Part shown: positions 1-64,000 of the stretch, one piece after another
Position numbering within the stretch: position 1 is the first letter of the stretch
Layout: every line of letters starts with the position of its first letter
NCBI GenBank assembly: GCA_009694955.1
Contig: SIBZ01000002.1
Location: forward strand, 1,418 to 65,417
Reading direction: 5' to 3'
DNA from: Candidatus Tayloriibacteriota bacterium
Lineage (GTDB): Bacteria > Patescibacteriota > Minisyncoccia > Phycocordibacterales > UBA10002
Length of the DNA stretch: 64,000 nucleotides
Translations under genes and position numbers: made by a program
Notes under the pieces: model-generated
Seen by the model: the letters and a program-made list of their open reading frames with translations, nothing else
What the model was told of the DNA's origin: nothing
Databases searched by the model: none

Positions 1-153
1 GAACTTCACGGCGTCGCATCCCGCCTCTTTCGCCACATCGATAAGTTTCTTCGCCATCTCCACGCTCCCATTATGGTTGATGCCGATTTCGCCCACAATA
101 AAGCACGGGTTTCCGTGTCCTACTTTTTTCCCTCCGATTGATGCGCTTCCCAT
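1..153 (-). CDS. Nonulosonate (sialic-acid-type) synthase, NeuB family; N-terminal 51 codons only, gene runs off the left edge
   Basis: Reverse-strand ATG at 153. The hand translation is MGSASIGGKKVGHGNPCFIVGEIGINHNGSVEMAKKLIDVAKEAGCDAVKF. It aligns with the N-terminus of the complete NeuB paralog at 12804-13853 ([37 protein letters not shown]). Confidence 0.8.
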   Translation of the reverse strand, partial: MGSASIGGKKVGHGNPCFIVGEIGINHNGSVEMAKKLIDVAKEAGCDAVKF

Positions 154-196
154 AGTACTATGTTTATGAATAAGACTGTTATAGTATATATAATTA

Positions 197-381
197 AGAA
201 CTCATTTCAAAACCCTATCGCAATCCAAAGATTCGTGGTATTCGAGGAAAAAATGGTGCAGACGAGGGAGGTGTAGCGAGCTACTCCGACTGAGAATAAG
301 CAATTTTTTACCGAATACCGAGAATTGACGATGCGAAATGGCTTCGAAAAGCCTGCCATGGTAGGTTTTGAAATGAGTTCT
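197..381. repeat. Inverted-repeat-bounded element E1 (18-bp perfect arms, 149-nt interior) in the neuB'/gmhA divergent spacer
   Basis: AGAACTCATTTCAAAACC (197-214) is the exact reverse complement of GGTTTTGAAATGAGTTCT (364-381). The interior shares collinear blocks with E2 at 13858-14075. Confidence 0.65.
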
Positions 382-406
382 ATTATCGGACTACAAAGTA
401 ACACAT

Positions 407-982
407 ATGCACACGGCTGTCGAAACATATCTCACGAATGCCTCTCTTGCCCTGAAAGTAGCGAGTGAGGAAAAAGGGGTTATTACACGGACGGAGGAAG
501 CGATTACGCGTATTGCGCGCTGTTTTCAAGACGGCGGGACGCTCCTCATCGCGGGAAACGGCGGAAGCGCTGCGGACGCGGAGCATTTCGCCACCGAATT
601 TACCGGCCGGTTTATGAAGGAGCGCAAAGCGCGTCCCGCCATCTCACTCGCCTCGTCGACATCTATGCTTACGGCGTGGAGCAACGACCACAATTTCGAA
701 GATGTCTTCGCGAGGCAGATTGAGGCGTTCGGAAAAGCGGGAGACGTGTTTATCGGCATTTCCACCAGCGGAAACTCGAAGAATATCATCCGTGCCGTAT
801 CGAAGGCGAAGACCCTCGGGCTTACCAGCATTACCCTCCTCGGAAACTCCGGTGGAGAATTGCAAGGACTCGCGGACATCACGATTGCGGTACAGGACAC
901 GCGCACGTCCCATATCCAGGAGGTGCAAATTGCGCTGATTCATTGCATCTGCCAGGAAGTGGAGAAAACCTTTACGGAGTAA
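407..982 (+). CDS. gmhA: D-sedoheptulose-7-phosphate isomerase (SIS domain, GmhA type)
   Basis: ATG at 407, 191 aa. Carries the GmhA signature LLIAGNGGSAADAEHFATEF and the second SIS motif GISTSGNSKNI. Confidence 0.85.
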   Translation: MHTAVETYLTNASLALKVASEEKGVITRTEEAITRIARCFQDGGTLLIAGNGGSAADAEHFATEFTGRFMKERKARPAISLASSTSMLTAWSNDHNFEDVFARQIEAFGKAGDVFIGISTSGNSKNIIRAVSKAKTLGLTSITLLGNSGGELQGLADITIAVQDTRTSHIQEVQIALIHCICQEVEKTFTE

Positions 983-996
983 CTTAAGACTCATCT

Positions 997-1587
997 ATGA
1001 ACGAAACACCTGCACCGGAAATAGCCGCACTCGCGCGAACCATCAGCGCCGTTATTTTTGACGTGGACGGGGTTATGACGAACAACCAAGTCTGGCAAGG
1101 CTTCCCACATAAGGTAAAGGTGCGAAGCTACTACGACGGTCAGGGAATCTCGCTCCTGCGGGCAATCGGCGTCCGGGTTGCATTCGTTACCAACGAAAAA
1201 GACGACCACGCGGTCGCCATCACGGAAATTGTCGAGAAACTGAACAAACTCCCCTCTTCACAAAGCGAGTCGAACCCCAAGGGGTGGCCCCTCGTCCGAC
1301 TTTTTACCGGTATGGGCGGAGCGAAAAAAGTCGAGGCTGCCAAACTCTTCGCCGGCGAACTTGGTATCACCGCATCAGAGTGCGCGGCGATGGGCGACGA
1401 CCTTGTCGACATCCCGCTCCTTGACTTCGTCTCGCTCCGAGCTTCGCCAGCACAGGCCGAAGAGGTCGTAAAACGGCGTTGCCAGTTCGTCTCCCGCCGG
1501 GAAGGCGGGAATGGAGCCATCAGGGACTTCGCGAACTTCATCCTTGAAGCGCGCGGTATCGACCCTACGACACTTCCCTTTCAATAG
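997..1587 (+). CDS. HAD-superfamily phosphatase, KdsC / ulosonate-phosphate phosphatase family
   Basis: ATG at 997, 196 aa. Has the HAD motif I FDVDGVMT, then DGQGISLL...VAFVTNE and a C-terminal GDDLVDIPLL...GGNGAIRDF, as in KdsC/KDN-9-P phosphatases. Confidence 0.8.
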   Translation: MNETPAPEIAALARTISAVIFDVDGVMTNNQVWQGFPHKVKVRSYYDGQGISLLRAIGVRVAFVTNEKDDHAVAITEIVEKLNKLPSSQSESNPKGWPLVRLFTGMGGAKKVEAAKLFAGELGITASECAAMGDDLVDIPLLDFVSLRASPAQAEEVVKRRCQFVSRREGGNGAIRDFANFILEARGIDPTTLPFQ

Positions 1588-1640
1588 TAGCCACGTCTTT
1601 GCACGCAAGTGTCCCTACCCTTGGGGCGCCTGTCTTTTTG

Positions 1641-2399
1641 TTACCACGCGCTCTTACCGCCGTCCGCGGTAATGTTGGCTCCCGTGATGAACGAGGAAGC
1701 GTCGGAACAGAGAAACTGCATCACGCCGTTATATTCCTCCGGCTGTGCCATCCGTCCGAGCATGTTACTCTCGCCGAATCGTTTGACGAAATCTTCCGGC
1801 ATTTTCGGATTCAGGACACCTCCGGGAGAAAAGGCATTGACGCGGATGCCATGCATGCCAAGCTGGGCAGCCATAGAGCGGGTGAGCCCGAGTACGCCGG
1901 TCTTGGAAGTAATATAGGCGGGAGATTTATACTTCCCTTCTGTGTTGTACACACGATGGTCGTGCGCGATGTTCGACACTTCGGAAGCGACGTTCACGAT
2001 GGAACCCTTCTTTTGTCTTTTCATATACGGCACCACCGCTTTGATGCAGATAAACATACCGGTCAGGTTGGTATCGAGTTCTTGCCTCCACAGCTCGACA
2101 GGATAGTCTTCAACCGGTACGAATTGCTTTTTTGATGCTTCGCTCCCCACAGCCGGATTCATCGCGGCATTGTTGATGAGCGCGTCGATACGCCCGAACT
2201 TCTGGTGCGCTTCTCTTACCGCCTTTTGAACGGCTTCTTCGTCGCAAATATCAACCGCCGTTCCCGCTTTGCTGTTTTTGTCAAAGACGACAACCTCTGC
2301 GCCGGCCTCACTCAGGGCCTTTACGTACTCTGCGCCGAGAAAACCGTTTCCCCCGGTCAAGATAAGTACCTTTCCTTCGATATCAAATATATTTTTCAT
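1641..2399 (-). CDS. Short-chain dehydrogenase/reductase (SDR)
   Basis: ATG at 2399 (MKNIFDIEGKVLILTGGNGFLG), chosen over the track start at 2462. It makes an ATGA overlap with the stop of the upstream gene. Has the TGGxGxxG Rossmann motif, YxxxK (YITSK) and NNAA. Paralog of 14078-14908. Confidence 0.85.
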   Translation of the reverse strand: MKNIFDIEGKVLILTGGNGFLGAEYVKALSEAGAEVVVFDKNSKAGTAVDICDEEAVQKAVREAHQKFGRIDALINNAAMNPAVGSEASKKQFVPVEDYPVELWRQELDTNLTGMFICIKAVVPYMKRQKKGSIVNVASEVSNIAHDHRVYNTEGKYKSPAYITSKTGVLGLTRSMAAQLGMHGIRVNAFSPGGVLNPKMPEDFVKRFGESNMLGRMAQPEEYNGVMQFLCSDASSFITGANITADGGKSAW

Positions 2400-3205
2400 A
2401 TCAGTGCCGTTAAAAGCGAAAGTTGCTTTTTGGCGTCCGAGAGATACTCCTCGCCACGCCACGCTTGCATAATGATTGTACCACCAAAGTGAATCTCTTG
2501 AAGCGCGCGCAGTGTCTCTTTGTACGGCGCGTCTCCTGTACCGAGCAGTACCGACTGCGCGCTTCCCTTTTTCCGGTCCTTTGCGTGCACGCCAAAAATA
2601 CGTTTGCCGAAAAACCGAATATCGCCGGGAACATCGAACCCGTAGGAAGTCGCATTACCGATATCGTAGTAGACGCCGACGGCATCCGAAGAAAAACTGT
2701 CGAGAAAGGCCGAGAGCTCCGCCCTCGGCATCTCCGTTTCAAATCCGATACGGACATTTCGCGCCATAAGTGTGGGGAGTACGTTTCGTATATGCGAGAC
2801 AATCTCTTCTTTTTCCGCACCGCTCTTCGGCGCGTTCCCCTCAAGAAGCGGGATGAGAATAAGTTTCTCCGACGTGGTTTCAGCCGAATCGATAAGCATA
2901 CGGAGTATTTCGACTGAACGCTTCGCGTCAGCACCGGTAAACCGGTATTTCATATAGTAGTCGGCGCATATGGAGGAGACGGGTACTCCCGCCTTTTGCG
3001 CCACGATCCCTATCGCCTCCCTGCCGGAAACTGTAAACATCGCGTTTTCTGTAAAGCAAGTGAAGTCAAACAGCCATTCGAGGGAAGTAAATCCGAGTTC
3101 GCGGGCTATCATAAATTCCGCCTCCCACTCTCTGGGTGAAAACTGAAAACGGCCGTCCTCAGACGGCGAAAGACGGCCTTGCAGAATTCCGATAGGGAGT
3201 GTCAC
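2396..3205 (-). CDS. Sugar phosphate isomerase/epimerase, xylose-isomerase-like TIM barrel
   Basis: GTG start at 3205 (no upstream ATG). The N-terminus IGILQGRLSP is typical of this family. 269 aa. Confidence 0.7.
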   Translation of the reverse strand: MTLPIGILQGRLSPSEDGRFQFSPREWEAEFMIARELGFTSLEWLFDFTCFTENAMFTVSGREAIGIVAQKAGVPVSSICADYYMKYRFTGADAKRSVEILRMLIDSAETTSEKLILIPLLEGNAPKSGAEKEEIVSHIRNVLPTLMARNVRIGFETEMPRAELSAFLDSFSSDAVGVYYDIGNATSYGFDVPGDIRFFGKRIFGVHAKDRKKGSAQSVLLGTGDAPYKETLRALQEIHFGGTIIMQAWRGEEYLSDAKKQLSLLTALI

Positions 3206-3214
3206 AGCGTTATG

Positions 3215-4219
3215 CTACTTTGCTTTAAATTGATACGGCGTGGTTCCTGTTGCCTTGCTCCCCGCCTCACGACCCCACTTCTGTATCTGTTTCGCGATAT
3301 CCACACCGACATTCTTACTCCACGTGTTAAGGAGTCGCTCGGTAACCTCGCCCATCTTCCCCGCGCCAATCTGCTTCCCATTCAGGCGCGTCACGGGGAG
3401 CAGGCAGAACGGAGTGCCGGTCATAAACGCCTCGTCGGCATTGTAGACATCATACGGCTCGATATTTTTCTCGATAACCGACAACCGCAATTCCTTACCC
3501 AGTTCGAAGATATAGTCACGGCTTATCCCGCGCAGGATATTTCTTCCTTCAGGCGTAATCACGACGCCGTCTTTGACGATGAAGAAGTTGTCTCCGGTTC
3601 CCTCGGCGATAAACCCGTCCGGGTCAAGGAGAAGCGCCCAATTGTCCTTCCCTTCAAATTGGGAAGCTTCGATGTTCGCCATAAGGTAGTGAATCCTGCT
3701 CCGGTTCTTGACCTTCGGTTCAAGAAGCGAGGCGGGTATCGCCCGCTGGGAAGTGATAACCGCGTTAATACCCGTATCAAACAGATGCCCCATCGAAGCA
3801 ACGGTCCATCGGAGCGGAAAGTCCGCGATAATGACATTGGGACCCTTCGGGGTACCGACGGTATCCTGATAGATACCGAGCAATCCCCGTGTGACGTCAA
3901 TCATAATCCGGTGCTCGTCATCTTTTGCCATCGCGGGTTCGTTCGCCTCGATGGTTCTCATAACCTCCCGCTCCATTTCATCAATGGTCATCTCCAAAGG
4001 AATCCGAACATAGTTCAGAGAAGCATACAGACGCCGTAAGTGTTCACGGAGTTTAAACTGTTTCTTGTTGAATGAACGGGTCATCTCAAAGACCATATCC
4101 CCGAACATCAGCGCGGAATCGTAAATCGAAAGCTTCGCCTCCGACTCGGGAATCAGGACCTTGTTCCACGAAACGAGCCGTCCCGACACTTCTTGTTTTT
4201 TCTTGGTTTCTTTTGGCAT
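3215..4219 (-). CDS. Class IV (BCAT / D-amino-acid type) aminotransferase
   Basis: ATG at 4219, 334 aa. Family blocks EGTGDNFFIVKDGVVITP and EAFMTGT are present. Confidence 0.85.
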   Translation of the reverse strand: MPKETKKKQEVSGRLVSWNKVLIPESEAKLSIYDSALMFGDMVFEMTRSFNKKQFKLREHLRRLYASLNYVRIPLEMTIDEMEREVMRTIEANEPAMAKDDEHRIMIDVTRGLLGIYQDTVGTPKGPNVIIADFPLRWTVASMGHLFDTGINAVITSQRAIPASLLEPKVKNRSRIHYLMANIEASQFEGKDNWALLLDPDGFIAEGTGDNFFIVKDGVVITPEGRNILRGISRDYIFELGKELRLSVIEKNIEPYDVYNADEAFMTGTPFCLLPVTRLNGKQIGAGKMGEVTERLLNTWSKNVGVDIAKQIQKWGREAGSKATGTTPYQFKAK

Positions 4220-4229
4220 AGTGTCAGAG

Positions 4230-4928
4230 TTATTTCGTGGCTAATCCTTTTATTGTAAAGAGTGTCTTGCAAAACTCAAGACTCTCATCATCGTCCACCT
4301 CGGACGATTTCCAGAACTCCATCAAAGATATCGCGATGCGTCCGCCAAGGCGATTGTGGTATGTGGATAACACTTCCGGTTTAAAGACATAAATAGACCC
4401 GTTCTCAACAAACTGCTCTCCATACTCCTGTCGCCGTTTCCGGTCCGTAGAGTCGTAATTGACACTGCACAGTTTTCCGTCCCGCTTTGCCCAAATATAA
4501 AAATCTCCTATGTCGGCGCCGGAAAAGAGCGAATCGGCTTTTTCCTTTGTAATCGTCCGGATAGCGTTGTCGATATCAACCGATTCACGCAGGGGCGAGG
4601 TCGCCTGCAGGAAGACCACGTACTCGCAATCCGGAAGTCCCTTTTCTTTAAGATACGCGAGCGCGTGTACCAGCGCATCTTCGGAACTCGCCGTATCGCC
4701 GGAAATGGCGGGAGGACGCACAATCACTTCCGCACCATAGCTTTTTGCCACCGCTCCGATTTCCTCGCTGTCGGTGGAAACGTAGACCTCGTCAACAAGC
4801 GTCGCCTGTTTCGCCTGCTGGATGCTCCACGCGAGGAGCGGACGACCGCAAAAATCGACGATGTTTTTCTTCGGTATGCCTTTTGACCCGCCACGGGCGG
4901 GAATAATGGCGATTACTTTCTTCGGCAT
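4230..4928 (-). CDS. neuA: Acylneuraminate (nonulosonate) cytidylyltransferase, CMP-sugar synthetase
   Basis: ATG at 4928 (MPKKVIAIIPARGGSKGIPKKN), preferred over the track start at 4967. The LQATSPLR motif is present. Confidence 0.85.
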   Translation of the reverse strand: MPKKVIAIIPARGGSKGIPKKNIVDFCGRPLLAWSIQQAKQATLVDEVYVSTDSEEIGAVAKSYGAEVIVRPPAISGDTASSEDALVHALAYLKEKGLPDCEYVVFLQATSPLRESVDIDNAIRTITKEKADSLFSGADIGDFYIWAKRDGKLCSVNYDSTDRKRRQEYGEQFVENGSIYVFKPEVLSTYHNRLGGRIAISLMEFWKSSEVDDDESLEFCKTLFTIKGLATK

Positions 4929-5020
4929 ATATCTATAACGCATTTGGGTTAAAAAAGGTGATATCACACAGAAAGCGTGTCCTTATCTGCACTGTCCCCT
5001 GCTACCTGCGAGAAACGTAC

Positions 5021-6475
5021 CTACTGCGGCTGAGAAAGAGAACTCTTATGCAATTCTTTCGCAAGAGCCGAAACAATATGCTTCACGTTATCGTCCACGC
5101 TGAGCGCCGACCCCACCTTGCCATGAGGAGCGAAATACGCGTCGAAACCAACTCTATCGACACTGACCAGGAAATTAATGAGCTGTTGTTTGGAAAAAGA
5201 ACATCCATCCCGTATGCGTTTGAATGCTTCCCGCGCCGAAACAAAATCCCGCACACGGAATACTCCCGGGCAGTATTGGTACCAAGGATAGCCGAACACC
5301 AGAACGGGTTTCCCGCGAAGCACGCCTTCCCAGCCGGCGGTTCCGCTTCCGGTCGCTACCGCTTTCGCGTGCTTGATGAGCTCAAAGGAATTCGTGCCGA
5401 TGGGCACAACTCGTACATTACCGAGCGCGGCGATTTTCCGGTAATACCCGCGATAGCGGTACTCAAAGAACTTCGTACCGCGCCGACGCCAGAGGAGCGG
5501 GTGTTCTTTTACGTACAGGAACCACCCTTCCGGAAGCGCCGAGGAAAGCATCTCTATCATCAGCAGTTGGTCGACAAACACGCCGGCTTGCGGAGACGAC
5601 GTGCGTTCCGGCTGATAGTGCAGAGCGACGTACACATAGTTCTGCTTGAAATCGGGTGAAGATTCCACGCGCGCATATTCTTTTTTGAGATTGGAGCCGA
5701 GTCTTCTTGCAATGAACCCCGACAACCGTTTGAAGATACTTCCGTCGTAGAGACCGTCCGCGATGCTTCGAAGTTTAATGCGAACTTGTTTCATCCCTCC
5801 ATAGAGCGCGAGGTCGTGTTTGACGTACGGCGGCGTCGCGTCGCCTTTGTTTTCGGCGTGCCGGCTGTAGTAGTCGAGCGTATCTTTCCGCAGGTCGGCC
5901 GGCGAAAAATGCTCGGATTCATTCCGGCGCACCTCGGAAAGAAGCTCTTTCGACCCCTCCTTGTAGTCGTTCATAAGGACAGCACGGTCGGTGCCTTCAA
6001 GAATTGCCTCGAACATAATAGTGCGGATACCGAGCTTGCGGGCAAGCGCGTACAGCACATAATCATATACCGTATGAGGAATGTCCGAATACACGATTGC
6101 GTCCGGTTTGTAGGCGGAAAGCACACCATGCCAGTAGCGTAGAAACTCCGAAAAGAGATGCTTGCGCTCTTCAATGCACAGATGTTCATACTTCTTATGC
6201 ATCATTGTGAGCAGTGTTATTTCCGTTTCGGCAAATTCCGCGAGTAACTCCTCGCCGGGAGGCGGAAAGTTTGCAAAGGAAACTCCTTCTGCCGGTATGC
6301 CGGCGAGCGCATCGTCCACATCGTGACAAATCGTCCCGGGAAACAAGTGCCGGGAGGACTCAAACTCCTCGCGATATCCGGTCCAGTAGACGATATCGTG
6401 ATTCTTCTTGAGCTCCCGCATCACCTCGATAAGCCCGAGTTCTTTCCCCGACCAACTTATGAAAAAAAGACGCAT
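5021..6475 (-). CDS. Capsule_synth-like (KpsC/KpsS-type) putative CMP-ulosonate-dependent glycosyltransferase
   Basis: ATG at 6475, 484 aa. The C-terminal block YVKEHP...ATGSGTAGWEGVLRGKPVLVFG resembles the capsule polysaccharide biosynthesis (KpsS/KpsC) family. Paralog of 18654-20168. Confidence 0.55.
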   Translation of the reverse strand: MRLFFISWSGKELGLIEVMRELKKNHDIVYWTGYREEFESSRHLFPGTICHDVDDALAGIPAEGVSFANFPPPGEELLAEFAETEITLLTMMHKKYEHLCIEERKHLFSEFLRYWHGVLSAYKPDAIVYSDIPHTVYDYVLYALARKLGIRTIMFEAILEGTDRAVLMNDYKEGSKELLSEVRRNESEHFSPADLRKDTLDYYSRHAENKGDATPPYVKHDLALYGGMKQVRIKLRSIADGLYDGSIFKRLSGFIARRLGSNLKKEYARVESSPDFKQNYVYVALHYQPERTSSPQAGVFVDQLLMIEMLSSALPEGWFLYVKEHPLLWRRRGTKFFEYRYRGYYRKIAALGNVRVVPIGTNSFELIKHAKAVATGSGTAGWEGVLRGKPVLVFGYPWYQYCPGVFRVRDFVSAREAFKRIRDGCSFSKQQLINFLVSVDRVGFDAYFAPHGKVGSALSVDDNVKHIVSALAKELHKSSLSQPQ

Positions 6476-6540
6476 AATGTTTGCAGAGTATGTAAAAAAT
6501 AAGTAATGGAAATGAGGTTTTTCGTCCCTTTCCTCTCAGT

Positions 6541-7326
6541 CTATTTCGACGCGGTCCTTGCCAGTATGAATATCATTTCGCGCGTCGAAGGAAACGGAAA
6601 CGAGAGGAACACGAACCATTGCGCTATCCATTTGCGAGGATGGAACATCCGGTGCCACTGAAAGAGAGAATTCCGCGTGTACCGTGCACACACGTCGAAT
6701 CCGGACCAGGAAAGTTGGGAAGAGAGTTCTTGCACGGTGAACTCACGCCGGTGTCCGGTAAAATCCTTTCCGCTGTCGAAGTACTCCTTGATATCCCACT
6801 GCGGGCTTCTCCCGAACAAAAACCGGACGCGGCGCAAGAGATTCGCAAAATTCGGCGTCGTAACGAGAAAAATACCCCCAGGCCGGAGCACGCGTTTCAC
6901 TTCACCAAACAGGCTCTTCGGTGAATATGGCAAATGTTCGATGGTTGCGTCACAGTTTATGAGGTCAAACTCGCCGTCACGGAAAGGGAGAGGCGCAAGC
7001 ACGTCTCCTTCGATAATCCGCAAGCCGTTTTTTTCCCATATCCGCTTCAACGCTTCGAACTCCTTGATTTTGTACGGATTTTCAACTGCGTGTGGGAAAA
7101 TAAATTTATCCACGCCTGTTACCTCTGCTCCTAATTTCGAGAGAGCGAGCGCGAAAATGCCGATTCCGCATCCTACATCCAAAACGCGCATACCACGGAT
7201 GACATGTTGCTCGTCCAAGAGTTTGAGCGAGAAAGCAAAACGTTTCCGGTCAACCTCATAGGCGTCCGCAAACTTCCCGAACGTACGGTACACCTCATCG
7301 ATTATGTTTGTATAGCGCGACTGCAT
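6541..7326 (-). CDS. Class I SAM-dependent methyltransferase
   Basis: ATG at 7326, 261 aa. Motif I VLDVGCGIGIFAL; motif post-II LRPGGIFLV. Confidence 0.8.
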   Translation of the reverse strand: MQSRYTNIIDEVYRTFGKFADAYEVDRKRFAFSLKLLDEQHVIRGMRVLDVGCGIGIFALALSKLGAEVTGVDKFIFPHAVENPYKIKEFEALKRIWEKNGLRIIEGDVLAPLPFRDGEFDLINCDATIEHLPYSPKSLFGEVKRVLRPGGIFLVTTPNFANLLRRVRFLFGRSPQWDIKEYFDSGKDFTGHRREFTVQELSSQLSWSGFDVCARYTRNSLFQWHRMFHPRKWIAQWFVFLSFPFPSTREMIFILARTASK

Positions 7327-7338
7327 ATGCGTACAGTA

Positions 7339-9144
7339 TCATACCAAGCGGTACACTCGGGAATAGTACGACCCTTTTTCCTTGAGAAGCGACTCAGGTG
7401 TTCCTATCTCCACCACCCGTCCGGATTCGAGTGCCACGAGCCGGTCCGCGCCGGCAATCGTGGAGAGTCGGTGAGCGATAATGATGAGCGTTATCTTCCC
7501 TTTTAATTCTTCAATCGATTGCTGTATCAGCTGTTCCGATTCGTTATCAAGTGCGCTCGTCGCTTCATCCAAGATGAGCAATTCCGGTTTTTGCGCGAGA
7601 ACGCGCGCCAGCATAATCCTCTGACGTTGGCCTCCGGAAAGAAGTACTCCTCTTTCTCCCACGACCGTTTGCCATTTCTCTGGAAGCGACATCACGAAAT
7701 CATAAATATGCGCCGTACGCGCCGCCTGTTCGATACCCTCCGTGGTTATTCCGTCACGGTAAAAACGGATGTTATTTTCGATGGTGTCGTTGAACAAAAA
7801 CACTTCCTGCGATACATAACCGATGCGCTCTCTCCACTCCCGAAGACGGATGTTTTGGATATCGTTTCCGTCACAAAGTACCACTCCCGAAGCGGGCACA
7901 ATGAGCCGGAGAAGCAAGTCGACGATGGTAGTCTTCCCGGCGCCGGACGGACCGATGAGCCCTACCGTCTCCCCTTTGGCGACAGAAAAGCTTACCGTGT
8001 GGAGCGCCGGCTCCTTGTGGTGGTAGGCGAAGCTCACCTCCTTGAATTCGAGCTTGCGCGCGAATGAAAACGGCTGTTTCCCTTCATCTTTCTCCGTCTC
8101 CCCTTCGGCATGTTCCATAAACCGGAGAATGCGTTCGAGGTACGGAACCTGCATACTGATTGCATGGGCGCTCGATTGTGCGTACTGCACGTTGCTGAAT
8201 ACGCGGTTCAGGGCGAACACGACAACGACGAACGAGCCGAACTCAAACGCGGATGTTTTATACAGGTACGCGAACAGACCCATCACAAAGAAGACGCCCG
8301 CGAGCGAAAGAAGCGCTGACGTGATGTTCTGCACGAGCGAGAGCCGAAGACTAAGTTTCCTCATCCGTACCCCGAACTCGCTTCCGCGTGCGAGGGCCTT
8401 CTCCTCCACCGCCATTGCTTTGAGCGTTTTCGCCCCGAGAATATGTTCATTGGCGAAGTGCGCCAATTTTTTCGTCTCACCTTCAATCGATTCGGAAAAC
8501 ATCTTCGCCTTTTTAAGTAACGGTAAAAAGACAAAAAAGATACCGCCGCCGGCAAGGACAGTGAGCAGTGCAATCACGGGAGAAGTATTCCAGACGAGAT
8601 AGCTGTACACGAGTAAATTAACCGCGATGAATACCGCGTTGCTCATATAGAGCAAGATGGAAGAGCTGTTGACGACGTCGGTGGTAAGCATCTGGTCAAG
8701 ATACCCAAGCTTCTGCGAAGAAAGAAACGGCCAGTGCGCGCCGAACGTGTACCGCAGTATCCGTTCGCGCGTCTTTTTCTCGAAATCGGTGTTCACACGG
8801 ACCGTAATCTGCTGGGCAATGAAGAGCACCGCCGCCTTCCCCACGAACAAAGCAAACATGAGGATAAACACATACTTGGCGGTAAACGGCAGACCGAGAA
8901 ACGCGAAGAGTTTGACGATACCACCGGAGATTGGGTCGGTCGGTATCGTCCCGGTGAGGATTGAGAAGAGAGGGATGATTGCGGTAATGCCGATACCTTC
9001 AAGCGCCCCACTTACAAAACTGAGGACGGTCATCAGTATGATTTTCCACAAATACGACCTGAACGCGCGCAGAAAAAGGCGCAGAAGTCCCTGCACCTGC
9101 CGTGCGGTTGTGGTTATAAGCGCGATTGGAGCGAAAAAATTCAT
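7339..9144 (-). CDS. ABC exporter, fused permease/ATPase (MsbA/PglK type)
   Basis: Six-TM N-terminal half. Walker A GPSGAGKTT, signature LSGGQRQR, Walker B LLILDEATSALD. I chose the ATG at 9144; the in-frame GTG at 9168 is an alternative start. Confidence 0.9.
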   Translation of the reverse strand: MNFFAPIALITTTARQVQGLLRLFLRAFRSYLWKIILMTVLSFVSGALEGIGITAIIPLFSILTGTIPTDPISGGIVKLFAFLGLPFTAKYVFILMFALFVGKAAVLFIAQQITVRVNTDFEKKTRERILRYTFGAHWPFLSSQKLGYLDQMLTTDVVNSSSILLYMSNAVFIAVNLLVYSYLVWNTSPVIALLTVLAGGGIFFVFLPLLKKAKMFSESIEGETKKLAHFANEHILGAKTLKAMAVEEKALARGSEFGVRMRKLSLRLSLVQNITSALLSLAGVFFVMGLFAYLYKTSAFEFGSFVVVVFALNRVFSNVQYAQSSAHAISMQVPYLERILRFMEHAEGETEKDEGKQPFSFARKLEFKEVSFAYHHKEPALHTVSFSVAKGETVGLIGPSGAGKTTIVDLLLRLIVPASGVVLCDGNDIQNIRLREWRERIGYVSQEVFLFNDTIENNIRFYRDGITTEGIEQAARTAHIYDFVMSLPEKWQTVVGERGVLLSGGQRQRIMLARVLAQKPELLILDEATSALDNESEQLIQQSIEELKGKITLIIIAHRLSTIAGADRLVALESGRVVEIGTPESLLKEKGSYYSRVYRLV

Positions 9145-9216
9145 CTGTCGTTTCCGTAAAAATGACACAAGCTACCGCACAAAGTAAAGTCCGGTACGCT
9201 GCGGAAAAACCGCGTG

Positions 9217-10248
9217 CTACTCATGATACCGGTCAGCCTCCTTGATAAGCGCGAGAAGTTCTTTCCCTGAAAGTTTCCGAGCGAATTCCGACGAGAAACC
9301 TTTGTCGCGTATACGCACGGGCGACGCGGGATAGGTCGCTTCATATTCGGCAAACGCATCTCCGTGAGGAGTTAAGATGTACATCGTCTTCGTTTCGAGG
9401 GCGAGAGGAATTTCATACTCTGCGAGTAACTTCTCATGCATCCTCTCTCCTTTCCGTTTGCCGATGATACGGGTCTTGACATCCGACGGCTTTTTACCGA
9501 AGAGCGGGCTGTAATACGAAATGGCTGCTTTCACGAGGTCGCCAAGACGCGCGGCCGGCATTTTGAGCACGAATACTTCTTGTCCCTTACCGCCACGCGC
9601 CGCCTCCAGCACCAAGGCGACCGCTTGCGGAATGGTCATGAAAAAACGGGTCATCGTAGGGTCCGTCACGGGAACGCTCTGTCCTTTCGCCACACACTTC
9701 TTGATAAGGGAGAGGATACTGCCACGGCTTCCGAGCACGTTGCCGAAACGAACACACGTGAATTTAGTCTCGGTGTTTCCTTTGTAGAAATACGTCGCCA
9801 AAAACAATTTTTCCGCCATCAGTTTGGAAACCCCGAGCACGCTTTCAGGCTCCGTCACTTTATCGGTGGAAATGCCGATAACCTGCGCGACATTCGCCAC
9901 GCGTGCTGCCTCGATGACATTTTGCGTTCCGACAATGTTGGTTTTCACCGCCTCGAATGGATTATACTCGCAGAGCGGTACGTGCTTCATCGCGGCCGCG
10001 TGGAAGACAATATCGACTCCTTCCATGGCGAGCGCCAAACGGTCCTTATCGCGGATATCGCCGACGACGAAGCGTACAACATCTTCATGTCCCACAAGCT
10101 CCTGCATCAGCTGGAAATGCAAGTCTTCATGCCGGGCAAACACCCGGATTGCCTGCGGTTTAAGCAAGAGCAGTTGTCTCACGATTTCCGAGCCGATGGA
10201 ACCGGTCCCGCCGGTTACCAAGATTGTTTTTCCTTTGAATATATCCAT
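9217..10248 (-). CDS. NDP-GlcNAc 4,6-dehydratase, short CapD/PseB/LegB type
   Basis: ATG at 10248, 343 aa. KTILVTGGTGSIGSEIVRQLL. Size and layout match PseB/FlaA1-type dehydratases. Confidence 0.8.
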   Translation of the reverse strand: MDIFKGKTILVTGGTGSIGSEIVRQLLLLKPQAIRVFARHEDLHFQLMQELVGHEDVVRFVVGDIRDKDRLALAMEGVDIVFHAAAMKHVPLCEYNPFEAVKTNIVGTQNVIEAARVANVAQVIGISTDKVTEPESVLGVSKLMAEKLFLATYFYKGNTETKFTCVRFGNVLGSRGSILSLIKKCVAKGQSVPVTDPTMTRFFMTIPQAVALVLEAARGGKGQEVFVLKMPAARLGDLVKAAISYYSPLFGKKPSDVKTRIIGKRKGERMHEKLLAEYEIPLALETKTMYILTPHGDAFAEYEATYPASPVRIRDKGFSSEFARKLSGKELLALIKEADRYHE

Positions 10249-10265
10249 AAAAAATATACTTAGTA

Positions 10266-11579
10266 TTATGCCTTTTTCCCTCCCGCGTGCATAGCGAACA
10301 CCGGTGCGATACTCCTGCCGACTTTTTTGAGTACCACTCCTTCGGCAATGTCATGCTTCACCTTACGGAGCGCCTCATCTACCGCCCGAAGGGTAAAAGC
10401 AATATGGTGCTCGCGGTGCGCGTACGTAATGTTCCAATAGGTGCTGTAAAGAATACCCGCGTCAATAATATACTGCTGAAACAAAGCACGCAGTTCGGGC
10501 GAACTTTCTCCGTTGTCTTTGTAAAACTGCATTATCGGACGGGGCGGGAATCCGACACAGGCGATTGAGTGCGAAAGACCGTGGGACTCGATGCTTTTCT
10601 GAATCCCCTTTTGCAGTTTTTCTCCCATTCGCCAGACATGCTTCAAAATACCGGGGTTGCGCTTCAGTTCGGAGAGCACCGCCTTCGCCGCCGCAAGCGA
10701 AAGGCATTCGCCTCCGTACGTGAACGAAAAGAACACATCCTCGGTCTTTTGCATTACCGTGCGCGTGCCGGCAATCGCCGAGAGAGGCATCCCGTTTGCG
10801 ATGGACTTGCCGAAGCACGAGAGGTCCGGCGTAACGCCGAAATATTTCTGCGCCCCTCCGCTACTCCACCGGAACCCGGTAATCACTTCGTCGAAAATAA
10901 GCAGTGCTCCATGCGCGTGCGCCAACCGTTTAACGTCGGCGAGAAATCGTCCCTTGGGATGCTCCGCGTACGCGGGCTCCATGATGACCGCCGCGACTTT
11001 CCCCGGAAATTTTGTAAAGAGTTTCTCGAGTGAATCGAGGTTGTTGTATTCGAACCCGTGCACCAGCTGTTTCAGCATACGAGGTACACCGGCACTGCGT
11101 TCGGTTGACACTATGTACCAGTCCTGCGCTCCATGATATCCGCAGAACAAGATGACATCTCTTTTGGTATACGCGCGGGCGATGCGCACCGCGCCGGATG
11201 TCGCATCCGAACCGTTTTTTCCGAACCGCACCATATCGGCTCCGGGCACAAGCTGTGTAATCAGTTTTGCGACCTCAAATTCCAGCGGGTGCGGTTGCGA
11301 GAAAATGATGCCGTCCTTGAGCTGTTTTTTGATGGCGTTATCCGTCACCGTGTCGGCGTAACCCAAAATGATGGGGCCGAGCGCTCCCATATAGTCAAGC
11401 AATTTATTGCCGGTGATATCCCAGATATACGCTCCTTTCGCGCGCGCGCTGAAGAGGGGCATTGTCCCTTTCCGGAATTGCCCCGGGGATTTGCTGAGGG
11501 TCTGGCTCTGATTTGGAATAATCTTCCGTACCCGCTCGTAGTGCAGAAGATGCTTGGCATACTTGTGTTCGTCTCCCAT
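10266..11579 (-). CDS. Class III aminotransferase (glutamate-1-semialdehyde aminomutase-like)
   Basis: ATG at 11579, 437 aa. HemL-like blocks GPIILGYAD, NGSDATSGAVRIAR, LIFDEVITGFR and FGKSIANG are present. Confidence 0.85.
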   Translation of the reverse strand: MGDEHKYAKHLLHYERVRKIIPNQSQTLSKSPGQFRKGTMPLFSARAKGAYIWDITGNKLLDYMGALGPIILGYADTVTDNAIKKQLKDGIIFSQPHPLEFEVAKLITQLVPGADMVRFGKNGSDATSGAVRIARAYTKRDVILFCGYHGAQDWYIVSTERSAGVPRMLKQLVHGFEYNNLDSLEKLFTKFPGKVAAVIMEPAYAEHPKGRFLADVKRLAHAHGALLIFDEVITGFRWSSGGAQKYFGVTPDLSCFGKSIANGMPLSAIAGTRTVMQKTEDVFFSFTYGGECLSLAAAKAVLSELKRNPGILKHVWRMGEKLQKGIQKSIESHGLSHSIACVGFPPRPIMQFYKDNGESSPELRALFQQYIIDAGILYSTYWNITYAHREHHIAFTLRAVDEALRKVKHDIAEGVVLKKVGRSIAPVFAMHAGGKKA

Positions 11580-11655
11580 AGTTCGTATATAACCTTTAAG
11601 AGAGCCGTTTTGTGACAGCCTATTCGTGTGCGCTATTCGTTAAGCGTATCTACCA

Positions 11656-12807
11656 TCAATAGGTTATCACCTTCTGGATATCTGGTAACCGGACGGTTTC
11701 GAGAATATGCACCACTTTCTTGGCGGTTTCTCCCTGGTCATACGGGTTCGTGCCTGCTCGCACGTGTTTCCTGAATGCTTCGTCACAAAGTGCCTTTTCA
11801 ATCGCTTTGCGTATCGCGCCTTGGGTATTGGTCACGTCGAGCACGTTGGCCCCACGTTCCCTTCGCTGTTGACGGCTACCTATGTTGACAGTCGGTAGAT
11901 GAAAGAAAGGTGCTTCGTGTATTCCGGTGCTTGAATTTCCCACGAGCACGTCCGCGACATTGAGCAGTCTCAAGAAATCTTCGTACACGATGTGGGGAAA
12001 CACCCTAAACCCCGAACGTTTGAGGTACGTGATGATACGTCGTCCTCCCGCATCGGTATTGGAATAAATGGCGATAACCGCCGCGCGGTGCTTCTTTGCT
12101 ATGTGTCGTACCGCATCGACGCTTGCCCGAATGTGTTGCGTCACGTTGCCGATTTCCGTGGTGACGGGATGTTGCGAAAAAACGATGACTTTTTGCTCGG
12201 GGTCGAAACCATAGCGTTTCGCAATTTCGGCTTTGGACGGATAGCTAATGCTCCGCATCGTGTCGAGGCTCGGACTTCCGACGAGAAACACGTACCGAGG
12301 GTCTTCTCCAAGCTTAATAATTCTCTCTCTGCTTTGGGGAGTCGCCACAAAATGCACATGAGCGAACTTGGTGGTCGCGTGCCGGAGTATCTCATCTATA
12401 GTCCCGCTCACCTCTCCTCCTTGTATGTGAGCGACGTGGATATTCATATGCATGGCGGCGATGGCCGCGGCCAAATGCGCACCAAGGTCGAAACCGCAAA
12501 AGACAATGTCCGGCCGGAGCCGCTCTATCACATCCGCCATCCCGATAAGCGCGCGACCCATACCTTTCACCATTGAGGCTCCGTCATCACGGTCATGTTC
12601 ACTAAACATCGGAACGGTCGCGTCGATGGAAAAGCCGTCTCCTTCGATGACTTTCTTCGTCTCGCCGAATCCCTTGAGCAAATGCGAACCGGTTACGAGG
12701 AGCTGTACCGTAAGTTTCGGGCTCCGCCTTGCCAGGGTGAGTATCGGTTTAAGCCGACTGTAATCCGCTCGGCGCTCCGTGATAAACAATATTTTTCTTT
12801 TTTTCAT
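11656..12807 (-). CDS. neuC: UDP/GDP-N-acetylglucosamine 2-epimerase (hydrolysing), NeuC/LegG type
   Basis: ATG at 12807, in an ATGA overlap with the neuB stop. N-terminus KILFITERRADYSRLKPIL...VTGSHLLKGFGET, typical of NeuC. Confidence 0.85.
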   Translation of the reverse strand: MKKRKILFITERRADYSRLKPILTLARRSPKLTVQLLVTGSHLLKGFGETKKVIEGDGFSIDATVPMFSEHDRDDGASMVKGMGRALIGMADVIERLRPDIVFCGFDLGAHLAAAIAAMHMNIHVAHIQGGEVSGTIDEILRHATTKFAHVHFVATPQSRERIIKLGEDPRYVFLVGSPSLDTMRSISYPSKAEIAKRYGFDPEQKVIVFSQHPVTTEIGNVTQHIRASVDAVRHIAKKHRAAVIAIYSNTDAGGRRIITYLKRSGFRVFPHIVYEDFLRLLNVADVLVGNSSTGIHEAPFFHLPTVNIGSRQQRRERGANVLDVTNTQGAIRKAIEKALCDEAFRKHVRAGTNPYDQGETAKKVVHILETVRLPDIQKVITY

Positions 12808-13853
12808 CCGAGATGATTCCGTTTAAGATGGGTATCCTTTTTAATGAAGCGTTTTGCCCTGCACTTGAGGACTCGTTCGAATTCCGAAGCGAGTATTTCT
12901 CCCGTACCCGGGCGCTTCACCCAGACATTGTCGTAGCTGAACGATTCTCCTTCTCTGATATCCCGGATGGAAACGACCGTTGCGTACGCGAAATCAATGG
13001 TCGGCTGTTCCTCCTTGAGAATTGTCTTCTTTCCGCCTAGCGCCTTCCAGATGGCGCCGGTTCCTTTGATGAGTTCCTGAAGTTCACCCGGGTCTATAGA
13101 AATGGGCACATCGGGACCGGGCCACTTTTTGTCGGAGGTAAAATGCTTTTCGAATATCGAACCGCGGAGCGCCGTAGCGCCATAACAGGTATAGTTCAAG
13201 AGAGAGTGGTCGCTGAGTCCATACACCGCGTCGGGAAATTCTTTCGAAAGCTCGAGCATGGCATCGAGACGCACCTTTTCGTACGGGGTCGGATAGAGCG
13301 ACGTACAGTGCAGAAGAGCGAACGGGATGTTCGATGCACGGAGGATGCTGACGCTCTTCCGTATTGACGCGATATCATTCATCCCCGTGCTCAAAATGAC
13401 CGGTTTCCCGAATGAAGCAATATGCCTCAGGAGCGGGTAGTTGTTGCACTCACCGGAACCGATTTTGTAGGCTTGAACGCCGAGCTTCTCGAGCCGGTTT
13501 GCCGCCGCGCGCGAAAACGGAGTGGAGAGATAGAGCATACCGAGCTTTTCGACATAGTCCTTCAGCACCTTGTCTTCTTTCTCGGAAAGAGCGCACCTCT
13601 CCATAATATCCCAAATGGATTCCTCTGCGTTCCCGGGGATGACTTTTTTCGCCTCGGGAGTCATCTCATCCTCTATTACATGGCACTGGAATTTGACGCA
13701 TTCCGCTCCGGCTTCATACGCGTCTTTCACCATACGCTTCGCTTTCGCGAGGCTTCCCTCGTGATTAATGCCGATTTCGGGAATAACAAAAGGAGGAAAC
13801 TCCTTTCCTATTTTTCGTGTACCTATTTGTATGTAGGGGGCTTTGTTCGCCAT
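12804..13853 (-). CDS. neuB: Nonulosonate synthase (N-acetylneuraminate/legionaminate synthase family)
   Basis: ATG at 13853 (MANKAPYIQIG...). The track start at 13871 is a TTG. EIGINHEG motif present. The C-terminal SAF/antifreeze-like part reads RDIREGESFSYDNVWVKRPG. Confidence 0.9.
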   Translation of the reverse strand: MANKAPYIQIGTRKIGKEFPPFVIPEIGINHEGSLAKAKRMVKDAYEAGAECVKFQCHVIEDEMTPEAKKVIPGNAEESIWDIMERCALSEKEDKVLKDYVEKLGMLYLSTPFSRAAANRLEKLGVQAYKIGSGECNNYPLLRHIASFGKPVILSTGMNDIASIRKSVSILRASNIPFALLHCTSLYPTPYEKVRLDAMLELSKEFPDAVYGLSDHSLLNYTCYGATALRGSIFEKHFTSDKKWPGPDVPISIDPGELQELIKGTGAIWKALGGKKTILKEEQPTIDFAYATVVSIRDIREGESFSYDNVWVKRPGTGEILASEFERVLKCRAKRFIKKDTHLKRNHLG

Positions 13854-13857
13854 ATCG

Positions 13858-14075
13858 AGAACCCATCTCAAAATAAATGGCTAAGACAAACGTTCAAATT
13901 TCTGCCGAAAAAAGAGAAGCGCGAGGAGGCAGAGCAAGCTCTGTTGACGAGCGATGAGCTTTTTGCAGGCGAAATTTGGACGCTTGGGTAGCCAAGCGAT
14001 TCGTGACACAATCGAATAGAAAAAATGACTTTAATTTTATTCATATAATGAGCGGTTTATTTTGAGATGGGTTCT
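13858..14075. repeat. Inverted-repeat-bounded element E2 (20-bp perfect arms, 178-nt interior) filling the SDR-neuB intercistronic spacer
   Basis: AGAACCCATCTCAAAATAAA (13858-13877) is the exact reverse complement of TTTATTTTGAGATGGGTTCT (14056-14075). Homologous to E1 at 197-381. Confidence 0.7.
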
Positions 14076-14077
14076 TG

Positions 14078-14908
14078 TTATCTCGCCGTCCAACCACCAT
14101 CCACCGTGAGCGACGCGCCGGTCATATAGGAAGACGCCTCCGACGCGAGAAACAGCACGGCTCCGTTGTAGTCGGTGTTCTGTGCCATCCGCCCAAGTAT
14201 GGTGCGCTTCTCATACGCGTTCACGAACTCCGCACCTTGGCCGGCTTCCACTCCGCCGAGGACGAGTGTATTCACCCGGATACCCGTCTTCTCAAATCCG
14301 CAGTACTCGGCAAGCCACTTCGTAAACCCGAGCATACCCGACTTTGCAACGCTGTACCCAACCGGCTTGTAGTATATATCCCCGTTCTTTCGCTTGAAGT
14401 CGTACATCGCCTGTTCGGGAGAAACGACTCCATACACGGAAGAAATGTTGATGATGGAGCCATTCTGTTTCTTCGCGTTCCGGTAAGCGCGTATAAACTC
14501 CTGCGATACGAAGAGCGCGGACGTAAGATGTGAGGCATTCATTTCCCTCCACACATCCTCCGGATAGTCTTCAAACAAACCGCTCTCTTCCTTCGGCGCA
14601 TTCGGGTGAGTTGCGCGTCCCGCATTATTGATGAGCACGGTAGGAGCATCCTTGAAGGTGTTCTTGATTTCTGCAAACGCCCGGACAACCTCGCTCTTCT
14701 TCGTGAGGTCGACAGCGACACAGAGCACTTGAGCGCCGTCATTTTGCAATTGCTGTATCTTCGGGTGTACTTCTTTTTTGACATCCAAGACTGCGACAAA
14801 CGCCCCCGCTTCCACGAGGATCTTCACGTATTCACTGCCAAGGTCGCCCTGACCTCCGGTCACGACGGCAATTGTACCCTTTAGAGAAAACAGTTCTTTG
14901 TTGGTCAT
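14078..14908 (-). CDS. Short-chain dehydrogenase/reductase (SDR)
   Basis: ATG at 14908, 276 aa. VVTGGQGDLGS, NNAG and YSVAK motifs present. Paralog of 1641-2399. Confidence 0.85.
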   Translation of the reverse strand: MTNKELFSLKGTIAVVTGGQGDLGSEYVKILVEAGAFVAVLDVKKEVHPKIQQLQNDGAQVLCVAVDLTKKSEVVRAFAEIKNTFKDAPTVLINNAGRATHPNAPKEESGLFEDYPEDVWREMNASHLTSALFVSQEFIRAYRNAKKQNGSIINISSVYGVVSPEQAMYDFKRKNGDIYYKPVGYSVAKSGMLGFTKWLAEYCGFEKTGIRVNTLVLGGVEAGQGAEFVNAYEKRTILGRMAQNTDYNGAVLFLASEASSYMTGASLTVDGGWTAR

Positions 14909-14909
14909 A

Positions 14910-15656
14910 TTATTGAAACGCGGTGATGTCCCGCTCGATTTCCTCCCGGTGTTTGCAGATAAGCTCGCCGAGGATGAAATCTTCCGGCGAATCGAGGTCC
15001 ACCGAACGCCAGCGCGGGACCTCTACTCCAACCAATTTTCCGCCCAAAAAGTTCCCCGACGCAAGCAAAGTGCTCACTCTACTTACGTACACCATCGAGC
15101 CGTTTTCGGCGACGGTATGCGCAAGTTCTTGTCTATTGGTGGAGGCGAGAAAGGCGGGAGAAGTGGTAAGCGTGAGCGCGCCTTCGGGACTGTGTACGAA
15201 CACGCGAGGCTCCACTCTGGAGACGGTGATTGCGGAATCCGCCTGTTCTTTCAAGAGAAGTTCAATTGTCGCGTCGATGTCTTGTGCCGTCCGGAGCGGA
15301 GAGGTTGGTTGCAGGAGGACGACGTAGTTTGGCGCGTATCCTTCGCGTTCTTGCAACAACTTTAGCGAATGCGCCACCGCATCGAATACCTTGCTCGTAT
15401 CTTGCGCGAGCTCTAGGGGGCGCAGGAACGGCACCTCTGCTCCGAATTCTTTCGCGAGCTTGGCGATCTCTTCCGATTCGGTCGAGACGATGATGCGGGA
15501 AAGTTTTCGTGATTTCTTCGCCTCCCGAATCGTATGGCTGATGAGTGGTTCACCGCAAAAAAGCCGAGTATTCTTCCCCGGTATTCCCTTACTTCCCCCG
15601 CGGGCGGGGATAATGCCAAGAAACGTAGGTGTCGTGTTCATCATGTCGAAATCCAT
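14910..15656 (-). CDS. neuA: Acylneuraminate (nonulosonate) cytidylyltransferase, second copy
   Basis: ATG at 15656, with in-frame ATGs at 15644 and 15641 also possible. GIIPARGGSKGIPGKN and LLQPTSPLR motifs present. Confidence 0.85.
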   Translation of the reverse strand: MDFDMMNTTPTFLGIIPARGGSKGIPGKNTRLFCGEPLISHTIREAKKSRKLSRIIVSTESEEIAKLAKEFGAEVPFLRPLELAQDTSKVFDAVAHSLKLLQEREGYAPNYVVLLQPTSPLRTAQDIDATIELLLKEQADSAITVSRVEPRVFVHSPEGALTLTTSPAFLASTNRQELAHTVAENGSMVYVSRVSTLLASGNFLGGKLVGVEVPRWRSVDLDSPEDFILGELICKHREEIERDITAFQ

Positions 15657-15669
15657 CAGTACGCTTCCA

Positions 15670-16896
15670 CTACTCTTGATACTTCAGCTTCCAGGCTCCT
15701 TTTTCTTTTTCCCACAAGTGAGGCGCGCGGAACGAATCGATGGTGTCGGTAAATTCTTTTTCCGAAAGCCCGATGTAGTCCAGAAATTCCGGAAAGTACC
15801 GTTTGGGAAATTCTCCGTCGAAACGCTTGATGAGTGTCGATCCTTCTTCCTTCGTAATGTGCTCGTTGCGTATCTCCTGCGAGGCATCGTACCGCGCCCT
15901 CCCGAAACCGAATTTGATAAACGTCGTGTAATAGAAAAAGCCGTCGGTCTTGTCGTCGATGCTGTTGTACTTCGAGTAGGTTCCCTCGGTACGCACCGGA
16001 TTCGCCTCAAAACCCGTATGTTTGACCGCGTAATAGTAGCACTCCTGCGGTACCCACTTCAGATAGTAACCGAGGTAATGGAACTCTATGTTGTGTTGCC
16101 TGAGTATCTCTGGATCGGCCGGAAGGAACGGGGCAAGGTCTCCATACGTCAGTCCTTCGTTAAAATAGTCAGCAAGCGATTTCCCTCCCAGAAAGACGGT
16201 CTCGGGCGGGTCGGTCGGCTTCGCGTAATCAAGACGGTATCCCTTCTCGTCCTTCGAACCCCCCATCACGAACTTCTTTTGGCTGACGGACACTTTGTCG
16301 CCGTACTCGCCTTGATTCTCACCGTAGAAGATGAGCTTGATGCCGAAACGCGCGGCAACTTTCGGAGCGAACGTCTTTTGTCCGAGAATGAACGGCTGAA
16401 ACGGGTGAAGCAGATTTAAAAACGCATTGCGCGCCAGCAAGCGGTGTATCTTCCCGTTTGGAGAAAACAGGTAATTATCGAACCCGCCGACGTGTATCCA
16501 GTTCTGAAAATTTTTCCAACCGATGTCGGTATACAGATGCGGAGTCCAGGTCACGGTGAGCGGATGCATTCCGTACTTGTATTTCAGGACGTGCGAGGCG
16601 TACGCGCTGTCCTTACCTCCGCTCCCTGGAACAAGACAGTCGAACGAACCGTCGGTGGAACGGTACTGCGCAAGAAGTTCGAGAAGTTCTTTCTCGCGCG
16701 CCTGCCAATCAATCACTCCATTCTTACGGGACTCAAAGAACCGGCACGCGGCACAAATACCATCCGCGTCAAACTTGATATAGTCATGCTTCATCTCGGG
16801 CGTATGTTTGAACTCGTTGCACGCGAGAGGTTGCGCGTTCGAGGCAAGACATCGTCCGCAGAATTTAATTTTTTCCGGCAGTCCGTAGGGAGGCAT
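15670..16896 (-). CDS. N-acetyl sugar amidotransferase (WbpG/WbuX/PseA type, PP-loop ATPase)
   Basis: ATG at 16896 (MPPYGLPEKIKFCGRC). The track extension to 17088 was rejected. Has an N-terminal Cys-rich ribbon (CGRC...CAAC) and the PP-loop SGGKDS. Lies next to hisH/hisF paralogs. Confidence 0.8.
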   Translation of the reverse strand: MPPYGLPEKIKFCGRCLASNAQPLACNEFKHTPEMKHDYIKFDADGICAACRFFESRKNGVIDWQAREKELLELLAQYRSTDGSFDCLVPGSGGKDSAYASHVLKYKYGMHPLTVTWTPHLYTDIGWKNFQNWIHVGGFDNYLFSPNGKIHRLLARNAFLNLLHPFQPFILGQKTFAPKVAARFGIKLIFYGENQGEYGDKVSVSQKKFVMGGSKDEKGYRLDYAKPTDPPETVFLGGKSLADYFNEGLTYGDLAPFLPADPEILRQHNIEFHYLGYYLKWVPQECYYYAVKHTGFEANPVRTEGTYSKYNSIDDKTDGFFYYTTFIKFGFGRARYDASQEIRNEHITKEEGSTLIKRFDGEFPKRYFPEFLDYIGLSEKEFTDTIDSFRAPHLWEKEKGAWKLKYQE

Positions 16897-16982
16897 AGAA
16901 TAGAAATTTCTAATGAAGAGGTGGCTACAGTATATACAACTTTGCGGCACTTGAAAAAGTGCCCTCAAGAAAGGAGCGGATT

Positions 16983-17615
16983 CTAGATAAGCTGGGTGAA
17001 ATTCCGTATAAGCTGGAGTCCCGCTTCCCCGCTCTTTTCGGGATGGAACTGGCAACCATAGATATTCCCCTTCCGGATGACTGAGCAAAACTCTGTTCCG
17101 CCATACGACGAGAGGCCCAGTATATTTTCTTTCCGGCTCGGCTTGAAGATATAGGAATGAGTAAAGTACATACGTGGCTTCTCTCCGGGAACGAGGATAC
17201 TTCCCTCCCAGGATGTCTCCGTGCCTGGATAGACCTCATTCCATCCAACTTCGGGTATTTTTTCCTTGACTGCATCCGCATCAAACCGGACAACTTCCCC
17301 TTCGATAATACCGAGCCCGTCAAAGACTCCGAATTCGTGCCCTTGCTCGAGCATGAGCTGTGCTCCGAGACAGATGCCGAGCATCGGACGATTATGCACC
17401 GCGACATGTTGTACCGCCTCCGTAAGATTGCGGAGCTTCAAGCCGCGCATTCCCGCTTCGAACGAACCGACTCCCGGAAGAATCACTGCATCGGACACCC
17501 GAATCTCTTCCGCATCCTCGGAAATGATTGCATCGAAACCAAGGTGCGCGAAAGCCTTCTTCAGGCTCTGCAGATTTCCGACTCCGTAATCAACGATGGT
17601 TATTCTAGAAGCCAT
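16983..17615 (-). CDS. hisH: Glutamine amidotransferase subunit, imidazole-glycerol-phosphate-synthase HisH family (glycan-cluster paralog)
   Basis: ATG at 17615, 210 aa. ITIVDYGVGNL, PGVGSF and GICLGAQ (catalytic Cys) motifs present. Confidence 0.85.
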   Translation of the reverse strand: MASRITIVDYGVGNLQSLKKAFAHLGFDAIISEDAEEIRVSDAVILPGVGSFEAGMRGLKLRNLTEAVQHVAVHNRPMLGICLGAQLMLEQGHEFGVFDGLGIIEGEVVRFDADAVKEKIPEVGWNEVYPGTETSWEGSILVPGEKPRMYFTHSYIFKPSRKENILGLSSYGGTEFCSVIRKGNIYGCQFHPEKSGEAGLQLIRNFTQLI

Positions 17616-17646
17616 ACAAATTCCTAATTACCCGATACACTCGTTT

Positions 17647-18420
17647 TTAATGAAATTGGGGGATGCGCCGTATGGCAACACCTTTTGCGTCCAAATACTC
17701 CTTGACGCTCCCTATCGTACAATCGTCATAGTGAAATATCGAAGATACCGCCACCGCATCGGCTTTCCCTTTACTGATGACTTCTTCCATATGCGCCGCG
17801 TTCCCGGCCCCGCCGTGGGCAATCACCGGAATAGGCGCCCACGACGCAATCGCCGACGTAAGTTTTGTGTCGTACCCTTTCCTCGTCCCGTCTTGGTCGA
17901 TAGAGGTGAGGAGTATCTCACCGACGCCGAGCCCGACCGCCTGTTTCGCCCACTCGATTGCGTCGAGACCGGTGCTTTCCCTGCCTCCATCGGTATACAC
18001 CTCCCATTTCCCCTCACTTTTCTTCTTCGCTTCGATATAGAGGACGATGCACTGCGAGCCGAACTCCAGAGCCGCTTCGCGCAAAAATTCCGGACGAGAA
18101 ACAGCGTACGTGTTTATCGCCACCTTATCGGCTCCGACACGGAGCGCGTTTTTGATGTCCGAGAGCGAACGGATACCCCCTCCGACAGTGATAGGGATAA
18201 AAATATCTTCGGAAACACTTTTGAGCAGTTCAAAATCGAAATTGCGCTGATACAGGCTTGCCACGATATCGAGATACATAAGTTCATCAGCTCCCTGCCT
18301 GTAATAGCGTACCGCGAGCTCTTTCGGGTCACCCACAATCCGGAGCGCTTCGGTATGAACCGGCTTCACCACATTCGGTCCTTTGATATGGAGTGTTGGA
18401 ATAATTCGGATATTTTTCAT
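17647..18420 (-). CDS. hisF: Cyclase subunit, HisF family (glycan-cluster paralog)
   Basis: ATG at 18420, 257 aa. IIPTLHIKG...GADELMYLDI...TVGGGIRS, typical of a HisF (beta/alpha)8 barrel. Confidence 0.85.
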   Translation of the reverse strand: MKNIRIIPTLHIKGPNVVKPVHTEALRIVGDPKELAVRYYRQGADELMYLDIVASLYQRNFDFELLKSVSEDIFIPITVGGGIRSLSDIKNALRVGADKVAINTYAVSRPEFLREAALEFGSQCIVLYIEAKKKSEGKWEVYTDGGRESTGLDAIEWAKQAVGLGVGEILLTSIDQDGTRKGYDTKLTSAIASWAPIPVIAHGGAGNAAHMEEVISKGKADAVAVSSIFHYDDCTIGSVKEYLDAKGVAIRRIPQFH

Positions 18421-18653
18421 GTCTGAAACGCCGGCTCTCGGCCTATCTTTTTCCGCACATTGTTTCTATAATGGGGCATTCTTAGGACGACCTTTCCGAA
18501 TATATATCGGATGCAAAACCCGCCTTCCCAAAAAGAATCTGCGACCGTATCGGACTATAGTAGCTTGTCGGCTTAGAAAAGAAAACTGGTGTTTTTCTTT
18601 TTCGCCTCCACAGTGCTCATAACTCCGATTAGCGGGCGGTAGTTACAGCATAT

Positions 18654-20168
18654 ATGCCTCATACACGAAAGCCAAAAATCTGTTTCTTTCTCCAAAGGAG
18701 CTACGCCTTTACTGGCCACGCGCTTGCCGAGCTCTTGAAGGAAAAGTACGGCGTGGAAGAGTTTTGCGCGTACACAGGGCTCCGAAAAGTACACGATGCT
18801 CTCAAGCGGAAACACACGGTTTCCTACAGCACGCTTCTCCTCGACGAGGACGTGCACAACCGCTATACGGACGAGAAACTCGACCTGCAGTATCTTACCT
18901 GGCTTGAAAAGGAATATGGTATTCCGAACGTCTGGCCGTATCTGTGCCTCGACCGTGAAATAATGTCCAACCAGGCAAAGCGCGAGTATCCGTACAATAC
19001 ACCGAGATACACACACGAAGAAATGCTCCGCATTCTCCAAGTGACCGCCAAAGCCGTCATTTCATTTCTTGATACCGAGAAACCGGACGCGGTTATCTTT
19101 TCCACCGTGGGTAACGTTCCCGGCTACCTCCTGTATGAAATTGCGAAGAAAAGAGGCATCAAGGTGCTCTATATTCTCACGGCGCCGATCCGCGAACGGA
19201 TTGTGGTAAGTGAGACGTACGACTCCTTCAGCGACACAAACACGCTTTTCAAAGAACGACTCGCGAGCGGAAAGAAGGATACATACTATGAGGAAGCGAA
19301 GAAGGTGCTCGAGGACTTCCGAAACGCGCCTGTCCCCTATGACCCACGCCGGACACCTGAAGCGCAACAGGTGAACCGACGGAAACAACTCCGTTTTCTC
19401 GCGCCGAAAAACTTTCTTCGTTCGATTTCTTGGTTCGTACGGCTTACGTACGAATACGCATTCGGCACGACAAGAAACGACTATACCTCGGTAAACCCGT
19501 TTCATTACGCGCTCGACCATATACGGAGGAAGGCACGGAACCTCTGTGGCGCGTCCGACCTGTACGACGCCTTTATCCCCGAAGAGCCGTACGCCTATTT
19601 CGCGCTCACGTACGAGCCGGAAATCAGCCTGCTTCTCCTCGCTCCGTTCGCCCAGGATCAAATTAATTGCATACGGCACGCGGCGCGTTCACTTCCCGTC
19701 GGATGGAAACTGTATGTAAAGGAGCACCCGGAAATGGCGCACTTCCGTCCCCGTTCGTATTACAAGGAGCTAAAGAAAATCCCCAACGTGAAGTTCATTT
19801 CCCCCACCATCGGAGGGTTCACGCTCCTTCGTCACGCACAGCTTGTCTTTACCATAACTGGTTCGGCGGCATGGGAAGGTCTTGTTTTCAAAAAACCGGC
19901 TATCGTGTTCGGCAATCAATTTTATAACGTGCTCTCGATGGTGAAGAAATGCGCCGAGCCGGAAACACTTCCGTTTCTCGTTAAGCAACAGCTCGAAGAG
20001 TTTTCCCACGACGAAGAAGAACTGCTTTGCTACACCGCCGCCCTTATCGAGGATTCGGCCTTTCTCCCCTTCATTTATTTATGGGAGGAAGAATTCGACG
20101 AAGAGAAGAAAAAACGAGGACTCGCGCCTCTTGCCGACCTTTTGGCAAAAAAGCTCGGCCTCGCGTAA
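18654..20168 (+). CDS. Capsule_synth-like (KpsC/KpsS-type) putative glycosyltransferase, second copy
   Basis: ATG at 18654, 504 aa. YVKEHPEM...ITGSAAWEGLVFKKPAIVFG aligns with the paralog at 5021-6475. Confidence 0.55.
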   Translation: MPHTRKPKICFFLQRSYAFTGHALAELLKEKYGVEEFCAYTGLRKVHDALKRKHTVSYSTLLLDEDVHNRYTDEKLDLQYLTWLEKEYGIPNVWPYLCLDREIMSNQAKREYPYNTPRYTHEEMLRILQVTAKAVISFLDTEKPDAVIFSTVGNVPGYLLYEIAKKRGIKVLYILTAPIRERIVVSETYDSFSDTNTLFKERLASGKKDTYYEEAKKVLEDFRNAPVPYDPRRTPEAQQVNRRKQLRFLAPKNFLRSISWFVRLTYEYAFGTTRNDYTSVNPFHYALDHIRRKARNLCGASDLYDAFIPEEPYAYFALTYEPEISLLLLAPFAQDQINCIRHAARSLPVGWKLYVKEHPEMAHFRPRSYYKELKKIPNVKFISPTIGGFTLLRHAQLVFTITGSAAWEGLVFKKPAIVFGNQFYNVLSMVKKCAEPETLPFLVKQQLEEFSHDEEELLCYTAALIEDSAFLPFIYLWEEEFDEEKKKRGLAPLADLLAKKLGLA

Positions 20169-20200
20169 CCCGTGCCTCACGAAAACGATAACCGAAATCT

Positions 20201-21055
20201 ATGATTCACGCGCTCCGCACACTCTACCGGACATACATCCATTCCCCGTCGCTCGACAGGGCTCTGTACGCGTTCCTTGACGCGAGTACGAACCTCCTTG
20301 CCTATACGCGGGGATTTTCGTTTCCTTCAAACTACATCCGCCGGTGGAAACTCGATATGCTCTTTGGGAGCTACGAGCCCGAGACAACTAAGCTCTTTGC
20401 AAACATTATCCGCCCCGGAATGACGGTTGTTGATATCGGCGCGCATATCGGCTATTTCACCCGCCTGTTTTCCAAGCTTGCCGGAGCACGCGGCCAGATT
20501 CTCGCCTTCGAGGCGGACCCGACGAATTACGCGCTCCTTGTACGAAATACGTCCCGCACGAAAAATGTACGATGTGTCCCGCTTGCCGTTACGGACAAGA
20601 AAGGTATCGTCGACTTCTACCACTTTGACGACAAAAGCGGAGCGCACAGTACGATTCCGAATATTCCGCTTCCGTTCGAAAAGCGGGTCTTACATGTTCC
20701 TTCAACAAGCTTGGACGGGTGGCTCGACGAGCAAGGTATCGTAGCGGTTGATGTGGTGAAAATGGATATCGAGGGCGGGGAGAGTACTGCTCTCTGCGGA
20801 ATGACAAAAACGCTAGGGCGCGCACGGGTACTTGTCACGGAATGCGCTCCTGCCTGGATAGAGGCAGCCGGAAGCACCCCCTTGCGGTTTCTTCAGACCA
20901 TCGAATCAGCCGGTTTTTCAATCTTCGCGGTTACCGCGAAGGGACTCATCGCTCTTTCTCCGGTACAAGATGAGACATACAGGGAACTACTTCCCCGCCC
21001 AAAAGCCGGTTCGCATCAGAGCGAATTCATCAATCTGTACTGTGTGAAAAAATGA
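20201..21055 (+). CDS. FkbM-family SAM-dependent methyltransferase
   Basis: ATG at 20201, 284 aa. VVDIGAHIGYFT...AFEADPTNY...VKMDIEGGE are characteristic of FkbM. Confidence 0.8.
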   Translation: MIHALRTLYRTYIHSPSLDRALYAFLDASTNLLAYTRGFSFPSNYIRRWKLDMLFGSYEPETTKLFANIIRPGMTVVDIGAHIGYFTRLFSKLAGARGQILAFEADPTNYALLVRNTSRTKNVRCVPLAVTDKKGIVDFYHFDDKSGAHSTIPNIPLPFEKRVLHVPSTSLDGWLDEQGIVAVDVVKMDIEGGESTALCGMTKTLGRARVLVTECAPAWIEAAGSTPLRFLQTIESAGFSIFAVTAKGLIALSPVQDETYRELLPRPKAGSHQSEFINLYCVKK

Positions 21056-21067
21056 GCTGTCGCTCTG

Positions 21068-22261
21068 CTATGTTGTCTTCGTACGGCAGTGCGTGAAAAC
21101 CTGCTCAAATGCTTTCGCGAGTACCGATGCATCAAGCGTCTTTGCCCTCGCGAGTGTTTGGTGCGCGCACAACGTGCGCAGTGGCGCGTTCTCTCCGAGC
21201 TCGGTGATGCGCGTACATAACTCTTCTGGATTCTCGTTTTGAAACGTGAGCGCCGTTTTGTCCGAAAGCCACTCGAGCGCTCCGCCACCGGGAATGATGG
21301 AAGGCAGGCCGAACGCCATCGCCTCGGTCAGTACCGCGGAGCCGTATTCTATCCACCATCGCGGAAAGATAAATACATGAGCGTCTTTGAAAAATCCGTA
21401 CAGTACTTCCCGCGGGACCCATCCGGGGAACGTGACCTCCCGTTCAATACCGAGCAAAACCGCCATCTTTTCCAGTTTTTCCTTTTCCGGTCCCCCTCCC
21501 GAAATAATTAAACGGTAACGTTCTCTACGTGGGAGGAGAGAAAATGCCCGAAGCAGGATATCGAATCCTTTTTCGGGAAGCATGCGTCCTGTGGCAAAAA
21601 GCGTCAGCACGGAACCATCCGCCTGATGCGAAGCGACCCGTTCGTCCGTAATCGCGTAGCGCTCCATAAGCGCGCGGGTTGCGATAAAATCCGGAATAAC
21701 GACTGTTGGTTTGTGTACCGCGATACCGAATGTCTTGTAGAGTTCCTGCACGTGAGGCGTATTGAAAATGAAGGCGTCCAGATGGTTCGCAATGGGTGCA
21801 CCGATATACCGCTCAAGCGCTCTCCTGATTTTCTTTTTACAGCGCCGATAGAAGGAAGGGTTCGCCACGGTACCCGACGTATCTCCCCACGCGTTAAGAC
21901 GGATATTGAAAAACCCGATGACGGGAACCTTCCCTCCAAGCAACCGGTACATTCCACCTCCGTAGAGAAACATATGACCGTCGATGTAGAGCGCATCCGC
22001 TTTGGATTCGAACTCTCGCAGGAGCGAAAAGATGCCACGTTGCAGACCAATAAGTGTGCGTGACGCGATACAGCGCTCCTCGACCGCGTACGGAAGCGCG
22101 CAGGGTATGCGGTCCGCGTTCGAAAACGCGGTGACAACCAAAACGTCGTGCCCGAGTTCTTGAAGCCCCTTCGCCTTCAAATGCACGTCAACAACCGAAC
22201 CACCGACGGGAGCCCCGTCAGTCTCAAAAACAAGTTTTGAAGTAATGCATACAATTCTCAT
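21068..22261 (-). CDS. GT-B glycosyltransferase (GT4-like)
   Basis: ATG at 22261, 397 aa. C-terminal half has GRMLPEKGFDILL...E(x7)E-like block EYGSAVLTEAMAFGLP. Confidence 0.8.
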   Translation of the reverse strand: MRIVCITSKLVFETDGAPVGGSVVDVHLKAKGLQELGHDVLVVTAFSNADRIPCALPYAVEERCIASRTLIGLQRGIFSLLREFESKADALYIDGHMFLYGGGMYRLLGGKVPVIGFFNIRLNAWGDTSGTVANPSFYRRCKKKIRRALERYIGAPIANHLDAFIFNTPHVQELYKTFGIAVHKPTVVIPDFIATRALMERYAITDERVASHQADGSVLTLFATGRMLPEKGFDILLRAFSLLPRRERYRLIISGGGPEKEKLEKMAVLLGIEREVTFPGWVPREVLYGFFKDAHVFIFPRWWIEYGSAVLTEAMAFGLPSIIPGGGALEWLSDKTALTFQNENPEELCTRITELGENAPLRTLCAHQTLARAKTLDASVLAKAFEQVFTHCRTKTT

Positions 22262-22317
22262 TCCGATGAGTGAGATACGTGAGCAAGCTAGATATGCTTT
22301 GCAAACACAGAACGTTT

Positions 22318-22995
22318 TTAGTATTCGACGCTCCGGTCGCCAGTGATGAGCTCAATATCAAGCAAAGATGGATTGGCTTTGAGAGCCTGCAACACCTCTG
22401 TGGCTTGAAGCTCATCCCGCAAACGGACCGAGAACACGAACGCGTCGACGCCTGGGGCGTGTGTTCTCGATTGGAGCAGTCCGAACGAGTCGGAATACTT
22501 TTTCAGTACCGAGAATACCGTGTTAATGTCAAGACGGTCCTTGGCGTTAAAGGTGAGAATAAAACCAGCGTTACTTGAAATACTACCGAAATTAAACCGG
22601 TCCAGCACCATAATGATGATTGAAATCAGCACGACCGAGATAAGGGCAACCGAATAATTGTTCGTACCGACGGCGATACCCGCGGCAAGCGCGAAGAACA
22701 GGAACGCCACATCGCGTGTTTCCTTAAGGATGGTCCGGAATCGGATGAACGAGAACGCGCCGAGGAGCGCCACCGCGCCGATGAGATTTTGCTGGACAAT
22801 CATCATAATGACGGTTCCCAAAATCCCCACAATGACGAGTGTAAACACGAAGGACGGAGCGTAAGAAAGACCGCGGTGCGTGCGCTTATACACCAGCACG
22901 ACGCACAGTTGTAACAAAAGAGAGAAGAGAATGTTCAGCACGATGATGGCTGCCGAAAGTTCTCCCGCGACGGTGAGATTATAGAAATTATTCAT
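22318..22995 (-). CDS. DUF4956-family integral membrane protein
   Basis: ATG at 22995, 225 aa with about 5 hydrophobic helices. The block LLGAFSFIRFRT...RDVAFLF matches my memory of DUF4956. Confidence 0.65.
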   Translation of the reverse strand: MNNFYNLTVAGELSAAIIVLNILFSLLLQLCVVLVYKRTHRGLSYAPSFVFTLVIVGILGTVIMMIVQQNLIGAVALLGAFSFIRFRTILKETRDVAFLFFALAAGIAVGTNNYSVALISVVLISIIIMVLDRFNFGSISSNAGFILTFNAKDRLDINTVFSVLKKYSDSFGLLQSRTHAPGVDAFVFSVRLRDELQATEVLQALKANPSLLDIELITGDRSVEY

Positions 22996-23004
22996 AACGT
23001 AACG

Positions 23005-23856
23005 TTATCGGGGTAATGGGTCTAAACGATTAAGCGCATCCACCGCGGAGACATACTTCGAGAATGCCTGCCGGGAGAGTTTGAAACGCCGGAGGATTTC
23101 CCCGAACCACCACGGCATCGCGTCTCGGAACTTTATCTCCATAATAACCGCCCCTTCCCGTATGGGGAGCATTGCAGGACTATTATAGGCAAAATCACGC
23201 CAATGGCAAGTTTGCAAATCGCTGTCAAACGTGACGCGGACGGGAAAAACGAACGACGAGACGTAGGCAGTACGACGGTATTTCACGACCGTCATCGGCC
23301 GGTATCCTTTCATAAGGTAGAGGAAAAAGAACTCCCTGAGAAAAGCGGATGTCTTTACAGCTTCATGCTTCAGAAGTCCAACCATATCTCGGTCGAGAAA
23401 CTGGCGCCAGAGGGAAACGGGCAATGCGCTTCTCTTTTTATGCACCGACATATCGTGTTTTTCTTTTATTTCGAGCCACACCGCTTCTATCTCCCCCGAA
23501 AAGTCGGACTGGTAGACACGCGCACGGAGTTTGCGCCGAAATTTCAGGCCGGCAAGCTTATCGTAATAGTCCTCGAGGGTTGGCGTGTCGAAATAGACGC
23601 TGGTGACGTGGTACGGTTCGGACACGGAGGCGCTGTCACGCCGGAGCCCGACATGCTCGAGATAGAGCTGTATCTCCTCCGCCTCCGCCCGCGAAAGTAC
23701 GTATTTGAACTCGTGTCGCAAGTGCCTTTGTGCAGACCGCCCTTCCTCCGTATGCACGGCCGCCTTCCCGTTCTGAAACCAAAAAACGCCGATGTGGTGG
23801 CGGAGTCTGGCGAACGGTTTTAAAGATACTGTATGATGCGTCTCTGATGTGCTCAT
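23005..23856 (-). CDS. VTC-domain (polyphosphate-polymerase-like tunnel domain) protein
   Basis: ATG at 23856; the track GTG at 23892 would overlap the CotH gene. SVYFDTPTLEDYYDKLAGLKFRRKLRARVY and VRVTFD blocks are typical of bacterial VTC-domain proteins. Confidence 0.65.
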   Translation of the reverse strand: MSTSETHHTVSLKPFARLRHHIGVFWFQNGKAAVHTEEGRSAQRHLRHEFKYVLSRAEAEEIQLYLEHVGLRRDSASVSEPYHVTSVYFDTPTLEDYYDKLAGLKFRRKLRARVYQSDFSGEIEAVWLEIKEKHDMSVHKKRSALPVSLWRQFLDRDMVGLLKHEAVKTSAFLREFFFLYLMKGYRPMTVVKYRRTAYVSSFVFPVRVTFDSDLQTCHWRDFAYNSPAMLPIREGAVIMEIKFRDAMPWWFGEILRRFKLSRQAFSKYVSAVDALNRLDPLPR

Positions 23857-23866
23857 GAAGTGAGAA

Positions 23867-26155
23867 CTAGAACCTATCGATGCGCGATACACTGTCCTGT
23901 TCAGAAGGAATCTTCACGTCCTCAAGGGTAACGGCCCGAACCGTGGCGACTCCTCCCTCGAACACCTCTTTCTTCCGATATGCCGAAATCCCGATGCCGG
24001 CGTGACGGATGGTTGTACTCGCTATCGTCGCGCGGGACGAATCTTTCACGGCAATACCTATCGCCACCTGTTCGATAACATTATCGAAAATATCGGGTGT
24101 TGAACTCTCTCCGACGCTGACTCCCTTATCCGTGCACCCGAGGATTTTGTTTCCGTTGATGCGCACCGTGCTCCAGCTGATATCGATGCAATCGCCCGCA
24201 TGAGGAACACCGGCGGTGCTCCCGATACCGACTTTTTGAAACACATTGTCGTGGATATGCGAATCGGGCCGGAGCATGTCGCCGTCAATCGCGTCGTGGA
24301 AGGTATTTTCGAAGAATGACCGCTCGATGAGAAGCGTTGATCCTTTCACGTTCAAAGCGTCGTCTTCTTCGGAGTGGGTAAATGACGTATTCCGTATTTC
24401 GACATCCGCGTCATGGAAAGCGACCATACCGGTGGCGGTGATGCCGTTTTGCTGGAGACCGGAACCGCCGTCAAACCGCACGAAGTCGAGCGAGCTTCGG
24501 TCGCGTTTTGTCCCCACAACAAAGAACGAACCCCACGCCGATTCCGGCTCGGCCCGGCGGAGGTACACGGGAGCTTCCGCTGTGCCCCGTACGTTTACCG
24601 GACTGTATGACACAATTGAGACGCCTTTGCCGAAATACAGCAGCGCACCCGGGTCAATCACGACGCGCATTCCCGCAGGCACGATGACCGTCTTTTGGAA
24701 GATATGCGTCCCGGACTCCAAAGCGACCATATCCAAGCCTCTCGGGACAAATTGCGGTTCCCGTGAGAGAAACGCATCCCTCGTTCCGTATGTCTCGTTA
24801 AAACGCTGGAATGAACCGGAAAAAACGAGTTTGCTTTTGTCGGAGGAAACCGCGGGGGGAGTATAGGTCGCGCGAAGTATTTGCTCCGCCTGTTGTATGT
24901 TTCCGGCAAAATACGCGCGGTCTGTTTTTATTTCCTTTGAAAATTCGAAGTTGGTGTCCTTTTTTGAGGCGTCTTTAAAGATATCGGCCTTTGCTTCGGA
25001 TACGACGCTATCATAGAACGCCAAGTCATCGGCTCCGTTCTGCGGGTCCGCAAGGTATTCCGAAAGCAACCGGTTGCGTTCGTCCTTGAAAGCGGGAATG
25101 GCAAGAATTCGCTTTGCCAAAGTCGTCCCTTCGGTAAACAAATCGTCAAGCGGTCCGACGAGCGTATCGACAGGCACAAGTTCAAACCGCCCAGTCGCAG
25201 TATTAAACAGCAAGCCGATATTCTCGAAATTATCGCGAGGATTTCCGGCAAGAATGGAAAGTATGTCCCACTTGTAAAACGACTCCATATCGATAATGCG
25301 CGGAGCCGCGCGGACAAACGTCTCGTCGTCGGCATAGTTGAGGATTTTGAGGAATGTATCGAGCGGTTCCTGATAGTTGACCGAGTCGGTGTAACTCTTC
25401 CAGAAGGTAAGCCCGTCTTGCGCGAACAAATTGACGAACGAACTGTAGTTCGAATCGTTACCACCCATAAGGTTTTTATCCCCGTCGTTAAAACCGTAGA
25501 GTATGGACGTTTCGGGCCACGGCTTTCCTTGTATGAGTTCCTTCGTCCAATGCGTGAAAGCGAGGTACACATTATCCCGTCCATTCACGTAGACGTTTAC
25601 CAAATGGGCGTCCCGCGTGAGCAAACCAAACTTTTCGGCGCGGTGCTGGTTCAGAAGTTCGGCGAAATAGTTTTTGTCGGACGGAATAATAAGAGAAACC
25701 GAACGTTGGCCGTGGAACGGCGCGTTGTTGGGAAATTCAAGCCGGAGCGACTTCTGCTGGCTGTTCCAATGGTTGGAATTGAGGCCGGCGTACCGCGCGT
25801 CCACCTGTCCCTGATAGTCCGGGGCCGAGAAGACCGCCTTGGTGAAGACCCGGTTCTCATCGAGACTAATCGAGGAAAACGGATCCTGGGGAAGATGCTC
25901 GTTCAAGTACGCAATACCCACGCGGTCAATCGAGAGTTTCCATACCGGCAGTGTGCCCGCGCGAAAATAATACGGAAAATAGAGCACGTCGGGTAGCTTC
26001 CGCAAAGAACGGTACGTCGGCAGGAATTGTTGTACCAACCGGTACTGCGTGAGATTGGCTTTGACCCTGTGCGGAAGCAAGACGAACAGAAGCACAAAAA
26101 AAACAGGCAGACAGGCAACTGCGCAGAGTATTTTTATTCTTTTTGCCCATAACAT
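23867..26155 (-). CDS. CotH-family atypical kinase with N-terminal membrane anchor and C-terminal parallel beta-helix domain
   Basis: ATG at 26155 (MLWAKRIKILCAVACLPVFFVLLFVLL); the 67-codon track extension was rejected. The CotH-like core includes SLRLEFP...LVNVYVNGRDNVYLAFTHW. The C-terminus has repeated short beta-helix-like turns (NVKGS..., DISWSTVRINGNKI..., GIAVKDSS...). Confidence 0.7.
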   Translation of the reverse strand: MLWAKRIKILCAVACLPVFFVLLFVLLPHRVKANLTQYRLVQQFLPTYRSLRKLPDVLYFPYYFRAGTLPVWKLSIDRVGIAYLNEHLPQDPFSSISLDENRVFTKAVFSAPDYQGQVDARYAGLNSNHWNSQQKSLRLEFPNNAPFHGQRSVSLIIPSDKNYFAELLNQHRAEKFGLLTRDAHLVNVYVNGRDNVYLAFTHWTKELIQGKPWPETSILYGFNDGDKNLMGGNDSNYSSFVNLFAQDGLTFWKSYTDSVNYQEPLDTFLKILNYADDETFVRAAPRIIDMESFYKWDILSILAGNPRDNFENIGLLFNTATGRFELVPVDTLVGPLDDLFTEGTTLAKRILAIPAFKDERNRLLSEYLADPQNGADDLAFYDSVVSEAKADIFKDASKKDTNFEFSKEIKTDRAYFAGNIQQAEQILRATYTPPAVSSDKSKLVFSGSFQRFNETYGTRDAFLSREPQFVPRGLDMVALESGTHIFQKTVIVPAGMRVVIDPGALLYFGKGVSIVSYSPVNVRGTAEAPVYLRRAEPESAWGSFFVVGTKRDRSSLDFVRFDGGSGLQQNGITATGMVAFHDADVEIRNTSFTHSEEDDALNVKGSTLLIERSFFENTFHDAIDGDMLRPDSHIHDNVFQKVGIGSTAGVPHAGDCIDISWSTVRINGNKILGCTDKGVSVGESSTPDIFDNVIEQVAIGIAVKDSSRATIASTTIRHAGIGISAYRKKEVFEGGVATVRAVTLEDVKIPSEQDSVSRIDRF

Positions 26156-26243
26156 ACAAATGGAGAATACCACGCAAATAGACGTGTTGCAAAGACCCGA
26201 AAAAGCGAAAAGTACCGCGGAAGCCGGACGTGTGCGGAGGCGC

Positions 26244-26624
26244 TTAGAGGAATTTTTTATCGTCCAAATACGGCCCGTTTTTGAATTCATAGAGGAGCGT
26301 CTCTTCGAGAAAATGAACCGCGTGGGCAACACCGAGAAGTACCGCCGCCTCCCCACTCTTCACGAGAAACGAACGGAAGCACTGCTTCTTCGCGTCATAC
26401 AGGTCTATGCGGAGTTTGCCACTGATGACGATAAGACCTTCCTGTAATACCTTCGTCACACGCTCTTTCGGCAGATGCAGGTGTGGCACGACGATATGCC
26501 CTTTCGCGCGTTTTTGGGTGAGGAGTTGGAGCGCCTGCTTCGGGTCGGTCACACCATGCGTTCCGTCCTTGAAGCGCTTCACGTGAATTGCCACCAGTTT
26601 TTTTCCTAAAAAGATGTTGTCCAT
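26244..26624 (-). CDS. Small cupin-fold protein (WbuC / sugar epimerase-isomerase-like)
   Basis: ATG at 26624; the track start at 26654 is a TTG. About 126 aa. VVPHLHLPKERVTKVLQEGLIVISGKLRIDLYD looks like a cupin HxH...E metal-site segment. Sits directly upstream of Gmd. Confidence 0.45.
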   Translation of the reverse strand: MDNIFLGKKLVAIHVKRFKDGTHGVTDPKQALQLLTQKRAKGHIVVPHLHLPKERVTKVLQEGLIVISGKLRIDLYDAKKQCFRSFLVKSGEAAVLLGVAHAVHFLEETLLYEFKNGPYLDDKKFL

Positions 26625-26673
26625 AGAGATGCGGTCGCCGGAGAACCGGCACAAGAGCGAAAGTTACTGAGCA

Positions 26674-27741
26674 TTAGACTTCAAACCGCCTTTGCGTTAC
26701 CACCGGATGTCCGAACGCGACTTCTTTCTTCACGTAGGCGAGGTCGTGCGTCGTCATAATCTTCGCGAGCTCAGAAAACGTGGTCTTGGGCTTCCACTTC
26801 AGAAGTTTTTTCGCTTTCGACGCGTCACCCTGTAGCAAATCAACCTCGTTCGGACGGAAGTAAATGGGGTCTATCACTATCACCGTCTTGCCTGTCTTTT
26901 TATCGATACCTTTTTCCGCAAGCCCCTTTCCTTTCCAGACAATCTCCATTCCGAGATTCTTCCCCACTTCTTCGACCCACTCGCGGACCGAACGGGTTTC
27001 TCCGGTTGCAATCACGAAATCGTCCGCCTCTTTGTATTGGACAATCTTCCAGATGGCTTCCACGTAGTCTTGGGAAAATCCCCAGTCGCGTTTCGCGTCC
27101 AGATTTCCGAGCGAGAGGACATCCTGCAGGCCGAGCGAAATCCGAGACAGCCCGACCGTTACCTTGCGCGTGACGAAGTTGAGACCGCGCCGGGGAGATT
27201 CGTGATTGAAAAGAATGCCGTTCGAAGCGAAAATGTCGTACGCGGTGCGGTACATGCGCGTGACGTAATACGCGAATACTTTTGAAAGGCCGTACGGGGA
27301 TTGTGGATTAAACGGAGTTTTTTCCGATTGCGGAATCTCCAAGACTTTCCCGAACATTTCGGACGAACTCGCCTGATAGAATTTCACCGGCATTTCCAGA
27401 TTACGGATGGTCTCGAGAATCCGGAGCGGGCCGAGCGCGTTCGTGTTTACGGTGAATTCCGGCACGTCGAAACTCACGCCGACATGGCTCTGCGCGCCGA
27501 GATTGTAAAACTCATCGGGTTCGATTTTCTTGATAATTCGGAGGAGGTTGGAGCTGTCGGAAAGGTCGGCATAGGCCATATTAAACCCTTTCCGCCCGTA
27601 CAGATGGTCAATACGCTCGGTATTGGGCACACTTGCCCGACGTTGGAGGCCATAGACTTCATAGCCCTTTTCCAAAAGGAGCTCCGCGAGATAGGAGCCG
27701 TCCTGACCGGTAATGCCCGAGATAATCGCTTTTTTTGCCAT
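26674..27741 (-). CDS. gmd: GDP-mannose (or GDP-heptose) 4,6-dehydratase
   Basis: ATG at 27741, 355 aa. [37 protein letters not shown] and RDWGF motifs present. Confidence 0.9.
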
Positions 27742-27789
27742 AGTATATATGTAACCTGCGCGAAGATTAAAAAATGACGGAGAAGAGCT

Positions 27790-28605
27790 CTAAGAAAACA
27801 TCGAACCTAAGGAACGGGCATCCTCATCGGTGAGATTCCACCCGAGTGCGCCGATGTTTTCCCTGAGGTGTTCTTTACTCCCGGCTTTCGGAATGGCACT
27901 GATGCCCTGCCTCACTATCCAATTGAGGGCAAGCTCGGCGGGTGTCTTTTTGTATCTTTGGGCAAGAGTGGCCAGTGCCTCGGATATGGTACCAAGAAGC
28001 GCGCCTTTTGCGAATGGTCGGTGCGCGATAACGTGTATGCCGTGCTTTTGGCAGAACGGGAGCATCTCGTGCTCCGCACTCCGCGACGCAAGGCTGTATT
28101 CAAGTTCGTGCACGGCAAGAGGCGTGTTCACGAGATTGGCTTGTGCCTCTTCGAGAAGCGGAAGAGAAAAATTACTCACGCCGATAGCGCGGACAAGCTT
28201 TCGTTCCACCAGCACTTCAAGGGCGCGCATTGTTTCCCGAAGCGGTATCGCTTCGTTCGGCCAATGGATGAGATACAGGTCGATATACGGTGTACCGAGA
28301 CGTCGGAGACTTCCCTCCGCCGCTGTAAGCACATCATCGAACCGCAGATGGTCCTTCCATACTTTTGAAATGACCGTAAGTGCATCACGTTTCCTCCCTC
28401 TAAGCGCTCTACCGACAAGTTCCTCGGTGAGTCCTTCTCCGTACAGTTCGGCGACATCAACCAGACGAAAGCCTAGGTCAAAACCGTACGAAAGAAGCTC
28501 GACTGATTCGTCCGCGTTGCCTTCGTCCCGTGTATATTTCCCTCCCATACCCCACGTTCCCATACCGAGGAGCGGGAAAGGTTTCCCAGATGTGTTGTCG
28601 TTCAT
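27790..28605 (-). CDS. Aldo/keto reductase
   Basis: ATG at 28605, in an ATGA overlap with the upstream stop; the track extension to 28695 was rejected. LGMGTWGMGG, DVAELYG and IDLYLIHWP motifs present. Confidence 0.85.
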   Translation of the reverse strand: MNDNTSGKPFPLLGMGTWGMGGKYTRDEGNADESVELLSYGFDLGFRLVDVAELYGEGLTEELVGRALRGRKRDALTVISKVWKDHLRFDDVLTAAEGSLRRLGTPYIDLYLIHWPNEAIPLRETMRALEVLVERKLVRAIGVSNFSLPLLEEAQANLVNTPLAVHELEYSLASRSAEHEMLPFCQKHGIHVIAHRPFAKGALLGTISEALATLAQRYKKTPAELALNWIVRQGISAIPKAGSKEHLRENIGALGWNLTDEDARSLGSMFS

Positions 28606-29822
28606 TCGATTCGGATTTTTGGAAACGGAATAATGAACGCGCCCCGATACTCCTTCGCACGCAGTTTCGGTATGAGCTCTTCTGAAAGGTTCCACGAAAG
28701 CATCAGCGCGTACTGCGGTTGCTCACTAAAGAGTATGCTCTCGTTTTTGACCGGAATATGGCTCCCGGGAGCATAGAGGCCGATTTTGTACTCGCTTTTC
28801 TCGAGCAAAGCTTCAACCGTTTGCGCCGTTATGCCGCACGAGTTGAGAAGTGTATTCCCTTTTGCCGGAGCCCCGATACCGACAATGCGCGCACCTGAGT
28901 GCCGGAGTTTCAAGAGGAGAGACTGCAGTTCTTTCATATGCGCGTGCGCCCTCTCCCCGAAGTCCGTATATGTTTTCAGGTCCTCGAGCCCGGCTTTCTT
29001 TTCCTCGGCCACAAGATTCGCGACCGATGCGCTCACAAGATGTGCTCCTTTGTGTCCGACAGACACTCTGATGGAACCGCTATGGCTCGGTATCCGCCGG
29101 ACATCGAATATTTCGAATCCAAAATCGGAGAAGAGACGGAGCATCGGCCGGAGCGAATAATACCGGAGATGTTCGTGATACACGGCATCATACCCTCCTG
29201 TCGTAATCATATCGAGAAGATATCCCGACTCCGACACGAACACACCATCAGGAGAAAGCAGTGCTTGTATTCCGCGCATAAACGATTCGAGGTCGGGGAC
29301 ATGCGCGAACACATTTGTCGCGGTAATAATCCGCGCGTGCCCGTATGTCTTCAACACAGACAGAGCGGTTGTCTCGTTAAAAAACTCACGAAGTGTGGGA
29401 ACACCTTCTTTTTTTGCAACCTCAGCCACACTCGACGGGTCTATCCCGAGCACTTTCGACCCGAACTTCCCATAGTTTTTGAGAAGCGTCCCGTCGTTGG
29501 AGCCAATATCGACGACGAAGTCGGTGCTCCCCAGTGCAAAACGGGTCCCCAGCTCTTCCACGAGTGCCGTAAAGTTCTCCCGGAGACTGTTGTTCATTCC
29601 GGTCGTGTAGACATACTCGGTAAAGAGTTCACGCGGGTCAACGGTAAAGCCAAGCTGTACCAAACCGCATTCCTCGCACAAACACAGAGCGAGCGGGTAG
29701 CTCGCTTCCGCTTTACCCGCGTCCTCTTCCCGCACAAACGCGTCGCTCGGTGACTGTGTGCCGAGGTCCAAAAACTTTTCGAGCCTTCGACTTTTACATA
29801 TATAACAGGATGTATGCTGCAT
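28602..29822 (-). CDS. NDP-sugar C-methyltransferase (TylCIII/EvaC-like; Zn-ribbon + class I MTase + C-terminal domain)
   Basis: ATG at 29822, 406 aa. N-terminal CxxC...CxxC (CYICKS...CEECG), then the MTase core VVDIGSNDGTLL, then a C-methyltransferase-type C-terminal domain. Confidence 0.75.
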   Translation of the reverse strand: MQHTSCYICKSRRLEKFLDLGTQSPSDAFVREEDAGKAEASYPLALCLCEECGLVQLGFTVDPRELFTEYVYTTGMNNSLRENFTALVEELGTRFALGSTDFVVDIGSNDGTLLKNYGKFGSKVLGIDPSSVAEVAKKEGVPTLREFFNETTALSVLKTYGHARIITATNVFAHVPDLESFMRGIQALLSPDGVFVSESGYLLDMITTGGYDAVYHEHLRYYSLRPMLRLFSDFGFEIFDVRRIPSHSGSIRVSVGHKGAHLVSASVANLVAEEKKAGLEDLKTYTDFGERAHAHMKELQSLLLKLRHSGARIVGIGAPAKGNTLLNSCGITAQTVEALLEKSEYKIGLYAPGSHIPVKNESILFSEQPQYALMLSWNLSEELIPKLRAKEYRGAFIIPFPKIRIE

Positions 29823-29833
29823 ACCTTCTCGCG

Positions 29834-31546
29834 CTACTGCAATTTATAGACGGCGACTATCGGCCCTGTGTGCTTCATCCTAAGAAGGTTTGAAATCGGT
29901 TTGCGGAGATTTTCGATATCTGCACTATACGTTCCCTCGGTTGCGTTTGCTGGAAACAGAGCGAACAATTTCTCGGGAGTGACGCCGAACTCTTTCGCTT
30001 CCTCGAGTATGTTCTTGTAATCGTCCTCCGTATGCCAGGTAAGAACGGCATACGCGAATTGATGCCGGTCGATTTCCGCAGGCACGCCGTTTGGGTATAA
30101 CGGCTGGAAGACAAAATAGTTCGGCGACGGGAACGCGCCGTCCGGAAGACCGAGGAGATACTCCTGCCGTTTCTGCAGAAAAGAAGGGTTAAGCCGTTTG
30201 GTAAGTTCGATGGACGCGCGGTTTTCGTTAATCGTAAGATACGCGTCAAAATCCAGTATCTTTGTTCCTGCCGGAACGGTCGTGTACAGCCACCGGAGGA
30301 ACTGTTGCTGGGTCGTCTCCTGCATCAGCCGGTAATCAAACATAACGGGGAGATACAGGGAAACAAGCGTGAAGGCAAGCACAAGTACGATTTTCACGCT
30401 CTTCGCGCGCATCGTGAGTCTTTCTCTCCACAAAGACACGAGACCGTACGCGGCGATACCGGCGAGAAACGGAACGACAGGCGCGATGTAGTGCGGTTGG
30501 GCGCGCATACTTCCAAGAAACGGGCCGATGACGAGGTAATACCCGACGACAAATGACGAGAGGAGGTAGAACACCTCTCTGTTTTTCTTAAAGAGCCGGT
30601 ACGCGCCTATAAGTGAGAGGAAGATGAGCAACGGAGCGTACTCAAAGAGCACCCCCGCGTAAAAGAAGGAGCCTTGCAAGAAATTCGCGTCCGGGTCCGC
30701 CGTACGGCCGGCGGTACCCAGCGCCGCATCCGCGGATTGATTGAAGTAATTCTGGAATCCGAAAGGGTTCAGATAATACGTGAGTGCAACACCGAGGACG
30801 AAAGTTATGTTGCATACCCAAAAGTGTTTATGCAGAACAAACGTCTCGAGTAAATTCTTTCCTTTGTGCCGATAATACTGGGCGACGAGAAACGGAAGAT
30901 AGACGAGTACGCCGACGACGTGCGTGGCAAACGCGACGGAGGTGAGAAGGCCGATGAGTACGTAATCGCGCAAACGGACCGTCGGCGCGCGGTAGAACCT
31001 CACGATGCAGTAGAGAGCGAGCAGGATGGTGAACATCTGCGGTATCCACACCTTGCCGAAGTGCGAAAGAAACACGAACCACGCGTCGGTCGCGAGAAGA
31101 AATACGGCGGTCAGCGCCACGGGAGCGTCGTCGAACAATTTCCGGCAGATTTTATACAGCAGATACAGGCACGCGACTCCGAGCGCGACGGAAATAAAGC
31201 GCGCGAACGGTAAAAGCCGGCCATATTCGAGCGTGCCGAATTGTACAAGCAGAGCAACGCTTCCGAACAGCCCCGAAAGCCTGAGAAAGAGGAGGAGTCC
31301 AGCAAAAAACGGCAGATAGAGATACGCACCCGCCGGCATATGGTAGTTGGTCGGATAGTCGGGACGGAGCGACGGCTCGGCCATCATCTTTAGGCTCGAC
31401 GCCATAAGCACTGTTTCGTCCCCGATGGTGGTCGTGAGCGGATAATTGTAAAACATCCCGACCGTCGCGAGTACGACAAAGATTCCGAGCAGTATCGGGA
31501 GTATGTAGGACTGTTTCAATGCGCCGTGTGTTGTAAGAATGCTCAT
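29834..31546 (-). CDS. GT-C fold membrane glycosyltransferase (ArnT/PMT, GT39/83-like)
   Basis: ATG at 31546, in an ATGA overlap with the LAB_N stop; the track extension to 31687 was rejected. More than 10 hydrophobic helices, an acidic first-loop motif (IGDETV) and a soluble C-terminal domain of about 150 aa. Confidence 0.65.
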   Translation of the reverse strand: MSILTTHGALKQSYILPILLGIFVVLATVGMFYNYPLTTTIGDETVLMASSLKMMAEPSLRPDYPTNYHMPAGAYLYLPFFAGLLLFLRLSGLFGSVALLVQFGTLEYGRLLPFARFISVALGVACLYLLYKICRKLFDDAPVALTAVFLLATDAWFVFLSHFGKVWIPQMFTILLALYCIVRFYRAPTVRLRDYVLIGLLTSVAFATHVVGVLVYLPFLVAQYYRHKGKNLLETFVLHKHFWVCNITFVLGVALTYYLNPFGFQNYFNQSADAALGTAGRTADPDANFLQGSFFYAGVLFEYAPLLIFLSLIGAYRLFKKNREVFYLLSSFVVGYYLVIGPFLGSMRAQPHYIAPVVPFLAGIAAYGLVSLWRERLTMRAKSVKIVLVLAFTLVSLYLPVMFDYRLMQETTQQQFLRWLYTTVPAGTKILDFDAYLTINENRASIELTKRLNPSFLQKRQEYLLGLPDGAFPSPNYFVFQPLYPNGVPAEIDRHQFAYAVLTWHTEDDYKNILEEAKEFGVTPEKLFALFPANATEGTYSADIENLRKPISNLLRMKHTGPIVAVYKLQ

Positions 31547-31866
31547 AGTGACGTCTCTCGTTGCTCTTCTGAAATTTCGCGCAGAGCTGAAGCTTTGGTT
31601 GTTTTGCGTATCAAGAAAAGATTTCTCCCATAGATAAGCAGTCCCAAACCTTGTCCCACAATGAACACCGGGTCGCCTATGTGCCATGCATACACGAACA
31701 GAATGGCTCCGCCGACAATGCTAAAATACCAGAATGCGATGGGGACAACGCTTTCGCCTTTCCGTTCAGACACTATCCACTGAATCACGAACCGCATGAA
31801 AAAACCGGCTTGCCCGAGAAAGCCGACCACAACCCACCACGTAACACCAATCCCTAAAAATGTCAT
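31543..31866 (-). CDS. Lipid-A-biosynthesis N-terminal domain (LAB_N) small membrane protein
   Basis: ATG at 31866, 107 aa, 3 TM. GQAGFFMRFVIQWIVSERKGESVVPIAFWYFSIVGG matches the LAB_N pattern. Confidence 0.7.
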   Translation of the reverse strand: MTFLGIGVTWWVVVGFLGQAGFFMRFVIQWIVSERKGESVVPIAFWYFSIVGGAILFVYAWHIGDPVFIVGQGLGLLIYGRNLFLIRKTTKASALREISEEQRETSL

Positions 31867-31871
31867 AGTAT

Positions 31872-33479
31872 CTACAATGTAAACGTCCGGGTAATACGCG
31901 TCTGTCCGTCCTCCTCGTCTACCTGTATGCGCGGAAGCAGTGTGTTTCCAATACTATCATGAACACTATAATACCGCGCACTCGGTATAAAGTTATATGA
32001 TGCGTCGGTTCCGTACCGCACCGGCATGCTCGGATTTTCTTTTTTGAACCGGTCGATGACGATGATGCGCTCCGCCTCAAGAATAATGTCGCGCTCAAAA
32101 AAGCGGTCCGACACCACAGAGGTACTGACCATTTTTTTCCGCAACAGCCGTTTTACCCACGTGCCGGTCGTTTCAAACCGGCCAAGCGTCAGCTGAAAAA
32201 TACGAAATGCCGAAAGGAGGAGCGGGCGCATCATTGGTTCGCGGATTGGTTTGAAATACCCTTTCACATGGAGCTTTCCTTCCGCATACGACACGCGGGA
32301 GCGCCGGTCGAGCGACTGCGTCGTACACGGTTTGCCCGAAAACACGGTCTCGATGCCGGAATCGGTGTACCGTCCCGCCAAAGTAGTGATAACAAAACTT
32401 CCTCCCTTGTACATATTCGCGATAATCTGCCGTCGTGGTGAACGCTCTGTATAGATGCCGGATTCACTCAAAAAGAGAGGCGGTTCTGCGAGCACCGCAG
32501 ACGAAGTCTCGGCGTGTTGTTTCGCTTCGCCCGCGAGCAAACCCGCCTCCAGCCAATTAGAGAGGAGGAAGCACACATACCGGTCATCGAGATTGGACGG
32601 CTGTAACCCTTTCCCCTCTTTCAAAGCGCGGTGCGCGTGCAGAAGTAACTCCTTGGCAACAACGTCGCGGGACGCGAGCCGCGCGACGCCGGACGGGATG
32701 AGGTATTCGGTATTGCGCGACATAAAAGTCCCTCCGAACGTACCGTCCATATGCGCGCATAACCTTAGAAACTTCGTCGATGTCCGCAGTGCCTGAAATA
32801 TCCGCTCGTCCTTGCTCCATACGGCGTACAGCGAAAGATAGTCCACCGTCAAGGAGAGATACCCCGCATCGGGACCTCCATACTCCGGCCACCACCCTTC
32901 TTTCGATTGCGCGGTAAGGAGATGCTGTGCATGTTGCTTCGCCGCTTTCTCGAACGAGGCGTCTTTTGTCGCGCGGTACACGGCGTACAGCGCGCAGACT
33001 CCGCCGGCAAGCTGGTTATATGCCGTTGTCTCGGTATGCCTCGCGAGCCACTTCCCCGCTTTTGTAAGTGCCATACACACCTTTTCTCTTGGAAGACTTG
33101 CGTCTTCGGGGAGTATCAAGATTGTCTTGGCAAGCGCCACCGTGACAAAAGCCGTGCACACAAATGAGTGTTCGAACGGATACCATTCGTCGAACGAACC
33201 ATCCGAGCGTTGCAGAGACACTGCGAACAGGAGCGCGGCATTAATCCACTCAAGGACGCGCTTGTCGCCCGCGTAGCTGTTTCCCGGAAACGGATGCGCG
33301 TAGAGGAGCGCGAGCGCGAACACCGCCTCTTGGTGACGGGCACAGCTGAAATCACGCGAACGATGCAACCAGTACGCGCGGTCAAACGAACCGTACGTCG
33401 ATGATGACGGATTCCGATTAAGCTGTCCGAGCAGTCTCGGGACCTCATGAAGCGCACGCTGTAAAAAGAGAGTATCCAC
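31872..33479 (-). CDS. Hypothetical 535-aa protein; helical (alpha/alpha-toroid-like) N-terminal half and beta-rich C-terminal half (heparinase II/III-like layout is only a guess)
   Basis: GTG start at 33479, with no in-frame ATG near the 5' end. The long ORF is co-oriented and tightly packed in the operon. I recognise no family motif with confidence. Confidence 0.6.
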   Translation of the reverse strand: MDTLFLQRALHEVPRLLGQLNRNPSSSTYGSFDRAYWLHRSRDFSCARHQEAVFALALLYAHPFPGNSYAGDKRVLEWINAALLFAVSLQRSDGSFDEWYPFEHSFVCTAFVTVALAKTILILPEDASLPREKVCMALTKAGKWLARHTETTAYNQLAGGVCALYAVYRATKDASFEKAAKQHAQHLLTAQSKEGWWPEYGGPDAGYLSLTVDYLSLYAVWSKDERIFQALRTSTKFLRLCAHMDGTFGGTFMSRNTEYLIPSGVARLASRDVVAKELLLHAHRALKEGKGLQPSNLDDRYVCFLLSNWLEAGLLAGEAKQHAETSSAVLAEPPLFLSESGIYTERSPRRQIIANMYKGGSFVITTLAGRYTDSGIETVFSGKPCTTQSLDRRSRVSYAEGKLHVKGYFKPIREPMMRPLLLSAFRIFQLTLGRFETTGTWVKRLLRKKMVSTSVVSDRFFERDIILEAERIIVIDRFKKENPSMPVRYGTDASYNFIPSARYYSVHDSIGNTLLPRIQVDEEDGQTRITRTFTL

Positions 33480-33492
33480 GAAATGTTATTTC

Positions 33493-34854
33493 CTACTTAC
33501 GGCACCTGATAGTGATAACCGAACCGAACATTCCGCACGTCATGAGCCCTTGAACACCAAGGATCCACTTCAGAAACTTCAGGATAACACTTTTTGGCAC
33601 TTCACGGTGCAGATACGTGGTACCGCCACTACGGATATACTGAAGCATCATTTCATACAACGTCTCGATAAAAGCTGGAACGGCAAAGTATCCGGACCAG
33701 GTACTATCGGTAAACCCCGCGTCGCGCAGTTCCCGGAGAATATGCCTCCTGGAAATCGGACGGTACGGACCGAAAAAGTTATAGATTCCGGTATGCCGGA
33801 TATCTTTCCCGAAACAGAGCTTCACTGCACCGAAAAAGACGTACCAAAACAGATGCGACTTCCTGGCTACGATGATGTAGTCGCCTCCTGCATCAAGCGT
33901 CGCGTATACCTTCGAAAAAAGTGGGCGGATTGCCTCGTGCGGAAGACGCTCGAGTTTGTAAATCGTGGTGATTGTCGATACCGGCTTTCGTACAATCCGC
34001 TCAGCCTTCTCGTCGTACACTTGGTATGACACGGGAGCAGCGCGCTTGCACTTTTGCTCGATGGAAGCTTTCGTGTACGCCGATACCTCCGCCGAGAGGT
34101 CCACCGCGGTCATATCGCCCTCCGGAAAATAGGTAACATAACTGCCGTCATACGAAAAGAGGTCCACGACGGGTGTCCGTATGGATTGCAGTTCTTTTTT
34201 GACGACTTCCCGCTCGAACATACTCGCGCTGTCCATTTCTTTTCCCAATGTCGTCTTACGGCAGTAGTACCGTTGGTGCATCCGCAAACTGTCGAGCGTC
34301 CAGTCGTCCGGATTGTAGGAAAACGGAGGCACTGTCCGCACCTCGGCGCGAAATGAACCGATATGGAGCATTTCCGAAACAGGACGGCGCACGATGGCAG
34401 GCTGTGTGTCTGCCTTTTCATCGGGATACCCGAGCGTCACAAAACAGCAAATGGTTTCCGACGCGGGGATATGCAATATCTTTTTGACCTTTTCGTCCGA
34501 CCCGTAGCTGTTCATGGGAGATGCATGCACTCCAAAGTAGGTAGCCGCGAGCATAAGGTGTCCGAGCATCAGACTGCCTCCTTGTATCGCCTCCTTGTAG
34601 TTCCAGCCGTCATAGGTAATCACGAGAAGCGCCGGAGCCCGCCTCACGAGCGTATTGCAGGCGGCTTCTTTGATTAACCTCTCCTTTGTTTTTGCGTCAT
34701 CAACAAAGATAAAATTCTGCAATTGCTGATTGCAGTTTGTGGGGGCATATGACGCAACCTCGATAATACTCTTCACCAGGTCGAGTGGAACCGGCTTGGC
34801 GGAAAACGACCTAATCGTCTTACGCTCCTTCACAATGTCAAGAAAGTCCTTCAT
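33493..34854 (-). CDS. Nitroreductase-domain protein fused to a degenerate methyltransferase-like C-terminal domain
   Basis: ATG at 34854; the track start at 34860 is a TTG. The N-terminal ~185 aa are nitroreductase family (RKTIRSFSAKPVP...APTNCNQQ). In the C-terminal ~265 aa, DLFSYDGSY sits where motif I DxGCGxG would be, and LDAGGDYIIV where LxPGGxxxi would be. Confidence 0.75.
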   Translation of the reverse strand: MKDFLDIVKERKTIRSFSAKPVPLDLVKSIIEVASYAPTNCNQQLQNFIFVDDAKTKERLIKEAACNTLVRRAPALLVITYDGWNYKEAIQGGSLMLGHLMLAATYFGVHASPMNSYGSDEKVKKILHIPASETICCFVTLGYPDEKADTQPAIVRRPVSEMLHIGSFRAEVRTVPPFSYNPDDWTLDSLRMHQRYYCRKTTLGKEMDSASMFEREVVKKELQSIRTPVVDLFSYDGSYVTYFPEGDMTAVDLSAEVSAYTKASIEQKCKRAAPVSYQVYDEKAERIVRKPVSTITTIYKLERLPHEAIRPLFSKVYATLDAGGDYIIVARKSHLFWYVFFGAVKLCFGKDIRHTGIYNFFGPYRPISRRHILRELRDAGFTDSTWSGYFAVPAFIETLYEMMLQYIRSGGTTYLHREVPKSVILKFLKWILGVQGLMTCGMFGSVITIRCRK

Positions 34855-35812
34855 GTGCAAAATGCTCCTTTATCGCGACAATCTTTTTTTCCGTACTGCC
34901 GTTCCTGATGACAAGCTCGCCGATAAAACCGATAGAGAAGGACTGGAAACCGAGGAGAACAAGCAAGGTGCCAAGCATAAGGAGTGGCCGGTTGCCGATA
35001 AGCTCGCCGGCGAACAGTTTCGCGTACAAAAGATACGAGAGAATACCCATGCCGACGGTAAACACGAAGGTGCCCAAAAATCCGAACAGATACATCGGAC
35101 GGTCGGTGAAGTTCCGGAGAAAAATCAGCGTAATGAAATCGAAGGCGCTGTTGAAGAAGCGGACAAAGCCGTATTTGGAAACTCCGTGCCGGCGGGGGCG
35201 GTGTTCCACCACTATCTCACCGATGCGGTACCCCATCCCTGAAACCAGCGCCGGGATATAGCGGTGCATATCTCCGAAGAGCTCGATACTTTGGGCAACA
35301 TGTTTCTTGTAGATTTTGAAACAGCAGTTCATATCATGCACCGATGTTCTGGTGAAGAATTGCGTGAGGGCGTTCGCGATTTTTGACGGCAGTCTTTTGA
35401 CTATCGGGTCGTGCCGGCGTTTTCTCCATCCACAGACAAGGTCCATATCGCTTTCCTCCATCTGCGCAATGAACGACGGAATTTCTTTCGGATTATCCTG
35501 AAGGTCGCCGTCCATCGTGACGATATAGCGTCCCCGAGCCTCTCTGAAACCGAATTGAAGCGCCTGAGCCTTTCCAAAATTTCGGGTGAACGAAAAGACG
35601 CGGACAGGATTCAGCGTGCGTAGTTGTCTTAAGGTTCCATCCGTCGAACCGTCATCGACAAAAATAATTTCGTACGGCTTATGGAGTGACTGCAGTACTG
35701 TCAGAAGTTCCTGGTGCAGTTCCCGCACTGACCCCTCTTCGTTGTACACGGGGATAACGACGGAAAGAAATAGCTCTTTTGTGTCAGGCATAGGTCTATT
35801 ATTTTGCCACAT
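34838..35812 (-). CDS. GT2 polyprenyl-phosphate glycosyltransferase (GtrB/ArnC type, two C-terminal TM helices)
   Basis: ATG at 35812 (an in-frame ATG at 35791 is also possible). LSVVIPVYNEE, DDGSTDGT and DGDLQD motifs, with a C-terminal TM pair. Confidence 0.85.
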   Translation of the reverse strand: MWQNNRPMPDTKELFLSVVIPVYNEEGSVRELHQELLTVLQSLHKPYEIIFVDDGSTDGTLRQLRTLNPVRVFSFTRNFGKAQALQFGFREARGRYIVTMDGDLQDNPKEIPSFIAQMEESDMDLVCGWRKRRHDPIVKRLPSKIANALTQFFTRTSVHDMNCCFKIYKKHVAQSIELFGDMHRYIPALVSGMGYRIGEIVVEHRPRRHGVSKYGFVRFFNSAFDFITLIFLRNFTDRPMYLFGFLGTFVFTVGMGILSYLLYAKLFAGELIGNRPLLMLGTLLVLLGFQSFSIGFIGELVIRNGSTEKKIVAIKEHFAHEGLS

Positions 35813-35843
35813 ATCGTTGATTTATGCAAGGGGTTCTTCTCAT

Positions 35844-37646
35844 TTAGAAGGCGCAGAGGCTCTTCCCTGCCGAGGTAAAGACTTTCGTGAGCCCTGGAAT
35901 CCGCAAAAGCACCTCTCCGTCAAGTGAACTGTCGGAAAGGATAAAATCCAATCTGTACTTCTGTAACTCCGTCCTGAACTCTTTTGTCAGAAACGCTCGG
36001 TACCTTTCGGGAAACGCAGAAAGACGCTCCTCAAGCACCGGGTCGGAGAAATCGGGAAAATCCTTCACCCCGAACAGTCCTTGCCAGTTTGAGAAGAGAT
36101 ACCCAGATGCCTCGCTTCTATGAGCGCGTATATACTCGTCAATGTCCACGGGGAGTATTCCTCTGAGACGGAGGAGTGCGAGATATCCGTCTTCTCCCCT
36201 TGTATCCGGTATAAGCGAGTTCATTTCCGTCGACACATACCGGTTGCAGTGCGTAAATGCGGGGATAAGCGTGTTCAGTTCCGACATCTCCGCATCGGTT
36301 TCATTCACAAAGACAACGCACTCTTTTTCCCGCGTGTTCAGAAAATCGAACAACGCCTTATACACCTGCATCCTTGCGTAGTACGGTACGGCGGCGGTAT
36401 ATGCTTGCACCTGCGTATACACGCCCAGACAGACCGACAACAAAATTACGCCGGAAACGAACATGTTTGAGAGATACCTCTGCATAGGTCGTATGCAGTT
36501 GTAAATAGAAACCATCAACACGAGCATCGCGAGCGGAATGGTGTACTGCACAAAGTGGTACGGCCATATCGTTTCTCCCGTGAGTATTTGCTGGCTGTAT
36601 GTCCATATCCCTCCCAAGAGGAGCGAGAGGTTGAAGCAGTGCCACGTCTCCACGCTCCACTCGATTCCCCTTCTTTTTTTCCAAAGAAAATCAAATGCGA
36701 GTATGACGGCAAAGAAGAACAGTGTGGCAAGGAGAAACTTGTTCCAGAGCGGGTAGTGCGTCAGAAATAACCCGCTGCGCAAAACGGAAGACGCGTACCA
36801 GGGGCTGTGCGTCGCCTGCCATGCGCCATACCAATACGGTGACGCGAGCAGGATTCCGAACGGGATGACGAGCGTAAGGTTCCCCGCAGTCGCGTACTTT
36901 TTGCGCGCAACGAGAATCAGGATAAGCAGGACAAGTACCGAGAATGCCGTACCCCAGCTGAAGAAATAACTCCCGAACATAAGCGCGAGAAACACCGACG
37001 CCGTCACGATAGCCGTTTTACGTCGGATGGTGTTCTGCACAATCGCCAAGACGGAAAGAAGAAACGAAAATAAAAAGAGGGCGCCGAGAATCGGATTGAC
37101 CGGACGCGCCCAGAGCAGAAATGAATTCGGTACGCCGGAACCGGACACATACGAAAGCATTGTGCGGTAGTCAACGAGGTCATACCCCAGCGTAACGAGA
37201 AGACCGCAGGCAATCGCCATCGCTTCCCGTGACCTCCCTTCCCCTTGTGCGAGCCGGAAGGCAAGCGCGTACACCAGGAGGAATAGTATCGGGGGAAAGA
37301 AGAATTTACTCACCACGAGCACGGTCGCGGGAGAGATACCGAAGAGTATCGCCGGAAGCGCGTAGACCCATTCTCCCGTGGACGGAGAGAGCGGGACTCC
37401 TTCTTTGTACTCAAAGAAAAACGGAGAGCTCACCGCGCCGTGACCGTCGACGATTTCCTGAATTCTCCCGAGATACGACCCTTCATTCGGTGTTTGAAGG
37501 AGAGGTATACCGCGATATGAGCTGAAATCGCCGAAAATGAAAAAGATGTTCGGCAAGCCATAGAGGAGTCCTACGCCGATTGCGACGGCGACAGCAAGAC
37601 GCTTTAGCCGTACGAGAGAAGAAAGACGCTGAAAAGGGGAAATCAT
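35844..37646 (-). CDS. Large polytopic membrane protein (~430-aa multi-TM region + ~170-aa soluble C-terminus); possible GT-C/polymerase
   Basis: ATG at 37646, 600 aa with more than 10 hydrophobic segments. No motif that I can name. Confidence 0.65.
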   Translation of the reverse strand: MISPFQRLSSLVRLKRLAVAVAIGVGLLYGLPNIFFIFGDFSSYRGIPLLQTPNEGSYLGRIQEIVDGHGAVSSPFFFEYKEGVPLSPSTGEWVYALPAILFGISPATVLVVSKFFFPPILFLLVYALAFRLAQGEGRSREAMAIACGLLVTLGYDLVDYRTMLSYVSGSGVPNSFLLWARPVNPILGALFLFSFLLSVLAIVQNTIRRKTAIVTASVFLALMFGSYFFSWGTAFSVLVLLILILVARKKYATAGNLTLVIPFGILLASPYWYGAWQATHSPWYASSVLRSGLFLTHYPLWNKFLLATLFFFAVILAFDFLWKKRRGIEWSVETWHCFNLSLLLGGIWTYSQQILTGETIWPYHFVQYTIPLAMLVLMVSIYNCIRPMQRYLSNMFVSGVILLSVCLGVYTQVQAYTAAVPYYARMQVYKALFDFLNTREKECVVFVNETDAEMSELNTLIPAFTHCNRYVSTEMNSLIPDTRGEDGYLALLRLRGILPVDIDEYIRAHRSEASGYLFSNWQGLFGVKDFPDFSDPVLEERLSAFPERYRAFLTKEFRTELQKYRLDFILSDSSLDGEVLLRIPGLTKVFTSAGKSLCAF

Positions 37647-37669
37647 AACGGGCGCAGTTTTCCGACGAA

Positions 37670-38521
37670 CTATTTAGTGCCGATAAAGTAGTAGAGGTGC
37701 GCGATAACGGGGGACGAAGCGTAATGCTTCAGAAAGTGGTCCAAGAGGTTGACCGGAGCGAACAGTACCATAAAAAAGACGACGAGAATTTGGTAGAGCG
37801 AATTGCTGTTGAAGGAGAAGAGCGTCGCGAGCCATTCGCGGAGGATATAGGTGAGCGCGTTTGTCGGCCCGACGGCAATACCGAGTTCCTGCTCCTTGAA
37901 CTCTTTCAGAAGTTCTCTCATCCCCGACGTTGTCCACCGGTAGTAATCGCCCGGTGACGAGTGATACCCGATGATGAAAGGAACCACGATATAGAGAAGC
38001 CCGCCCGGTTTTAAGATTCTCCGCATTTCCGCGACCGCTCGTATCGGGTCTTTGACGTGTTCCAACACCGACTCCGAGATAACCGCGTCAACCGAACTAT
38101 CTTTAAACGGCAATGTGTGGATATCGGCGGTTATTCGCACTCCCGGGTATGGGTCTATATCGACATTGATGATATCCTCGCGGATAATTTCTGCGCCGGA
38201 ACCGATATTGACGATAACCGAACCCTTCGGGAGCGAACTGATGCACTGTTTCGCCGACTTCCCCACATAGGTTCCGAGCGTATGGTTGAGCACGGTAAAC
38301 AGTTTCGGATATTTCTTCACCCAAAGCTTAAGCCGAAAGACGATACCGTCCGGACGCTCGGAATGCAGGGAGGAAGACGGCTCGATAACAAAGAGACAGC
38401 TGTCTGTGGCACGGTACGCGCGGTTGCATCGGGAACAGCTGTAACCATCTGTTGCTTTCGTAAGGTTACCCGAACAGGAAACACAGCGGAGCGTATGAAG
38501 TATGTGTGCTACTGATTGCAT
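37670..38521 (-). CDS. Class I SAM methyltransferase with N-terminal Zn-ribbon and C-terminal hydrophobic tail
   Basis: ATG at 38521. CVSC...CSRC ribbon, then the MTase core VNIGSGAE...DAVISESVLEHV...LKPGGLLYIV, then a C-terminal hydrophobic stretch LYQILVVFFMVLFAPV. Confidence 0.75.
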   Translation of the reverse strand: MQSVAHILHTLRCVSCSGNLTKATDGYSCSRCNRAYRATDSCLFVIEPSSSLHSERPDGIVFRLKLWVKKYPKLFTVLNHTLGTYVGKSAKQCISSLPKGSVIVNIGSGAEIIREDIINVDIDPYPGVRITADIHTLPFKDSSVDAVISESVLEHVKDPIRAVAEMRRILKPGGLLYIVVPFIIGYHSSPGDYYRWTTSGMRELLKEFKEQELGIAVGPTNALTYILREWLATLFSFNSNSLYQILVVFFMVLFAPVNLLDHFLKHYASSPVIAHLYYFIGTK

Positions 38522-38527
38522 ATTCCG

Positions 38528-39514
38528 TTAAAAATCAATTATATGCGTACGGGCCCCCTTCCTATCTACCGAGAAAGAAATTTCTTTGAGCGCGGACGGA
38601 GCGAGCGCCTTCCGCACCGAGTCGGCGGAAGCACTTGTCGGGCAATAAAACATAAAGTAGCCTCCTCCTCCCGCGCCGATAATTTTCCCTCCGAGCGCTC
38701 CGGCTTTTTTTGCGGTATCGTACATCTGATTGAGTCCATCGTTACTCATGGTTGCCGACATCCCCCGCTTCAAGCGCCAATGCGTATCCAAAAGCCTGCC
38801 GAACGAATCGAGGTCGCCGTCGAGAAAGGAACGGTAAATGTCGAGGCCGATTTCTTTTATTTTGTGCTTCAGCTCTTTCGTTTCCGGTGTGTTTTGTTTG
38901 GTAAGCAACGGTTCGCTGTCGCGCCGGATACCGGTGTAAAAAAGCAGGGTGTTTTTCTCGAATGAAGACACAACATCGGGAGGAATCTCGGGCTTCTCTA
39001 CTCTCACCGTGCCGTCCTTGTCGATACGCAACACCACAAACCCTCCAAGCGCGCAGACGTAGGGGTCTTGTTTTCCGTCGGGTAAGCCGAGATTCTGCGT
39101 CAGCCGGAACGAGTCCTCGGCCGCCTGTAAATTACTCATCTCTTTTCCTTTGAATAACGAGAGCCCCTTGAGAAGCCCAACGGAACACGCGCCCGATGAA
39201 CCAAGTCCTGTTCCGGAGGGAGTGTCCGCGTTGAGTGAAATGAGCACTTTGTCGCTCACCTTTGTCATCTTGAGCGCCTCCCTACCGATGGTATGCTTGA
39301 TATGTTCCACTTTGGATTCGAACTCATACTGCAGATAGTGCATATGGATACAGTCGTCCACCACCGGCTCTTTAATGAGAATATCCATATATAAATCTAT
39401 CGCCACGGCGAAGATAAACCCTCCGTGCTCTGCGTAGTACGATGGCAGGTCGGTCGAACCTCCGCCAAGCGGTAACCGGAATGGCACCCTGCTTAAAATA
39501 ATCCTTCGTTTCAT
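38528..39514 (-). CDS. GHMP-family sugar kinase (D-glycero-D-manno-heptose-7-phosphate kinase HddA-like)
   Basis: ATG at 39514, in an ATGA overlap with the upstream stop. SRVPFRLPLGGGSTDLP N-terminus; GHMP motif PSGTGLGSSGA. Confidence 0.8.
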   Translation of the reverse strand: MKRRIILSRVPFRLPLGGGSTDLPSYYAEHGGFIFAVAIDLYMDILIKEPVVDDCIHMHYLQYEFESKVEHIKHTIGREALKMTKVSDKVLISLNADTPSGTGLGSSGACSVGLLKGLSLFKGKEMSNLQAAEDSFRLTQNLGLPDGKQDPYVCALGGFVVLRIDKDGTVRVEKPEIPPDVVSSFEKNTLLFYTGIRRDSEPLLTKQNTPETKELKHKIKEIGLDIYRSFLDGDLDSFGRLLDTHWRLKRGMSATMSNDGLNQMYDTAKKAGALGGKIIGAGGGGYFMFYCPTSASADSVRKALAPSALKEISFSVDRKGARTHIIDF

Positions 39515-40650
39515 AGTGTTGCTCGTTTCTTCTCAAGTGCCCGCACCTCGGCGAGGAGTTTTTTTGCCGTCGTCACGGAAGTAATAATCTTACCACTTAA
39601 AATGGACCAGCACCCATACCCGTGGTATGTGCACTCGGTCGGTCGGGCGTCAGCTTCGTTCGACGCCACATCAATGGGAAGCACGATGAACATCGACGCG
39701 ACGTACTGCGCCTTCGCAAGTACGGGAAACCATCGCTCGCACCGCGCGAACATCTCTTTCCACCGCGATACGGGATGCTTCCAGTTACGGGCGGAAGCGC
39801 TTCTTACGCGCGAGGTCTTCTTGTGGATGGAAAGTGGGACGTCTCCGAGCGTATATAAGTCGCGCTTCCCCGGGATGGGCACGAGCGTCGCGAAAGGGCC
39901 GTCCATAATGGTAACCGCGACACGTGGCTTTGTCCGGATACGGACGATAACGAGCTCCTTGAAACGAAATTCCAACCGGCGCAACGGAAAATGAAGCCAC
40001 CGGCAAAAATCGTTATACTGGCTGTATGTGGCATTAATGACGTACTCAAAAGCGTACTCTTTCTTCCGCCCCGACTGGAGGACGGTCAGCACTTTTTCTC
40101 CCTGTGGGCCAATTCGCGCGCCGGTAACTTCGTGTTTGAGTTTGAGAGTAACGCGTTCCTTCTTAAGCCGATGCCTGATGAGACGTTTCAGTCTGCTGTA
40201 ATCATAGGTTGCCTCAGAAGTTTTCACGGAAAGGTCGACGGTTGACGCATCCAAAAATTCCGCGTCTGGGTACTCTCGTACGTACGGAAGTCCCATCCTG
40301 TCGCAGGTCTTCAGGAACGCTTCCGCGGTTACCCGGGACCCTTCGGCATTGATGCAATAGTAGCTCGGGAATTCCGAGGATATGGCGGAACCGTAGAATC
40401 GTTTGAAGTCGGGAGCGGCTTCCTTAATTTCCCGTATTGTCTCGGTACTGCGCGGATAGTGATACCCCCCGTGATGCCGGTATTGATTCGCGTATGTCGC
40501 TCCGCCCAGAATATCGTCGCCCTGTTCAAAAAGCGTGACATCGAAATGCTTTCCGAGCATGAGCGCAGCGGTCGCGCCGAAAATCCCTCCACCGATAATA
40601 CCTATCCGCGCAGGCTTTTGTTGTGCTGTTGCTGTGCGTGCCGCTGTCAT
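39511..40650 (-). CDS. FAD-dependent oxidoreductase (DAO-like)
   Basis: Dinucleotide-binding N-terminus IGIIGGGIFGATAALML. I chose the ATG at 40650; a GTG at 40656 directly abuts the upstream stop and is an alternative start. Confidence 0.75.
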   Translation of the reverse strand: MTAARTATAQQKPARIGIIGGGIFGATAALMLGKHFDVTLFEQGDDILGGATYANQYRHHGGYHYPRSTETIREIKEAAPDFKRFYGSAISSEFPSYYCINAEGSRVTAEAFLKTCDRMGLPYVREYPDAEFLDASTVDLSVKTSEATYDYSRLKRLIRHRLKKERVTLKLKHEVTGARIGPQGEKVLTVLQSGRKKEYAFEYVINATYSQYNDFCRWLHFPLRRLEFRFKELVIVRIRTKPRVAVTIMDGPFATLVPIPGKRDLYTLGDVPLSIHKKTSRVRSASARNWKHPVSRWKEMFARCERWFPVLAKAQYVASMFIVLPIDVASNEADARPTECTYHGYGCWSILSGKIITSVTTAKKLLAEVRALEKKRATL

Positions 40651-40652
40651 AC

Positions 40653-41579
40653 TCACTTATTTTCGCGTATATGCCGGACCATATAAGGAGAGCGGTGTAT
40701 CATAACATAATAGACCCGGAGCAGTACCTCGGCCAAAAGTCCCATCATAAAGAGAAGAATACCGAGAATCATAAACATCGTCCCGATAACGGGAAGTGGT
40801 GTTTCGCTGAGGTTCGCAACGTGCATAAAACGGAGCACCACCGAAGAGACGAAAACAAGGAGTGAAAACCCGACAAAGGCGACGCCCCAGCCTCCAAAAA
40901 AACGCAACGGTTTTTGAAAGTATTTGACGAAAAAAGCGATACTGAGGAGGTCGAATCCACCCTTAATCATATTGGCGATTCGTATCTTCGACATACCGGC
41001 CTGCCGGACATAATGCTGAATGGGAATCTCTTTGATACGCGCGCCTTTTTCTTTCGCGACAGCAGGGAGAAACACCTGCGCGTCGCCCCACAAACGGAAG
41101 TCTTTTATGAATTTACTGCGGTATATCTTGAGACCGCTCCCGAAATCGTGCACGTCGACGCCCAAAACGGCGCGTGAGACACTATTGGCAAAATACGAAA
41201 ACACGACGCGCGTCCAGTGATCGTGCCGTACTTGGCGCCATCCGATAATCACGTCAACGTCTTCCGAAAGCTCCGAAAGAAGTCTTGGGATATCCGCGGG
41301 GTCGTGTTGCAGGTCCGCGTCAAGGAGGACAAGGATATCTCCCTTTGCTTCCTGTATGCCGACGTCGAGCGCGGGCGTCTCGCCGTAATTTCTTTGGAGT
41401 GAAATCACTTTGACCGGACAAAGGCCTTCCGTTTCTTTTTCCGTTTCGTCGGTCGAGCCGTCATTCACGAAGATGATTTCATAGGCGTGAGTGGTCTTTG
41501 CCATCGCCATGACGATACGCCGGTGCAATTCGCGCACCATCCGTGCTTCGTTGTACATGGGGACGACAATGGAAATCAT
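40653..41579 (-). CDS. GT2 polyprenyl-phosphate glycosyltransferase (GtrB/ArnC type, C-terminal TM helices)
   Basis: ATG at 41579, in an ATGA overlap with the DegT stop. ISIVVPMYNE, NDGSTDET and DADLQHD motifs, with two C-terminal TM helices. Confidence 0.85.
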   Translation of the reverse strand: MISIVVPMYNEARMVRELHRRIVMAMAKTTHAYEIIFVNDGSTDETEKETEGLCPVKVISLQRNYGETPALDVGIQEAKGDILVLLDADLQHDPADIPRLLSELSEDVDVIIGWRQVRHDHWTRVVFSYFANSVSRAVLGVDVHDFGSGLKIYRSKFIKDFRLWGDAQVFLPAVAKEKGARIKEIPIQHYVRQAGMSKIRIANMIKGGFDLLSIAFFVKYFQKPLRFFGGWGVAFVGFSLLVFVSSVVLRFMHVANLSETPLPVIGTMFMILGILLFMMGLLAEVLLRVYYVMIHRSPYMVRHIRENK

Positions 41580-42676
41580 AGTTCAAAATCTTTTATACTC
41601 TTCACGACGTATGCGAGCTCTTCGTCGAGGAGCTCCGGGCAGAGCGGTAAAGAAAGAATCTCTGTCGCAAGCATTTCGGTGACCGGTACCGACCCTTTCG
41701 CGTAGCCGAGCTCTGTATATATCGGTTGCATATGAATCGGCACCGGATAGTGTATCCCCGTACTGACCCCTTTTTCTTTGAGAAAGGCTTGGAGTGCGTC
41801 TCGTTTTTTACTCCGGATGACAAACAGATGGCACGCCGACTCCGCTCCAGAAATGACGTCCAAAACCTTAACCGAACTGCCTGAAAGAAGCGCGGTATAC
41901 CGGACAGTGAGTTCCCTTCTCTTTTCAATCCAAGACGGAAGGTGGCGCAATTTAACGCGGAGAATCGCCGCCTGTATGGTATCCAACCGCGAATTCACCC
42001 CCCATGTTATGTAGTGGTCCCGCTGTTTACTACCATACGTTCGGTACATCCGAACCTTTTCCGCAAGTTTCGGGTCGTCCGTCACAACCGCTCCGCCGTC
42101 GCCGTATCCTCCCAAATTCTTACTCGGGAAAAAGCTGAATGCGGCGATGTCGCCGAGTGTCCCCGCACTCTTCCCGTGATAGCGGGCGCCGTGTGCCTGG
42201 CAGGCGTCTTCCACAATTCGCAGGTTGTGTTTTTTGGCAATGGCAATGATTGGGTGCATATCGGCGGGTTGTCCGTACAGATGGACGAGAACAATCGCTT
42301 TGGTACGGAAAGTGATTTTTTCTTCGAGCTTCTTCGCGTCCAGGTTGCATGTCCGCTCATCCACGTCGACAAAGACGGGCACCGCGCCGAGCATTGAAAT
42401 CGTTGTCGCGGTAGACACGAACGAATTGGCAACCGTGATGACCTCATCGTCTTTCGAAATGCCGAGCGCTTTCAAAGATAGGAGAAGCGCGTCCGTACCG
42501 GACGCGACTCCGACGCACTGCTTCGCTCCGCAAAAGGTTGCGAACTCTTCTTCGAACAGTTTGACCTCCTCGCCAAGCACATACGTCCCGCTTGCAAGCA
42601 CGCGCAAAACAGCCTGGTCAATCTCATTCCGGTACCGCTCATAGCTTCTTTTCAGATGTACCAGTTCAATGTTCAT
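41576..42676 (-). CDS. DegT/DnrJ/EryC1/StrS-family sugar aminotransferase
   Basis: ATG at 42676 (MNIELVHLKRSY); the track extension to 42733 was rejected. Has the FFPSKNLG block with the PLP lysine. Confidence 0.9.
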   Translation of the reverse strand: MNIELVHLKRSYERYRNEIDQAVLRVLASGTYVLGEEVKLFEEEFATFCGAKQCVGVASGTDALLLSLKALGISKDDEVITVANSFVSTATTISMLGAVPVFVDVDERTCNLDAKKLEEKITFRTKAIVLVHLYGQPADMHPIIAIAKKHNLRIVEDACQAHGARYHGKSAGTLGDIAAFSFFPSKNLGGYGDGGAVVTDDPKLAEKVRMYRTYGSKQRDHYITWGVNSRLDTIQAAILRVKLRHLPSWIEKRRELTVRYTALLSGSSVKVLDVISGAESACHLFVIRSKKRDALQAFLKEKGVSTGIHYPVPIHMQPIYTELGYAKGSVPVTEMLATEILSLPLCPELLDEELAYVVKSIKDFEL

Positions 42677-42716
42677 ACAATAGCCCTCCAGCCCGCGAAC
42701 GATATGCGCTGTCCGA

Positions 42717-43328
42717 TTACTTTGTCTGCTCAATCGACTCCCACTTCCCTTTTTGCTTCAGGAACAGAGGGTGACTAACGATTAAGTGCCATATAACGGC
42801 TTGGAAACTTTCCGTATGCGGAGTCACGGTATCGGCATTCACCGTGGGCACCACCACACAAGCATCCGCCACCTGCTTCGTATATCCCCCGTCGCGCCCG
42901 ACGATGCCGAGCACCTTCGCCCCGACGCTCTTCGCGTATTTGACTCCCGAGACGATATTGATGCTTATCTTCTTTTCGGCATTTCCCCCTCCGACCGAGA
43001 ACACCAGCACGGCATCTTGTGCGGACAGAAAACTGCCTTTCAGCCATTCGGTCATGACCTCCTCCCATCCGTCATCGTTTACCCGCGCCGAAAATTCCGA
43101 GATATTGTCCATCGGCGTATACGCTTCAATCCCCGCGATTTTCCGGAAGTCGTTCACGGCATGACTCGCGTGCCCCGCACCGCCACCAACGCCGAGAATG
43201 AAAAGTCTTCCGCGCGCGTCCCGCACCGCTTTCAGAAGCTCAATCATCCGTTCAATGGAAGGACGGTCAAGTCCATCTACGACGCGTTTCGTCTCCGCAA
43301 GATATTGTTCTATATAAGGAAGATACAT
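42717..43328 (-). CDS. SIS-domain sugar-phosphate isomerase (divergent from GmhA)
   Basis: ATG at 43328 (MYLPYIEQYL); the track start at 43343 is a TTG. FILGVGGGAGHASHAVNDF and VFSVGGGN are SIS motifs. Confidence 0.75.
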   Translation of the reverse strand: MYLPYIEQYLAETKRVVDGLDRPSIERMIELLKAVRDARGRLFILGVGGGAGHASHAVNDFRKIAGIEAYTPMDNISEFSARVNDDGWEEVMTEWLKGSFLSAQDAVLVFSVGGGNAEKKISINIVSGVKYAKSVGAKVLGIVGRDGGYTKQVADACVVVPTVNADTVTPHTESFQAVIWHLIVSHPLFLKQKGKWESIEQTK

Positions 43329-43335
43329 AGTGGTA

Positions 43336-43364
43336 AGTATCAATGCTCAAGTATCAATTTTCAA
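43336..43364 (-). promoter_or_regulatory. Candidate sigma70-like promoter giving a leaderless or near-leaderless SIS mRNA
   Basis: The minus strand reads TTGAAA-17 nt-GATACT-7 nt-ATG(43328). Confidence 0.35.
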
Positions 43365-43385
43365 ACGAAGACAAGAGAGACCTAC

Positions 43386-43408
43386 TTGATAATTGACACT
43401 TGATAATT
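43386..43408. repeat. 23-nt AT-rich repeat, copy A (TTGATAATTGACACTTGATAATT)
   Basis: Differs at one base from copy B at 62807-62829. Both abut the stop codon of the upstream minus-strand gene. The same spacer also carries two AAGTATCAAT copies (43334-43343 and 43349-43358). Confidence 0.55.
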
Positions 43409-43410
43409 TC

Positions 43411-44133
43411 TTATAAACGGTAACCTGCTTGCTTGCCGTCTTCATAAAACATCTTCACGGTATCGAGTGAAAGTTTTCCGACATCGTAGCCCCACTTTTC
43501 CAATTTTTTCAGAATATCATTCGGCACGGTGATAATATGGCATCCTACTTTCTCCGCCTGCGCGATATTGTGCACTTCGCGCGTACTCGCCCAGAGAAGC
43601 TCTGCTTTTTTATTTTTCGCGAGGAGCGCCTTCGCTTTTTTCATAAGCGGAACAGGGTCCCTCCCCGTGTCTGCAACTCGCCCCGCAAACACTGAGACAA
43701 TGGATGCGGTCTTCGGCGAGAGTGCTTTTGCTGTCGCCTGTACCTGCTGTAGCGTGAGAATCGCGGTTACATTTACTTTGATGCCACGTGATGCCAGTCG
43801 TTTGACAAGTGGAAGCGAAGATTCTCCTTTCGTATTCGTAATCGGAATCTTCACGTATACATGTTCTCCCCAAGAGGCGATAAGCTGTGCCTGCCGTTCC
43901 ATCTCGGAGAAGTCGTCGGAGAACACTTCAAACGAAATCGATTTGTCCGGAATCGCCTCGACAATCTCTTTGGCGAACGCCTTGTAATCCGATACCCCGC
44001 CTTTGTGCATCAGCGTCGGGTTCGTGGTAAAACCTTTGATAAAAGGTTTTTTGGATAGCAGAAGCATTGAGGACTTTTCCGCCCCGTCCGCGAAGATGTG
44101 TATTTTCAACGAGTTAATCTGTGGTATGGCCAT
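43411..44133 (-). CDS. Transaldolase (short FSA/TalC-type)
   Basis: ATG at 44133, 240 aa. FADGA...GFTTNPTL and VKIPIT (Schiff-base Lys region) motifs present. Confidence 0.85.
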   Translation of the reverse strand: MAIPQINSLKIHIFADGAEKSSMLLLSKKPFIKGFTTNPTLMHKGGVSDYKAFAKEIVEAIPDKSISFEVFSDDFSEMERQAQLIASWGEHVYVKIPITNTKGESSLPLVKRLASRGIKVNVTAILTLQQVQATAKALSPKTASIVSVFAGRVADTGRDPVPLMKKAKALLAKNKKAELLWASTREVHNIAQAEKVGCHIITVPNDILKKLEKWGYDVGKLSLDTVKMFYEDGKQAGYRL

Positions 44134-44221
44134 AGTTGCGCACGTATGATAACCGCAGACGCAGGGGAATCATTACGGGGAATGAGCGTCTGTATGCGTG
44201 AGATTGTATACTTTCCGGCCT

Positions 44222-44259
44222 AAATAAACAACAAAAATGGCCGTTGGGTTTCCAACGGC
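44222..44259 (-). terminator. Rho-independent terminator after the orphan gene
   Basis: The minus strand reads GCCGTTGG-AAAC-CCAACGGC (perfect 8-bp stem, 44240-44259) followed by CATTTTTGTTGTTTATTT. It lies 20 nt after the stop at 44279. Confidence 0.7.
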
Positions 44260-44278
44260 ACAGTGTATCTCGGTGACC

Positions 44279-44779
44279 TCAGACAGCGTCAATCTGTTTG
44301 ACTACCGAGACAAGTTCTCTCTCTTCTATCGTGCGCTGGAGACCGAGCCACTCGCTGAGTGAGTGACCTTTTGGGGATTTATGAATGGTTACCCGAGCAT
44401 GGTTCACGAAGGTCTGAACTTGTAGCACATAGTGGACTTGAACTAGTTGTTGCGCTGGCAACTCCTCACAAAGCTCAGTAACTGACTTTCTCACGGGAAA
44501 CCATGCTTCCACTAATCTCCACAAAAACGCCTTCAGTTTGCTTGTTGATACGGACGCGACGGTTGTTGCAATGCACCGACCTTGTGTGTCCAGAAACAGG
44601 AAGTCTTGCTGCATACCGTAATCCATGAATCCGCCTGTCCCTACCTCGAGCAGGAGTTTCCTGTCCACTCGCTCCACTGTCACAGAGACTTCTGACCTCT
44701 GTAGCGATATCCCGAACCTGGAGAGGTGCGGTTCGAGCCAGGGGAACTCTTTGTTGAATGCTTCATTCTTTGGTATCAT
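44279..44779 (-). CDS. Hypothetical protein, 166 aa, no recognisable domain
   Basis: ATG at 44779, preceded by the only canonical AAGGAG seen in the window. Has its own terminator and is flanked by non-coding stretches of 145 and 244 bp. Confidence 0.6.
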   Translation of the reverse strand: MIPKNEAFNKEFPWLEPHLSRFGISLQRSEVSVTVERVDRKLLLEVGTGGFMDYGMQQDFLFLDTQGRCIATTVASVSTSKLKAFLWRLVEAWFPVRKSVTELCEELPAQQLVQVHYVLQVQTFVNHARVTIHKSPKGHSLSEWLGLQRTIEERELVSVVKQIDAV

Positions 44780-44783
44780 TTTT

Positions 44784-44789
44784 CTCCTT
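44784..44789 (-). promoter_or_regulatory. Shine-Dalgarno sequence AAGGAG of the orphan gene
   Basis: The minus strand reads TAAGGAGAAAA-ATG. Confidence 0.5.
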
Positions 44790-45023
44790 ATAGCGACTCC
44801 GCTGTATGTGCATCTTCAAGCATCCCGCCTGAAGAAGGCACGGGTTACATGACTAGACAACCCTCTCATCCCGAGAGCGGTTGTGGCCTCCTTTTATGAA
44901 AGAGCAACCATAATCATCTAAACATATCTGGAGCAATAAGTCAAGTATTCCGAACGGGTTTACGTAGTAGCACCTGAAAAAACACTTTTTTTAAAAGAGC
45001 CTCTAGGAACGGCTGGCGTGATG

Positions 45024-45629
45024 TCAGCGACCCTTTAGAAACACCTTCTCACCCTCGTGCGCGTGAAGGAGATGCGCGAAGATACCGGCAATGGTGGCGA
45101 GGTCTTTGATTTCCCCGCGAAGGATTTTCTGCACAACCTGTGCGGCGGTAAGTATGAGCGTCCCGACTCCCTGCTTTTCGTCCTGCCTGCCAAGCTGGGG
45201 AAGGGGTTTGCAATCAAAGGCGAGGAACAAGTGACACCGGTCGTCAATCCGGTCCGTTTCCGAATAAAAGCCGAATCGGTTAATCCTGACGAGACGTCCG
45301 GGGCGATAACCGGTTTCCTGCGCAAGCTCCATTTTGACAACCGCCTCCGCTTTTTTCTTGGTCTCATACACACCTCCTGCCGATTCGATACTCATACCCG
45401 CTATCGGCCGACATTGCTCTGTCAGCACGAATCGCCCGTCGGTGAGACGAGCCGTGACGGATACGTATCCATTCCCTTTCATCCGTAAGATGAGGAAATT
45501 CTTAATCGTCTTGCCGTTATCAAAATGGACGTTCACCCGATGGGCCGAGAGCCACTTATCGTCGTGCAATACAGCGACAGGCTTAACCGTTCGTTTGCGG
45601 GCAACCGCCGGCGGGGTTCTTTTGGACAT
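45024..45629 (-). CDS. Nudix-fold hydrolase-like protein (degenerate Nudix box)
   Basis: ATG at 45629, 201 aa. GGVYETKKKAEAVVKMELAQETGY resembles GX5EX7REUXEEXGU, but with K and M at the first E and the R positions. Confidence 0.45.
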   Translation of the reverse strand: MSKRTPPAVARKRTVKPVAVLHDDKWLSAHRVNVHFDNGKTIKNFLILRMKGNGYVSVTARLTDGRFVLTEQCRPIAGMSIESAGGVYETKKKAEAVVKMELAQETGYRPGRLVRINRFGFYSETDRIDDRCHLFLAFDCKPLPQLGRQDEKQGVGTLILTAAQVVQKILRGEIKDLATIAGIFAHLLHAHEGEKVFLKGR

Positions 45630-45640
45630 CCGAGTATCAT

Positions 45641-45671
45641 AAAGAAAAAGCGAGGTTTATTCAACCCCGCT
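45641..45671 (-). terminator. Weak intrinsic-terminator-like hairpin after the radical SAM gene
   Basis: The minus strand reads AGCGGGG-TTGAATAAA-CCTCGCT (7 bp including one G.U) followed by TTTTCTTTAT. Confidence 0.4.
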
Positions 45672-45690
45672 CGTGTTGCACACTCGTGCG

Positions 45691-47238
45691 TTATACCGGA
45701 ACAGTGGGAGACGGCGCACCGCTTTCCCAGCGCACTCCCGCGCTTGCCAAAAGACGAGCACTGACGTGTCCCGATTTGTTCATATACTCCCATCCCCAGT
45801 CGCGTAGTTCCACAATCCGCTCTGGTGGCACCACGGTGTTTTCCAACACGCAGTTCTTCCAGTTGAGCCGGTCAGTATCGAAGTCTCCAGCGAGATGCCC
45901 GTGCTCGAGCGCGTACTCGTAGAGCATACTGCCCGGGAACGGAATCGGTATAAGGGGGGTGCAGTTTTCCGCACCGGCCTCCACCAACCGTTTTCCGAGC
46001 TCGAAACTCTGCATCATCTCCTCTTCGGTCTCGTCGGGAAATCCGACCATCATATTGACCGGGCAGGCAATACCGACCGCAACGGTCTTGCGTACCAGCT
46101 CCTCGACATCAAGGGTCGCGTGAGTAAGCTTCCCTGTCGCGTACTTGTTGAGAATGCGCTGTGAAGCCGACTCGACCGGGAACTCGATATGGTCGAAACC
46201 CGCCTCAACCAAGAGTGTCAGAAACTCCTCGTCAATGACGAGCCCCTCGCCTTCGCGCTTCTGGAAATGCGGAAGATTGACCCCGTTCACATCCGCAAGC
46301 GTGAAGCCCATACCGCGGGCTCGCTTGAAGATATCGATGATGCGCTTCTTATGCACAAAGAGCGTGTCATCTTCGAGGTAGAGTTTCGTCGTCCCGAGGG
46401 ACTTCAGCTGTGCAAGCTCGTCCATAACTCGCTCCACGGATTTGAAGCGGAGTGAACCGATACCTCCCCGCTCCTTCGCGTACTTTTTTTCGTGCGAGAT
46501 ATGACAGTAGAGGCAGGAAGCCCAGCATCCGCGCGAAGTCATCACTGGCCGATACCGTTCTCTCTTTGCGGAAAGGACGGCGTGGGGCGATGCAATCCGT
46601 TCGTAGTGAATGACGGGCAACTTTTCCCACGCGGGCATAGGTAATTCGTCGAGATATATGGAAACGTCGGAGGGAGTAACCGGCTCTGTGATGAAGTCAC
46701 CTCCATCGCCGATACGAATGATGCCGGAGACCCCACAAAGGTTCCTTTTTTCTTCCCACTTTTTGACGAGATTCACGATGATGCGTTCACCTTCGGTGAG
46801 GCACACTGCGTCCACACAGCCACTTTTGAGGAAACGCTCGGAAATACTCCTCGCGTTCACTCCTCCCGCGATAACCAAGATGTCTTGCGACACTTCCTTC
46901 GCCAGACGAGCGACGTCGAGCGCCATTCTTGTTTGCGGGGTGAAGTTCGAGCTTATGCCGACCACCGAGTAGCCACCGTTCGCAATCACTTCCCGCAAAC
47001 GTGCTTCACTCATCCCGATGCGGATAAGTCCGTTCTCCTGCATAACCGGTTTGAAAAATGTGTCTTCAAGCCGGTCCGCGTCCGTACCGACCGATGCATC
47101 GAGCACGTCAGTCTCGAAACCGGCTCGTTCAAGCGCGGAAGCGAGGTAGAGAGGTCCCAGTGACCCGTCGGGCCGGGGAGTCTCTACTCTCATCAGTTGA
47201 TTTGGCGGATAAATTAACAGTACTTTGTTTTTTGCCAC
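45691..47238 (-). CDS. B12-binding-domain radical SAM enzyme (class B, probable methyltransferase)
   Basis: GTG start at 47238. The N-terminus KVLLIYPP...GPLYLASALERAGFE is a cobalamin-binding-like Rossmann fold. Radical SAM cluster motif CWASCLYC (CX3CX2C). Confidence 0.85.
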   Translation of the reverse strand: MAKNKVLLIYPPNQLMRVETPRPDGSLGPLYLASALERAGFETDVLDASVGTDADRLEDTFFKPVMQENGLIRIGMSEARLREVIANGGYSVVGISSNFTPQTRMALDVARLAKEVSQDILVIAGGVNARSISERFLKSGCVDAVCLTEGERIIVNLVKKWEEKRNLCGVSGIIRIGDGGDFITEPVTPSDVSIYLDELPMPAWEKLPVIHYERIASPHAVLSAKRERYRPVMTSRGCWASCLYCHISHEKKYAKERGGIGSLRFKSVERVMDELAQLKSLGTTKLYLEDDTLFVHKKRIIDIFKRARGMGFTLADVNGVNLPHFQKREGEGLVIDEEFLTLLVEAGFDHIEFPVESASQRILNKYATGKLTHATLDVEELVRKTVAVGIACPVNMMVGFPDETEEEMMQSFELGKRLVEAGAENCTPLIPIPFPGSMLYEYALEHGHLAGDFDTDRLNWKNCVLENTVVPPERIVELRDWGWEYMNKSGHVSARLLASAGVRWESGAPSPTVPV

Positions 47239-47314
47239 AGATACCCTTGGGTTGATGTGTTGTCCGATTATGAAAGTCTATTGATGGAAACGAACTATCG
47301 TTTCTCAAAGAACA

Positions 47315-47998
47315 TTACATATTTCTATTGACTCTGTCAACGTCCGCGGGAGTCGAGAGGTACAGGTCCGGCTCGCCCATAACCGCGTAGACCGGAAATT
47401 TCTTAAGAAATTGATTTACCATCGACGTCAGGTACCACTCGCGTGTCCGTAGATGCCTTCTCGGCTTACACGCGAAAAGGCGCGCGGAGACGAGTATAAC
47501 GCCTCCGTCAGAAAGGCACGGCGGTGTGCAACCGAAACGTTCTTCGCGGACACCTATAATTCTTCCGTGCGCGTCGAGACGGACTCTCCCGGTCGGAATG
47601 GAGTGCGTGAGGGGGTGGCACAGCCAGCTGTACCGATGAGAAAGGCAGTCGCGCATATTTTGAGAAGACGGAAGTTCATCGCCGTGAATGATAAAGAAAC
47701 GCTCATCCGGATGTGTGAAAAAGTCGCGGGTGAGTAGCACCGCCCGCGCCGGCCCGTCAAAAACGGTTTGCGTGACGTAGTGGACGGCTCTTCCTGTATA
47801 CCGAGTACCGAGGTGTTTCTTGATGGTATCGCCCCGATACCCAACCACGACGATAACGTCGGTCACTTCTTTTGGCAGACTGTCGAAAATATGGTCGAGA
47901 ATCGGCTTCCCCCGCACGACAACGAGCGTCTTCGGGATGCTTGAGGTGAGCCGTCCCATCCTGCTCCCCTTTCCGGCAGCTAAAATAATCGCTTTCAT
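47315..47998 (-). CDS. Sugar-phosphate nucleotidyltransferase
   Basis: MKAIILAAGKGSRMG...IPKTLV. I chose the ATG at 47998; an in-frame ATG at 48013 is an alternative start. Confidence 0.8.
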   Translation of the reverse strand: MKAIILAAGKGSRMGRLTSSIPKTLVVVRGKPILDHIFDSLPKEVTDVIVVVGYRGDTIKKHLGTRYTGRAVHYVTQTVFDGPARAVLLTRDFFTHPDERFFIIHGDELPSSQNMRDCLSHRYSWLCHPLTHSIPTGRVRLDAHGRIIGVREERFGCTPPCLSDGGVILVSARLFACKPRRHLRTREWYLTSMVNQFLKKFPVYAVMGEPDLYLSTPADVDRVNRNM

Positions 47999-48063
47999 GC
48001 CGGTCGTTTTCATGCCGATAACAATAGTCTATTTTATGGTGAGCGCAAGGCGATACGCGTTTG

Positions 48064-48098
48064 CGGATACAAAAAGCCACTTCCCCCGCGGAAGTGGC
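48064..48098 (-). terminator. Rho-independent terminator after the P-loop kinase gene
   Basis: The minus strand reads GCCACTTCC-GCGGG-GGAAGTGGC (perfect 9-bp stem, 48076-48098) followed by TTTTTGTAT. It lies 18 nt after the stop at 48117. Confidence 0.75.
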
Positions 48099-48116
48099 CG
48101 TGACGATAATGCGAGA

Positions 48117-48737
48117 TTACTCCTCGAGAAACGCAAGGAGATTCTCCCAATCGATTTCCTTGTCCGTGTGCACAATGATAGAGGGGAGGTTCCCAAGATT
48201 TGTAGGCGCAGTACGTTCGCGTGCCCAGAATTCATTCCACCCATCCTTCAGGGCATCAATATCATGAGGTTCGCGCCGTGCTTGAATCCTCGCCTGGATG
48301 ACCTCTTTCGGCGCGGTGGCAAAAACTACTTTAAGGTTTACCGAATCCCCAAAGCGCGCTTTGAGTGCCGGAGCCACCACATGCTCAACATACCCCCATT
48401 CAATTTCCTTGGTGTATCCGCCTTCAAGCAGAGCGTGCTTACCCTGCGCGAGAAGGTCCATACCGACCATGAGGAGACAGTGGAGGCTCTGAAGACAAAC
48501 GCGCCTTGAGTAATGTTCCGACCTTCGTGTCCAGATTGTTCCGTTTTCCGGCAGGTAGGGAGCGAGCGTAACCCTCTCTTGATTCCTTCGTTCCCAAATA
48601 AAGGAGTTGATGATGGTGTCTCGGTTCAACACAACGGCATCTTGCGTTCTTTTCGCAATCCCGTGCAGTACCGTCGCCTTCCCGCTTGCCTGTACGCCCG
48701 CGCCCAAGATGAGCGTTGGCTTTTTGAGCGTTCTCAC
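48117..48737 (-). CDS. P-loop (AAA_33/zeta-toxin-like) kinase-fold protein with atypical Walker A
   Basis: GTG start at 48737, preceded by AAAGGA. 206 aa. The Walker A-like segment is GVQASGKAT, with Ala where Ser/Thr normally follows the Lys. Confidence 0.6.
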   Translation of the reverse strand: MRTLKKPTLILGAGVQASGKATVLHGIAKRTQDAVVLNRDTIINSFIWERRNQERVTLAPYLPENGTIWTRRSEHYSRRVCLQSLHCLLMVGMDLLAQGKHALLEGGYTKEIEWGYVEHVVAPALKARFGDSVNLKVVFATAPKEVIQARIQARREPHDIDALKDGWNEFWARERTAPTNLGNLPSIIVHTDKEIDWENLLAFLEE

Positions 48738-48800
48738 TGTGTTCCTTTCTGCGGCATAATGAGCCGCGCTTTCAGTTCTCTGGATGTAGTGATAACACTT

Positions 48801-49346
48801 CTATACCAATCCGTCAAGTATCTGGCCGAACCTCGGGTCGGTAAGCGAAGCAATCCGGTAATCGGCACCGAGTGAGGTGTTGTAGGATGTTGAGAGAAGA
48901 ATACTCTTGCATCCGGCGGAAGTTGCCGCTCCGGTGTCGTACTCGGTATCTCCGAGCATACACGACTTCGAAAGGTCTATGTCCCATTTCTTCGCCGCTT
49001 GAAGCAACAGTCCGGGTTTGGGCTTTTTGCAGTCACACCCTTCTTCCCTGCCGTGGAAGCAGATAAAAATATCGTCAAACGGAAGCTTCGCAACCTCTGC
49101 TTGTATAGAGTCGAAATCTTCCTGTGTTATTTCTCCATAGTGAATATCCGGCTGATTGGTCGCGAGAATCGCAAGAAACCCGCGGTCACGCGCCGTTTGA
49201 ATTGCCTCATTTGCTCCCGGTATAATACCGCTCTGCTCTCTAAACTCCGCGATGCTTTGCGGAGCCTCCATCCTCCCCTTTTTGCAAAGCATCTTCAGTA
49301 TGACGCCGTCGCGGTCAAAAAATACCGCTTTTCTTTTGTTTGTCAT
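48801..49346 (-). CDS. gmhB: HAD-IIIA phosphatase, D-glycero-D-manno-heptose-1,7-bisphosphate phosphatase type
   Basis: ATG at 49346. FFDRDGVI, ATNQPDI and the Zn-finger-like CFHGREEGCDCKKPKPG motifs present. Confidence 0.8.
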   Translation of the reverse strand: MTNKRKAVFFDRDGVILKMLCKKGRMEAPQSIAEFREQSGIIPGANEAIQTARDRGFLAILATNQPDIHYGEITQEDFDSIQAEVAKLPFDDIFICFHGREEGCDCKKPKPGLLLQAAKKWDIDLSKSCMLGDTEYDTGAATSAGCKSILLSTSYNTSLGADYRIASLTDPRFGQILDGLV

Positions 49347-49347
49347 C

Positions 49348-50097
49348 TCAGTTTGTTTTTATGTGTACACCTTCTGATAGTCCGTGCTCACGCAGATACG
49401 CTTCAACCTCCCGCCATTTCTCGATCGTATCGATTCCCTTTGAATAGTCGTCGCACTCATAGGCAAAAAAGGGTAACCCCTTGGATACAATATCGGGGAG
49501 AAGATGCTTCCCTATCTCGTACGGCACGTTGGGTGGGATATGTGAGAGGATGGTTTTGCGCAGTATGAAGACGCCCCGCATACGGTACACGTGCGAATAC
49601 TCCCGCGTATGCGGTTTTGGGTGGATGGCGAGGAAACGCCCGTCCGCGCCGACCTCCGCCACATCGGCGTCCGCGTACTCGCGCGTTTCTTTCATCCGTT
49701 GCATACCGAGCGTTGTACGGGGAAGTTTCTCCCACGCCTCACGCATTTTCGAATAATCGACAAGGCTGAACGTGTCGCCGTACACGAGAAAAAACTCCTC
49801 ATCGAGCTTGCCTTCAAATCCCTTAAGCCCTCCGGCGGTACCGAGCGGTTTCTGCTCGAACGAGTAGGTAATCCGTACATCCCATTTTGAACCGTCGCCA
49901 AAATAATCCGTAATGACCTTCGGGAGGTAGTGCGTGTTGATGCAAAACGAGTGCACGCCGTGTTTCTTAAACTGTTCAATATGCCACAGGAGAAGCGGTT
50001 TCCCCAAAATGGGAATCATCACTTTTGGCACGGTGTCCGTGTACGGACGGAGCCTGGTTCCAAGTCCCGCGCATAGTATGACAGCTTGCGTACTCAT
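49348..50097 (-). CDS. Sugar-1-phosphate nucleotidyltransferase (HddC / mannose-1-P guanylyltransferase-like)
   Basis: ATG at 50097, in an ATGA overlap with the upstream stop. AVILCAGLGTRLRPYTDTVPKVM and LGTAGG motifs present. Confidence 0.8.
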   Translation of the reverse strand: MSTQAVILCAGLGTRLRPYTDTVPKVMIPILGKPLLLWHIEQFKKHGVHSFCINTHYLPKVITDYFGDGSKWDVRITYSFEQKPLGTAGGLKGFEGKLDEEFFLVYGDTFSLVDYSKMREAWEKLPRTTLGMQRMKETREYADADVAEVGADGRFLAIHPKPHTREYSHVYRMRGVFILRKTILSHIPPNVPYEIGKHLLPDIVSKGLPFFAYECDDYSKGIDTIEKWREVEAYLREHGLSEGVHIKTN

Positions 50098-50678
50098 AGT
50101 CGTGAATGCTTCTTAATATACCGCACGGCGCTTGGGAGGTCTGTGGCGACATGGTCCGGCTTGCCCGGAAACTGCCATACATCTTTCCCTGCCTCACCCG
50201 TTTGCACGAGAATCGTCGTGAGCTTCGCGCGGTTACCCGCGAGCGTATCGCGGGTACTGTCGCCAATCATAAAACTTTTCGAAAGGTCGATGGAATGGTC
50301 GCGCGCCGCTTGCAGGATGAGACCGATTTCCGGTTTCCGGCAGTCACATTTCACACGGTATCGTTCAACATTCGCATTCGGGTGATGCGGACAAACATAG
50401 AGCGCGTCGAGCTCTGCTCCATACGGGCGTAAACGTTCTTGCAATACGGTATGTATGTCTGCAATCATTTCTTCCGTCGCCATCCCGCGGGCGATGACCG
50501 GCTGATTGGTTACGAGGACGAGGAGATACCCGAGCTGGCGGAGTTTTGCGAGTGCCTCTCCGGTACGCGGAAGGAGGCGCAGGTCTTTGACGTTATGAAG
50601 CAGGTCGACAAACCGGATGAGCGTTCCGTCCCTGTCCAAAAAAACAGCTTTACGAAGGCGCCGAAGAGAAATATGCAT
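50094..50678 (-). CDS. gmhB: HAD-IIIA phosphatase, GmhB type, second copy
   Basis: ATG at 50678 (MHISLRRLRKAVFLDRDGTLI); the 44-codon track extension was rejected. VTNQPVI and CPHHP...CDCRKP motifs present. Confidence 0.8.
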   Translation of the reverse strand: MHISLRRLRKAVFLDRDGTLIRFVDLLHNVKDLRLLPRTGEALAKLRQLGYLLVLVTNQPVIARGMATEEMIADIHTVLQERLRPYGAELDALYVCPHHPNANVERYRVKCDCRKPEIGLILQAARDHSIDLSKSFMIGDSTRDTLAGNRAKLTTILVQTGEAGKDVWQFPGKPDHVATDLPSAVRYIKKHSRL

Positions 50679-50725
50679 CCCCCGATGTTCGCATAAAACA
50701 CGGAAACCGACAAGCGGAACCGCTT

Positions 50726-50755
50726 TTGCACGGAAAGAGCTATTCGGGCTATACT
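50726..50755 (+). promoter_or_regulatory. Candidate promoter for the plus-strand gmd-GT2 pair (near-leaderless)
   Basis: TTGCAC-18 nt-TATACT-7 nt-ATG(50763). A 14-bp near-palindrome AAGCGGAACCGCTT (50712-50725) abuts the -35. Confidence 0.35.
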
Positions 50756-50762
50756 GTCGGCT

Positions 50763-51794
50763 ATGTCCACAAAACGGAAACGCGCGCTGATTACCGGCAT
50801 TACCGGGCAAGATGGTTCATATCTTGCCGAGCTCCTTGTTTCCAAAGGATACGAGGTGTTCGGCATGCTCCGGCGAACATCGACGGACCCACTTATGCGA
50901 ATCGAGAAACTCTATATGGAGAAGAAAATCACGCTCTTAAACGGCGACCTGCGTGATGAAAAAGCGGTAGAGCGGGTGATGGCGCTGGCGAATCCGGATG
51001 AGATATATAATCTCGCCGCGCAATCCGATGTCAGTATTTCGTTCGCCTGTCCGGAAGAAACATTCGATATTAACTACCACGGCGTAGAGCGCGTAGTGAA
51101 GACGGCCAAGAAGTTTTTTCCGCATTCGCGCATCTATCAGGCTTCGACCAGCGAAATGTTCGGGACGACGACACCGCCCCAGAACGAAACGTCACCGTTC
51201 CGGCCGGTCTCTCCCTATGGCGAATCGAAACAAAAAGCACACGAGTACGTAACGCGCTTCCGGGAAAAGCACGGTCTGTACATCGCTTCGGGAATTCTGT
51301 TTAACCACGAATCGCCTCGGCGCGGAAAACATTTTGTCACGCGTAAAATCACGTATTCGCTCGCCAAGATAAAGCAGGGACTGCAAAAAACGCTTTTTCT
51401 TGGTAATCTGGAAGCACGGCGCGACTGGGGATTTGCGGGTGATTACGTCGAAGCGATTCATATGATGCTCCAGGAACAAAAGCCCGATGATTTCGTGATT
51501 GCCTCCGGAGAAAGCCGTACCGTGCGGGAATTTTTCGAAACCGCCGCGAACATCGCGGGTATACCGGTACATTTCGAAGGCTCCGGCGCCAAGGAGGTGG
51601 CGAAAGACGATACAGGCCGAGTTATTCTTACAATCGACAAGCATTACTATCGCCCCGCCGAAGTTGACTACCTGCAAGGCGATGCGCGCAAAGCGAACAA
51701 AGTGCTCGGATGGAAACCGAAGACGAGCTTCGAACAGTTGGTGGCTATGATGGTCGAGTCGGATATGAGAGAAGTCGCACAGAAAGCAATATGA
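50763..51794 (+). CDS. gmd: GDP-mannose (or GDP-heptose) 4,6-dehydratase, second copy
   Basis: ATG at 50763, 343 aa. [37 protein letters not shown] and RDWGF motifs present. Confidence 0.9.
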   Translation: MSTKRKRALITGITGQDGSYLAELLVSKGYEVFGMLRRTSTDPLMRIEKLYMEKKITLLNGDLRDEKAVERVMALANPDEIYNLAAQSDVSISFACPEETFDINYHGVERVVKTAKKFFPHSRIYQASTSEMFGTTTPPQNETSPFRPVSPYGESKQKAHEYVTRFREKHGLYIASGILFNHESPRRGKHFVTRKITYSLAKIKQGLQKTLFLGNLEARRDWGFAGDYVEAIHMMLQEQKPDDFVIASGESRTVREFFETAANIAGIPVHFEGSGAKEVAKDDTGRVILTIDKHYYRPAEVDYLQGDARKANKVLGWKPKTSFEQLVAMMVESDMREVAQKAI

Positions 51795-52531
51795 AACCGA
51801 AAACCGATACCGCAACAATGGCGCGGAAAGCCGCATTGGTACTCCCCACGTACAACGAGCGAGAGAATATGCAGGCGCTCATTCCGGCCGTATACGCGCT
51901 CCTCCCCGAGCTCACCATCTACGTCGTTGACGATAATTCACCCGACGGTACCGCCCTCGCAGTTCTCGAGCTCCAGCAAAGCTACCCCAACCTCCGGCTT
52001 GTCCGGCGCGCGAAGAAAGACGGACTGGGCAGAGCGTACCTGCACGGATTCAAAGAAGCGCTTAAAGACCCGGCGGTCGAAGCGATTTTTATGATGGACG
52101 GCGACCTTTCCCACGACCCTGCGCATATGCCCGAAATGCTCGCGCTTCAAAGCACTCATGACCTTGTCATCGGTTCGCGCTACATCAGCACAGGCAGGAC
52201 GCTTGGGTGGGAGTTGTGGCGACGGCTTCTCAGCAGGTACGGCAACGTCTATGCACGAACGATACTCGGCGTCCCCTACCGCGACTGTACGAGCGGATAC
52301 AACTGCATACGTGCGTCCCTCCTTCGTTCGCTTGATTTCAACCGGCTTAACCTTTCGGGGTACGCGTTTATTATGCACCTCAAATATCTTTTGCATTCGG
52401 CAGGCGCGCGCACGCTGGAAATTCCCATTACCTACAAAAACCGGACCGTCGGAAAATCAAAAATCTCAAACCACATTATCGCGGAGGGCATCATCGCCCC
52501 ATGGAAGATGCTTTTCGGACGAAATGCGTGA
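51791..52531 (+). CDS. GT2 polyprenyl-phosphate mannosyl/glycosyl transferase (Ppm1/DPM1-like, no TM)
   Basis: ATG at 51791, in an ATGA overlap with the gmd stop; the track start at 51710 was rejected. LVLPTYNEREN, VDDNSPDGT and MDGDLSHDP motifs present. Confidence 0.85.
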   Translation: MKPKTDTATMARKAALVLPTYNERENMQALIPAVYALLPELTIYVVDDNSPDGTALAVLELQQSYPNLRLVRRAKKDGLGRAYLHGFKEALKDPAVEAIFMMDGDLSHDPAHMPEMLALQSTHDLVIGSRYISTGRTLGWELWRRLLSRYGNVYARTILGVPYRDCTSGYNCIRASLLRSLDFNRLNLSGYAFIMHLKYLLHSAGARTLEIPITYKNRTVGKSKISNHIIAEGIIAPWKMLFGRNA

Positions 52532-53951
52532 TATCCCGTACCGTTCCGGCGCGCGTGTAATATGTTTCTATATCGGAAAGATACGGCACGACATTTTTCG
52601 CGTCGTTAACCCGTACAAATAAATGCGTGAGATCCGTTTCCTGTGCAAGACGCGTGAGGAGGTTTGGCATCGGCGGTACCTTCTCGAAAAAATCAAAATA
52701 TTGGTAGAGCCTCGCTGTCGGCACAAGAGCCGCGACGGGAGCTGAGTTGACGACATAGATGTTCCCCGCCGGAGCTTCCTTTGTGATGAACTGGTTGAAT
52801 TCATCCGCGGCGGTACTTTCGAAGATGGTTGCGAAAAAGAAGAGATGGATGAGTTGCATACACACAAGTCCCGAAAGAAGGAGGTTCGCGTACCGGAACC
52901 CGCGGACGGACGGGAACCTTTTGGTTACCCTGTCACGGAATATAAAGACGGCAACCGGCAGGCAGAGCAGAAAGACTGCCTGTGAAGGCAGAAGATACCG
53001 ATTCCAGCCGATACTCTGGATGAAAAAAAGAAACGTGAGCGCGCCGTAAGCGCAAAGAAACAGAATGACGCGGTTTCCCCGTCCTTCCCACAGTTTTTTC
53101 CACGGCGCAACAACGGTAAGGAGCGCGCCAATGAGGAGCGTGTACAGTAGTGAACTTTCGGTGAACAATCGGAGCACATTAGAGAGCAGTTTACTCTCGA
53201 CACCTCCTCCGCCCGCCGTTTTGTTCTGATAAAACGAAAGAATGGGGCCGACATCAAACATGTTGCCGGCGGGGAGAAGTGTCCAGATGTACAACAGCAC
53301 GGGGAGCCCGCATCCACACCAGAGCCAGAGCTCCCTCTTCCAGGAAAACTCCTTCCGGCTACAGAGCGCGGAAAGCGCGAGGGCCGGAGCGACCAAGAAG
53401 TAAATCGGCTTCACCGCGGCGGCGAGCCCGAGAAAAAGTCCCGCGAGAAACGGAATGGCACGATGCTCCTTGAAACGGGAAAGGAGGAAAGCTCCGAAAA
53501 ACAGGGGCACCAAAGCGGGGACTTCGGCAATCACCGTCTCTCCGTTACCGTAGATTGGGGCGAAGGTGGCGAGAAACAAAAGTGAAAAGAACGCGACCCG
53601 TTTTCCGAACAGTTCGCGCGCGAGCAAGTACGCAGAAAGCAGAAACAAAAGTATCCAGCCGGTCATATACAACCGAGCGAAACGGAAATCAAACCCGAAT
53701 ATCGTAAACACGACCGACAACGGAGTAATGACCGGATATCCGGTGGTCAGGTGAAAAGGCTTCTCGTACGGTACGCCGGGCGCAGTTTGTAGGTTGATAT
53801 ACCCCTGCTCCGAAAGAGAGCGCGTTTGCTGTATATTGATTGCTTCGTCAAACCAAAAAGCGGGGAACGTGGTGAGACCGCGAAAAGAAAAACACGCGGC
53901 AAACACCAGTATCGCTATCACGAAAATCTTTTCTCGGGAGACTAGTGGCAT
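52491..53951 (-). CDS. GT-C fold membrane glycosyltransferase (ArnT/PMT_2-like)
   Basis: I chose the ATG at 53951; a GTG at 53981 is an alternative start. Has the first-loop motif FWFDEA and more than 10 TM helices. The 3' end overlaps the convergent GT2 gene by 41 nt. Confidence 0.7.
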   Translation of the reverse strand: MPLVSREKIFVIAILVFAACFSFRGLTTFPAFWFDEAINIQQTRSLSEQGYINLQTAPGVPYEKPFHLTTGYPVITPLSVVFTIFGFDFRFARLYMTGWILLFLLSAYLLARELFGKRVAFFSLLFLATFAPIYGNGETVIAEVPALVPLFFGAFLLSRFKEHRAIPFLAGLFLGLAAAVKPIYFLVAPALALSALCSRKEFSWKRELWLWCGCGLPVLLYIWTLLPAGNMFDVGPILSFYQNKTAGGGGVESKLLSNVLRLFTESSLLYTLLIGALLTVVAPWKKLWEGRGNRVILFLCAYGALTFLFFIQSIGWNRYLLPSQAVFLLCLPVAVFIFRDRVTKRFPSVRGFRYANLLLSGLVCMQLIHLFFFATIFESTAADEFNQFITKEAPAGNIYVVNSAPVAALVPTARLYQYFDFFEKVPPMPNLLTRLAQETDLTHLFVRVNDAKNVVPYLSDIETYYTRAGTVRDITHFVRKASSMGR

Positions 53952-53987
53952 ACGTTTGTTTGTATACAATAGAAAGTTCACGCGCGC

Positions 53988-54857
53988 CTATCCGATGAGC
54001 GCGTCCGTCTTTTTTATATCGGCGACAATCCTTTGCACCACTATTTTCCCGGGAACGGGAGACGCGGTCTCAGTGACGATATCCATTGAAAGGCCTTTCT
54101 CGGCGAGCACCTCCGAAACAACCGCGCGGAGCGGAGTGCTTGTCCCGCTTCCTACATTATAGACTTCACCCGTTTTCCCCTTTTCCATAATAGCGCGGTA
54201 GTACTCCACCGCCCGCTCAACCGCAATATAATCGCGTGCACCCGCAAGGTCGGCTGTTTCAATCTTCCGTCTCTCTCCCCGCGTATACTCCTCCACTTGT
54301 GACGCGATATTGCCGGTTAACAGCACGGGTGATATACCCTTCCCTAGCAAATTAAACGTCCGCGCCATCACGATATCCATGTGGTACATCGCGACATAGG
54401 TTTCCATAAGCGTATGCTGAAATACTTTCGTGAGTCCGTAGATGGAAACGGGAACGAGCGGGTGGGTTTCAGAGACTGGAGTATCGGCATTCTGCGGTAC
54501 TCCGTATTCGGCCGAACTTCCGATAAGAAGCACTCGGCACGGGAGCGAGACACTCAGAATCGCATCGAGTAGATATTTGGTCGAGAGTACATTTGCCGTG
54601 TAGTCGGTTTCGTAGACGTTCGTGAACGTGCCGACAAGATGGTAGACCTTGTCTGGACGCACACCGGCGATAAGGCGCTGAACCGCCCCGCTGTCCGAAA
54701 AATCACACAGCCGAAAGCGCGAGTCTGATGTTTCCGGTTCCTTTTTGTCGGCGAAATACAGCTCGGTGGCTCCGTCTTTCGCAAGCAAAGCCGTAAGATG
54801 CTTCCCCGTAAATCCGTTCGAACCGGTGATGAGAATTGTGCGAGTGCTAGTTGCCAT
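53988..54857 (-). CDS. NAD-dependent sugar epimerase/reductase (extended SDR; GDP-4-keto-6-deoxy-sugar reductase is plausible)
   Basis: ATG at 54857, 289 aa. ILITGSNGFTGKHL and YGLTK (YxxxK) motifs present. Confidence 0.8.
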   Translation of the reverse strand: MATSTRTILITGSNGFTGKHLTALLAKDGATELYFADKKEPETSDSRFRLCDFSDSGAVQRLIAGVRPDKVYHLVGTFTNVYETDYTANVLSTKYLLDAILSVSLPCRVLLIGSSAEYGVPQNADTPVSETHPLVPVSIYGLTKVFQHTLMETYVAMYHMDIVMARTFNLLGKGISPVLLTGNIASQVEEYTRGERRKIETADLAGARDYIAVERAVEYYRAIMEKGKTGEVYNVGSGTSTPLRAVVSEVLAEKGLSMDIVTETASPVPGKIVVQRIVADIKKTDALIG

Positions 54858-55968
54858 ATATATACGCTAACACATTTCCCGCGCGGTTGCTCCACGTATA
54901 CGTACGGGCATCTTCTTTTGCTTGTCTCGCCCGCGCCGTACTCGCTTGTGGCGACCTCAGCGTTTCTTTGATAGCGTCCGCGAGCGCCTTCGGGTCGTCG
55001 GGCTCCACGATGTACGCATTCCGTTCCGAAAGCACTTCAGTAAGCGACGGAAGCTTCGACGCGACAATCGGTACTCCAGATGCCATATGGGCGAAAAGTT
55101 TCAAAGGAGAAGTAAATTCGCGGGAAATGCGTTCCTGTCCCGAGTTGGGAATAACGAGGACGTCCGCTATCTGCTGGTTCCTCGGCAAATCCGCGTACGG
55201 CCGGGCGCCGAGAAACGTGACCAGCGGATATTTCCGCTCATACGTTTCTTTTTCCTTTGCGGTTCCGCCGATAACCGCAATCTGTATGTTGTCCGATCTT
55301 AAAAACTCCGATGCCTTACACAAGGTCTCCACCCCCTTCCATTCCTCAAATCCCCCGATGTACACTGCGATCCTTTTATCCGGAGAAAGAGAGAGTCGCG
55401 CGCGCGCTTCTGTCTTCGTCACCAATACGCCGAACTGCTTTGCGTCATACCCGTCATGTGCCACGAGTATCCGCTCCTTTGGTACACCGGTGCGCACCAG
55501 CGCGTCTTTGAGGCCTTGCGTTATCGAAATGACGCCTTTTGCCTTCTTGATACTATGGGTGAAAATGAAAGACCGTCGAAGCTGATGCACTTCATAGAAC
55601 GCTCGGCGCGGTGACATAAGGAGGAGCGGGAGTTCTTCGCGCGTGTAGATAATCGCGTCCCGTTCTTGAAGCGCACGCCGTGTGGCGCGAAGCGCAAACA
55701 AAAACGACTCAATGAGAAAACCAAGCTTTCCGAACCTCACGATATCGGGAACCGGTATTCTTTCAATCGTGAAAATGCGCTCAATACCATAATAGACAAA
55801 TGGGTCCTCCTCCATCGTCTTACGGTCGGGTACGAGCAACGTCACGTTGATTTTTTCCGTGTCAGTTCCGTGTCTTTGGGCGAAGGCTTCACACATCTTC
55901 GCCACCTGAATGCCATGCGCGCGTTCGGTGGGAAAACGCATATTCGCTATGTAATATAAGGCGGTCAT
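54847..55968 (-). CDS. GT-B glycosyltransferase (GT4-like)
   Basis: ATG at 55968, in an ATGA overlap with the upstream stop. 373 aa. EWKGVETL...PLKLFAHMASGVPIV motifs present. Confidence 0.8.
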   Translation of the reverse strand: MTALYYIANMRFPTERAHGIQVAKMCEAFAQRHGTDTEKINVTLLVPDRKTMEEDPFVYYGIERIFTIERIPVPDIVRFGKLGFLIESFLFALRATRRALQERDAIIYTREELPLLLMSPRRAFYEVHQLRRSFIFTHSIKKAKGVISITQGLKDALVRTGVPKERILVAHDGYDAKQFGVLVTKTEARARLSLSPDKRIAVYIGGFEEWKGVETLCKASEFLRSDNIQIAVIGGTAKEKETYERKYPLVTFLGARPYADLPRNQQIADVLVIPNSGQERISREFTSPLKLFAHMASGVPIVASKLPSLTEVLSERNAYIVEPDDPKALADAIKETLRSPQASTARARQAKEDARTYTWSNRAGNVLAYIYGN

Positions 55969-57050
55969 CTGAATAGAACCTCTTTGTACGGACTTTTCTC
56001 ACGATCGAACACAATCTCGAAATATCGGTCGAGCCGGAGCTGAGAGAGAAAAACCTCCCGCGCCCGCCGTTCCTTCTCATCAAACTCGGCACTACTTTGC
56101 TCGCGCTCCCACACGCGGACACGTTCACAGAGAGCCATGCTGTCGCGCGCGGTAACACGAAGAATGAATTCGTCGTATGGAATAATTTCTTCAAGCGGAA
56201 GCACGCAATCGGTATCCAGAAAAAGTGGGACGCGGGACGCGGAAAGCGCTTCGTAAAACCGCTGGGAAGCATTGGCGTCCCCGCGTACCGAGAGCGCGAG
56301 GTCGCACTCGCGCAGATTCTCGACGTACTCAAGACGGTTTTGTTTCGGTTCGAACATGCGCTCTTTGTTAAAGAGCGAATAAAACGAACGCTCGATAACA
56401 CGAAGCGTGACACCTCCTTTCCGTAGCGCCCGAAGAGCGGTCTGCCTCCAAAAAATCCCGCGTATGTGCGCTTGCGGATAGGTATCGAGTGACAGATATA
56501 ATTGCAAGCATACGAGCCCCCGTTTCAGCGTCGCGCGGAGTCGTTTTACCGGGCTCTCGAACCGCGTTTGTCCGCAATAGCCAACGAGAAGCGTCGTTCC
56601 TCTTCTTTTCGAAGCGATACCGTAGACCGAACCGAAGTCCTCCACGAAGTATGGCATCACGATTTCATTTTTCCGCTTATGGTGCCGGTATGCGGACACG
56701 CGGAAGAGCACCGCGTGTGGGGGAAGTTTCGGGTTGCGGTCAACATAGTCTGTGTAGTCGAAGAGCAATACTTTCTTTCCGGCTTCTTTCGCAAGTGCAT
56801 ACGCCCGTTCAAGATACAGAGGCGCAGAGTCAACGGCAAAGAAATACTCGAATGGCACCGCGACAAAATCCGCCTCTCTAACCGAAGAAACTATCGTGAA
56901 AAACGGCGTCTCATACGCCTTCATAATGTCACGCAGAAAGAGGCGCTTCTCTGGAATATCGAAGCGGTAATTCGGCCAGAAGACGAGCGAGACGAGTAAT
57001 CCTTCTGGTACGCCGTGTGTGTCGGGAATATAGATGGTTGGTGTTCGCAT
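55965..57050 (-). CDS. Exostosin-like (GT47-like) glycosyltransferase
   Basis: ATG at 57050, 361 aa. YVENLRECDLALSVRGDANASQRFYEALSASRVPLFLDTDCVLPLEEIIPYDEF follows the exostosin C-terminal pattern (RG-D...S-R-EA...G-PV...D...LP). Confidence 0.55.
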   Translation of the reverse strand: MRTPTIYIPDTHGVPEGLLVSLVFWPNYRFDIPEKRLFLRDIMKAYETPFFTIVSSVREADFVAVPFEYFFAVDSAPLYLERAYALAKEAGKKVLLFDYTDYVDRNPKLPPHAVLFRVSAYRHHKRKNEIVMPYFVEDFGSVYGIASKRRGTTLLVGYCGQTRFESPVKRLRATLKRGLVCLQLYLSLDTYPQAHIRGIFWRQTALRALRKGGVTLRVIERSFYSLFNKERMFEPKQNRLEYVENLRECDLALSVRGDANASQRFYEALSASRVPLFLDTDCVLPLEEIIPYDEFILRVTARDSMALCERVRVWEREQSSAEFDEKERRAREVFLSQLRLDRYFEIVFDREKSPYKEVLFR

Positions 57051-57053
57051 GGG

Positions 57054-57911
57054 TTATTTCACCACATCAATCCAAAGTGACTGTCCGACAAGGGTGGTGA
57101 GCCATCGCTTTATCGGAGGCGGAATAAGCATGCCGAGCGGTAGAAATCGGTGCGGAAAATGATTGATTGCAGTAGCGACGTCAAATACTCTGACATGGAC
57201 GGATGCAAACGGCGCAAACAGTTCTCGGATTTCCTTTTTGCTGTAAAACTTCGTGAGCTGATTTCCCTCTTCGTACGCGCCGTCGGTATACCGGTTGGTG
57301 AGCTCCTGCACGCTCATATGAAGCAGTTTCCCGCGCACAATGCCTTTGCCGAAAAAAATGTAATACCAGAAATGAAGCGAGTGTTTGTAGTACATCATTG
57401 CCGAAGCCCTTCCTCCCGGACAGAGCACACGGTGGATTTCACGAATCGCACGCTCCGTATCGGGCATATGCATAAGACAGCCGAACGCGAGCACGAAATC
57501 GAATGAGGCGTCCGGAAACGGCAGATTCTGCGCGTCAGCAACCAGTACCTGTGCCCCGAGACCGTAGAGTTCGAGACGTTTTTTGGTAAGCTCCACGGCA
57601 GCGGGCGTGAGGTCGATTGCGGTCACTTCCGCTCCCGTACGGACAAATTGCTCGGTGCTCCACCCCGTACCGACGGCAATATCAAGAACTTTCTTCCCTT
57701 TGAGCGAACGATAGTCAATCAAGTTGGAAAGAAGCGGGTATCCTTTCTGCGCCCACGGCATCCATTTGATAATCTTCCGGTCGATATTGCGGAAAAACGC
57801 CCAGTCCGGCGTAATCTTTTTATTGTCCATCAGGTAGGTGAAAGGGTTCTGATTCCACCACTCCTTTACTTTTCCCGTGAGTTCTGCGCTCTGGCCTTCT
57901 CGAAATTTCAT
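57054..57911 (-). CDS. Class I SAM-dependent methyltransferase
   Basis: ATG at 57911, in an ATGA overlap with the asnB stop. VLDIAVGTGWST and LCPGGRA motifs present. Confidence 0.8.
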   Translation of the reverse strand: MKFREGQSAELTGKVKEWWNQNPFTYLMDNKKITPDWAFFRNIDRKIIKWMPWAQKGYPLLSNLIDYRSLKGKKVLDIAVGTGWSTEQFVRTGAEVTAIDLTPAAVELTKKRLELYGLGAQVLVADAQNLPFPDASFDFVLAFGCLMHMPDTERAIREIHRVLCPGGRASAMMYYKHSLHFWYYIFFGKGIVRGKLLHMSVQELTNRYTDGAYEEGNQLTKFYSKKEIRELFAPFASVHVRVFDVATAINHFPHRFLPLGMLIPPPIKRWLTTLVGQSLWIDVVK

Positions 57912-59803
57912 AGTTGTTTTTTTCCTCCGTTTTTAATAAAGGTATCGTACCACAGCTGCCACATAACAACCGCCCAGATGAGGTTCAGGTTATATTTCCG
58001 GCTCTCCAAATGAGCACGCCACATCTCCTGCACTTCCTCTGTGTTGAAGAATTCAGAGCAGAGATTCGCAGGCGAGAGAATCTCGCCAACCTGTTCCTTA
58101 AGTTCGGTACGGACCCATTTCGCCATCGGCGTGAACCACCCTCGCTTTGGCTCGCCCAAAAGATGCTCGGGAAGATATTCGGCAATCGCGTCGCGCCAGA
58201 TATCTTTCCCCTTGAATGAATCGGAGCGGAGCCCCGAGTGCGTGATTTTCCACTTGGTTGGAATCTTGCACGAAAGTTCGATGAGGCGGTGGTCGAGAAT
58301 CGGCACCCGCTCTTCAAGACCTTGGCCACTCGTCATCTTATCGCTCCGCAGGAGCGACTCGTCGGTAAGCCAGCTCTGCCGGTCGGTATTCATAAACTGT
58401 TTCTCGAAATCTCCGGAGAAATCTGCAGAAGTGAAATAGCGAGCAAAATGTGCCTTGGGCGAAAGGTTCTGTGGTATGTCCTTTCTGATGAGTGCCGACA
58501 CATTCGCCTCTTTTTGCGCGAGAAACGAGAGGAACAGGTCCGTCGGGTCATTCTTCGAGAATTTTTCCATGACCTCCGTCCGGTTCGCCTGCTTCAGGAG
58601 ATACAGAATGGATTGCCGAACCGTACCCGGAAGTTTGCCGAAGCGCCGGATGACACGCGAGAGCGCGTAACGCCGATACCCGCCGAAGAGCTCGTCGGCC
58701 CCGTCTCCGCCGAGCACGACCGCGACGTCGCGCTTTGCCAGACGGGACAGAAGGAAAATGGCTCCGGCCGTCGGATTGGCGTTCGGTTCGTCAAGGTGCC
58801 ACGCGATACGCGAAAGCTGTCCTCCGATATCCTTTCCCGAAATCATAAGCGTATGATGGTCGCTTCCGTAGTGCTGTGCCGTTTGCTTCGCGAGCATGAA
58901 GTCAGCGTTAAATTTTTCCCGCTGGACGTCCACATCGAATCCGACCGAGTAGGTCTTCACTTTACCGGATGCGTTCTCGGCTACCGCGCCGAGTACCGCG
59001 CTCGAATCGAGTCCGCCGGAGAGAAACACTCCGACGGGACGGTCGGAAATAAGCTGGCGCCGTACCGAATCCTTAAACAGCGTTCGGATACGTTCCTGTG
59101 CTTCATCCTTTGATGATACATCGTCAAAATCAGATATCTTCCAATAGTTCACGACCGAGAGCATTCCGTTTTTGAAAGAAGCGTAGTGCGCCGGCGGGAG
59201 TTTCCTGACACCCTTAAACATCGTATACGGTTCCGGCACGTAGAGCATACGCATATAGAGATTGAAGGCGTCGGTATCAACTTCACGTACTACGTCGTGT
59301 TCGAGAATCGCTTTTATTTCCGAGGAGAAGATGAGACGCGCCGACTGCCCTCCCTTTGGCGACGGGTCGAAGAAATAGTAGAGCGGTTTGACGCCGGCGT
59401 GGTCACGCGCCAAAAATACTTCGTTTGTCCGCGCATCCCAAATAGCAAACGCGAAGATGCCATTGAATTTTTTCACACATTCCGGCCCGTACTTCGCGTA
59501 CGCGTGTAAAATCACTTCCGTATCGCTCGAGGAGCGGAACGAATACTCTTTTTCAAGTTCGCTCCTGAGCTCTTTGAAATTATAGATTTCGCCGTTAAAC
59601 ACAATCGTCAGCCGTCCGTCGGGACTACGCATCGGCTGTGCCCCAGTGGGAGAGAGGTCGATAATCGCGAGCCGGTTGTGACCGAGAGAAATCCCGTCCG
59701 CGACAAAGGCCCCCGTGCCGTCCGGCCCACGATGAGCGGTAACTTTGTTCATTCGGCGAACCAATCCTTCGTCGACCCACGTAAATCCGTTAATGGAACA
59801 CAT
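57908..59803 (-). CDS. asnB: Asparagine synthase (glutamine-hydrolysing) family amidotransferase
   Basis: ATG at 59803 giving MCSING (Ntn catalytic Cys2). HRGPDG and the PP-loop FLSGGLDSS are present. 631 aa. Confidence 0.9.
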   Translation of the reverse strand: MCSINGFTWVDEGLVRRMNKVTAHRGPDGTGAFVADGISLGHNRLAIIDLSPTGAQPMRSPDGRLTIVFNGEIYNFKELRSELEKEYSFRSSSDTEVILHAYAKYGPECVKKFNGIFAFAIWDARTNEVFLARDHAGVKPLYYFFDPSPKGGQSARLIFSSEIKAILEHDVVREVDTDAFNLYMRMLYVPEPYTMFKGVRKLPPAHYASFKNGMLSVVNYWKISDFDDVSSKDEAQERIRTLFKDSVRRQLISDRPVGVFLSGGLDSSAVLGAVAENASGKVKTYSVGFDVDVQREKFNADFMLAKQTAQHYGSDHHTLMISGKDIGGQLSRIAWHLDEPNANPTAGAIFLLSRLAKRDVAVVLGGDGADELFGGYRRYALSRVIRRFGKLPGTVRQSILYLLKQANRTEVMEKFSKNDPTDLFLSFLAQKEANVSALIRKDIPQNLSPKAHFARYFTSADFSGDFEKQFMNTDRQSWLTDESLLRSDKMTSGQGLEERVPILDHRLIELSCKIPTKWKITHSGLRSDSFKGKDIWRDAIAEYLPEHLLGEPKRGWFTPMAKWVRTELKEQVGEILSPANLCSEFFNTEEVQEMWRAHLESRKYNLNLIWAVVMWQLWYDTFIKNGGKKQL

Positions 59804-59809
59804 ACTTCT

Positions 59810-60493
59810 TTAACTCTTTTCAACTATGAAATTGTACGCAAGGGGAAACTGCGCCGGAAAGTTGCGCTTGGGGCGAAGAAGCATAAGTACACGGTCAAAA
59901 CCCCACACCAGCGGAAGAAAGACTATGTGAAGGGGCTTCCAGATAAGCATATCGAGTTGCTCATACGCAGCGAGAAACGGACCTCTGCCTATCGGTTCAA
60001 TCGTCCGCACCAAAAAACCATTCTCCCTAAACAATCGCGCTAATGCCTCCTCGGTAAACCGGACAAAATCATGCGGGTCGGGATGTACGTTCACCAAGAA
60101 CGGAATCGTGCCGATAAACAGTGCGCGCGGCTTGAGAAGCCTGCGGACTTCGGTAAGAACGGCGGCGTGCTCGAAAAGATGTTCGAGAATATTGAACATA
60201 AGCACGAAATCTTGCGACCCATCCGCAAGCGGGACGTTATCCTTTGTAATGTCAATCACAAAATCGGTTCCTTGCCGTGGAACAATATCCGCGACCTTAC
60301 GCGTCATCGTACTGTCTTTTTCCAAAAATCGGTAATGGCTCCCCTGGCTCCCACCACCAATGTCGAGAACATTGCCGGAAAGCCTGACGCGCCCGCGCCA
60401 AAAGAGGTTTGTGAGCGTCCTTGTCGGAGCCTTCCCTTTGAGCGCCTCGGCTAGGACCGCGCGAAGCGCTGGTGTGTATGTGCTGTTTGCCAT
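59810..60493 (-). CDS. Class I SAM-dependent methyltransferase
   Basis: ATG at 60493, 227 aa. VLDIGGGSQGS, FNILEHL and LKPRALFIGT motifs present. Confidence 0.75.
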   Translation of the reverse strand: MANSTYTPALRAVLAEALKGKAPTRTLTNLFWRGRVRLSGNVLDIGGGSQGSHYRFLEKDSTMTRKVADIVPRQGTDFVIDITKDNVPLADGSQDFVLMFNILEHLFEHAAVLTEVRRLLKPRALFIGTIPFLVNVHPDPHDFVRFTEEALARLFRENGFLVRTIEPIGRGPFLAAYEQLDMLIWKPLHIVFLPLVWGFDRVLMLLRPKRNFPAQFPLAYNFIVEKS

Positions 60494-60499
60494 ATCGGT

Positions 60500-61207
60500 T
60501 TACGAAAAAATATTGAAACGGATAATACACCAGAGCGCCGAGAACCCGTCCTTCCAGCCGACCTTCTTCCCTTCCGCGTAGGTCCGTCCGCTATACGATA
60601 TACCCACTTCGTAGATGCGCAAGCGTTTTTTTGCGATGCGGGCGGTTAGTTCCGGCTCTATACCGAAACGGTTACTCGAGAGGTCGTCTTTGAATGAAGC
60701 AAGCGCGTTTTTGGTAAAGGCCTTGTAGCAAGTTTCAATATCGGAAAGATTGAGGTCGGTGAGCATATTTGAAAATGTCGTCAGCACCTTGTTGCCCACA
60801 TAATGCCAGAAGAGGAGTACTCGGTGCGGGCGGTGCCCCATAAAGCGCGAGCCGTACACCACGTCGGCACGCCCATCGAGCAGAGGTTCGAGCATAAGCG
60901 GATAGTCCTTCGGGTCGTACTCGAGGTCCGCGTCTTGAATAATTACAAAATCTCCCGTTGCTTCTGCAAAGCCTCTACGGAGCGCCGCTCCTTTCCCTTG
61001 ATTCTTTTCCAGCCGGAAAATAGTTGCGCTGTGTGCAAGCGAATCGAGCACTGCTCCCGTTCCGTCGGTTGAACCGTCGTCGACAATAATCACCTCTTTC
61101 TCAATGCCGGGAAGTTCCACGGCAAGGACACGCTTCACCGCGAGAGCGACGATCGCCCGCTCGTTAAATACCGGAATGATGATGGAAAGTCTTTTCATAT
61201 GCTTCAC
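60500..61207 (-). CDS. GT2 glycosyltransferase (polyprenyl-phosphate sugar synthase-like, soluble)
   Basis: The GTG at 61207 forms a GTGA overlap with the upstream stop; the ATG at 61198 is an alternative start. SIIIPVFNE, VDDGSTDGT and QDADLEYDP motifs present. Confidence 0.85.
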   Translation of the reverse strand: MKHMKRLSIIIPVFNERAIVALAVKRVLAVELPGIEKEVIIVDDGSTDGTGAVLDSLAHSATIFRLEKNQGKGAALRRGFAEATGDFVIIQDADLEYDPKDYPLMLEPLLDGRADVVYGSRFMGHRPHRVLLFWHYVGNKVLTTFSNMLTDLNLSDIETCYKAFTKNALASFKDDLSSNRFGIEPELTARIAKKRLRIYEVGISYSGRTYAEGKKVGWKDGFSALWCIIRFNIFS

Positions 61208-62235
61208 TTCTGTGCGGGATACACCGCGAGAATCGCATCAATGAGCCCATCTTGGCTGTGGTGCTTCTCTACCCACTCCCTGCCTTTGGTAGTATAGACG
61301 ATTCCCCCACTTTCAAACACGCGTGAAATAACCTCAGCAAGTTTTCCTCCCTCTCCTTCGGGAAACTTCCATACGCCGGGAATATCCTCCCCAAATGCTT
61401 CGCTTGAGGTGAATACGGGAAGTCCCGAGGCGAGGGCTTCAAGCACGACCTTATCGACACTTCCCGTCCGGCTCGCATGCACGAAGAGTGTGTACTCACT
61501 GTACAGCTTAGGGAGGTCGGCATACAAGACTTTTCCCGCAAAGCGAGCTTTCGCCTGGAGAGAATGCTCCTGTATCGCCCGCGAGAGCTCTCCTTGATAC
61601 GCGGTATCCTGCGCCGTCACGGTCTCTCCGACGAAAGAAAGTGACGCCTCGGCATATTTTTTCTGGAGCTTGAAAAAACCGATGAGTAAGGTGCGCAAAT
61701 CTTTCACGGGAGCGATACGCCCGACCGACAAGAGCCGGAGACCGGTTTCTTTTTCTTTCTTTCCTGAAAAGAGTTCGGTGTCGATGCCGTGGCCGATAAC
61801 GCGCACCTTCCGGCTTTGAAGCCGGAAACTTTCTTTGGACGCAGTGCACACCGCGTGTACCAGCATCGTCGCGAGCCGAAGGCGCAGACTCACTTGCTTG
61901 TGCACATACCAGAGCACCGTACGTACTCCAAAGAGCCGAGGCAAGAGATGCGCCCCGAGCGCGTATTCGGGACACATATGAAAAAAGACTCCGTCGGTGT
62001 TCGGAAGTAGTCTTAAGAGGAGGCGCTGATACGCTAGCACGCGGGAAAGACGCGAAGCCCCTCCTTCTTTACCGAGCGAGTACACGCGCACCGAAGCGGG
62101 AAGTTCGTGCGCTCCGACTTCATTCGCAATTACCGTAAGTTCGGTTTTCTCCGCGAAGCGCGCGAGCCAACGGACAAAGAAACCGAGATTGCCGTCGGAT
62201 GCGTCAACTTTTTGAGTAACTATAAGTAATCGCAT
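61204..62235 (-). CDS. GT-B glycosyltransferase (GT4/GT1-like)
   Basis: ATG at 62235, 343 aa. The C-terminal half has GRIAPVKD...SVDKVVLEALASGLPVF. Confidence 0.75.
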   Translation of the reverse strand: MRLLIVTQKVDASDGNLGFFVRWLARFAEKTELTVIANEVGAHELPASVRVYSLGKEGGASRLSRVLAYQRLLLRLLPNTDGVFFHMCPEYALGAHLLPRLFGVRTVLWYVHKQVSLRLRLATMLVHAVCTASKESFRLQSRKVRVIGHGIDTELFSGKKEKETGLRLLSVGRIAPVKDLRTLLIGFFKLQKKYAEASLSFVGETVTAQDTAYQGELSRAIQEHSLQAKARFAGKVLYADLPKLYSEYTLFVHASRTGSVDKVVLEALASGLPVFTSSEAFGEDIPGVWKFPEGEGGKLAEVISRVFESGGIVYTTKGREWVEKHHSQDGLIDAILAVYPAQK

Positions 62236-62238
62236 ACA

Positions 62239-62721
62239 TCAGTGATTAGTGGGTACACGCTTCTTCCCCGAAAACAGCATACGGGAGATGAAGAAACTTT
62301 CGCACGCAATGAGGCCCGAGGCGAGAAATTGTGCCGCCATGTACCAGATTCCCCACATAGCGACAAAGAGGTACATAAGCGCGGTATTGAGAGCGAGATT
62401 GACCCCCGCGACCACGAAATACATAGTCATTTGAGTGTGCACTCGTTCCACGGAATCGTCCTCGAATGTCCAGAACTTCTGCAGGAAAAAACTCGAAAAG
62501 AACGCGACCACGAACGCAAGCACCGCTGAGACGAGGTAGTGCATACCGAACACGTCGGTAAACAGATACAGAAATACAAAATCGATGACTGCCGAGGTAC
62601 TGCCGGAAATAAGGTACCGCAAGAACCGCGCTCGCTTGCGCAATTGCGGGGCAATCTTGGGGAAACGTCGGTCTGCGACGGCAAAGCACTGTTCTTCCCA
62701 CTCTCGGAGTAAATGAATCAT
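62239..62721 (-). CDS. GtrA-family small membrane protein
   Basis: ATG at 62721, 160 aa, 4 TM. FLRYLISGSTSAVIDFVFLYLF...FFLQKFWTF matches the GtrA pattern. Confidence 0.8.
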   Translation of the reverse strand: MIHLLREWEEQCFAVADRRFPKIAPQLRKRARFLRYLISGSTSAVIDFVFLYLFTDVFGMHYLVSAVLAFVVAFFSSFFLQKFWTFEDDSVERVHTQMTMYFVVAGVNLALNTALMYLFVAMWGIWYMAAQFLASGLIACESFFISRMLFSGKKRVPTNH

Positions 62722-62806
62722 AGAAACAAATTTTCAATTATCAATTATCAAAGAATCTTTAAGTATGAGATTCAAAGAAATTAAGAATTAAAAAATTGAT
62801 TGAAAA

Positions 62807-62829
62807 TTGATAATTGAGACTTGATAATT
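62807..62829. repeat. 23-nt AT-rich repeat, copy B (TTGATAATTGAGACTTGATAATT)
   Basis: One mismatch to copy A at 43386-43408. It overlaps the stop codon (62828-62830) of the upstream gene. The spacer also has TATCAATTATCAA at 62739-62751. Confidence 0.55.
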
Positions 62830-63745
62830 ACGAACGCTTTGCGTTCGTCCCATGCACTCCTTCCAAAAGGTCCAAATCTTTTCCGCTTGAACGGAGGAGC
62901 TCGTTATTCTTTTCGGTAAGCGATTCCAGTACCTGCTTCCCCAGTGGGTCGGCAACAAGTTTTTCATAGAGCAACACGAACGCCGCGAAATCTTTAATAA
63001 AACAGTGTCCTCCCGCCCCGCGCCCACCCGCGTCTTTCTCTCCCGCGTGTCCGCTCTTATGAACCGGATCCATATGCGAAGCACCGATACGCGGGTCGGC
63101 CGTCAGAGCGTCGCGGACATGTTCCCACCGGCACCCTAGTTTCTGTGCCAAATCGTACAGCATATTAATGTACACAACCTTCACATAGAAAAAATTATTT
63201 CCCCCGTATTTCACGAGCTCCGCTTCGGTTGAGCGGATAACGGCCTCATAGGGAGCCTTGGGAAGTACCGACAAGACTTTCTTCGCGGCTTCCCGCGTTT
63301 CCTCGTTTTCTATGGGAATGCCGATAATATTCCGGTCGGGGTGTGCCGCATCATAGGACGCGGTTTTCTCACGCAAAAATTCAGGCGAATGAAAGACGAA
63401 AATATCGGGGAAAAGTTTCTGCAATTTTTCGGTCGTGCCGGGAAGCATGGTTGATTTAACCACCGCCACCTTTCCCTTCCCGATAAGAGGGAGCACTTTT
63501 TCAATGATTGAGTAGTCAAATCCTCCCGGCGTTGTCGGTGTTGGAACGGCAATAAACACAACGTCGCACGCTTTAATTTTTTCTTTGTTCTTCCGGTATG
63601 GTTCTTCCATGGCGTATCGCACCCCGGTAAATCCCCGCTTCTCAAAATCATCGGCATAGTTCTTGCCGATCCATCCCTGTCCGATGAAACCAATCAAAGG
63701 TCTTCGCGCGTTCTCTGTTTTAGTTTCCTTTTCTCCCTTTTTCAT
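62828..63745 (-). CDS. UDP-glucose/GDP-mannose dehydrogenase-family protein, short form lacking the C-terminal nucleotide-sugar-binding domain
   Basis: ATG at 63745, 305 aa. Has the N-terminal Rossmann IGFIGQGWIG, VFIAVPTP and the catalytic-Cys block GGHCFIKD. Only about 50 aa follow the Cys. Confidence 0.65.
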   Translation of the reverse strand: MKKGEKETKTENARRPLIGFIGQGWIGKNYADDFEKRGFTGVRYAMEEPYRKNKEKIKACDVVFIAVPTPTTPGGFDYSIIEKVLPLIGKGKVAVVKSTMLPGTTEKLQKLFPDIFVFHSPEFLREKTASYDAAHPDRNIIGIPIENEETREAAKKVLSVLPKAPYEAVIRSTEAELVKYGGNNFFYVKVVYINMLYDLAQKLGCRWEHVRDALTADPRIGASHMDPVHKSGHAGEKDAGGRGAGGHCFIKDFAAFVLLYEKLVADPLGKQVLESLTEKNNELLRSSGKDLDLLEGVHGTNAKRS

Positions 63746-63754
63746 AGTTCGTTC

Positions 63755-63782
63755 ATTTTACCTTAAATTAGAGGCTGTACAA
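63755..63782 (-). promoter_or_regulatory. Candidate sigma70-like promoter for the minus-strand operon head (near-leaderless)
   Basis: The minus strand reads TTGTAC-16 nt-TAAAAT-9 nt-ATG(63745). Confidence 0.35.
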
Positions 63783-63832
63783 CTTAAACCGCCGACAGGA
63801 TGGCTATGTTAGGCCTTGTCTTCTTTTTTGTG

Positions 63833-63864
63833 TAGCACTAGTGGGCACGTGTCCACTAGTGCTA
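63833..63864. repeat. 32-bp near-perfect palindrome (candidate operator)
   Basis: TAGCACTAGTGG-GCACGTGT-CCACTAGTGCTA has perfect 12-bp arms and a CACGTG centre; only one central pair is non-complementary. It lies 88-119 nt upstream of the ATG at 63745 and just upstream of the candidate promoter. Confidence 0.6.
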
Positions 63865-64000
63865 AACTGGTGAGCAGGAAAATAGATAACGCTGTAGCTA
63901 TTTTCTCACTACCAACGCCTCCCACACTTCAATCTGTTTTTGTATGTGCTCTTCCTTTGTCGGAAGTCCCTTAAATGCTTTAAAGGCGGCTTCGCCGAGC

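Follow-up and report, generated by a model that had tools for sequence, protein, structure and literature searches.

A 64-kb glycan island in the genome of a Candidatus Taylorbacteria (CPR) bacterium probably carries genes for two routes, distinct in their biochemistry, that lead to CMP-activated nonulosonic (sialic-acid-like) sugars. We interrogated the whole 64,000-nucleotide stretch, hereafter the window, which holds both gene sets mostly in one co-directional array: between 18420 and 1641 every gene lies on the minus strand, with short gaps. The first-pass annotation had claimed that four families (NeuB, CMP-sugar synthetase, SDR and Capsule_synth-like) each occur twice within positions 1-20168. 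Open reading frames and family matches agree, and every paralog gene except the edge-cut NeuB1 is an intact ORF. By pairwise blastp, identities are 31.6% for NeuB1/NeuB2 (282 aa, E 5e-40), 36.4% for SDR1/SDR2 (275 aa, E 2e-43), 39.4% for CTP1/CTP2 (213 aa, E 1e-44) and 28.4% for CapS1/CapS2 (306 aa, E 3e-22); at 28-39% the pairs are diverged, as had been proposed, with no recent copies. The linked genes that had been named (GmhA-like, KdsC-like, TIM barrel, Aminotran_4, NeuC, dehydratase and amidotransferase trio) were likewise found.

Gene content and integrity of the locus

The host is a groundwater bacterium with a tiny genome. Positions 1-153 of the window carry only the first 51 codons of the minus-strand NeuB1 gene, which runs off the left edge. 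As the first-pass annotation had suggested, the rest could be recovered: Logan contig L001, identical to window positions 1-9176 with 0 mismatches, contains the complete gene (288 aa) at its positions 65-931. Since G+C is even throughout the window (0.51-0.54) and a public contig of 87.9 kb carries these proteins together as well, there is no sign of a chimeric assembly. The features are as follows.

1..153, minus: NeuB1, SAF-less NeuB-family synthase, N-terminal 51 of 288 codons (TIGR03569, 251.7 bits, below the 399.65 cutoff)
407..982, plus: GmhA-like SIS sugar-phosphate isomerase (TIGR00441, 196.3 bits, cutoff 209.45)
997..1587, plus: KdsC/Kdn-9-P-phosphatase-like HAD-IIIA phosphatase (KdsC 72.1, Kdn-9-P phosphatase 71.7, TIGR01670 71.3 bits, below cutoff in all three)
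1641..2399, minus: SDR1, classical short-chain dehydrogenase, proposed oxidising step (generic SDR models)
2396..3205, minus: AP_endonuc_2 (xylose-isomerase-like) TIM-barrel sugar(-phosphate) isomerase/epimerase (PF01261, 82.3 bits)
3215..4219, minus: AT4, class IV (BCAT-like) aminotransferase, proposed sugar transaminase (PF01063; BCAT models below cutoffs)
4230..4928, minus: CTP1, CMP-ulosonic acid synthetase, set 1 (PF02348; TIGR03584, 127 bits, below cutoff)
5021..6475, minus: CapS1, GT-B glycosyltransferase, KpsC-like nucleotide-sugar domain, VKEHP motif (PF05159, 34.5 bits)
6541..7326, minus: class I SAM methyltransferase, adjoining CapS1
7339..9144, minus: MsbA/PglK/HepA-like ABC exporter, candidate lipid-linked-glycan flippase
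9217..10248, minus: PseB/FnlA-like UDP-HexNAc 4,6-dehydratase, Polysacc_synt_2 (TIGR03589, 295.6 bits, below the 407.75 cutoff)
10266..11579, minus: AT3, class III (GSA-aminomutase-like) aminotransferase (PRK06209, 395.9 bits, below cutoff)
11656..12807, minus: NeuC, hydrolysing UDP-GlcNAc 2-epimerase (TIGR03568, 385.7 bits, above the 235.9 cutoff)
12804..13853, minus: NeuB2, full-length NeuB plus SAF domain (TIGR03569, 360.8 bits, below the 399.65 cutoff)
14078..14908, minus: SDR2, PtmA-like SDR (PRK09186, 156.5 bits; NF050062, PtmA, 116.9 bits; both below cutoff)
14910..15656, minus: CTP2, CMP-nonulosonate synthetase, set 2 (TIGR03584, 146.7 bits, below cutoff)
15670..16896, minus: WbuX-family N-acetyl sugar amidotransferase (TIGR03573, 340.8 bits, above the 203.2 cutoff)
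16983..17615, minus: HisH/WbuY-like glutaminase subunit (TIGR01855, 202.9 bits, above cutoff)
17647..18420, minus: HisF/WbuZ-like cyclase-fold subunit (TIGR00735, 302.2 bits, above cutoff)
18654..20168, plus: CapS2, second Capsule_synth-like protein, YVKEHP motif (PF05159, 30.0 bits)
20201..21055, plus: FkbM-family methyltransferase, adjoining CapS2 (PF05050, 63.8 bits; TIGR01444, 96.9 bits)

Synthases and CMP-sugar synthetases differ between the sets

NeuB1 and NeuB2 both match TIGR03569 and TIGR03586, with TIGR03569 the best NCBIfam model for each, and both score under the NeuB equivalog cutoff. NeuB2 shares 57% identity with the NeuB of N. meningitidis (1xuu; 427 bits) and keeps its F112, E134 and SAF-domain R314 (WVKRPG). 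NeuB1 lacks the SAF domain, and W replaces F112 and S replaces E134. Specifically, it shares derived states (the SAF-less architecture, both substitutions, KFQKR, SGH and W-x-G-x-D-x-AASLEP) with the Kdn-9-P synthase of P. parvum (Prymnesium), which is closer to NeuB1, though at just 35.6% identity, than to NeuB2 (30.2%). That enzyme is biochemically characterised and Man-6-P-specific, and it does not accept Ara-5-P. The two synthases do not fall in the same specificity class; judged by these motif states, NeuB1 and NeuB2 are non-redundant paralogs.

Both cytidylyltransferases match PF02348 and TIGR03584, the latter being the best NCBIfam model for each. CTP1 is nearer to the CMP-Kdn synthetase of P. 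parvum (36.7% identity) than CTP2 is (29.6%). The top PDB match of CTP1 is 9t4z ('PpNeuA', 114 bits), against 40 bits for KdsB, whereas CTP2 best matches bacterial CMP-Neu5Ac synthetases, with 9t4z the weakest of its five CMP-sialic-acid-synthetase matches (58.6 bits). The earlier proposal of separate ulosonic-acid pathways, each with its own activating enzyme, is thus supported by the NeuB motifs, by the CTP relatives and by the free-standing occurrence of set 1 described below.

Set 1 recurs widely as a stand-alone module

The GmhA-like SIS gene is transcribed divergently from NeuB1. Its product shares ~50% identity with the GmhA of C. jejuni (1tk9) and, in an alignment read by eye, keeps the GmhA H/E/Q/H tetrad of catalytic/metal residues; it looks like a genuine sedoheptulose-7-P isomerase and, on sequence, a poor fit to mannose-6-P supply. 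The HAD is 28% identical to the Kdn-9-P phosphatase of B. thetaiotaomicron. The closest PDB entries to AT4 are archaeal BCATs (178 bits), and L-ribulose-5-P 3-epimerase models match the TIM-barrel enzyme weakly. A COG1082 domain is fused to the NeuB of Kdn-producing Serratia (PMC9000132).

Comparative genomics shows that set 1 is free-standing and widely distributed. The NeuB1 clade (52-83% identity) has at least 595 genome matches in many phyla. We counted homologues within 10 kb of NeuB1-type genes at 83 loci: an HAD phosphatase is present at 38, usually as the next gene downstream, CTP_transf_3 at 33, an SDR at 32, a GmhA-like SIS at 27 and the TIM-barrel enzyme at 16. Fusion proteins tie set-1-type genes together, namely HAD(KdsC-like)-SIS(GmhA-like) in Myxococcota (385 aa) and CTP_transf_3-Hydrolase_3 (395 aa). 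NeuB1-type operons L004, L048 and L094 contain AT4 orthologs (62-78% identical). A compact Nitrospirae operon reads NeuB-HAD-AT4(62%)-TIM-SDR-SDR-CTP, and in Parcubacteria L094 the order is CTP(66%)-AT4(78%)-hexapeptide acetyltransferase-SDR-SIS-NeuB(70%)-HAD(61%). The latter, with AT4 followed directly by the acetyltransferase, indicates oxidise, aminate, acetylate chemistry. The SDR1 ortholog of Taylorbacteria locus L092 is 77% identical. Together, the NeuB1 motifs and the gene linkage and fusions of its clade point to a phosphosugar route for set 1 (isomerase, synthase, phosphatase, CMP activation). It belongs to a very widespread pathway type, for which we found no characterised members from these bacteria in the literature. 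Because double NeuB/CTP loci recur in other phyla, the two-set architecture described in the first-pass annotation is present here but not unique to the window.

Set 2 resembles a nucleotide-sugar route

NeuC, WbuX and HisH exceed curated equivalog cutoffs; on the WbuZ model TIGR03572 the HisF/WbuZ-like subunit scores 272.8 bits, just under the cutoff. SDR2 adjoins CTP2 with a 1-base gap (CTP2 stop 14910, SDR2 start 14908). The SDR pair had been called distinctive, a label that fits in part: both are classical SDRs, SDR2 is PtmA-like, and SDR1 matches generic SDR models best. The gene content of set 2 points to a nucleotide-sugar route (Neu/Leg-type, acetamidino). No N-acetyltransferase (LbH or GNAT) turned up in a scan of the predicted genes along the window, and the sole DegT aminotransferase is ~28 kb away from NeuB2, so set 2 does not correspond to a canonical legionaminic or pseudaminic pathway. 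The earlier assignment to legionaminic/pseudaminic-type chemistry stands as one reading, with a Neu5Ac/Neu5Am-type product as another. The L. pneumophila Sg6/12 cluster for 4-epi-Leg5Am7Ac, an acetamidino nonulosonate, combines a class III aminotransferase similar to AT3 with a cytidylyltransferase, HisF/HisH and an LPS-biosynthesis protein. In Methylomagnum (L090) and Doudnabacteria (L093), however, AT3 homologs (46-47%) adjoin NeuB1-type modules, which makes the assignment of AT3 to set 2 uncertain and suggests that the two sets may share enzymes.

CapS proteins are candidate transferases

Both CapS proteins exceed the PF05159 gathering score of 20 bits. The AlphaFold model of CapS1 (pLDDT 89.5) has a GT-B fold, and CapS2 would share it by analogy. 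Using a CapS family profile in which CapS2 is one row, we matched KpsC alone in the PDB (E 2.5e-9), with VKEHP aligned to KpsC VKVHP. KpsC, a CMP-Kdo transferase, is also the sole sequence-detectable PDB relative of CapS1. CapS1 and CapS2 are thus candidate CMP-sugar transferases of set 1 and set 2, respectively. Orthologs of the ABC exporter (50-60%) occur in syntenic CPR loci L008 and L092; L008 also has an ortholog of the PseB-like dehydratase (68%), and L092 one of the SAM methyltransferase (60%) in the same position.

Alternative readings of the two sets

Set 1 might instead yield a ten-carbon acid, which we consider unlikely: a true GmhA would convert sedoheptulose-7-P to D-glycero-D-manno-heptose-7-P, NeuB1 and PEP would give a 3-deoxy-decaulosonate 10-phosphate, and the HAD and CTP1 would follow. 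The GmhA-like character of the SIS (TIGR00441, 196 bits against 209) argues for this, as do the Myxococcota SIS-phosphatase fusion and the 27 loci with GmhA-like genes, which include monoderms (CPR, Chloroflexi, Actinobacteria), lineages with no expected need for LPS heptose. A separate weak SIS in the window, adjoining a transaldolase and an HddA-like kinase, could serve nucleotide-heptose synthesis. However, Saccharibacteria and Streptomyces aureus, where GmhA is not expected, have NeuB1-type genes (52-66%) with no SIS in the surrounding 10 kb. The detection in Magnetospirillum of C10 ulosonic acids activated with CMP, for which the sections consulted propose no genes, also speaks for a ten-carbon product, but the reported sugar has two N-acetyl groups (Leg/Pse-like), unlike the expected product of the set-1 module. 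It is extremely improbable that set 1 turns arabinose-5-P into an eight-carbon, Kdo-like acid, with NeuB1 replacing KdsA and CapS1 as Kdo transferase. The isomerase, synthase, KdsC-like phosphatase and CTP_transf_3 do mirror the Kdo pathway, and KpsC is the only detectable CapS relative, but the isomerase is GmhA-like, without the CBS domains of KdsD/KpsF and with no KdsD/KpsF model among its matches; CTP1 is far nearer sialic-acid-type synthetases than KdsB; and the related Kdn-9-P synthase refuses Ara-5-P.

The sets could also form one branched pathway or share steps, with fewer than two dedicated enzyme-plus-transferase lines. The NeuB1 product might, for example, be modified by AT3, SDR2 or the PseB-like enzyme, or either CTP might activate both NeuB products. 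The co-directional array is consistent with this, as are the AT3 homologs and CapS2-like gene beside NeuB1-type modules in L090 and L093 and the syntenic Giovannonibacteria locus L008, which has two NeuBs, one cytidylyltransferase and one CapS. We nevertheless find it quite doubtful: the window holds two complete synthase/cytidylyltransferase/transferase triplets diverged to 28-39% identity, the set-1 module stands alone in many genomes, and the nearest characterised relatives of CTP1 and CTP2 differ. Simple redundancy, in which both sets are old paralogs making the same nonulosonic acid (e.g. Neu5Ac or legionaminic acid), is very improbable. Although the NeuBs share a best model, as do the CTPs, the synthases differ at substrate-contact positions, with the SAF domain and R314 in NeuB2 only; the isomerase and phosphatase belong only to set 1, and NeuC and the amidotransferase trio only to set 2.

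Proposed routes

In the two-route reading, the substrates, the products and the order of the reactions are all inferred, from direct observations of gene content, homology, motif states, gene fusions and synteny. The logic of set 1 would be equivalent to KdsD-KdsA-KdsC-KdsB. The GmhA-like isomerase would supply a manno-configured aldose phosphate, most simply mannose-6-P, NeuB1 would join it to PEP to give a 9-phospho-nonulosonate (Kdn-9-P type), and the KdsC-like HAD would remove the phosphate. At some stage, SDR1, the TIM-barrel enzyme and AT4 may oxidise one of the hydroxyls, epimerise the adjacent position and install an amine in place of that hydroxyl. CTP1 would form the CMP-sugar, and CapS1 would transfer it. 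In set 2, NeuC, possibly preceded by the PseB-like dehydratase and an aminotransferase, would act on UDP-GlcNAc or a derivative to free a ManNAc-type sugar. NeuB2 would join this sugar to PEP and CTP2 activate the product; WbuX/HisH/HisF would convert an N-acetyl to an acetamidino group, and CapS2 would transfer the sugar. The ABC exporter may then flip the lipid-linked glycan, and a Wzy_C-TPR protein, located just left of the window, could ligate it to an acceptor.

Two diverged nonulosonate gene sets in one glycan island

The first-pass annotation described four gene families that each occur twice within positions 1-20168 as old, diverged paralogs, and read them as two nonulosonate gene sets for two different CMP-activated acidic sugars. 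ORF listing and translation recovered every gene that it named, and pairwise blastp identities of 28.4-39.4% bear out the divergence: 31.6% for NeuB1 and NeuB2, 36.4% for the dehydrogenases SDR1 and SDR2, 39.4% for the CMP-sugar synthetases CTP1 and CTP2, and 28.4% for the Capsule_synth-like proteins CapS1 and CapS2, with E-values of about 1e-22 to 1e-44. Using profile searches for the long minus-strand array, we found the genes arranged as follows.

1-153, minus strand: first 51 residues of a NeuB-family protein (NeuB1) running off the left edge
Plus strand, facing NeuB1: GmhA-like SIS isomerase and KdsC-like HAD phosphatase
18420 down to 1641, minus strand, in this order: HisF/WbuZ-like protein, HisH, WbuX, CTP2, SDR2, NeuB2, NeuC, class III aminotransferase (AT3), PseB-like 4,6-dehydratase, MsbA/PglK-like ABC exporter, class I methyltransferase, CapS1, CTP1, class IV aminotransferase (AT4), AP_endonuc_2 TIM barrel, SDR1
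18654-21055, plus strand: CapS2 and FkbM methyltransferase

Set 1 comprises NeuB1, SIS, HAD, SDR1, the TIM barrel, AT4, CTP1 and CapS1, and set 2 comprises NeuC, NeuB2, the dehydratase, SDR2, CTP2, the WbuX/HisH/HisF trio and CapS2. Two further pairs consist of non-homologous proteins, namely the methyltransferases flanking the CapS genes (class I at 6541-7326 versus FkbM at 20201-21055) and the aminotransferases (fold type IV at 3215-4219 versus fold type I/class III at 10266-11579).

The remainder of the left-edge neuB gene was recovered from Logan contig L001, found by exact-match look-up of the SIS protein adjoining NeuB1. This contig matches window positions 1-9176 with 0 mismatches, reaches 778 bases farther left and completes the 288-aa NeuB1. 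On a 74-kb ENA contig with the same genes, the order to the left of the window is NeuB1, a 723-aa Wzy_C-TPR protein, two unknown proteins, MurB and SecA. Judging by the NCBI names of its 100%-identical protein matches, the window comes from a Candidatus Taylorbacteria (CPR/Parcubacteria) genome. An assembly chimera was rejected in view of the uniform G+C (flat along the window, 0.51-0.54), the identical independent contig and the existence of syntenic relatives.

Profile searches show that the other 43 kb of the window also belong to a glycan island, with two GDP-mannose dehydratases, a C-methyltransferase, GT2 and GT4 enzymes, PMT_2 proteins, an HddA-like kinase, a DegT aminotransferase, a second weak SIS, a transaldolase, a B12 radical-SAM enzyme and an AsnB-like protein. 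Rfam and tRNA scans of the window gave no matches, and a promoter scan gave fewer sites in the window than in shuffles; its single notable match (10/12) lies upstream of NeuB1, at 210-183.

NeuB1 and NeuB2 are non-redundant by sequence

Both NeuB proteins align over the whole TIM barrel to 1xuu (NeuB family PF03102) and keep the EIGINH, (S/G)(D/G)H and ERH motifs, which correspond to the metal/catalytic residues E25, H215 and H236 of N. meningitidis NeuB. Scores against TIGR03569 (N-acetylneuraminate synthase equivalog, cutoff 399.65 bits) are 251.7 for NeuB1 and 360.8 for NeuB2, and at this cutoff neither would be classified as a Neu5Ac synthase. NeuB2 matches N. meningitidis NeuB (1xuu) with 427 bits and 57% identity and retains the YKIGSGECNNYP segment (E134), TPF (F112) and WVKRPG (R314 of the SAF domain), so that the N. 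meningitidis-type combination of SAF domain, R314, F112 and E134 is complete in NeuB2 only. R314 is reported as essential in PMC8208679. NeuB1 has W at 112 for F and S at 134 for E, and it stops after the TIM barrel, and thus lacks both the SAF domain and R314.

We compared both proteins with the Kdn-9-P synthase of Prymnesium parvum, which is reported to prefer mannose-6-P absolutely over the other six of seven sugars assayed and whose sequence was taken as the translation of the codon-optimised gene in the supplement of PMC6200933. Like NeuB1, this enzyme is SAF-less and has W for F112 and S for E134, and it is 35.6% identical to NeuB1 and 30.2% identical to NeuB2. Five motifs, KFQKR, S-x-WD, G/A-S-x-S, SGH and W-x-G-x-D-x-AASLEP, are common to NeuB1 and the P. 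parvum enzyme and absent, in our alignment comparison, from NeuB, PseI, SpsE and the short Leptospira NeuB. With these derived motifs, its SAF-less build and a dedicated KdsC-family phosphatase partner, NeuB1 has the features of a phosphosugar synthase, and we predict that it is a phosphosugar-dependent (Kdn-9-P-type) enzyme.

The activating enzymes differ in the same way. CTP1 is 36.7% and CTP2 29.6% identical to the P. parvum CMP-Kdn synthetase. The best PDB match of CTP1 is 9t4z 'PpNeuA' (114 bits), which, to judge by its name and length, may be the Prymnesium enzyme; for CTP2, 9t4z is the weakest of five CMP-sialic-acid-synthetase PDB matches (58.6 bits), with bacterial CMP-Neu5Ac synthetases on top. 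Both score below the TIGR03584 PseF cutoff of 205.7 bits (CTP1 127.2, CTP2 146.7), and by PDB matches both fall clearly in the CMP-sialic-acid synthetase group, far above KdsB. The first-pass annotation had linked simple redundancy to a shared specificity clade and conserved substrate residues; instead, the NeuB proteins differ in motif states and CTP1 and CTP2 in nearest relatives. We regard NeuB1 and NeuB2 as non-redundant on these sequence comparisons, and the proposal of two separate ulosonic-acid pathways, each with its own synthase, activating enzyme and candidate transferase, is supported; we infer all substrates and products of the two sets.

A predicted phosphosugar route for set 1

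The SIS protein is ~50% identical to C. jejuni GmhA and, by reading of its alignment to 1tk9 and 5i01, keeps the catalytic H/E/Q/H of GmhA; its TIGR00441 score is 196.3 bits against a cutoff of 209.45. The HAD protein scores below the curated cutoffs of TIGR01670 (71.3 bits, cutoff 106.95), NF007019 (72.1, cutoff 208) and NF058599 (71.7, cutoff 180), and its best-matching stretch covers residues 107-187 only; we describe it as KdsC-like by profile and not as a certified KdsC/Kdn-9-P phosphatase member. A search with the TIM barrel returned 84 homologs, all of them environmental and single-domain, none fused to another domain or informatively named. A fused NeuB-COG1082 gene is described in PMC9000132 as required for the Kdn-containing capsule of Serratia marcescens, and is a precedent for linking NeuB to an AP_endonuc_2/COG1082 domain. 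The possibility that AT4 is a stray housekeeping BCAT was rejected, as orthologs 62-78% identical lie inside the same operon in three other phyla/lineages, once beside an acetyltransferase. In the latter, a Parcubacteria locus (L094), the acetyltransferase directly follows AT4, which argues that AT4 aminates a sugar by an oxidise-transaminate-acetylate logic and is not a stray amino-acid enzyme.

Taking KdsD-KdsA-KdsC-KdsB and the Bacteroides/Prymnesium Kdn route as models, we propose that the SIS isomerase would supply a manno-aldose phosphate, which NeuB1 would condense with PEP, that HAD would then strip the terminal phosphate and that CTP1 would activate the sugar. SDR1, the TIM barrel and AT4 would exchange one hydroxyl for an amine, at the stage of the sugar phosphate, of the free acid or of the CMP-sugar; amination at C5 would give neuraminic acid. 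The neighboring methyltransferase may also act on the set 1 product.

The resemblance of SIS to real GmhA, in both overall identity and aligned catalytic residues, also fits a longer product, in which SIS isomerises sedoheptulose-7-P and NeuB1 receives a heptose phosphate, so that set 1 makes a ten-carbon acid. A recent report describes CMP-activated C10 ulosonic acids in Magnetospirillum, and its available text proposes no genes for them; the C10 reading, if true, would explain genetically how a class of 'higher-carbon' CMP-ulosonic acids is made. However, the Magnetospirillum sugar looks Leg/Pse-like, and in Saccharibacteria and Streptomyces some NeuB1-type genes have no SIS within 10 kb, and we hold a ten-carbon product to be unlikely. 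In its full form, the conserved trio formed by the GmhA-like isomerase, the SAF-less NeuB and the KdsC-like phosphatase, in the window as in hundreds of genomes, would make a C10 3-deoxy-ulosonic acid, and not Kdn, from D-glycero-D-manno-heptose-7-phosphate and PEP, followed by the first known fold-type-IV sugar aminotransferase, CMP activation and KpsC-like transfer, a scheme to which we give a low probability. We favor the nine-carbon, Kdn-type route for set 1. An analogy between SIS and PtmF was dropped, because PtmF is a 326-aa oxidoreductase in the Plesiomonas table.

The NeuB1 clade is widespread and linked to a conserved neighborhood

The NeuB1 clade consists of ~289-aa proteins that are 64-83% identical among the database matches listed. 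A scan of one genome per species gave at least 600 pattern matches; of the 600 listed, 595 were confirmed, at 52-69% identity, and the matches listed include CPR groups, Acidobacteria, Melainabacteria, Chloroflexi, Myxococcota, Nitrospira, Planctomycetes, Verrucomicrobia and Actinobacteria including Streptomyces aureus. SAF-less 'environmental' NeuBs, including F112W, were noted earlier in a large-scale phylogeny, the available text of which assigns them no function (PMC8208679).

We clustered all ORFs within 10 kb at 83 NeuB1-type loci and counted the homologues of window proteins.

Homologues of window proteins within 10 kb of NeuB1-type genes
KdsC-like HAD: 38/83 loci, usually immediately downstream; the commonest NeuB1-clade neighbor
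CTP_transf_3: 33/83 loci
PtmA-like SDR: 32/83 loci
GmhA-like SIS: 27/83 loci
TIM barrel: 16/83 loci
Class IV aminotransferase: 3/83 loci
Class III aminotransferase: 2/83 loci

Gene orders in selected NeuB1-type operons, identities in brackets
Nitrospirae: NeuB-HAD-AT4 (62%)-TIM-SDR-SDR-CTP
Saccharibacteria: CTP (61%)-AT4 (66%)-NeuB
Parcubacteria (L094): CTP (66%)-AT4 (78%)-hexapeptide acetyltransferase-SDR-SIS-NeuB (70%)-HAD (61%)
Methylomagnum plasmid: split transketolase-AT3 (46%)-SDR-NeuB-HAD

The last of these came from a plasmid search with NeuB1, in which the Methylomagnum context was useful and a Hymenobacter context uninformative. Gene fusions tie the same functions together. A 385-aa KdsC-like HAD/GmhA-like SIS fusion lies inside NeuB1-type operons of Myxococcota (14385-15542 of L034, a Polyangiaceae MAG, and also L038 and L070), with 92 bits for the KdsC half and 198-208 bits for the GmhA half; the GmhB model is not among its profile matches. 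A 395-aa CTP_transf_3-Hydrolase_3 (HAD) fusion (8262-9449 of the Doudnabacteria-like L093) lies directly upstream of SIS and a short NeuB gene, and recalls the phosphatase-like C-terminal domain of vertebrate CMP-sialic acid synthetase. Neighborhood and fusions thus connect the NeuB1 clade, previously just 'environmental NeuB without SAF domain', with phosphatase, isomerase and cytidylyltransferase genes.

Acidobacteria loci such as L036, L042, L058 and L066 (around 10001-14500) share a conserved quartet in which short NeuB and HAD are joined by an FkbM methyltransferase and by a TPP enzyme that resembles acetolactate synthase (TIGR00118, 374 bits, below cutoff), often beside RfbH-like and CDP-sugar genes; the TPP enzyme adjoining the synthase hints at C-branched or chain-extended ulosonic acids. 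In Melainabacteria/Gastranaerophilales (L011, L013, L014, L017, L025, L032 and others), short NeuB and HAD are flanked by histidine kinase, small membrane protein, aspartokinase or TPR genes, and no homologue of the window cytidylyltransferases was detected within 10 kb of them; the pair looks as if it had a housekeeping function in Melainabacteria.

Gene doubling recurs in this clade as well. Two NeuB-type genes lie within ~20 kb in 11 of the 83 loci and two cytidylyltransferases in 9 of the 83, which makes the architecture of 'two parallel sets' a recurrent one. Three Chloroflexi loci (L015, L069, L085) and one of Acidimicrobiia (L062) carry at least two short NeuB copies, the extra copy being 52-59% identical to NeuB1, and in a fourth Chloroflexi locus (L030) the second NeuB-type gene is more distant (46%); all four Chloroflexi loci have two cytidylyltransferase genes. 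Nonulosonate gene doubling is thus not restricted to the window.

Two related CPR loci show synteny with the window, a Giovannonibacteria locus (L008) and one from a sister Taylorbacteria (L092). L008 reads NeuC-NeuB(SAF)-PseB-like (68%)-ABC (50%)-CapS (44%)-MT-CTP-short NeuB-Wzy_C/TPR, with MurB and then SecA farther on, and its SAF-containing NeuB is only 33% identical to NeuB2. L092 is similar, with an additional TIM barrel (66%), SDR (77%), SIS (65%), small cupin and HAD, and has no aminotransferase. The synteny of both with the window indicates an island inherited within Parcubacteria and variable block by block. Since L008 has two NeuBs with one CTP and one CapS, the routes may share some enzymes. 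The L092 cupin is a 142-aa Cupin_2 protein (10872-11300) inserted between short NeuB and HAD, and could be a small PMI-like or keto-sugar isomerase.

Set 2 resembles, but does not match, canonical legionaminic pathways

NeuC scores above its cutoff (TIGR03568, 385.7 bits, cutoff 235.9), as do WbuX (340.8 > 203.2), HisH (202.9 > 105.4) and HisF (302.2 > 294.55), whose genes adjoin one another; the WbuZ model gives 272.8 bits, slightly under its cutoff of 299.7. The mechanical WbuX ORF (15670-17088) has a TTG start and a ~100-base overlap with HisH, and its profile match begins at residue 75; the ATG at 16896 is a likelier start and would put 86 bases between WbuX and HisH.

NeuC and NeuB2 could yield Neu5Ac directly from UDP-GlcNAc, a product that fits NeuB2 as well as a legionaminic-type one does. 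If the PseB-like dehydratase and an aminotransferase act before them, NeuC and NeuB2 would give a legionaminic-type 5,7-diamino sugar, and the WbuX/HisH/HisF trio predicts an acetamidino group. Acetimidoyl-Neu has been seen as a CMP-sugar in C. jejuni, and the L. pneumophila serogroup 6/12 cluster for a 5-acetamidino-7-acetamido nonulosonate has a class III aminotransferase beside the cytidylyltransferase, together with HisF/HisH and an 'LPS biosynthesis protein'.

The first-pass annotation had labeled the set, with its NeuC, 4,6-dehydratase and amidotransferase trio, legionaminic/pseudaminic-type. However, the only DegT gene in the window is at 41576-42733, the aminotransferase beside the dehydratase is of class III, and a scan of the predicted window genes revealed no acetyltransferase of the hexapeptide (LbH) or GNAT kind, so that set 2 is not a canonical Leg/Pse set. 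Homologs of AT3 lie beside NeuB1-type modules elsewhere, and AT3 may therefore serve either set.

Candidate KpsC-like transferases

CapS1 and CapS2 match PF05159 with 34.5 and 30.0 bits (gathering score 20). Members of the CapS1 family, annotated as hypothetical proteins, are frequent among CPR bacteria. A 45-member CapS profile, with CapS2 as one row, has KpsC as its sole PDB match (E 2.5e-9); the sequence alignment covers ~80 residues, in the C-terminal domain only. Within it, the nearly invariant VKEHP of the CapS family (YVKEHP in CapS2) aligns to VKVHP of KpsC. An HP motif is common to CMP-Kdo and CMP-sialic acid glycosyltransferases. The AlphaFold model of CapS1 (pLDDT 89.5, pTM 0.88) has a GT-B fold, and its Foldseek matches are UDP-GlcNAc 2-epimerases, GT1 enzymes and KpsC, the last with the best TM-score among the top 50 (0.31/0.42). 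The invariant Q288-P289-E290 of the CapS family is a candidate for the site equivalent to KpsC Asp160. Together, these data make CapS1 and CapS2 candidate KpsC-like CMP-sugar transferases, with the GT-B evidence coming from the CapS1 model.

A ~725-aa Wzy_C and TPR protein (O-antigen-ligase/PglL-like) lies beside short NeuB in three CPR lineages (left of the window; L092 12539-14728; L094 14019-16247). Type IV pilus genes come after it in L094, and this order suggests that the glycan is destined for O-linkage to protein (pilin?).

Relation to known ulosonic-acid systems

Set 1 shares with the CMP-Kdn pathway of B. thetaiotaomicron and P. parvum (PMC6200933) the order of phosphosugar plus PEP, KdsC-family phosphatase and CMP activation, as well as a SAF-less synthase with common motifs and a cytidylyltransferase whose nearest characterized relative is the CMP-Kdn synthetase. 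In contrast, identity is only 35.6% (synthase), 36.7% (synthetase) and 28% (phosphatase), the host is a CPR bacterium, and set 1 adds a GmhA-like isomerase, an SDR, a TIM barrel and a class IV aminotransferase; with these extra enzymes, the final sugar is probably not plain Kdn. The Kdo pathway KdsD-KdsA-KdsC-KdsB follows the same reaction logic of isomerase, PEP condensation, KdsC-family phosphatase and CMP activation, whereas the set 1 synthase belongs to the NeuB family and not to the KdsA (DAHP-synthase) family, and the isomerase is GmhA-like and not KdsD. In the Serratia marcescens KL1/KL2 Kdn capsule (PMC9000132), likened here by description, NeuB is also tied to a COG1082/AP_endonuc_2 domain, together with NeuA, but as a 2241-bp (~746-aa) fusion rather than as adjacent genes, and the available text mentions no aminotransferase or SIS.

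Set 2 shares a NeuC-type epimerase, a SAF NeuB, a PtmA-like SDR beside the cytidylyltransferase and a WbuX/HisH/HisF-type amidotransferase with C. jejuni LegG/LegI/LegF/PtmA/PtmG and the L. pneumophila O-antigen clusters, and its region shares with L. pneumophila Sg6/12 the class III aminotransferase beside a cytidylyltransferase. It differs from legionaminic pathways in having no LegC/DegT aminotransferase and no PtmE/PgmL GDP-sugar branch, in that a LegH/PglD/PseH acetyltransferase was not found among the window genes scanned, and in a dehydratase that is PseB-like but below cutoff. The CapS proteins share PF05159 and the VKEHP/VKVHP motif with the KpsC/KpsS beta-Kdo transferases (GT107), and differ in that only ~80 of their residues align by sequence.

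Campylobacter jejuni and Leptospira have several diverged NeuB/NeuA paralogs, each for a different nonulosonic acid (Neu5Ac, Pse, Leg), and to our knowledge all of these routes start from nucleotide sugars. The window is alike in its several NeuB and cytidylyltransferase paralogs, whereas here one route is predicted to be phosphosugar-based and the transferase candidates are KpsC-like; no Maf- or GT42/52/80-like candidate was seen among the window genes scanned.

The product of the glycan island probably carries two different acidic nine-carbon sugars. Relatives of the phosphosugar Kdn route, of the NeuC/NeuB nucleotide-sugar route with amidino modification and of multi-nonulosonate organisms are already known. 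New are the occurrence of the two routes together in a CPR genome, a tailoring trio that includes a class IV aminotransferase, transferase candidates of KpsC-like type, and the recognition of the set 1 core as a widespread pathway, uncharacterized as far as our literature search found; that search returned no published work joining nonulosonic acids with CPR/Patescibacteria, or NeuB with phosphoheptose isomerase. The proposed pathway would be a bacterial counterpart of the animal/Bacteroides phosphosugar route, to which it adds variable tailoring by aminotransferases, TPP enzymes and methyltransferases and a candidate CMP-sugar transferase family now annotated as hypothetical. Sialic-acid-like sugars shape cell recognition by hosts, phages and neighbors, and CPR bacteria live attached to other cells, with a surface chemistry that is largely unknown.

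Other modules of the island

Between the nonulosonate and GDP-sugar blocks (22318-26356, minus strand) lie three adjacent genes, for a DUF4956 membrane protein, a VTC-domain protein and an 829-aa protein in which a CotH-kinase-like domain precedes a right-handed beta-helix. A second heptose-like module (38528-44133, minus strand) holds an HddA-like GHMP kinase, an FAD oxidoreductase, a GT2 enzyme, an aminotransferase of DegT/PseC-like type that scores 262 bits and misses its cutoff, a weak SIS with 45 bits to gmhA, and a transaldolase that exceeds its equivalog cutoff. GDP-mannose 4,6-dehydratase paralogs lie within 26674-29822 and 50763-51794; one has a sugar C-methyltransferase (Methyltransf_13/14) and an aldo-keto reductase as neighbors, and this grouping suggests a 6-deoxy sugar with C-methylation.

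Follow-up and report, generated by a model that had tools for sequence, protein, structure and literature searches.

E1, a palindromic element of 185 bp at positions 197–381 of the 64,000-nucleotide stretch of DNA analysed here (the window), is probably one copy of a dispersed, non-coding, hairpin-forming repeat, a MITE/REPIN-like mobile element of a Parcubacteria clade made up of Taylorbacteria and their relatives. The family to which it belongs is a previously undescribed, lineage-restricted and structure-constrained palindromic repeat, and its dispersal, insertion polymorphism, conserved termini and compensated secondary structure are directly observed in the collected copies. In the proposed mechanism, a transposase acting in trans would recognise the conserved termini of 16–24 bp and move the element in DNA form, with insertion at TA, often within YTAR or CTAG, a pattern typical of IS630/Tc1-mariner-type elements. 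The conserved fold would mean that a single-stranded state (cruciform, ssDNA or RNA) is important either in movement or in making the element tolerable to its host. E1 itself would have landed in a divergent spacer, where it now separates neuB′ from gmhA.

The two genes on either side of E1 are neuB′, a NeuB-family gene on the minus strand with its ATG at 153, and gmhA, which encodes a SIS-domain protein on the plus strand with its ATG at 407. The distances from E1 to these start codons are 43 nt and 25 nt, respectively, as given in the first-pass annotation. That annotation described the NeuB paralog as truncated; it is cut by the window edge alone, and the full contig encodes a NeuB-domain protein of 288 aa. 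The divergent spacer would be ~68 nt long without E1. E1 fills most of it and therefore must overlap or abut the promoters, much as had been argued before.

The terminal arms of E1, AGAACTCATTTCAAAACC at 197–214 (5′ side of helix P1) and GGTTTTGAAATGAGTTCT at 364–381 (3′ side), are 100% complementary, in agreement with the perfect pairing reported earlier. The palindromic features are given here without a strand. Across the family the left arm is near-invariant at 16 of its 18 positions, and its positions 6 and 10 covary with their partners. Further inverted segments had been noted inside the element and are found at 231–255 versus 301–325 (25 nt, 76%). The proposal that the whole 185 nt could zip into one long imperfect hairpin also holds, in the form of a branched hairpin fold with a z-score of about −7: when compared with shuffles, the 201-nt stretch containing E1 folds at −71.6 kcal/mol on the plus strand (z −7.4) and at −61.1 kcal/mol on the minus strand (z −6.2). 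We considered whether the palindrome could have arisen by chance in AT-rich intergenic DNA, as the spacer has a GC content of only 38%. The 18-mer AGAACTCATTTCAAAACC occurs at two sites in the 64 kb, both of them E1 arms, where shuffled sequences give 0.05 matches. The other large spacers of the window have fold z-scores of about 0 and no comparable structure, versus −6 to −10 for the elements, and homologous copies are present in 17 independent metagenome loci. The chance reading is thus refuted, and the probability that we would still assign to it is negligible.

A BLAST search of E1 against the 64-kb window returned its own arms as the sole matches. A search pattern common to E1 and to the diverged element E2 described below (AGAACNCATNTCAAAA, 25–45 nt, GAAAAAA, 6–12 nt, CGAGG) was scanned against JGI metagenomes and gave the 17 loci, with about 12 further distinct copies. 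Two patterns gave 0 matches in viral contigs, and plasmid and phage collections had no match to the family. Copies obtained by extraction, profile search and arm search range from 163 to 372 nt, with nhmmer profile scores of 77–204 bits; extraction and the profile alone had given complete copies of 163–306 nt. E1 is a complete copy scoring 182 bits against the family profile. The profile missed the 372-nt copy of locus L089, which was recovered by the arm search; a further inverted copy is present in L095. E1 is 86–90% identical to the copies from five other metagenome loci, and same-strain contigs of other samples carry E1 and E2 in identical form. The NeuB protein beside E2 shares 100% identity with one from a metagenome-assembled Candidatus Taylorbacteria genome. 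Within the window, no third copy was found by the profile and no further GAAC...GTTC arm pair is present; nor were solo or distant arm pairs found in 0.7 Mb of fetched loci. No autonomous partner that joins these termini to a transposase gene was encountered in these searches, a point against the mobile-element reading.

The host genomes are related, Parcubacteria/Taylorbacteria-like. Their orthologous proteins share 55–82% amino-acid identity with those of the window, and element nucleotides are ~89% identical between genomes at this level of protein divergence. The best matches of the TGT protein beside the L097 copy are Parcubacteria and Paceibacterota proteins. Loci L093 and L094 are syntenic with window positions 16986–38527 and L095 with 38531–49358; much of the window between 17 and 49 kb is syntenic with these three loci. 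From ~21 kb to the window end, the genes form a single large and conserved block for surface glycans and the cell envelope; nearly all genes between 21000 and 63745 are on the minus strand, with spacers mostly <100 nt. Two further repeats were seen close to the window end. A 90-nt spacer of 19% GC between two minus-strand genes (62738–62827) holds about four inverted copies of TTGATAATT/AATTATCAA, which look like an operator- or iteron-like array, and a near-perfect 19+19-nt palindrome with zero spacer, GTGTAGCACTAGTGGGCAC/GTGTCCACTAGTGCTAAAC, is located at 63830–63867.

The genes next to the copies are mutually unrelated. They include an amino-acid kinase/M24 peptidase pair, TGT/UvrB, an H+-pyrophosphatase, a bPH protein, DnaX, DUF5674/M29 peptidase, PBP1 and a methyltransferase, along with the glycan genes encoding PseB-like, GT1, FkbM and epimerase proteins. 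Where the neighbours are co-directional, the element is in the sense orientation at ~6 sites and antisense at 4; two copies, E1 and that of L098, are in divergent spacers. Stop codons are abutted or overlapped by the copies L095b, L092 and L089a. Copies are found at junctions that are empty in the window and belong to the glycan cluster it has in common with these relatives, namely after an FkbM-like gene (L100), before a PseB-like gene (L087) and after a methyltransferase gene (L094), in loci that are syntenic or orthologous to window genes. The copies have most of the features expected of MITEs: they are shorter than ~500 bp and have no coding capacity, they have conserved terminal inverted repeats, and they show insertion polymorphism between relatives. 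The first-pass annotation had named genome-wide copies with typical MITE behaviour as the finding that would count against its own view. Such copies were largely what was encountered, in related metagenomic genomes and not in this genome, of which 64 kb were covered. A literature search on MITEs or structured repeats in Patescibacteria/Parcubacteria returned nothing relevant.

Several copies are seen per genome neighbourhood. Identical copies carry at least three different 5′ flanks, and three contigs of a single metagenome (L090, L092 and L097) all stop at precisely 126 nt within the element, just ahead of the variable P5 hairpin; such different flanks and contig breaks are as assemblers behave at multi-copy repeats. 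The L100 contig also ends inside the element. Two copies lie within ~1 kb of each other in both L095 and L089, and two are present in the 64-kb window. In L095, a copy links the 5′ flank known from L094 with the 3′ flank of the L084 copy and is itself the exact L084 variant. This combination suggests that copies have undergone homologous recombination or that the assembly is chimeric at the repeat.

In L095 (12004–13180), two inverted copies bracket an 800-bp segment with a 111-aa ORF and a gene for a 91-aa ArsR-like HTH protein, in a layout similar to that of a composite transposon or cassette. The repeat ACATACTT..GAGATTGT precedes both the 111-aa ORF and the ArsR-like gene. In L089 (8364–9461), a bPH_2-domain gene lies between two direct copies of 163 nt and 372 nt, and the first base of the downstream copy lies within the TAA stop codon of this gene. 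A perfect TATAAT, facing an outward 155-aa ORF, is found 16 nt from the 5′ end of the large L089 copy.

The termini of the family read (C)TA-GAAC.CAT..CAAAA ... TTTTG..ATG.GTTC-TA(G), and the arm AGAAC.CAT..CAAAA with its complement is present in every complete copy. At the junctions the consensus is C-TA-GAAC ... GTTC-TA-G(TA). Of the copies, 13 of 16 have TA at their 5′ side and 10 of 13 at their 3′ side; TA is on both sides in 9 of the 14 complete copies when E1 and L089a are read with A-GAAC as the 5′ end. The flanks past TA are mostly unlike each other. E1 does have ATTA on both sides, and it had been asked whether this was a target-site duplication. The repeat could indeed mark a target site: its TA part recurs across the family and the full ATTA does not. 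The ATTA...ATTA around E1 is consistent with TA plus chance. It should be mentioned that the flanking TA could be a frayed end of the palindrome, which gives the same pattern as a target duplication where an empty site is lacking. Elements of the IS630/Tc1-mariner group duplicate TA, and IS630 prefers CTAG (PMC2170065 and references cited there). We treat the likeness of the family's TA/CTAG junctions to IS630 as a lead and not as proof.

Among known systems, the family comes closest to REPINs and to bacterial MITEs with flanking TA, of which Correia elements are an example. MITEs derived from IS630/Tc1-mariner elements, for example the Correia elements (CREE) of Neisseria, are likewise short and non-coding with terminal inverted repeats, dispersed between genes in both orientations with insertion polymorphism, and bordered at both junctions by TA, often CTAG-like. 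In both, the whole element can form a long hairpin on transcription, and the ends may give promoter boxes. The present family differs from them in having no similarity in plasmid and phage collections or in Rfam, and in that its TA duplication is a candidate only. It further differs from ordinary MITEs in its covarying stems, its conserved internal loops and its host, a candidate-phyla-radiation lineage. To our knowledge, covarying stems together with conserved internal loops are not required of ordinary MITEs. The ERIC/IRU repeats of enterobacteria are imperfect palindromes of ~127 bp or more in transcribed intergenic regions, found in either orientation and with size variants at fixed sites. 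In general terms, they resemble the family in the palindrome, the orientation and the fixed-site variants, and are unrelated to it in sequence and taxon.

The second copy in the window, E2, was found at 13858–14075 (218 bp; 83 bits with nhmmer; arms of 24–31 nt). The earlier view of E1 and E2 as sisters is correct, as both belong to one dispersed repeat family, even though they have almost no common primary sequence beyond the arms and the central core. Two arm differences between E1 and E2 are each compensated on the partner arm. With the other family copies, E2 shares 50–61% identity at most. It folds at −95.4 kcal/mol on the plus strand (z −10.2) and −72.8 kcal/mol on the minus strand. It has TA on neither side, which counts against the mobile-element reading.

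E2 spans the junction between an SDR gene and a NeuB gene, starting 2 nt past the SDR stop and ending 4 nt before the NeuB ATG. In the closest relatives, where the gene order is cytidylyltransferase, SDR, NeuB and NeuC, this spacer measures 98 nt (L004), 0 nt (L101, a direct SDR stop/NeuB start) and 109 nt (L102), compared with 224 nt here, and E2 is absent from the SDR/NeuB junction in all three. E2 is therefore an insertion and not a conserved neuB leader. E2 lies within an operon, and any operon transcript would contain a 29-bp helix that stops 4 nt short of the start codon of NeuB, where L101 has its direct stop/start junction. It is noted that the NeuB-family protein at 12807–13853 (Pfam NeuB, 9e-72), like some of its homologues, carries the NCBI name 'polyhydroxyalkanoate biosynthesis repressor PhaR', which is probably a propagated misannotation.

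Both window copies adjoin the start of a neuB-type gene, and about 6 of 15 sites are in glycan-synthesis clusters (PseB-like, GT1, FkbM, epimerase and the two NeuB genes). These positions could suggest that E1 serves neuB-type or gmhA genes of nonulosonic-acid and heptose synthesis as a dedicated cis-regulatory leader or as a riboswitch-like element. To evaluate this, we inspected neuB loci in species-representative genomes, 80 in all, of which 12 belong to the candidate phyla radiation; the closest Taylorbacteria relatives were covered too. The arm motif is in 0 of the 80 loci, no long inverted repeat is present upstream of neuB in any of the 12 candidate-phyla-radiation loci, and the closest relatives do not have the element at this place either, which argues against a link to neuB. 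The idea of a dedicated neuB′/gmhA leader or regulator implied in the first-pass annotation is not supported by these data, nor by the copies in both orientations beside unrelated, mostly housekeeping, genes. A riboswitch or leader would be expected at a fixed place and orientation before functionally related genes; the element has no such placement.

The sequence GA(A/G)ATG(A/G)GTTCT, which had been seen just before the neuB-type start in both E1 and E2, is indeed shared by them. It is simply the terminal arm of the element, separated from the ATG by 43 nt in E1 and by 4 nt in E2. The sole ORF in E1, a Shine-Dalgarno-plus-ATG reading frame of 7 codons (MVQTREV), is not conserved, its ATG being ACG in L086 and L098; a leader peptide or type I toxin was rejected on this ground. 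The regulatory reading is largely refuted by the gene contexts, and we hold it to be very improbable.

The arms may have had a local effect at E1. Each arm has an outward-facing TTGAAA 8 nt from the end of the element. On the minus strand at 183–210, a candidate hybrid neuB′ promoter combines the TTGAAA of the arm (210–205) as −35 with a 16-nt spacer and a −10 box, TATACT, in the flank (188–183). It has 10 of 12 matches to a sigma-70-type consensus and is ~25 nt upstream of the neuB′ ATG. Judged from these boxes, the E1 arm may supply the −35 element of neuB′. Only a weak TACAAA is present at the right spacing on the gmhA side. A good −10 at the right spacing was found at only 2 of 30 element ends; this layout is not general across copies and would be a local co-option at most, and an outward hybrid promoter was rejected as a general property of the family. 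The flanks 154–196 and 382–406 have no recognisable Shine-Dalgarno sequence for neuB′ or gmhA outside E1. With the gmhA ATG 25 nt from the end of E1, its transcript may have little or no leader. In any transcript that reads through E1, a stable hairpin would form, at about −70 kcal/mol.

The fold of the element is composed of P1, formed by the terminal arms, a long arm from P1b to P4, and a side hairpin, P5. P1b pairs TCGCAATC at 218–225 with GATGCGA at 330–336, with 92% of cells paired and zero double changes. P2 pairs GATTCGTGGTATTCGAG (230–246) with CCGAATACCGAGAATT (311–326) and has compensatory double changes in 10 of its 15 pairs. P3 joins an A-run at 249–257 to a T-run at 300–308. The purine-rich core at 263–294, C-GA-GG-GA-GG ... 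CC-GA-CU-GA-G, surrounds the tip hairpin P4, GTAG-CGAG-CTAC; the core loops are 94–99% conserved, whereas covariation is seen in the tip stem and the loop at the tip is variable. P5, at 338–359, is a hairpin of ATGGC ... GCCAT with a variable loop. The GGCTT-CGAA-AAGCC hairpin singled out by the first-pass annotation is real in E1 and is not kept in other copies, which retain ATGGC/GCCAT (338–342 with 355–359).

RNAalifold applied to an 11-copy alignment returned the arms, the 15-bp helix P2 and the tip hairpin, with double changes in 19 pairs. When the E1-derived structure (P1, P1b, P2, P3, P4 and P5) was imposed, 93.1% of cells were paired over 62 pairs, 19 of them with double changes. None of 500 shuffles reached the observed values, and slid controls gave 34–47% paired, a comparison that is somewhat flattering because the structure came from E1; the double changes in P2 and the tip stem are independent of the E1-derived structure. 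Conservation among the ten E1-like copies is 94–100% in the junctions and core internal loops, 86% in P2, 88% in P5, 68–74% in the tip loops and 62% in the flanks. The core motifs are two tandem purine loops, C-GA-GG-(G/A)A-GG opposite CC-GA-C(C/U)-GA-G, and three CGAGGA motifs, and both tandem purine (GA) internal loops are kept even in the diverged E2. Size variants differ by inserted hairpins, whose positions are fixed: behind CGCAATCC, GAGGATA or TTTTTTACC, and within P5. From these alignments, the folded shape appears to be under selection. Conserved loops with covarying stems and variable tips are what one would expect of a folded nucleic acid with a function, and are more than a transposon would need if it were recognised only at its ends.

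Some weight, as a minority view, was given to the idea that the family is a mobile element with the three-way fold itself as its functional unit, either as a shape-recognised RNA or ssDNA for a novel recombinase or nuclease, or as a domesticated RNA module at operon junctions. The parts of such a fold are an invariant closing helix, a covarying long arm with two purine loops and three CGAGGA motifs, and the side hairpin. The E1 tip-loop TAGCGA resembles the CS-6 motif found in the single-strand origins of plasmids; other copies do not retain this likeness, and the candidate was rejected. Rejected as well was a retron msr-msd, whose architecture is superficially similar; the neighbours (gmhA, NeuB, TGT, UvrB and others) include no reverse transcriptase and the copies are dispersed.

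The loops and junctions being better conserved than P2 and P5, together with the variable tip loops and the fixed-site hairpin expansions, are more typical of functional structured RNA and count against the mobile reading. They would fit a structured RNA module used by the host (acting in processing or stability, binding a protein through its three CGAGGA loops, or encoding a small RNA) that spread by duplication and recombination and not by transposition. The purine loops retained in E2 point the same way, as does the plus strand, which folds 11–22 kcal/mol better in 7 of 11 copies; this energy advantage probably comes from the purine loops. The pair counts show no strand bias, with 20 G.U on the plus strand versus 18 A.C, equivalent to G.U on the minus strand. 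These even counts and the random orientation of the copies give no support to a strand-specific RNA, and a DNA-level hairpin, or a transcript hairpin working either way round, fits the strand data. The copies have no conserved promoter, terminator or flanks, and those that abut or overlap stop codons leave no room for signals of their own. No copy is kept at an orthologous site across species. In Rfam 15, the window has no match at gathering score; E1 has none at E ≤ 10, and those of E2 are at chance level, far below gathering. Hence we consider an RNA module of the host unlikely.

Also considered was a hairpin-type element mobilised in the form of single-stranded DNA, with no duplication of the target, by a REPIN-like HUH/Y1 enzyme (RAYT or IS200-type) or a similar mover with the fold as substrate. 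A DNA-level hairpin fits the even G.U counts better than a strand-specific RNA does, a clean TA...TA is missing in E2 and several other copies, and the strong covariation with arms fixed in sequence is as described for REPINs. Compensatory changes are common in mobile REPIN hairpins (PMC3116915). REPINs are REP doublets mobilised by RAYT, with invariant ends around a hairpin-constrained spacer. REPINs share with the family an extragenic location in many copies, and the hairpin with compensatory changes is present here in the 19 pairs. The paired small-palindrome REP units are not, as the arms are not self-palindromic and are not REP palindromes with a GTAG head. With lengths of 163–372 nt and a branched fold (P1, the long arm P1b–P4, and P5), the family is larger than typical REPINs. 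Its junctions are flanked by TA, on both sides in 9 of 14 complete copies under the A-GAAC reading given above, and no RAYT or Y1 was found among 28 flanking proteins scanned from these incomplete genomes. Movement as single-stranded DNA in this way is, in our judgement, an improbable account of the family.

Integron attC sites were compared as well. They are structure-defined imperfect palindromes ending in ...AAC and GTT... that function as folded single strands, and genes can be bracketed by copies, as in L089. They were rejected: the ends of the family, CTAGAAC ... GTTCTAG, do not have the RYYYAAC/GTTRRRY boxes beyond AAC/GTT, the length exceeds the 57–141 nt of attC, and the copies are scattered at housekeeping junctions in both orientations, with no arrays and no integrase seen.

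The reading of E1 as a MITE/REPIN-like mobile repeat bears on genomes that are small and tightly packed. In the candidate phyla radiation, mobile DNA and non-coding RNA are poorly charted, and in the window this family makes up two intergenic spacers that rank among the largest and most structured. In practical terms, such a repeat breaks metagenome assemblies and could wrongly be taken for a small RNA or a riboswitch. The unusually well-kept fold offers a tractable case for distinguishing selection as a DNA hairpin from selection as RNA. The family marks junctions at which surface-glycan clusters differ between relatives, and it appears to mediate rearrangements, as in the joining of the L094 and L084 flanks in L095.

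Follow-up and report, generated by a model that had tools for sequence, protein, structure and literature searches.

Several kinds of small repeat in bacteria bear comparison with the sequences described here. Duplication of a TA in CTAG-like targets is the hallmark of the prokaryotic superfamily IS630/Tc1-mariner, and the RUP elements of Streptococcus pneumoniae, like other IS630-derived MITEs (miniature, non-autonomous mobile elements), combine a TA target with terminal repeats. RUP termini match those of the autonomous IS630-Spn1, and no structural or functional signature has been reported for the RUP interior. In the RAYT-mobilized REPINs and in the bcr1-type repeats of the Bacillus cereus group, the stem is kept by compensatory changes, which points to selection on a single-stranded form. 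Bacterial MITEs are non-coding and generally under about 200 bp (at most about 200-300 bp), with terminal inverted repeats, a terminal TA, a target-site duplication and a stem between the 5′ and 3′ ends (PMC2229807). The Correia elements (CREE/NEMIS) of Neisseria are small and non-coding, have terminal inverted repeats as well as a TA at each end, and are dispersed, often beside or between genes; when co-transcribed, they form hairpins that are cut by RNase III, and they can supply parts of promoters (PMC2229807). Riboswitches and other cis-regulatory leaders represented in Rfam are, on the other hand, covarying structured non-coding regions immediately upstream of biosynthetic genes, and this is also how one of the sequences considered here presents itself.

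The window, a stretch of 64,000 nt from a Candidatus Tayloriibacteriota bacterium, contains two such sequences, copy A and copy B, which very probably belong to one family of miniature, non-coding, non-autonomous mobile elements with a TA target. The family is apparently undescribed. Copy A occupies 13858..14075 on the + strand (core GAAC...GTTC, 13859-14074, 216 bp), its orientation having been set from the interior by a covariance model (R1; 48 bits on the + strand against 37 bits on the − strand). Its left terminal inverted repeat, AGAACCCATCTCAAAATAAA (13858..13877, 20 bp), and its right one, TTTATTTTGAGATGGGTTCT (14056..14075), are exact reverse complements, and the perfect 20-bp inverted repeat that the first-pass annotation had described as filling the spacer between an SDR gene and neuB can thus be read directly from the sequence. 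Between the arms, the folds place a long inner hairpin at 13892..13981 (GTTCAAATTTCTGCC...GGCGAAATTTGGAC, with GCAGAGCAAGCTCTGT at the apex), the counterpart of the covarying central helices of the family, followed by a local hairpin, GCTTGG-GTAG-CCAAGC (13982..13997), that includes the family motif GTAGCCAAGC and is seen in both fold and alignments. The flanking dinucleotides, GA (13857-13858) and TT (14075-14076), are degenerate relative to the canonical TA/TA. In a copy-free allele, whether empty or excised, the sequences joined would be ...GAGATAACA and CGATATGG.

Copy B occupies 197..381, also on the + strand (core 198-380, 183 bp; 47 bits on + with the R1 model), and its arms, AGAACTCATTTCAAAACC (197..214) and GGTTTTGAAATGAGTTCT (364..381), are perfectly complementary over 18 bp. 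Its left flank is AA and its right flank TA, and copies from other Taylorbacteria MAGs match it at 88-91% identity. Positions 6, 10, 17 and 18 distinguish the arms of A from those of B, and every one of these differences is indeed mirrored in the partner arm. These are the only two copies visible in the window, and they are among only five inverted repeats of at least 16 nt in the 64 kb. The arm consensus occurs four times in the window, whereas shuffles predict 0.12 occurrences, and none of 100 shuffles reached four. Folding, which had been proposed as a check, gave stabilities for both copies and both strands far beyond those of shuffled sequences (z −6.2 to −9.7).

Both copies lie next to genes for surface glycan synthesis. 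The SDR gene (14078..14908, − strand; Pfam adh_short_C2), whose product is 100% identical to a protein of a Candidatus Taylorbacteria MAG, ends in a TAA (minus strand, 14078-14080) 2 nt from one arm of copy A, and the ATG of the NeuB-family gene that lies 3′ of copy A on the operon strand (12804..13853, −; PF03102, E = 9e-72) is at 13853, 4 nt beyond the other arm. The second NeuB-family gene is represented by its 5′ end only (1..153, −, ATG at 153), cut by the window edge; in a longer contig from the same organism this open reading frame is the start of a 288-aa PF03102 gene. As first annotated, copy B is upstream of this paralog and in the same relative orientation as copy A is to neuB. However, it is not within an operon: it lies 43 nt, not 4, from the ATG, in a 253-nt divergent intergenic region between the NeuB paralog (−) and a SIS-domain gene (407..982, +). 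Pfam domains in the window include NeuB, SDR, cytidylyltransferase and UDP-GlcNAc 2-epimerase, and a Pfam search of 19 window ORFs returned glycan-biosynthesis genes only and no transposase.

Is this, then, a leader for nonulosonate synthesis? Two structured elements upstream of two NeuB-family genes, in the same relative orientation, with a strong fold and with pairing maintained by compensatory changes, are what would be expected of a riboswitch-like RNA on the minus-strand operon mRNA that senses or controls NeuB synthesis, one of the roles first proposed. The wider distribution, however, points elsewhere. A paired-arm scan found 111 further complete copies in 72 MAG assemblies, from Patescibacteria, Desulfobacterota, Bdellovibrionota, Myxococcota, Planctomycetota, Chloroflexota and other phyla (the hosts are all MAGs, in which binning errors could inflate the taxonomic breadth). 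No NeuB neighbor is present at 110 of these 111 loci, and in the remaining one the element is located at the stop codon of neuB, that is, at the 3′ end of the gene rather than upstream of it. The adjacent genes are unrelated among loci, no recurrent neighbor protein emerged when 2449 ORFs of the 111 loci were clustered all against all, and the elements are oriented at random to the gene beside them (17 sense versus 21 antisense). The CTP_transf-SDR-NeuB-Epimerase_2 operon is present without the element in three relatives (L116, L117 and L120), with unrelated SDR-NeuB spacers in L116 and L117. There was no match in Rfam at either gathering or lax thresholds, in agreement with the earlier impression that this is no known RNA family: the window gave no hits at gathering, six loci gave none at E up to 1, and the element alone yielded only noise against Rfam 15 (no more than 17 bits, where the gathering scores are 37-87). 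As a family-wide function, a NeuB leader is refuted by this distribution, and neither copy is a dedicated sensor of nonulosonate synthesis; that a leader of this kind is the right explanation of the sequence on the operon mRNA is hardly tenable.

The features that distinguish the family from riboswitches and other leaders, namely the lack of a fixed gene or orientation, mobility and absence from orthologous operons, are those of a mobile element. Together with the two window copies, the set comprises 113 copies and 226 boundaries. In its canonical form, the element runs from a TA through GAACYCATYTCAAAA, a rod-forming interior and TTTTGARATGRGTTC to a second TA. A 15-bp arm is common to 113/113 copies, an apparent invariance that arises partly by construction, as 12 bases of each arm were set by the search pattern. 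Copies are 169-225 bp long, with occasional forms of 80 bp and 123 bp. The flanking bases, which were outside the search pattern, are TA on the left in 78/113 copies, on the right in 86/113 and on both sides in 67/113. Farther out there is C or T at −3 (170/226), A at −4 (100/226) and T at −6 (102/226); the target is thus AT-rich and roughly palindromic, of the form T.AYTA to the left and TARGT.A-like to the right; left flanks read CTA or TTA, and right flanks TAG or TAA. Single MAGs carry the element at up to seven loci, and copies at unrelated loci in the same genome are 97-100% identical in one MAG each of Bdellovibrionota and Kaiserbacteria. Targeting of tRNA genes was considered, but no tRNA was found at the locus (L077) where it was looked for.

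Empty sites were sought by protein search and contig look-ups. The one precise case comes from a comparison of two orthologous loci, L033 and L129, in which a single TA in L129 corresponds to the element flanked by TA on both sides in L033. With the element and one TA subtracted, the conserved flanking blocks of L033 are 34 nt apart, as they are in L129, which makes for a net gain of the element plus 2 nt (TA). By this one precise comparison, insertion at a TA in an AT-rich, palindrome-like target adds the length of the element and a TA. For copy A itself, a metagenome scan with the SDR protein yielded one distant relative only. At the point where the window has copy A, L120 has the stop of SDR right beside the start of NeuB (...GGTTGGACGGCGAGATAAC followed directly by ATG), although at only 67% protein identity the exact copy A junction is not reconstructable from this relative. 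Copy A would have been inserted where, in a relative, the stop codon of SDR and the start codon of neuB are a single nucleotide apart. Within the window's own strain, short-read assemblies break at the element, which the MITE reading explains: other contigs end at copy A, one same-strain contig keeps copy B, judged by the 253-nt length of the intergenic region, and no contig lacking copy A or copy B was found in that strain.

The TA flanks, the empty sites and the several near-identical copies per genome speak against a leader and for a MITE, which was also among the roles first suggested; many copies at unrelated loci with target-site duplications, the combination that the first-pass annotation had named as telling against a leader, are what the scan and the flanks show. 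The family has the MITE features listed in PMC2229807, being small, with terminal inverted repeats, a TA duplication and dispersed recent copies, and it has the target trait of IS630-type elements, a TA that is duplicated within a palindromic site of CTAG-like or AT-rich sequence. Movement would be by cut-and-paste in trans, by an IS630/Tc1-mariner-type DDE transposase recognizing the 15-17-bp terminal repeats. It is the TA signature, and only that, which suggests this superfamily. Since TA is self-complementary, a TA duplication, a repeat that includes the A/T and enters between T and A, and the target-plus-end motif of a single-strand transposase look alike in sequence.

If so, where is the autonomous partner? 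Neither the 8-kb loci nor the viral contigs nor the 19 scanned ORFs of the window yielded an element in which these termini frame a transposase gene, and the ORFs between arms include no transposase. Extra or solo arms within the loci were chance matches or shortened copies. The paired-arm scan found no copies in the viral contigs, and the single-arm scan of the same contigs gave 60 hits, mostly chance occurrences in coding sequence, plus one 123-bp copy. In this respect, the family differs from RUP with its IS630-Spn1, even though the TA target and the terminal repeats are alike and suggest IS630-family trans-mobilization here too. The terminal sequences occur in none of 8 million papers searched in full text, and a literature search on MITEs of the candidate phyla radiation brought up nothing of relevance.

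That no DDE partner was found is compatible with another kind of mobility, in which the element moves as single-stranded DNA by means of an HUH (Y1) transposase, in the manner of REPIN/RAYT or IS200/IS605, the TA being a cleavage or target motif. A hairpin with compensatory changes is shared with REPINs and bcr1-type repeats, where it reflects selection for intramolecular pairing, and a strand asymmetry of wobble pairs in one subfamily, described below, would be compatible with a single active DNA strand. Nonetheless, symmetrical terminal repeats of 15-20 bp with TA on both sides are unlike IS200/IS605 ends, the two-base net gain at the empty site fits a duplication, which paired REP hairpins lack, no RAYT or other Y1 gene recurs near the copies, and the family is cross-phylum whereas REP systems are lineage-specific. 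HUH-mediated movement is therefore decidedly improbable. Some other likenesses were rejected: a retron msr/msd is suggested by the UAGCGAG motif that comes after the terminal helix, yet a reverse transcriptase is missing, and the element is multi-copy and TA-flanked; integron attC sites have RYYYAAC/GTTRRRY ends, unlike those of the element; IS91 has a GAAC/GTTC target on one side only and no terminal inverted repeats; and the loop sequences are off consensus for kink-turns and sarcin-ricin loops.

The interior of the putative MITE is unusual. All representatives fold as rods. In a MAFFT alignment of 13 copies of one subfamily, 95.5% of the cells are paired and 30/62 pairs have double changes, a level reached by 0/500 shuffles, and the first reading that pairing rather than sequence is conserved holds well beyond the two window copies. 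The covariation score is 0.398, compared to 0.152 for shuffles (0/500 reach 0.398) and at most 0.085 for slid controls. The interiors covary as helices, not as codons. Matched changes between the terminal repeats would also be expected from co-evolution with a transposase. Compensatory changes that keep a long imperfect hairpin, however, suggest that a single-stranded form, RNA or ssDNA, matters. Purine-rich, non-complementary internal loops (GAGCGAR / GCAGCC, with recurrent CGAG) are kept across phyla.

Such an interior might be a structured RNA gene that has become mobile, the rod being a protein-binding non-coding RNA and the terminal helix and TA flanks reflecting its spread. Besides the strong covariation, a core common across phyla is found on one strand (40-119 bits with the model, versus about 25-30 on the other strand), the oriented strand folds better in 96/113 copies, and the interior is not AT-rich. 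In the Kaiser-type subfamily, moreover, the alignment favors the + strand, with about 46 G-U cells to 6 A-C cells, which for copy A is the strand antisense to neuB and hence a further point against a neuB leader. Overall, however, the G-U asymmetry is weak (4.1 versus 3.5 G-U pairs per copy in minimum-free-energy folds) and is reversed in some subfamilies, a crude half-split palindrome alignment leans slightly to the other strand, and the purine-rich loops can account for much of the difference in folding energy. No conserved promoter or terminator was seen, and the orientation of the element to its neighbors is, again, random. Whole subfamilies, including those of the Desulfobacterales, have the common termini with unrelated interiors, and the 80-bp forms are without the core. 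An RNA gene as the basis of the family is thus improbable, and a TA-target MITE accounts for it better.

A further reading is that the family is no mere deletion derivative of an IS. The internal loops exceed what trans-mobilization requires, which leaves room for a function at the level of RNA or ssDNA, and the lack of an autonomous partner, the one-strand cross-phylum core and the wobble-pair bias of the subfamily allow a reading in which the family is a structure-dependent, pan-phylum mobile element with the covarying rod and its purine-rich loops as the functional unit. This reading is unlikely; in it, the rod would serve either as a single-stranded (RNA or ssDNA) substrate for an unrecognized mobilization machinery or as a protein-binding non-coding RNA gene that parks at stop codons.

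The family is often found at stop codons. As the element starts with G and ends with C, the flanking TA and the first base of the element together restore a TAG stop, whichever strand is read. At 45/226 boundaries, this TAG terminates an ORF of at least 80 codons, and 38/164 boundary TAGs (23%) end ORFs of at least 100 codons, compared to 5.9% of all TAGs in the same loci. Many copies coincide precisely with a gene's stop codon or with those of a convergent gene pair. Ends that rebuild stop codons let the element sit between tightly packed or overlapping genes.

Of the systems described, the Correia elements have small size, terminal repeats, TA flanks and dispersal in common with the family, although their terminal sequence is unrelated, and they are confined to one genus while the family is found in at least 72 MAGs from many phyla. 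The long covarying rod, the conserved internal loops and the frequent docking at stop codons further set the family apart from Correia elements, and a structured interior sets it apart from RUP. What would the two copies do where they are? By analogy with Correia elements, copy A would likely lead to RNase III cleavage, another of the roles first suggested, or to altered stability of the operon mRNA, on which its spacer is predicted to fold, at about −72 kcal/mol, into a hairpin with a perfect closing helix of 20 bp, and the region immediately 5′ of the neuB AUG would likely be occluded. Translational coupling of SDR and neuB would also have been replaced by a 224-nt spacer. Copy B, in the divergent promoter region, may have donated an outward −35 hexamer: a promoter-like hybrid site (183..210, −, 10/12 consensus matches) that points to the NeuB paralog combines TTGAAA (210-205), inside the left arm, with a −10 TATACT (188-183) in the flank, paralleling the promoter parts supplied by Correia elements.

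For this organism, the splitting of the SDR-neuB pair by copy A may change expression of the surface-glycan pathway, and the tempting but wrong annotation of a "neuB riboswitch" is removed from the window. For the discovery of non-coding RNAs, the case is a caution, since textbook covariation is found here in a sequence that is no regulator of its neighbor. The family occurs in the genome-reduced Patescibacteria, but also in Desulfobacterota, Bdellovibrionota, Myxococcota and others, and so widely distributed a repeat can serve to trace horizontal exchange among uncultured lineages.

The spacer between the SDR gene and neuB is filled by a perfect 20-bp inverted repeat (copy A, arms at 13858-13877 and 14056-14075), just as the first-pass annotation had described it. 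The outer arm stops 2 nt short of the SDR stop codon (minus strand, 14078-14080), and 4 nt separate the inner arm from the neuB ATG (13853). The homologous element at 197-381 (copy B) has perfect 18-bp arms (197-214 and 364-381), and the arm differences noted between the copies, at positions 6, 10, 17 and 18, are indeed each mirrored in the partner arm. These inverted repeats are not attributable to chance. The arm consensus has four matches in the window versus 0.12 expected, and copies A and B are two of just five inverted repeats of at least 16 nt within 64 kb. Both fold far better than shuffled sequence on both strands (z -6.2 to -9.7), at -72.3 kcal/mol (minus) and -94.4 (plus) for copy A and -61.1 (minus) and -71.6 (plus) for copy B, and they are the sole matches in the window to a covariance model of one subfamily. 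Copy A is a sequence singleton, with at most 64% identity to any other copy; copy B is 88-91% identical to copies of other Taylorbacteria. The low-GC end of the window (62-64 kb, GC 0.484) also holds two features unrelated to the element, an AT-rich 32-nt inverted repeat (AATTTTCAATTATCAATTATC..., 62729-62822) and a 19+19-nt palindrome (GTGTAGCACTAGTGGGCAC/GTGTCCACTAGTGCTAAAC, 63830-63867).

A paired-arm scan of one genome per prokaryotic species, with 12 specified bases per arm and arms 143-203 nt apart, returned 111 loci in 72 assemblies, all 72 of them MAGs; the search pattern itself partly imposes arm invariance, and more divergent relatives would escape it. Many hosts are Patescibacteria (Taylor-, Kaiser-, Sacchari-, Pacei-, Kerfeld-, Brenner- and Harrisonbacteria), and further hosts include Desulfobacterales and Thermodesulfobacteriota, Bdellovibrionota, Myxococcota, Planctomycetota, Eisenbacteria, Chloroflexota, Gammaproteobacteria, Campylobacterota and Bacteroidota. 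The sole, putatively archaeal match, in a bin labelled Bathyarchaeota (L027, 4408-4625), lacks TA flanks (AA and AT) and has a unique interior. Short forms also occur, of 80 bp in two Saccharibacteria loci (L035, 6674-6753; L008, 3045-3124) and of 123 bp in an IMG/VR viral contig (L178, 4765-4885), the single copy found among 2.9 million viral contigs. Flanks were read for L035 and L178, and both are TA-flanked.

This distribution bears directly on the role first preferred for the element, a leader or riboswitch-like RNA for nonulosonate synthesis. The copies are scattered over the 111 loci, and a NeuB homologue adjoins the element at one locus only (L037), where it occupies the stop codon of neuB. 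A role as neuB leader is rejected. Clustering of all ORFs from the 111 loci revealed no protein family recurring beside the element, and no Rfam family matches it; the annotation had not recognized a known RNA family in it either.

Why, then, do both window copies have NeuB genes nearby? The simplest account is probably that the window, part of a Candidatus Taylorbacteria MAG, forms a single long surface-glycan locus, a type of variable region in which such insertions would be tolerated. Pfam identifies NeuB, SDR, CMP-type cytidylyltransferase and UDP-GlcNAc 2-epimerase in the gene context. The window gene set includes two NeuB, one CMP-type cytidylyltransferase, two GDP-mannose 4,6-dehydratases, GT1, GT2 and GT4 glycosyltransferases, a C-methyltransferase, a GHMP kinase and a UDP-glucose dehydrogenase, and the whole stretch (1-64000) resembles a single surface-glycan biosynthesis supercluster. 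Copy B does lie upstream of a NeuB paralog, 43 nt from its start (the truncated ORF 1-153 is a NeuB-family gene on a longer contig of the same organism). It is not operon-internal: it occupies the intergenic region between this paralog and a divergently oriented SIS gene.

The bases flanking the element show great regularity. The flanks were outside the search pattern, and TA precedes the terminal GAAC in 78 of the 113 copies (111 loci plus the window pair) and follows GTTC in 86, with TA on both sides in 67. The next base outward is C/T on the left and G/A on the right, with further preferences giving T.AYTA|, and where a flank is not TA, the change is mostly a single transition at one end (TA/TG eight times, CA/TA seven times). 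Flanks of the window copies are degenerate (GA/TT for A, AA/TA for B), which suggests that these are not recent insertions. At one locus (L077, 3816-3830), the right flank, ATGGGTTCGAATCA, looks like the terminus of the element's own arm and also like a tRNA T-arm; a search with ARAGORN gave no tRNA at this place.

Within single genomes (Bdellovibrionota JBILFA01 and Kaiserbacteria MFLB01), copies at unrelated loci share 97-100% identity, and short-read assemblies of the window's own strain break off at the element from either side, the usual fate of a repeat. An empty site is available for a Kaiserbacteria copy (L033, 7210-7398), at which two convergent genes each end on a boundary TAG of the element. 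Its orthologue L129 (81% protein identity) has a single TA at the insertion point, and the 34 nt between its conserved blocks match the L033 distance after subtraction of the element and one copy of TA, so that insertion added, on balance, the element and two further bases. For copy A, three relatives (L116, L117 and L120) have the same operon of CTP_transf, SDR, NeuB and Epimerase_2. In L120, a distant relative that provides the empty site, the SDR stop and NeuB start are one base apart (GGTTGGACGGCGAGATAAC|ATGAAG), and the window at the same junction reads GGTTGGACGGCGAGATAACA[AGAAC...GTTCT]CGATATGGCG. In L116 and L117 the SDR-NeuB spacers, of 109 and 98 nt, are unrelated sequence. That of L116, a 77%-identical relative (3335-3443), consists of four short perfect hairpins (CTCCCTTTATAAAGGGAG, CCTCATTCTTATGAGG, GGAGGGATTTAAATCCTCC and CCTCCTTTAAAAAGGAGG) and may represent another repeat family.

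Bacterial MITEs are described as small, non-coding and dispersed, with terminal inverted repeats, 5' and 3' ends that pair into a stem, and a terminal TA with duplication (PMC2229807), and the element matches each of these published features. The MITE-like option raised by the annotation is thus supported by the extra copies at unrelated loci, the TA flanks and the empty site with TA gain, and the element is probably mobile, non-autonomous and TA-targeting. IS630/Tc1-mariner transposases have as their signature the duplication of TA in a CTAG-like palindromic target, with a precedent in RUP and IS630-Spn1 (PMC2229807), and on this ground the element may be mobilized in trans by such an enzyme. 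There is perhaps an even chance that an IS630-type transposase is the driver. One negative result weakens this proposal: no autonomous element with matching termini was found in the 8-kb loci, the viral contigs or the 19 window ORFs scanned, and these ORFs include no transposase.

The interiors fall into 37 BLAST clusters, and every cluster representative folds into a long rod. In a MAFFT alignment of 13 Kaiserbacteria-type copies, made with no fitting to any structure, RNAalifold found 62 pairs with 95.5% of cells paired; 30 pairs (105 cells) had changes on both sides, and the central helix shows up to five pair types per position. The covariation score, 0.398, compares with 0.152 in shuffles (0 of 500 reached the observed value) and at most 0.085 in slid controls. 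That pairing is conserved was thus a correct observation, and a general one. The arms themselves come in two types, CC/GG and TT/AA at positions 5 and 9, nearly always matched between arms, which base-pairing and co-evolution with a DNA-binding transposase both predict.

With the covariance model, class I copies reach 40-119 bits on one strand, against about 25-30 on the opposite one; both window copies belong here, as do most of those from Patescibacteria, Bdellovibrionota, Eisenbacteria and Thermodesulfobacteriota. The remaining copies, among them the two Desulfobacterales subfamilies, stay near 24 bits on either strand and have the termini alone in common. Class I members share purine-rich internal loops on one strand, with the blocks ...ttcGAG(C)GA(A/G)a..., ...gAGG-hairpin-CGAGG... 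and ...GCAGCCGAA..., and CGAG is repeated three to six times. These common loops exceed what trans-mobilization needs, and it is mainly for this reason that an RNA gene or an ssDNA element is also conceivable. The strand oriented like the window plus strand folds better in 96 of 113 copies, a difference that purine-rich loops alone can partly explain; for copy A, this strand is antisense to the neuB operon. G-U versus A-C cells number about 46 to 6 in the Kaiser-type alignment and 57 to 22 in the first 22 terminal positions of class I. G-U pairs per copy in minimum-free-energy folds are 4.1 versus 3.5, reversed in some subfamilies, and a crude arm-against-arm alignment leans to the other strand. 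In one Desulfobacterales subfamily (L002, L005, L013, L024, L057, L086 and others), the position of an internal module of about 60 nt varies: some copies have it on the left, others on the right and apparently inverted. The interiors therefore seem to be built of rearrangeable hairpin modules.

The element starts with G and ends with C, and a flanking TA thus completes a TAG on either strand. At 45 of 226 boundaries, this TAG is the exact end of an ORF of at least 80 codons, and every other ORF-end distance from 0 to 57 nt was seen at most six times. Of 164 boundary TAGs, 38 close an ORF of 100 codons or more, versus 5.9% of all TAG trinucleotides in the same loci, and element orientation relative to the docked gene is random (17 versus 21). 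This docking may reflect target preference, since YTAR has a stop codon on both strands, favoring gene ends; alternatively, it is possible that only stop-codon insertions survive in gene-dense genomes. L087, L084 and L106 resemble L033 in having two convergent genes that both close on the boundary TAGs. Orthologues that lack the element (L125-L130) have these two genes with overlapping 3' ends, and the element has therefore been tolerated between overlapping genes. The terminal sequences occur in no paper found by full-text literature search, and the family is apparently new. Its breadth, covarying rod and docking on stop codons make it unusual.

Locally, insertion of copy A would have driven apart a stop and a start codon that in a relative have 1 nt between them, leaving a 224-nt spacer between SDR and neuB. 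On the operon mRNA, this spacer would fold as a rod of about -72 kcal/mol, and the 20-bp perfect helix closing it would reach to 4 nt from the neuB AUG. RNase III cleavage, or altered mRNA stability and translation initiation, is plausible here by analogy with Correia elements (PMC2229807). There is no promoter- or terminator-like site inside the element. Each terminal repeat carries an outward TTGA(G/A)A (e.g., window 205-210, minus strand, and 14062-14067, plus strand) that has five of the six bases of the -35 consensus, and insertions could therefore make hybrid promoters with a -10 in the flank. At copy B, an outward TTGAAA in the arm lies 16 nt from a TATACT in the flank, facing the NeuB paralog, and by this consensus match a hybrid promoter seems possible.
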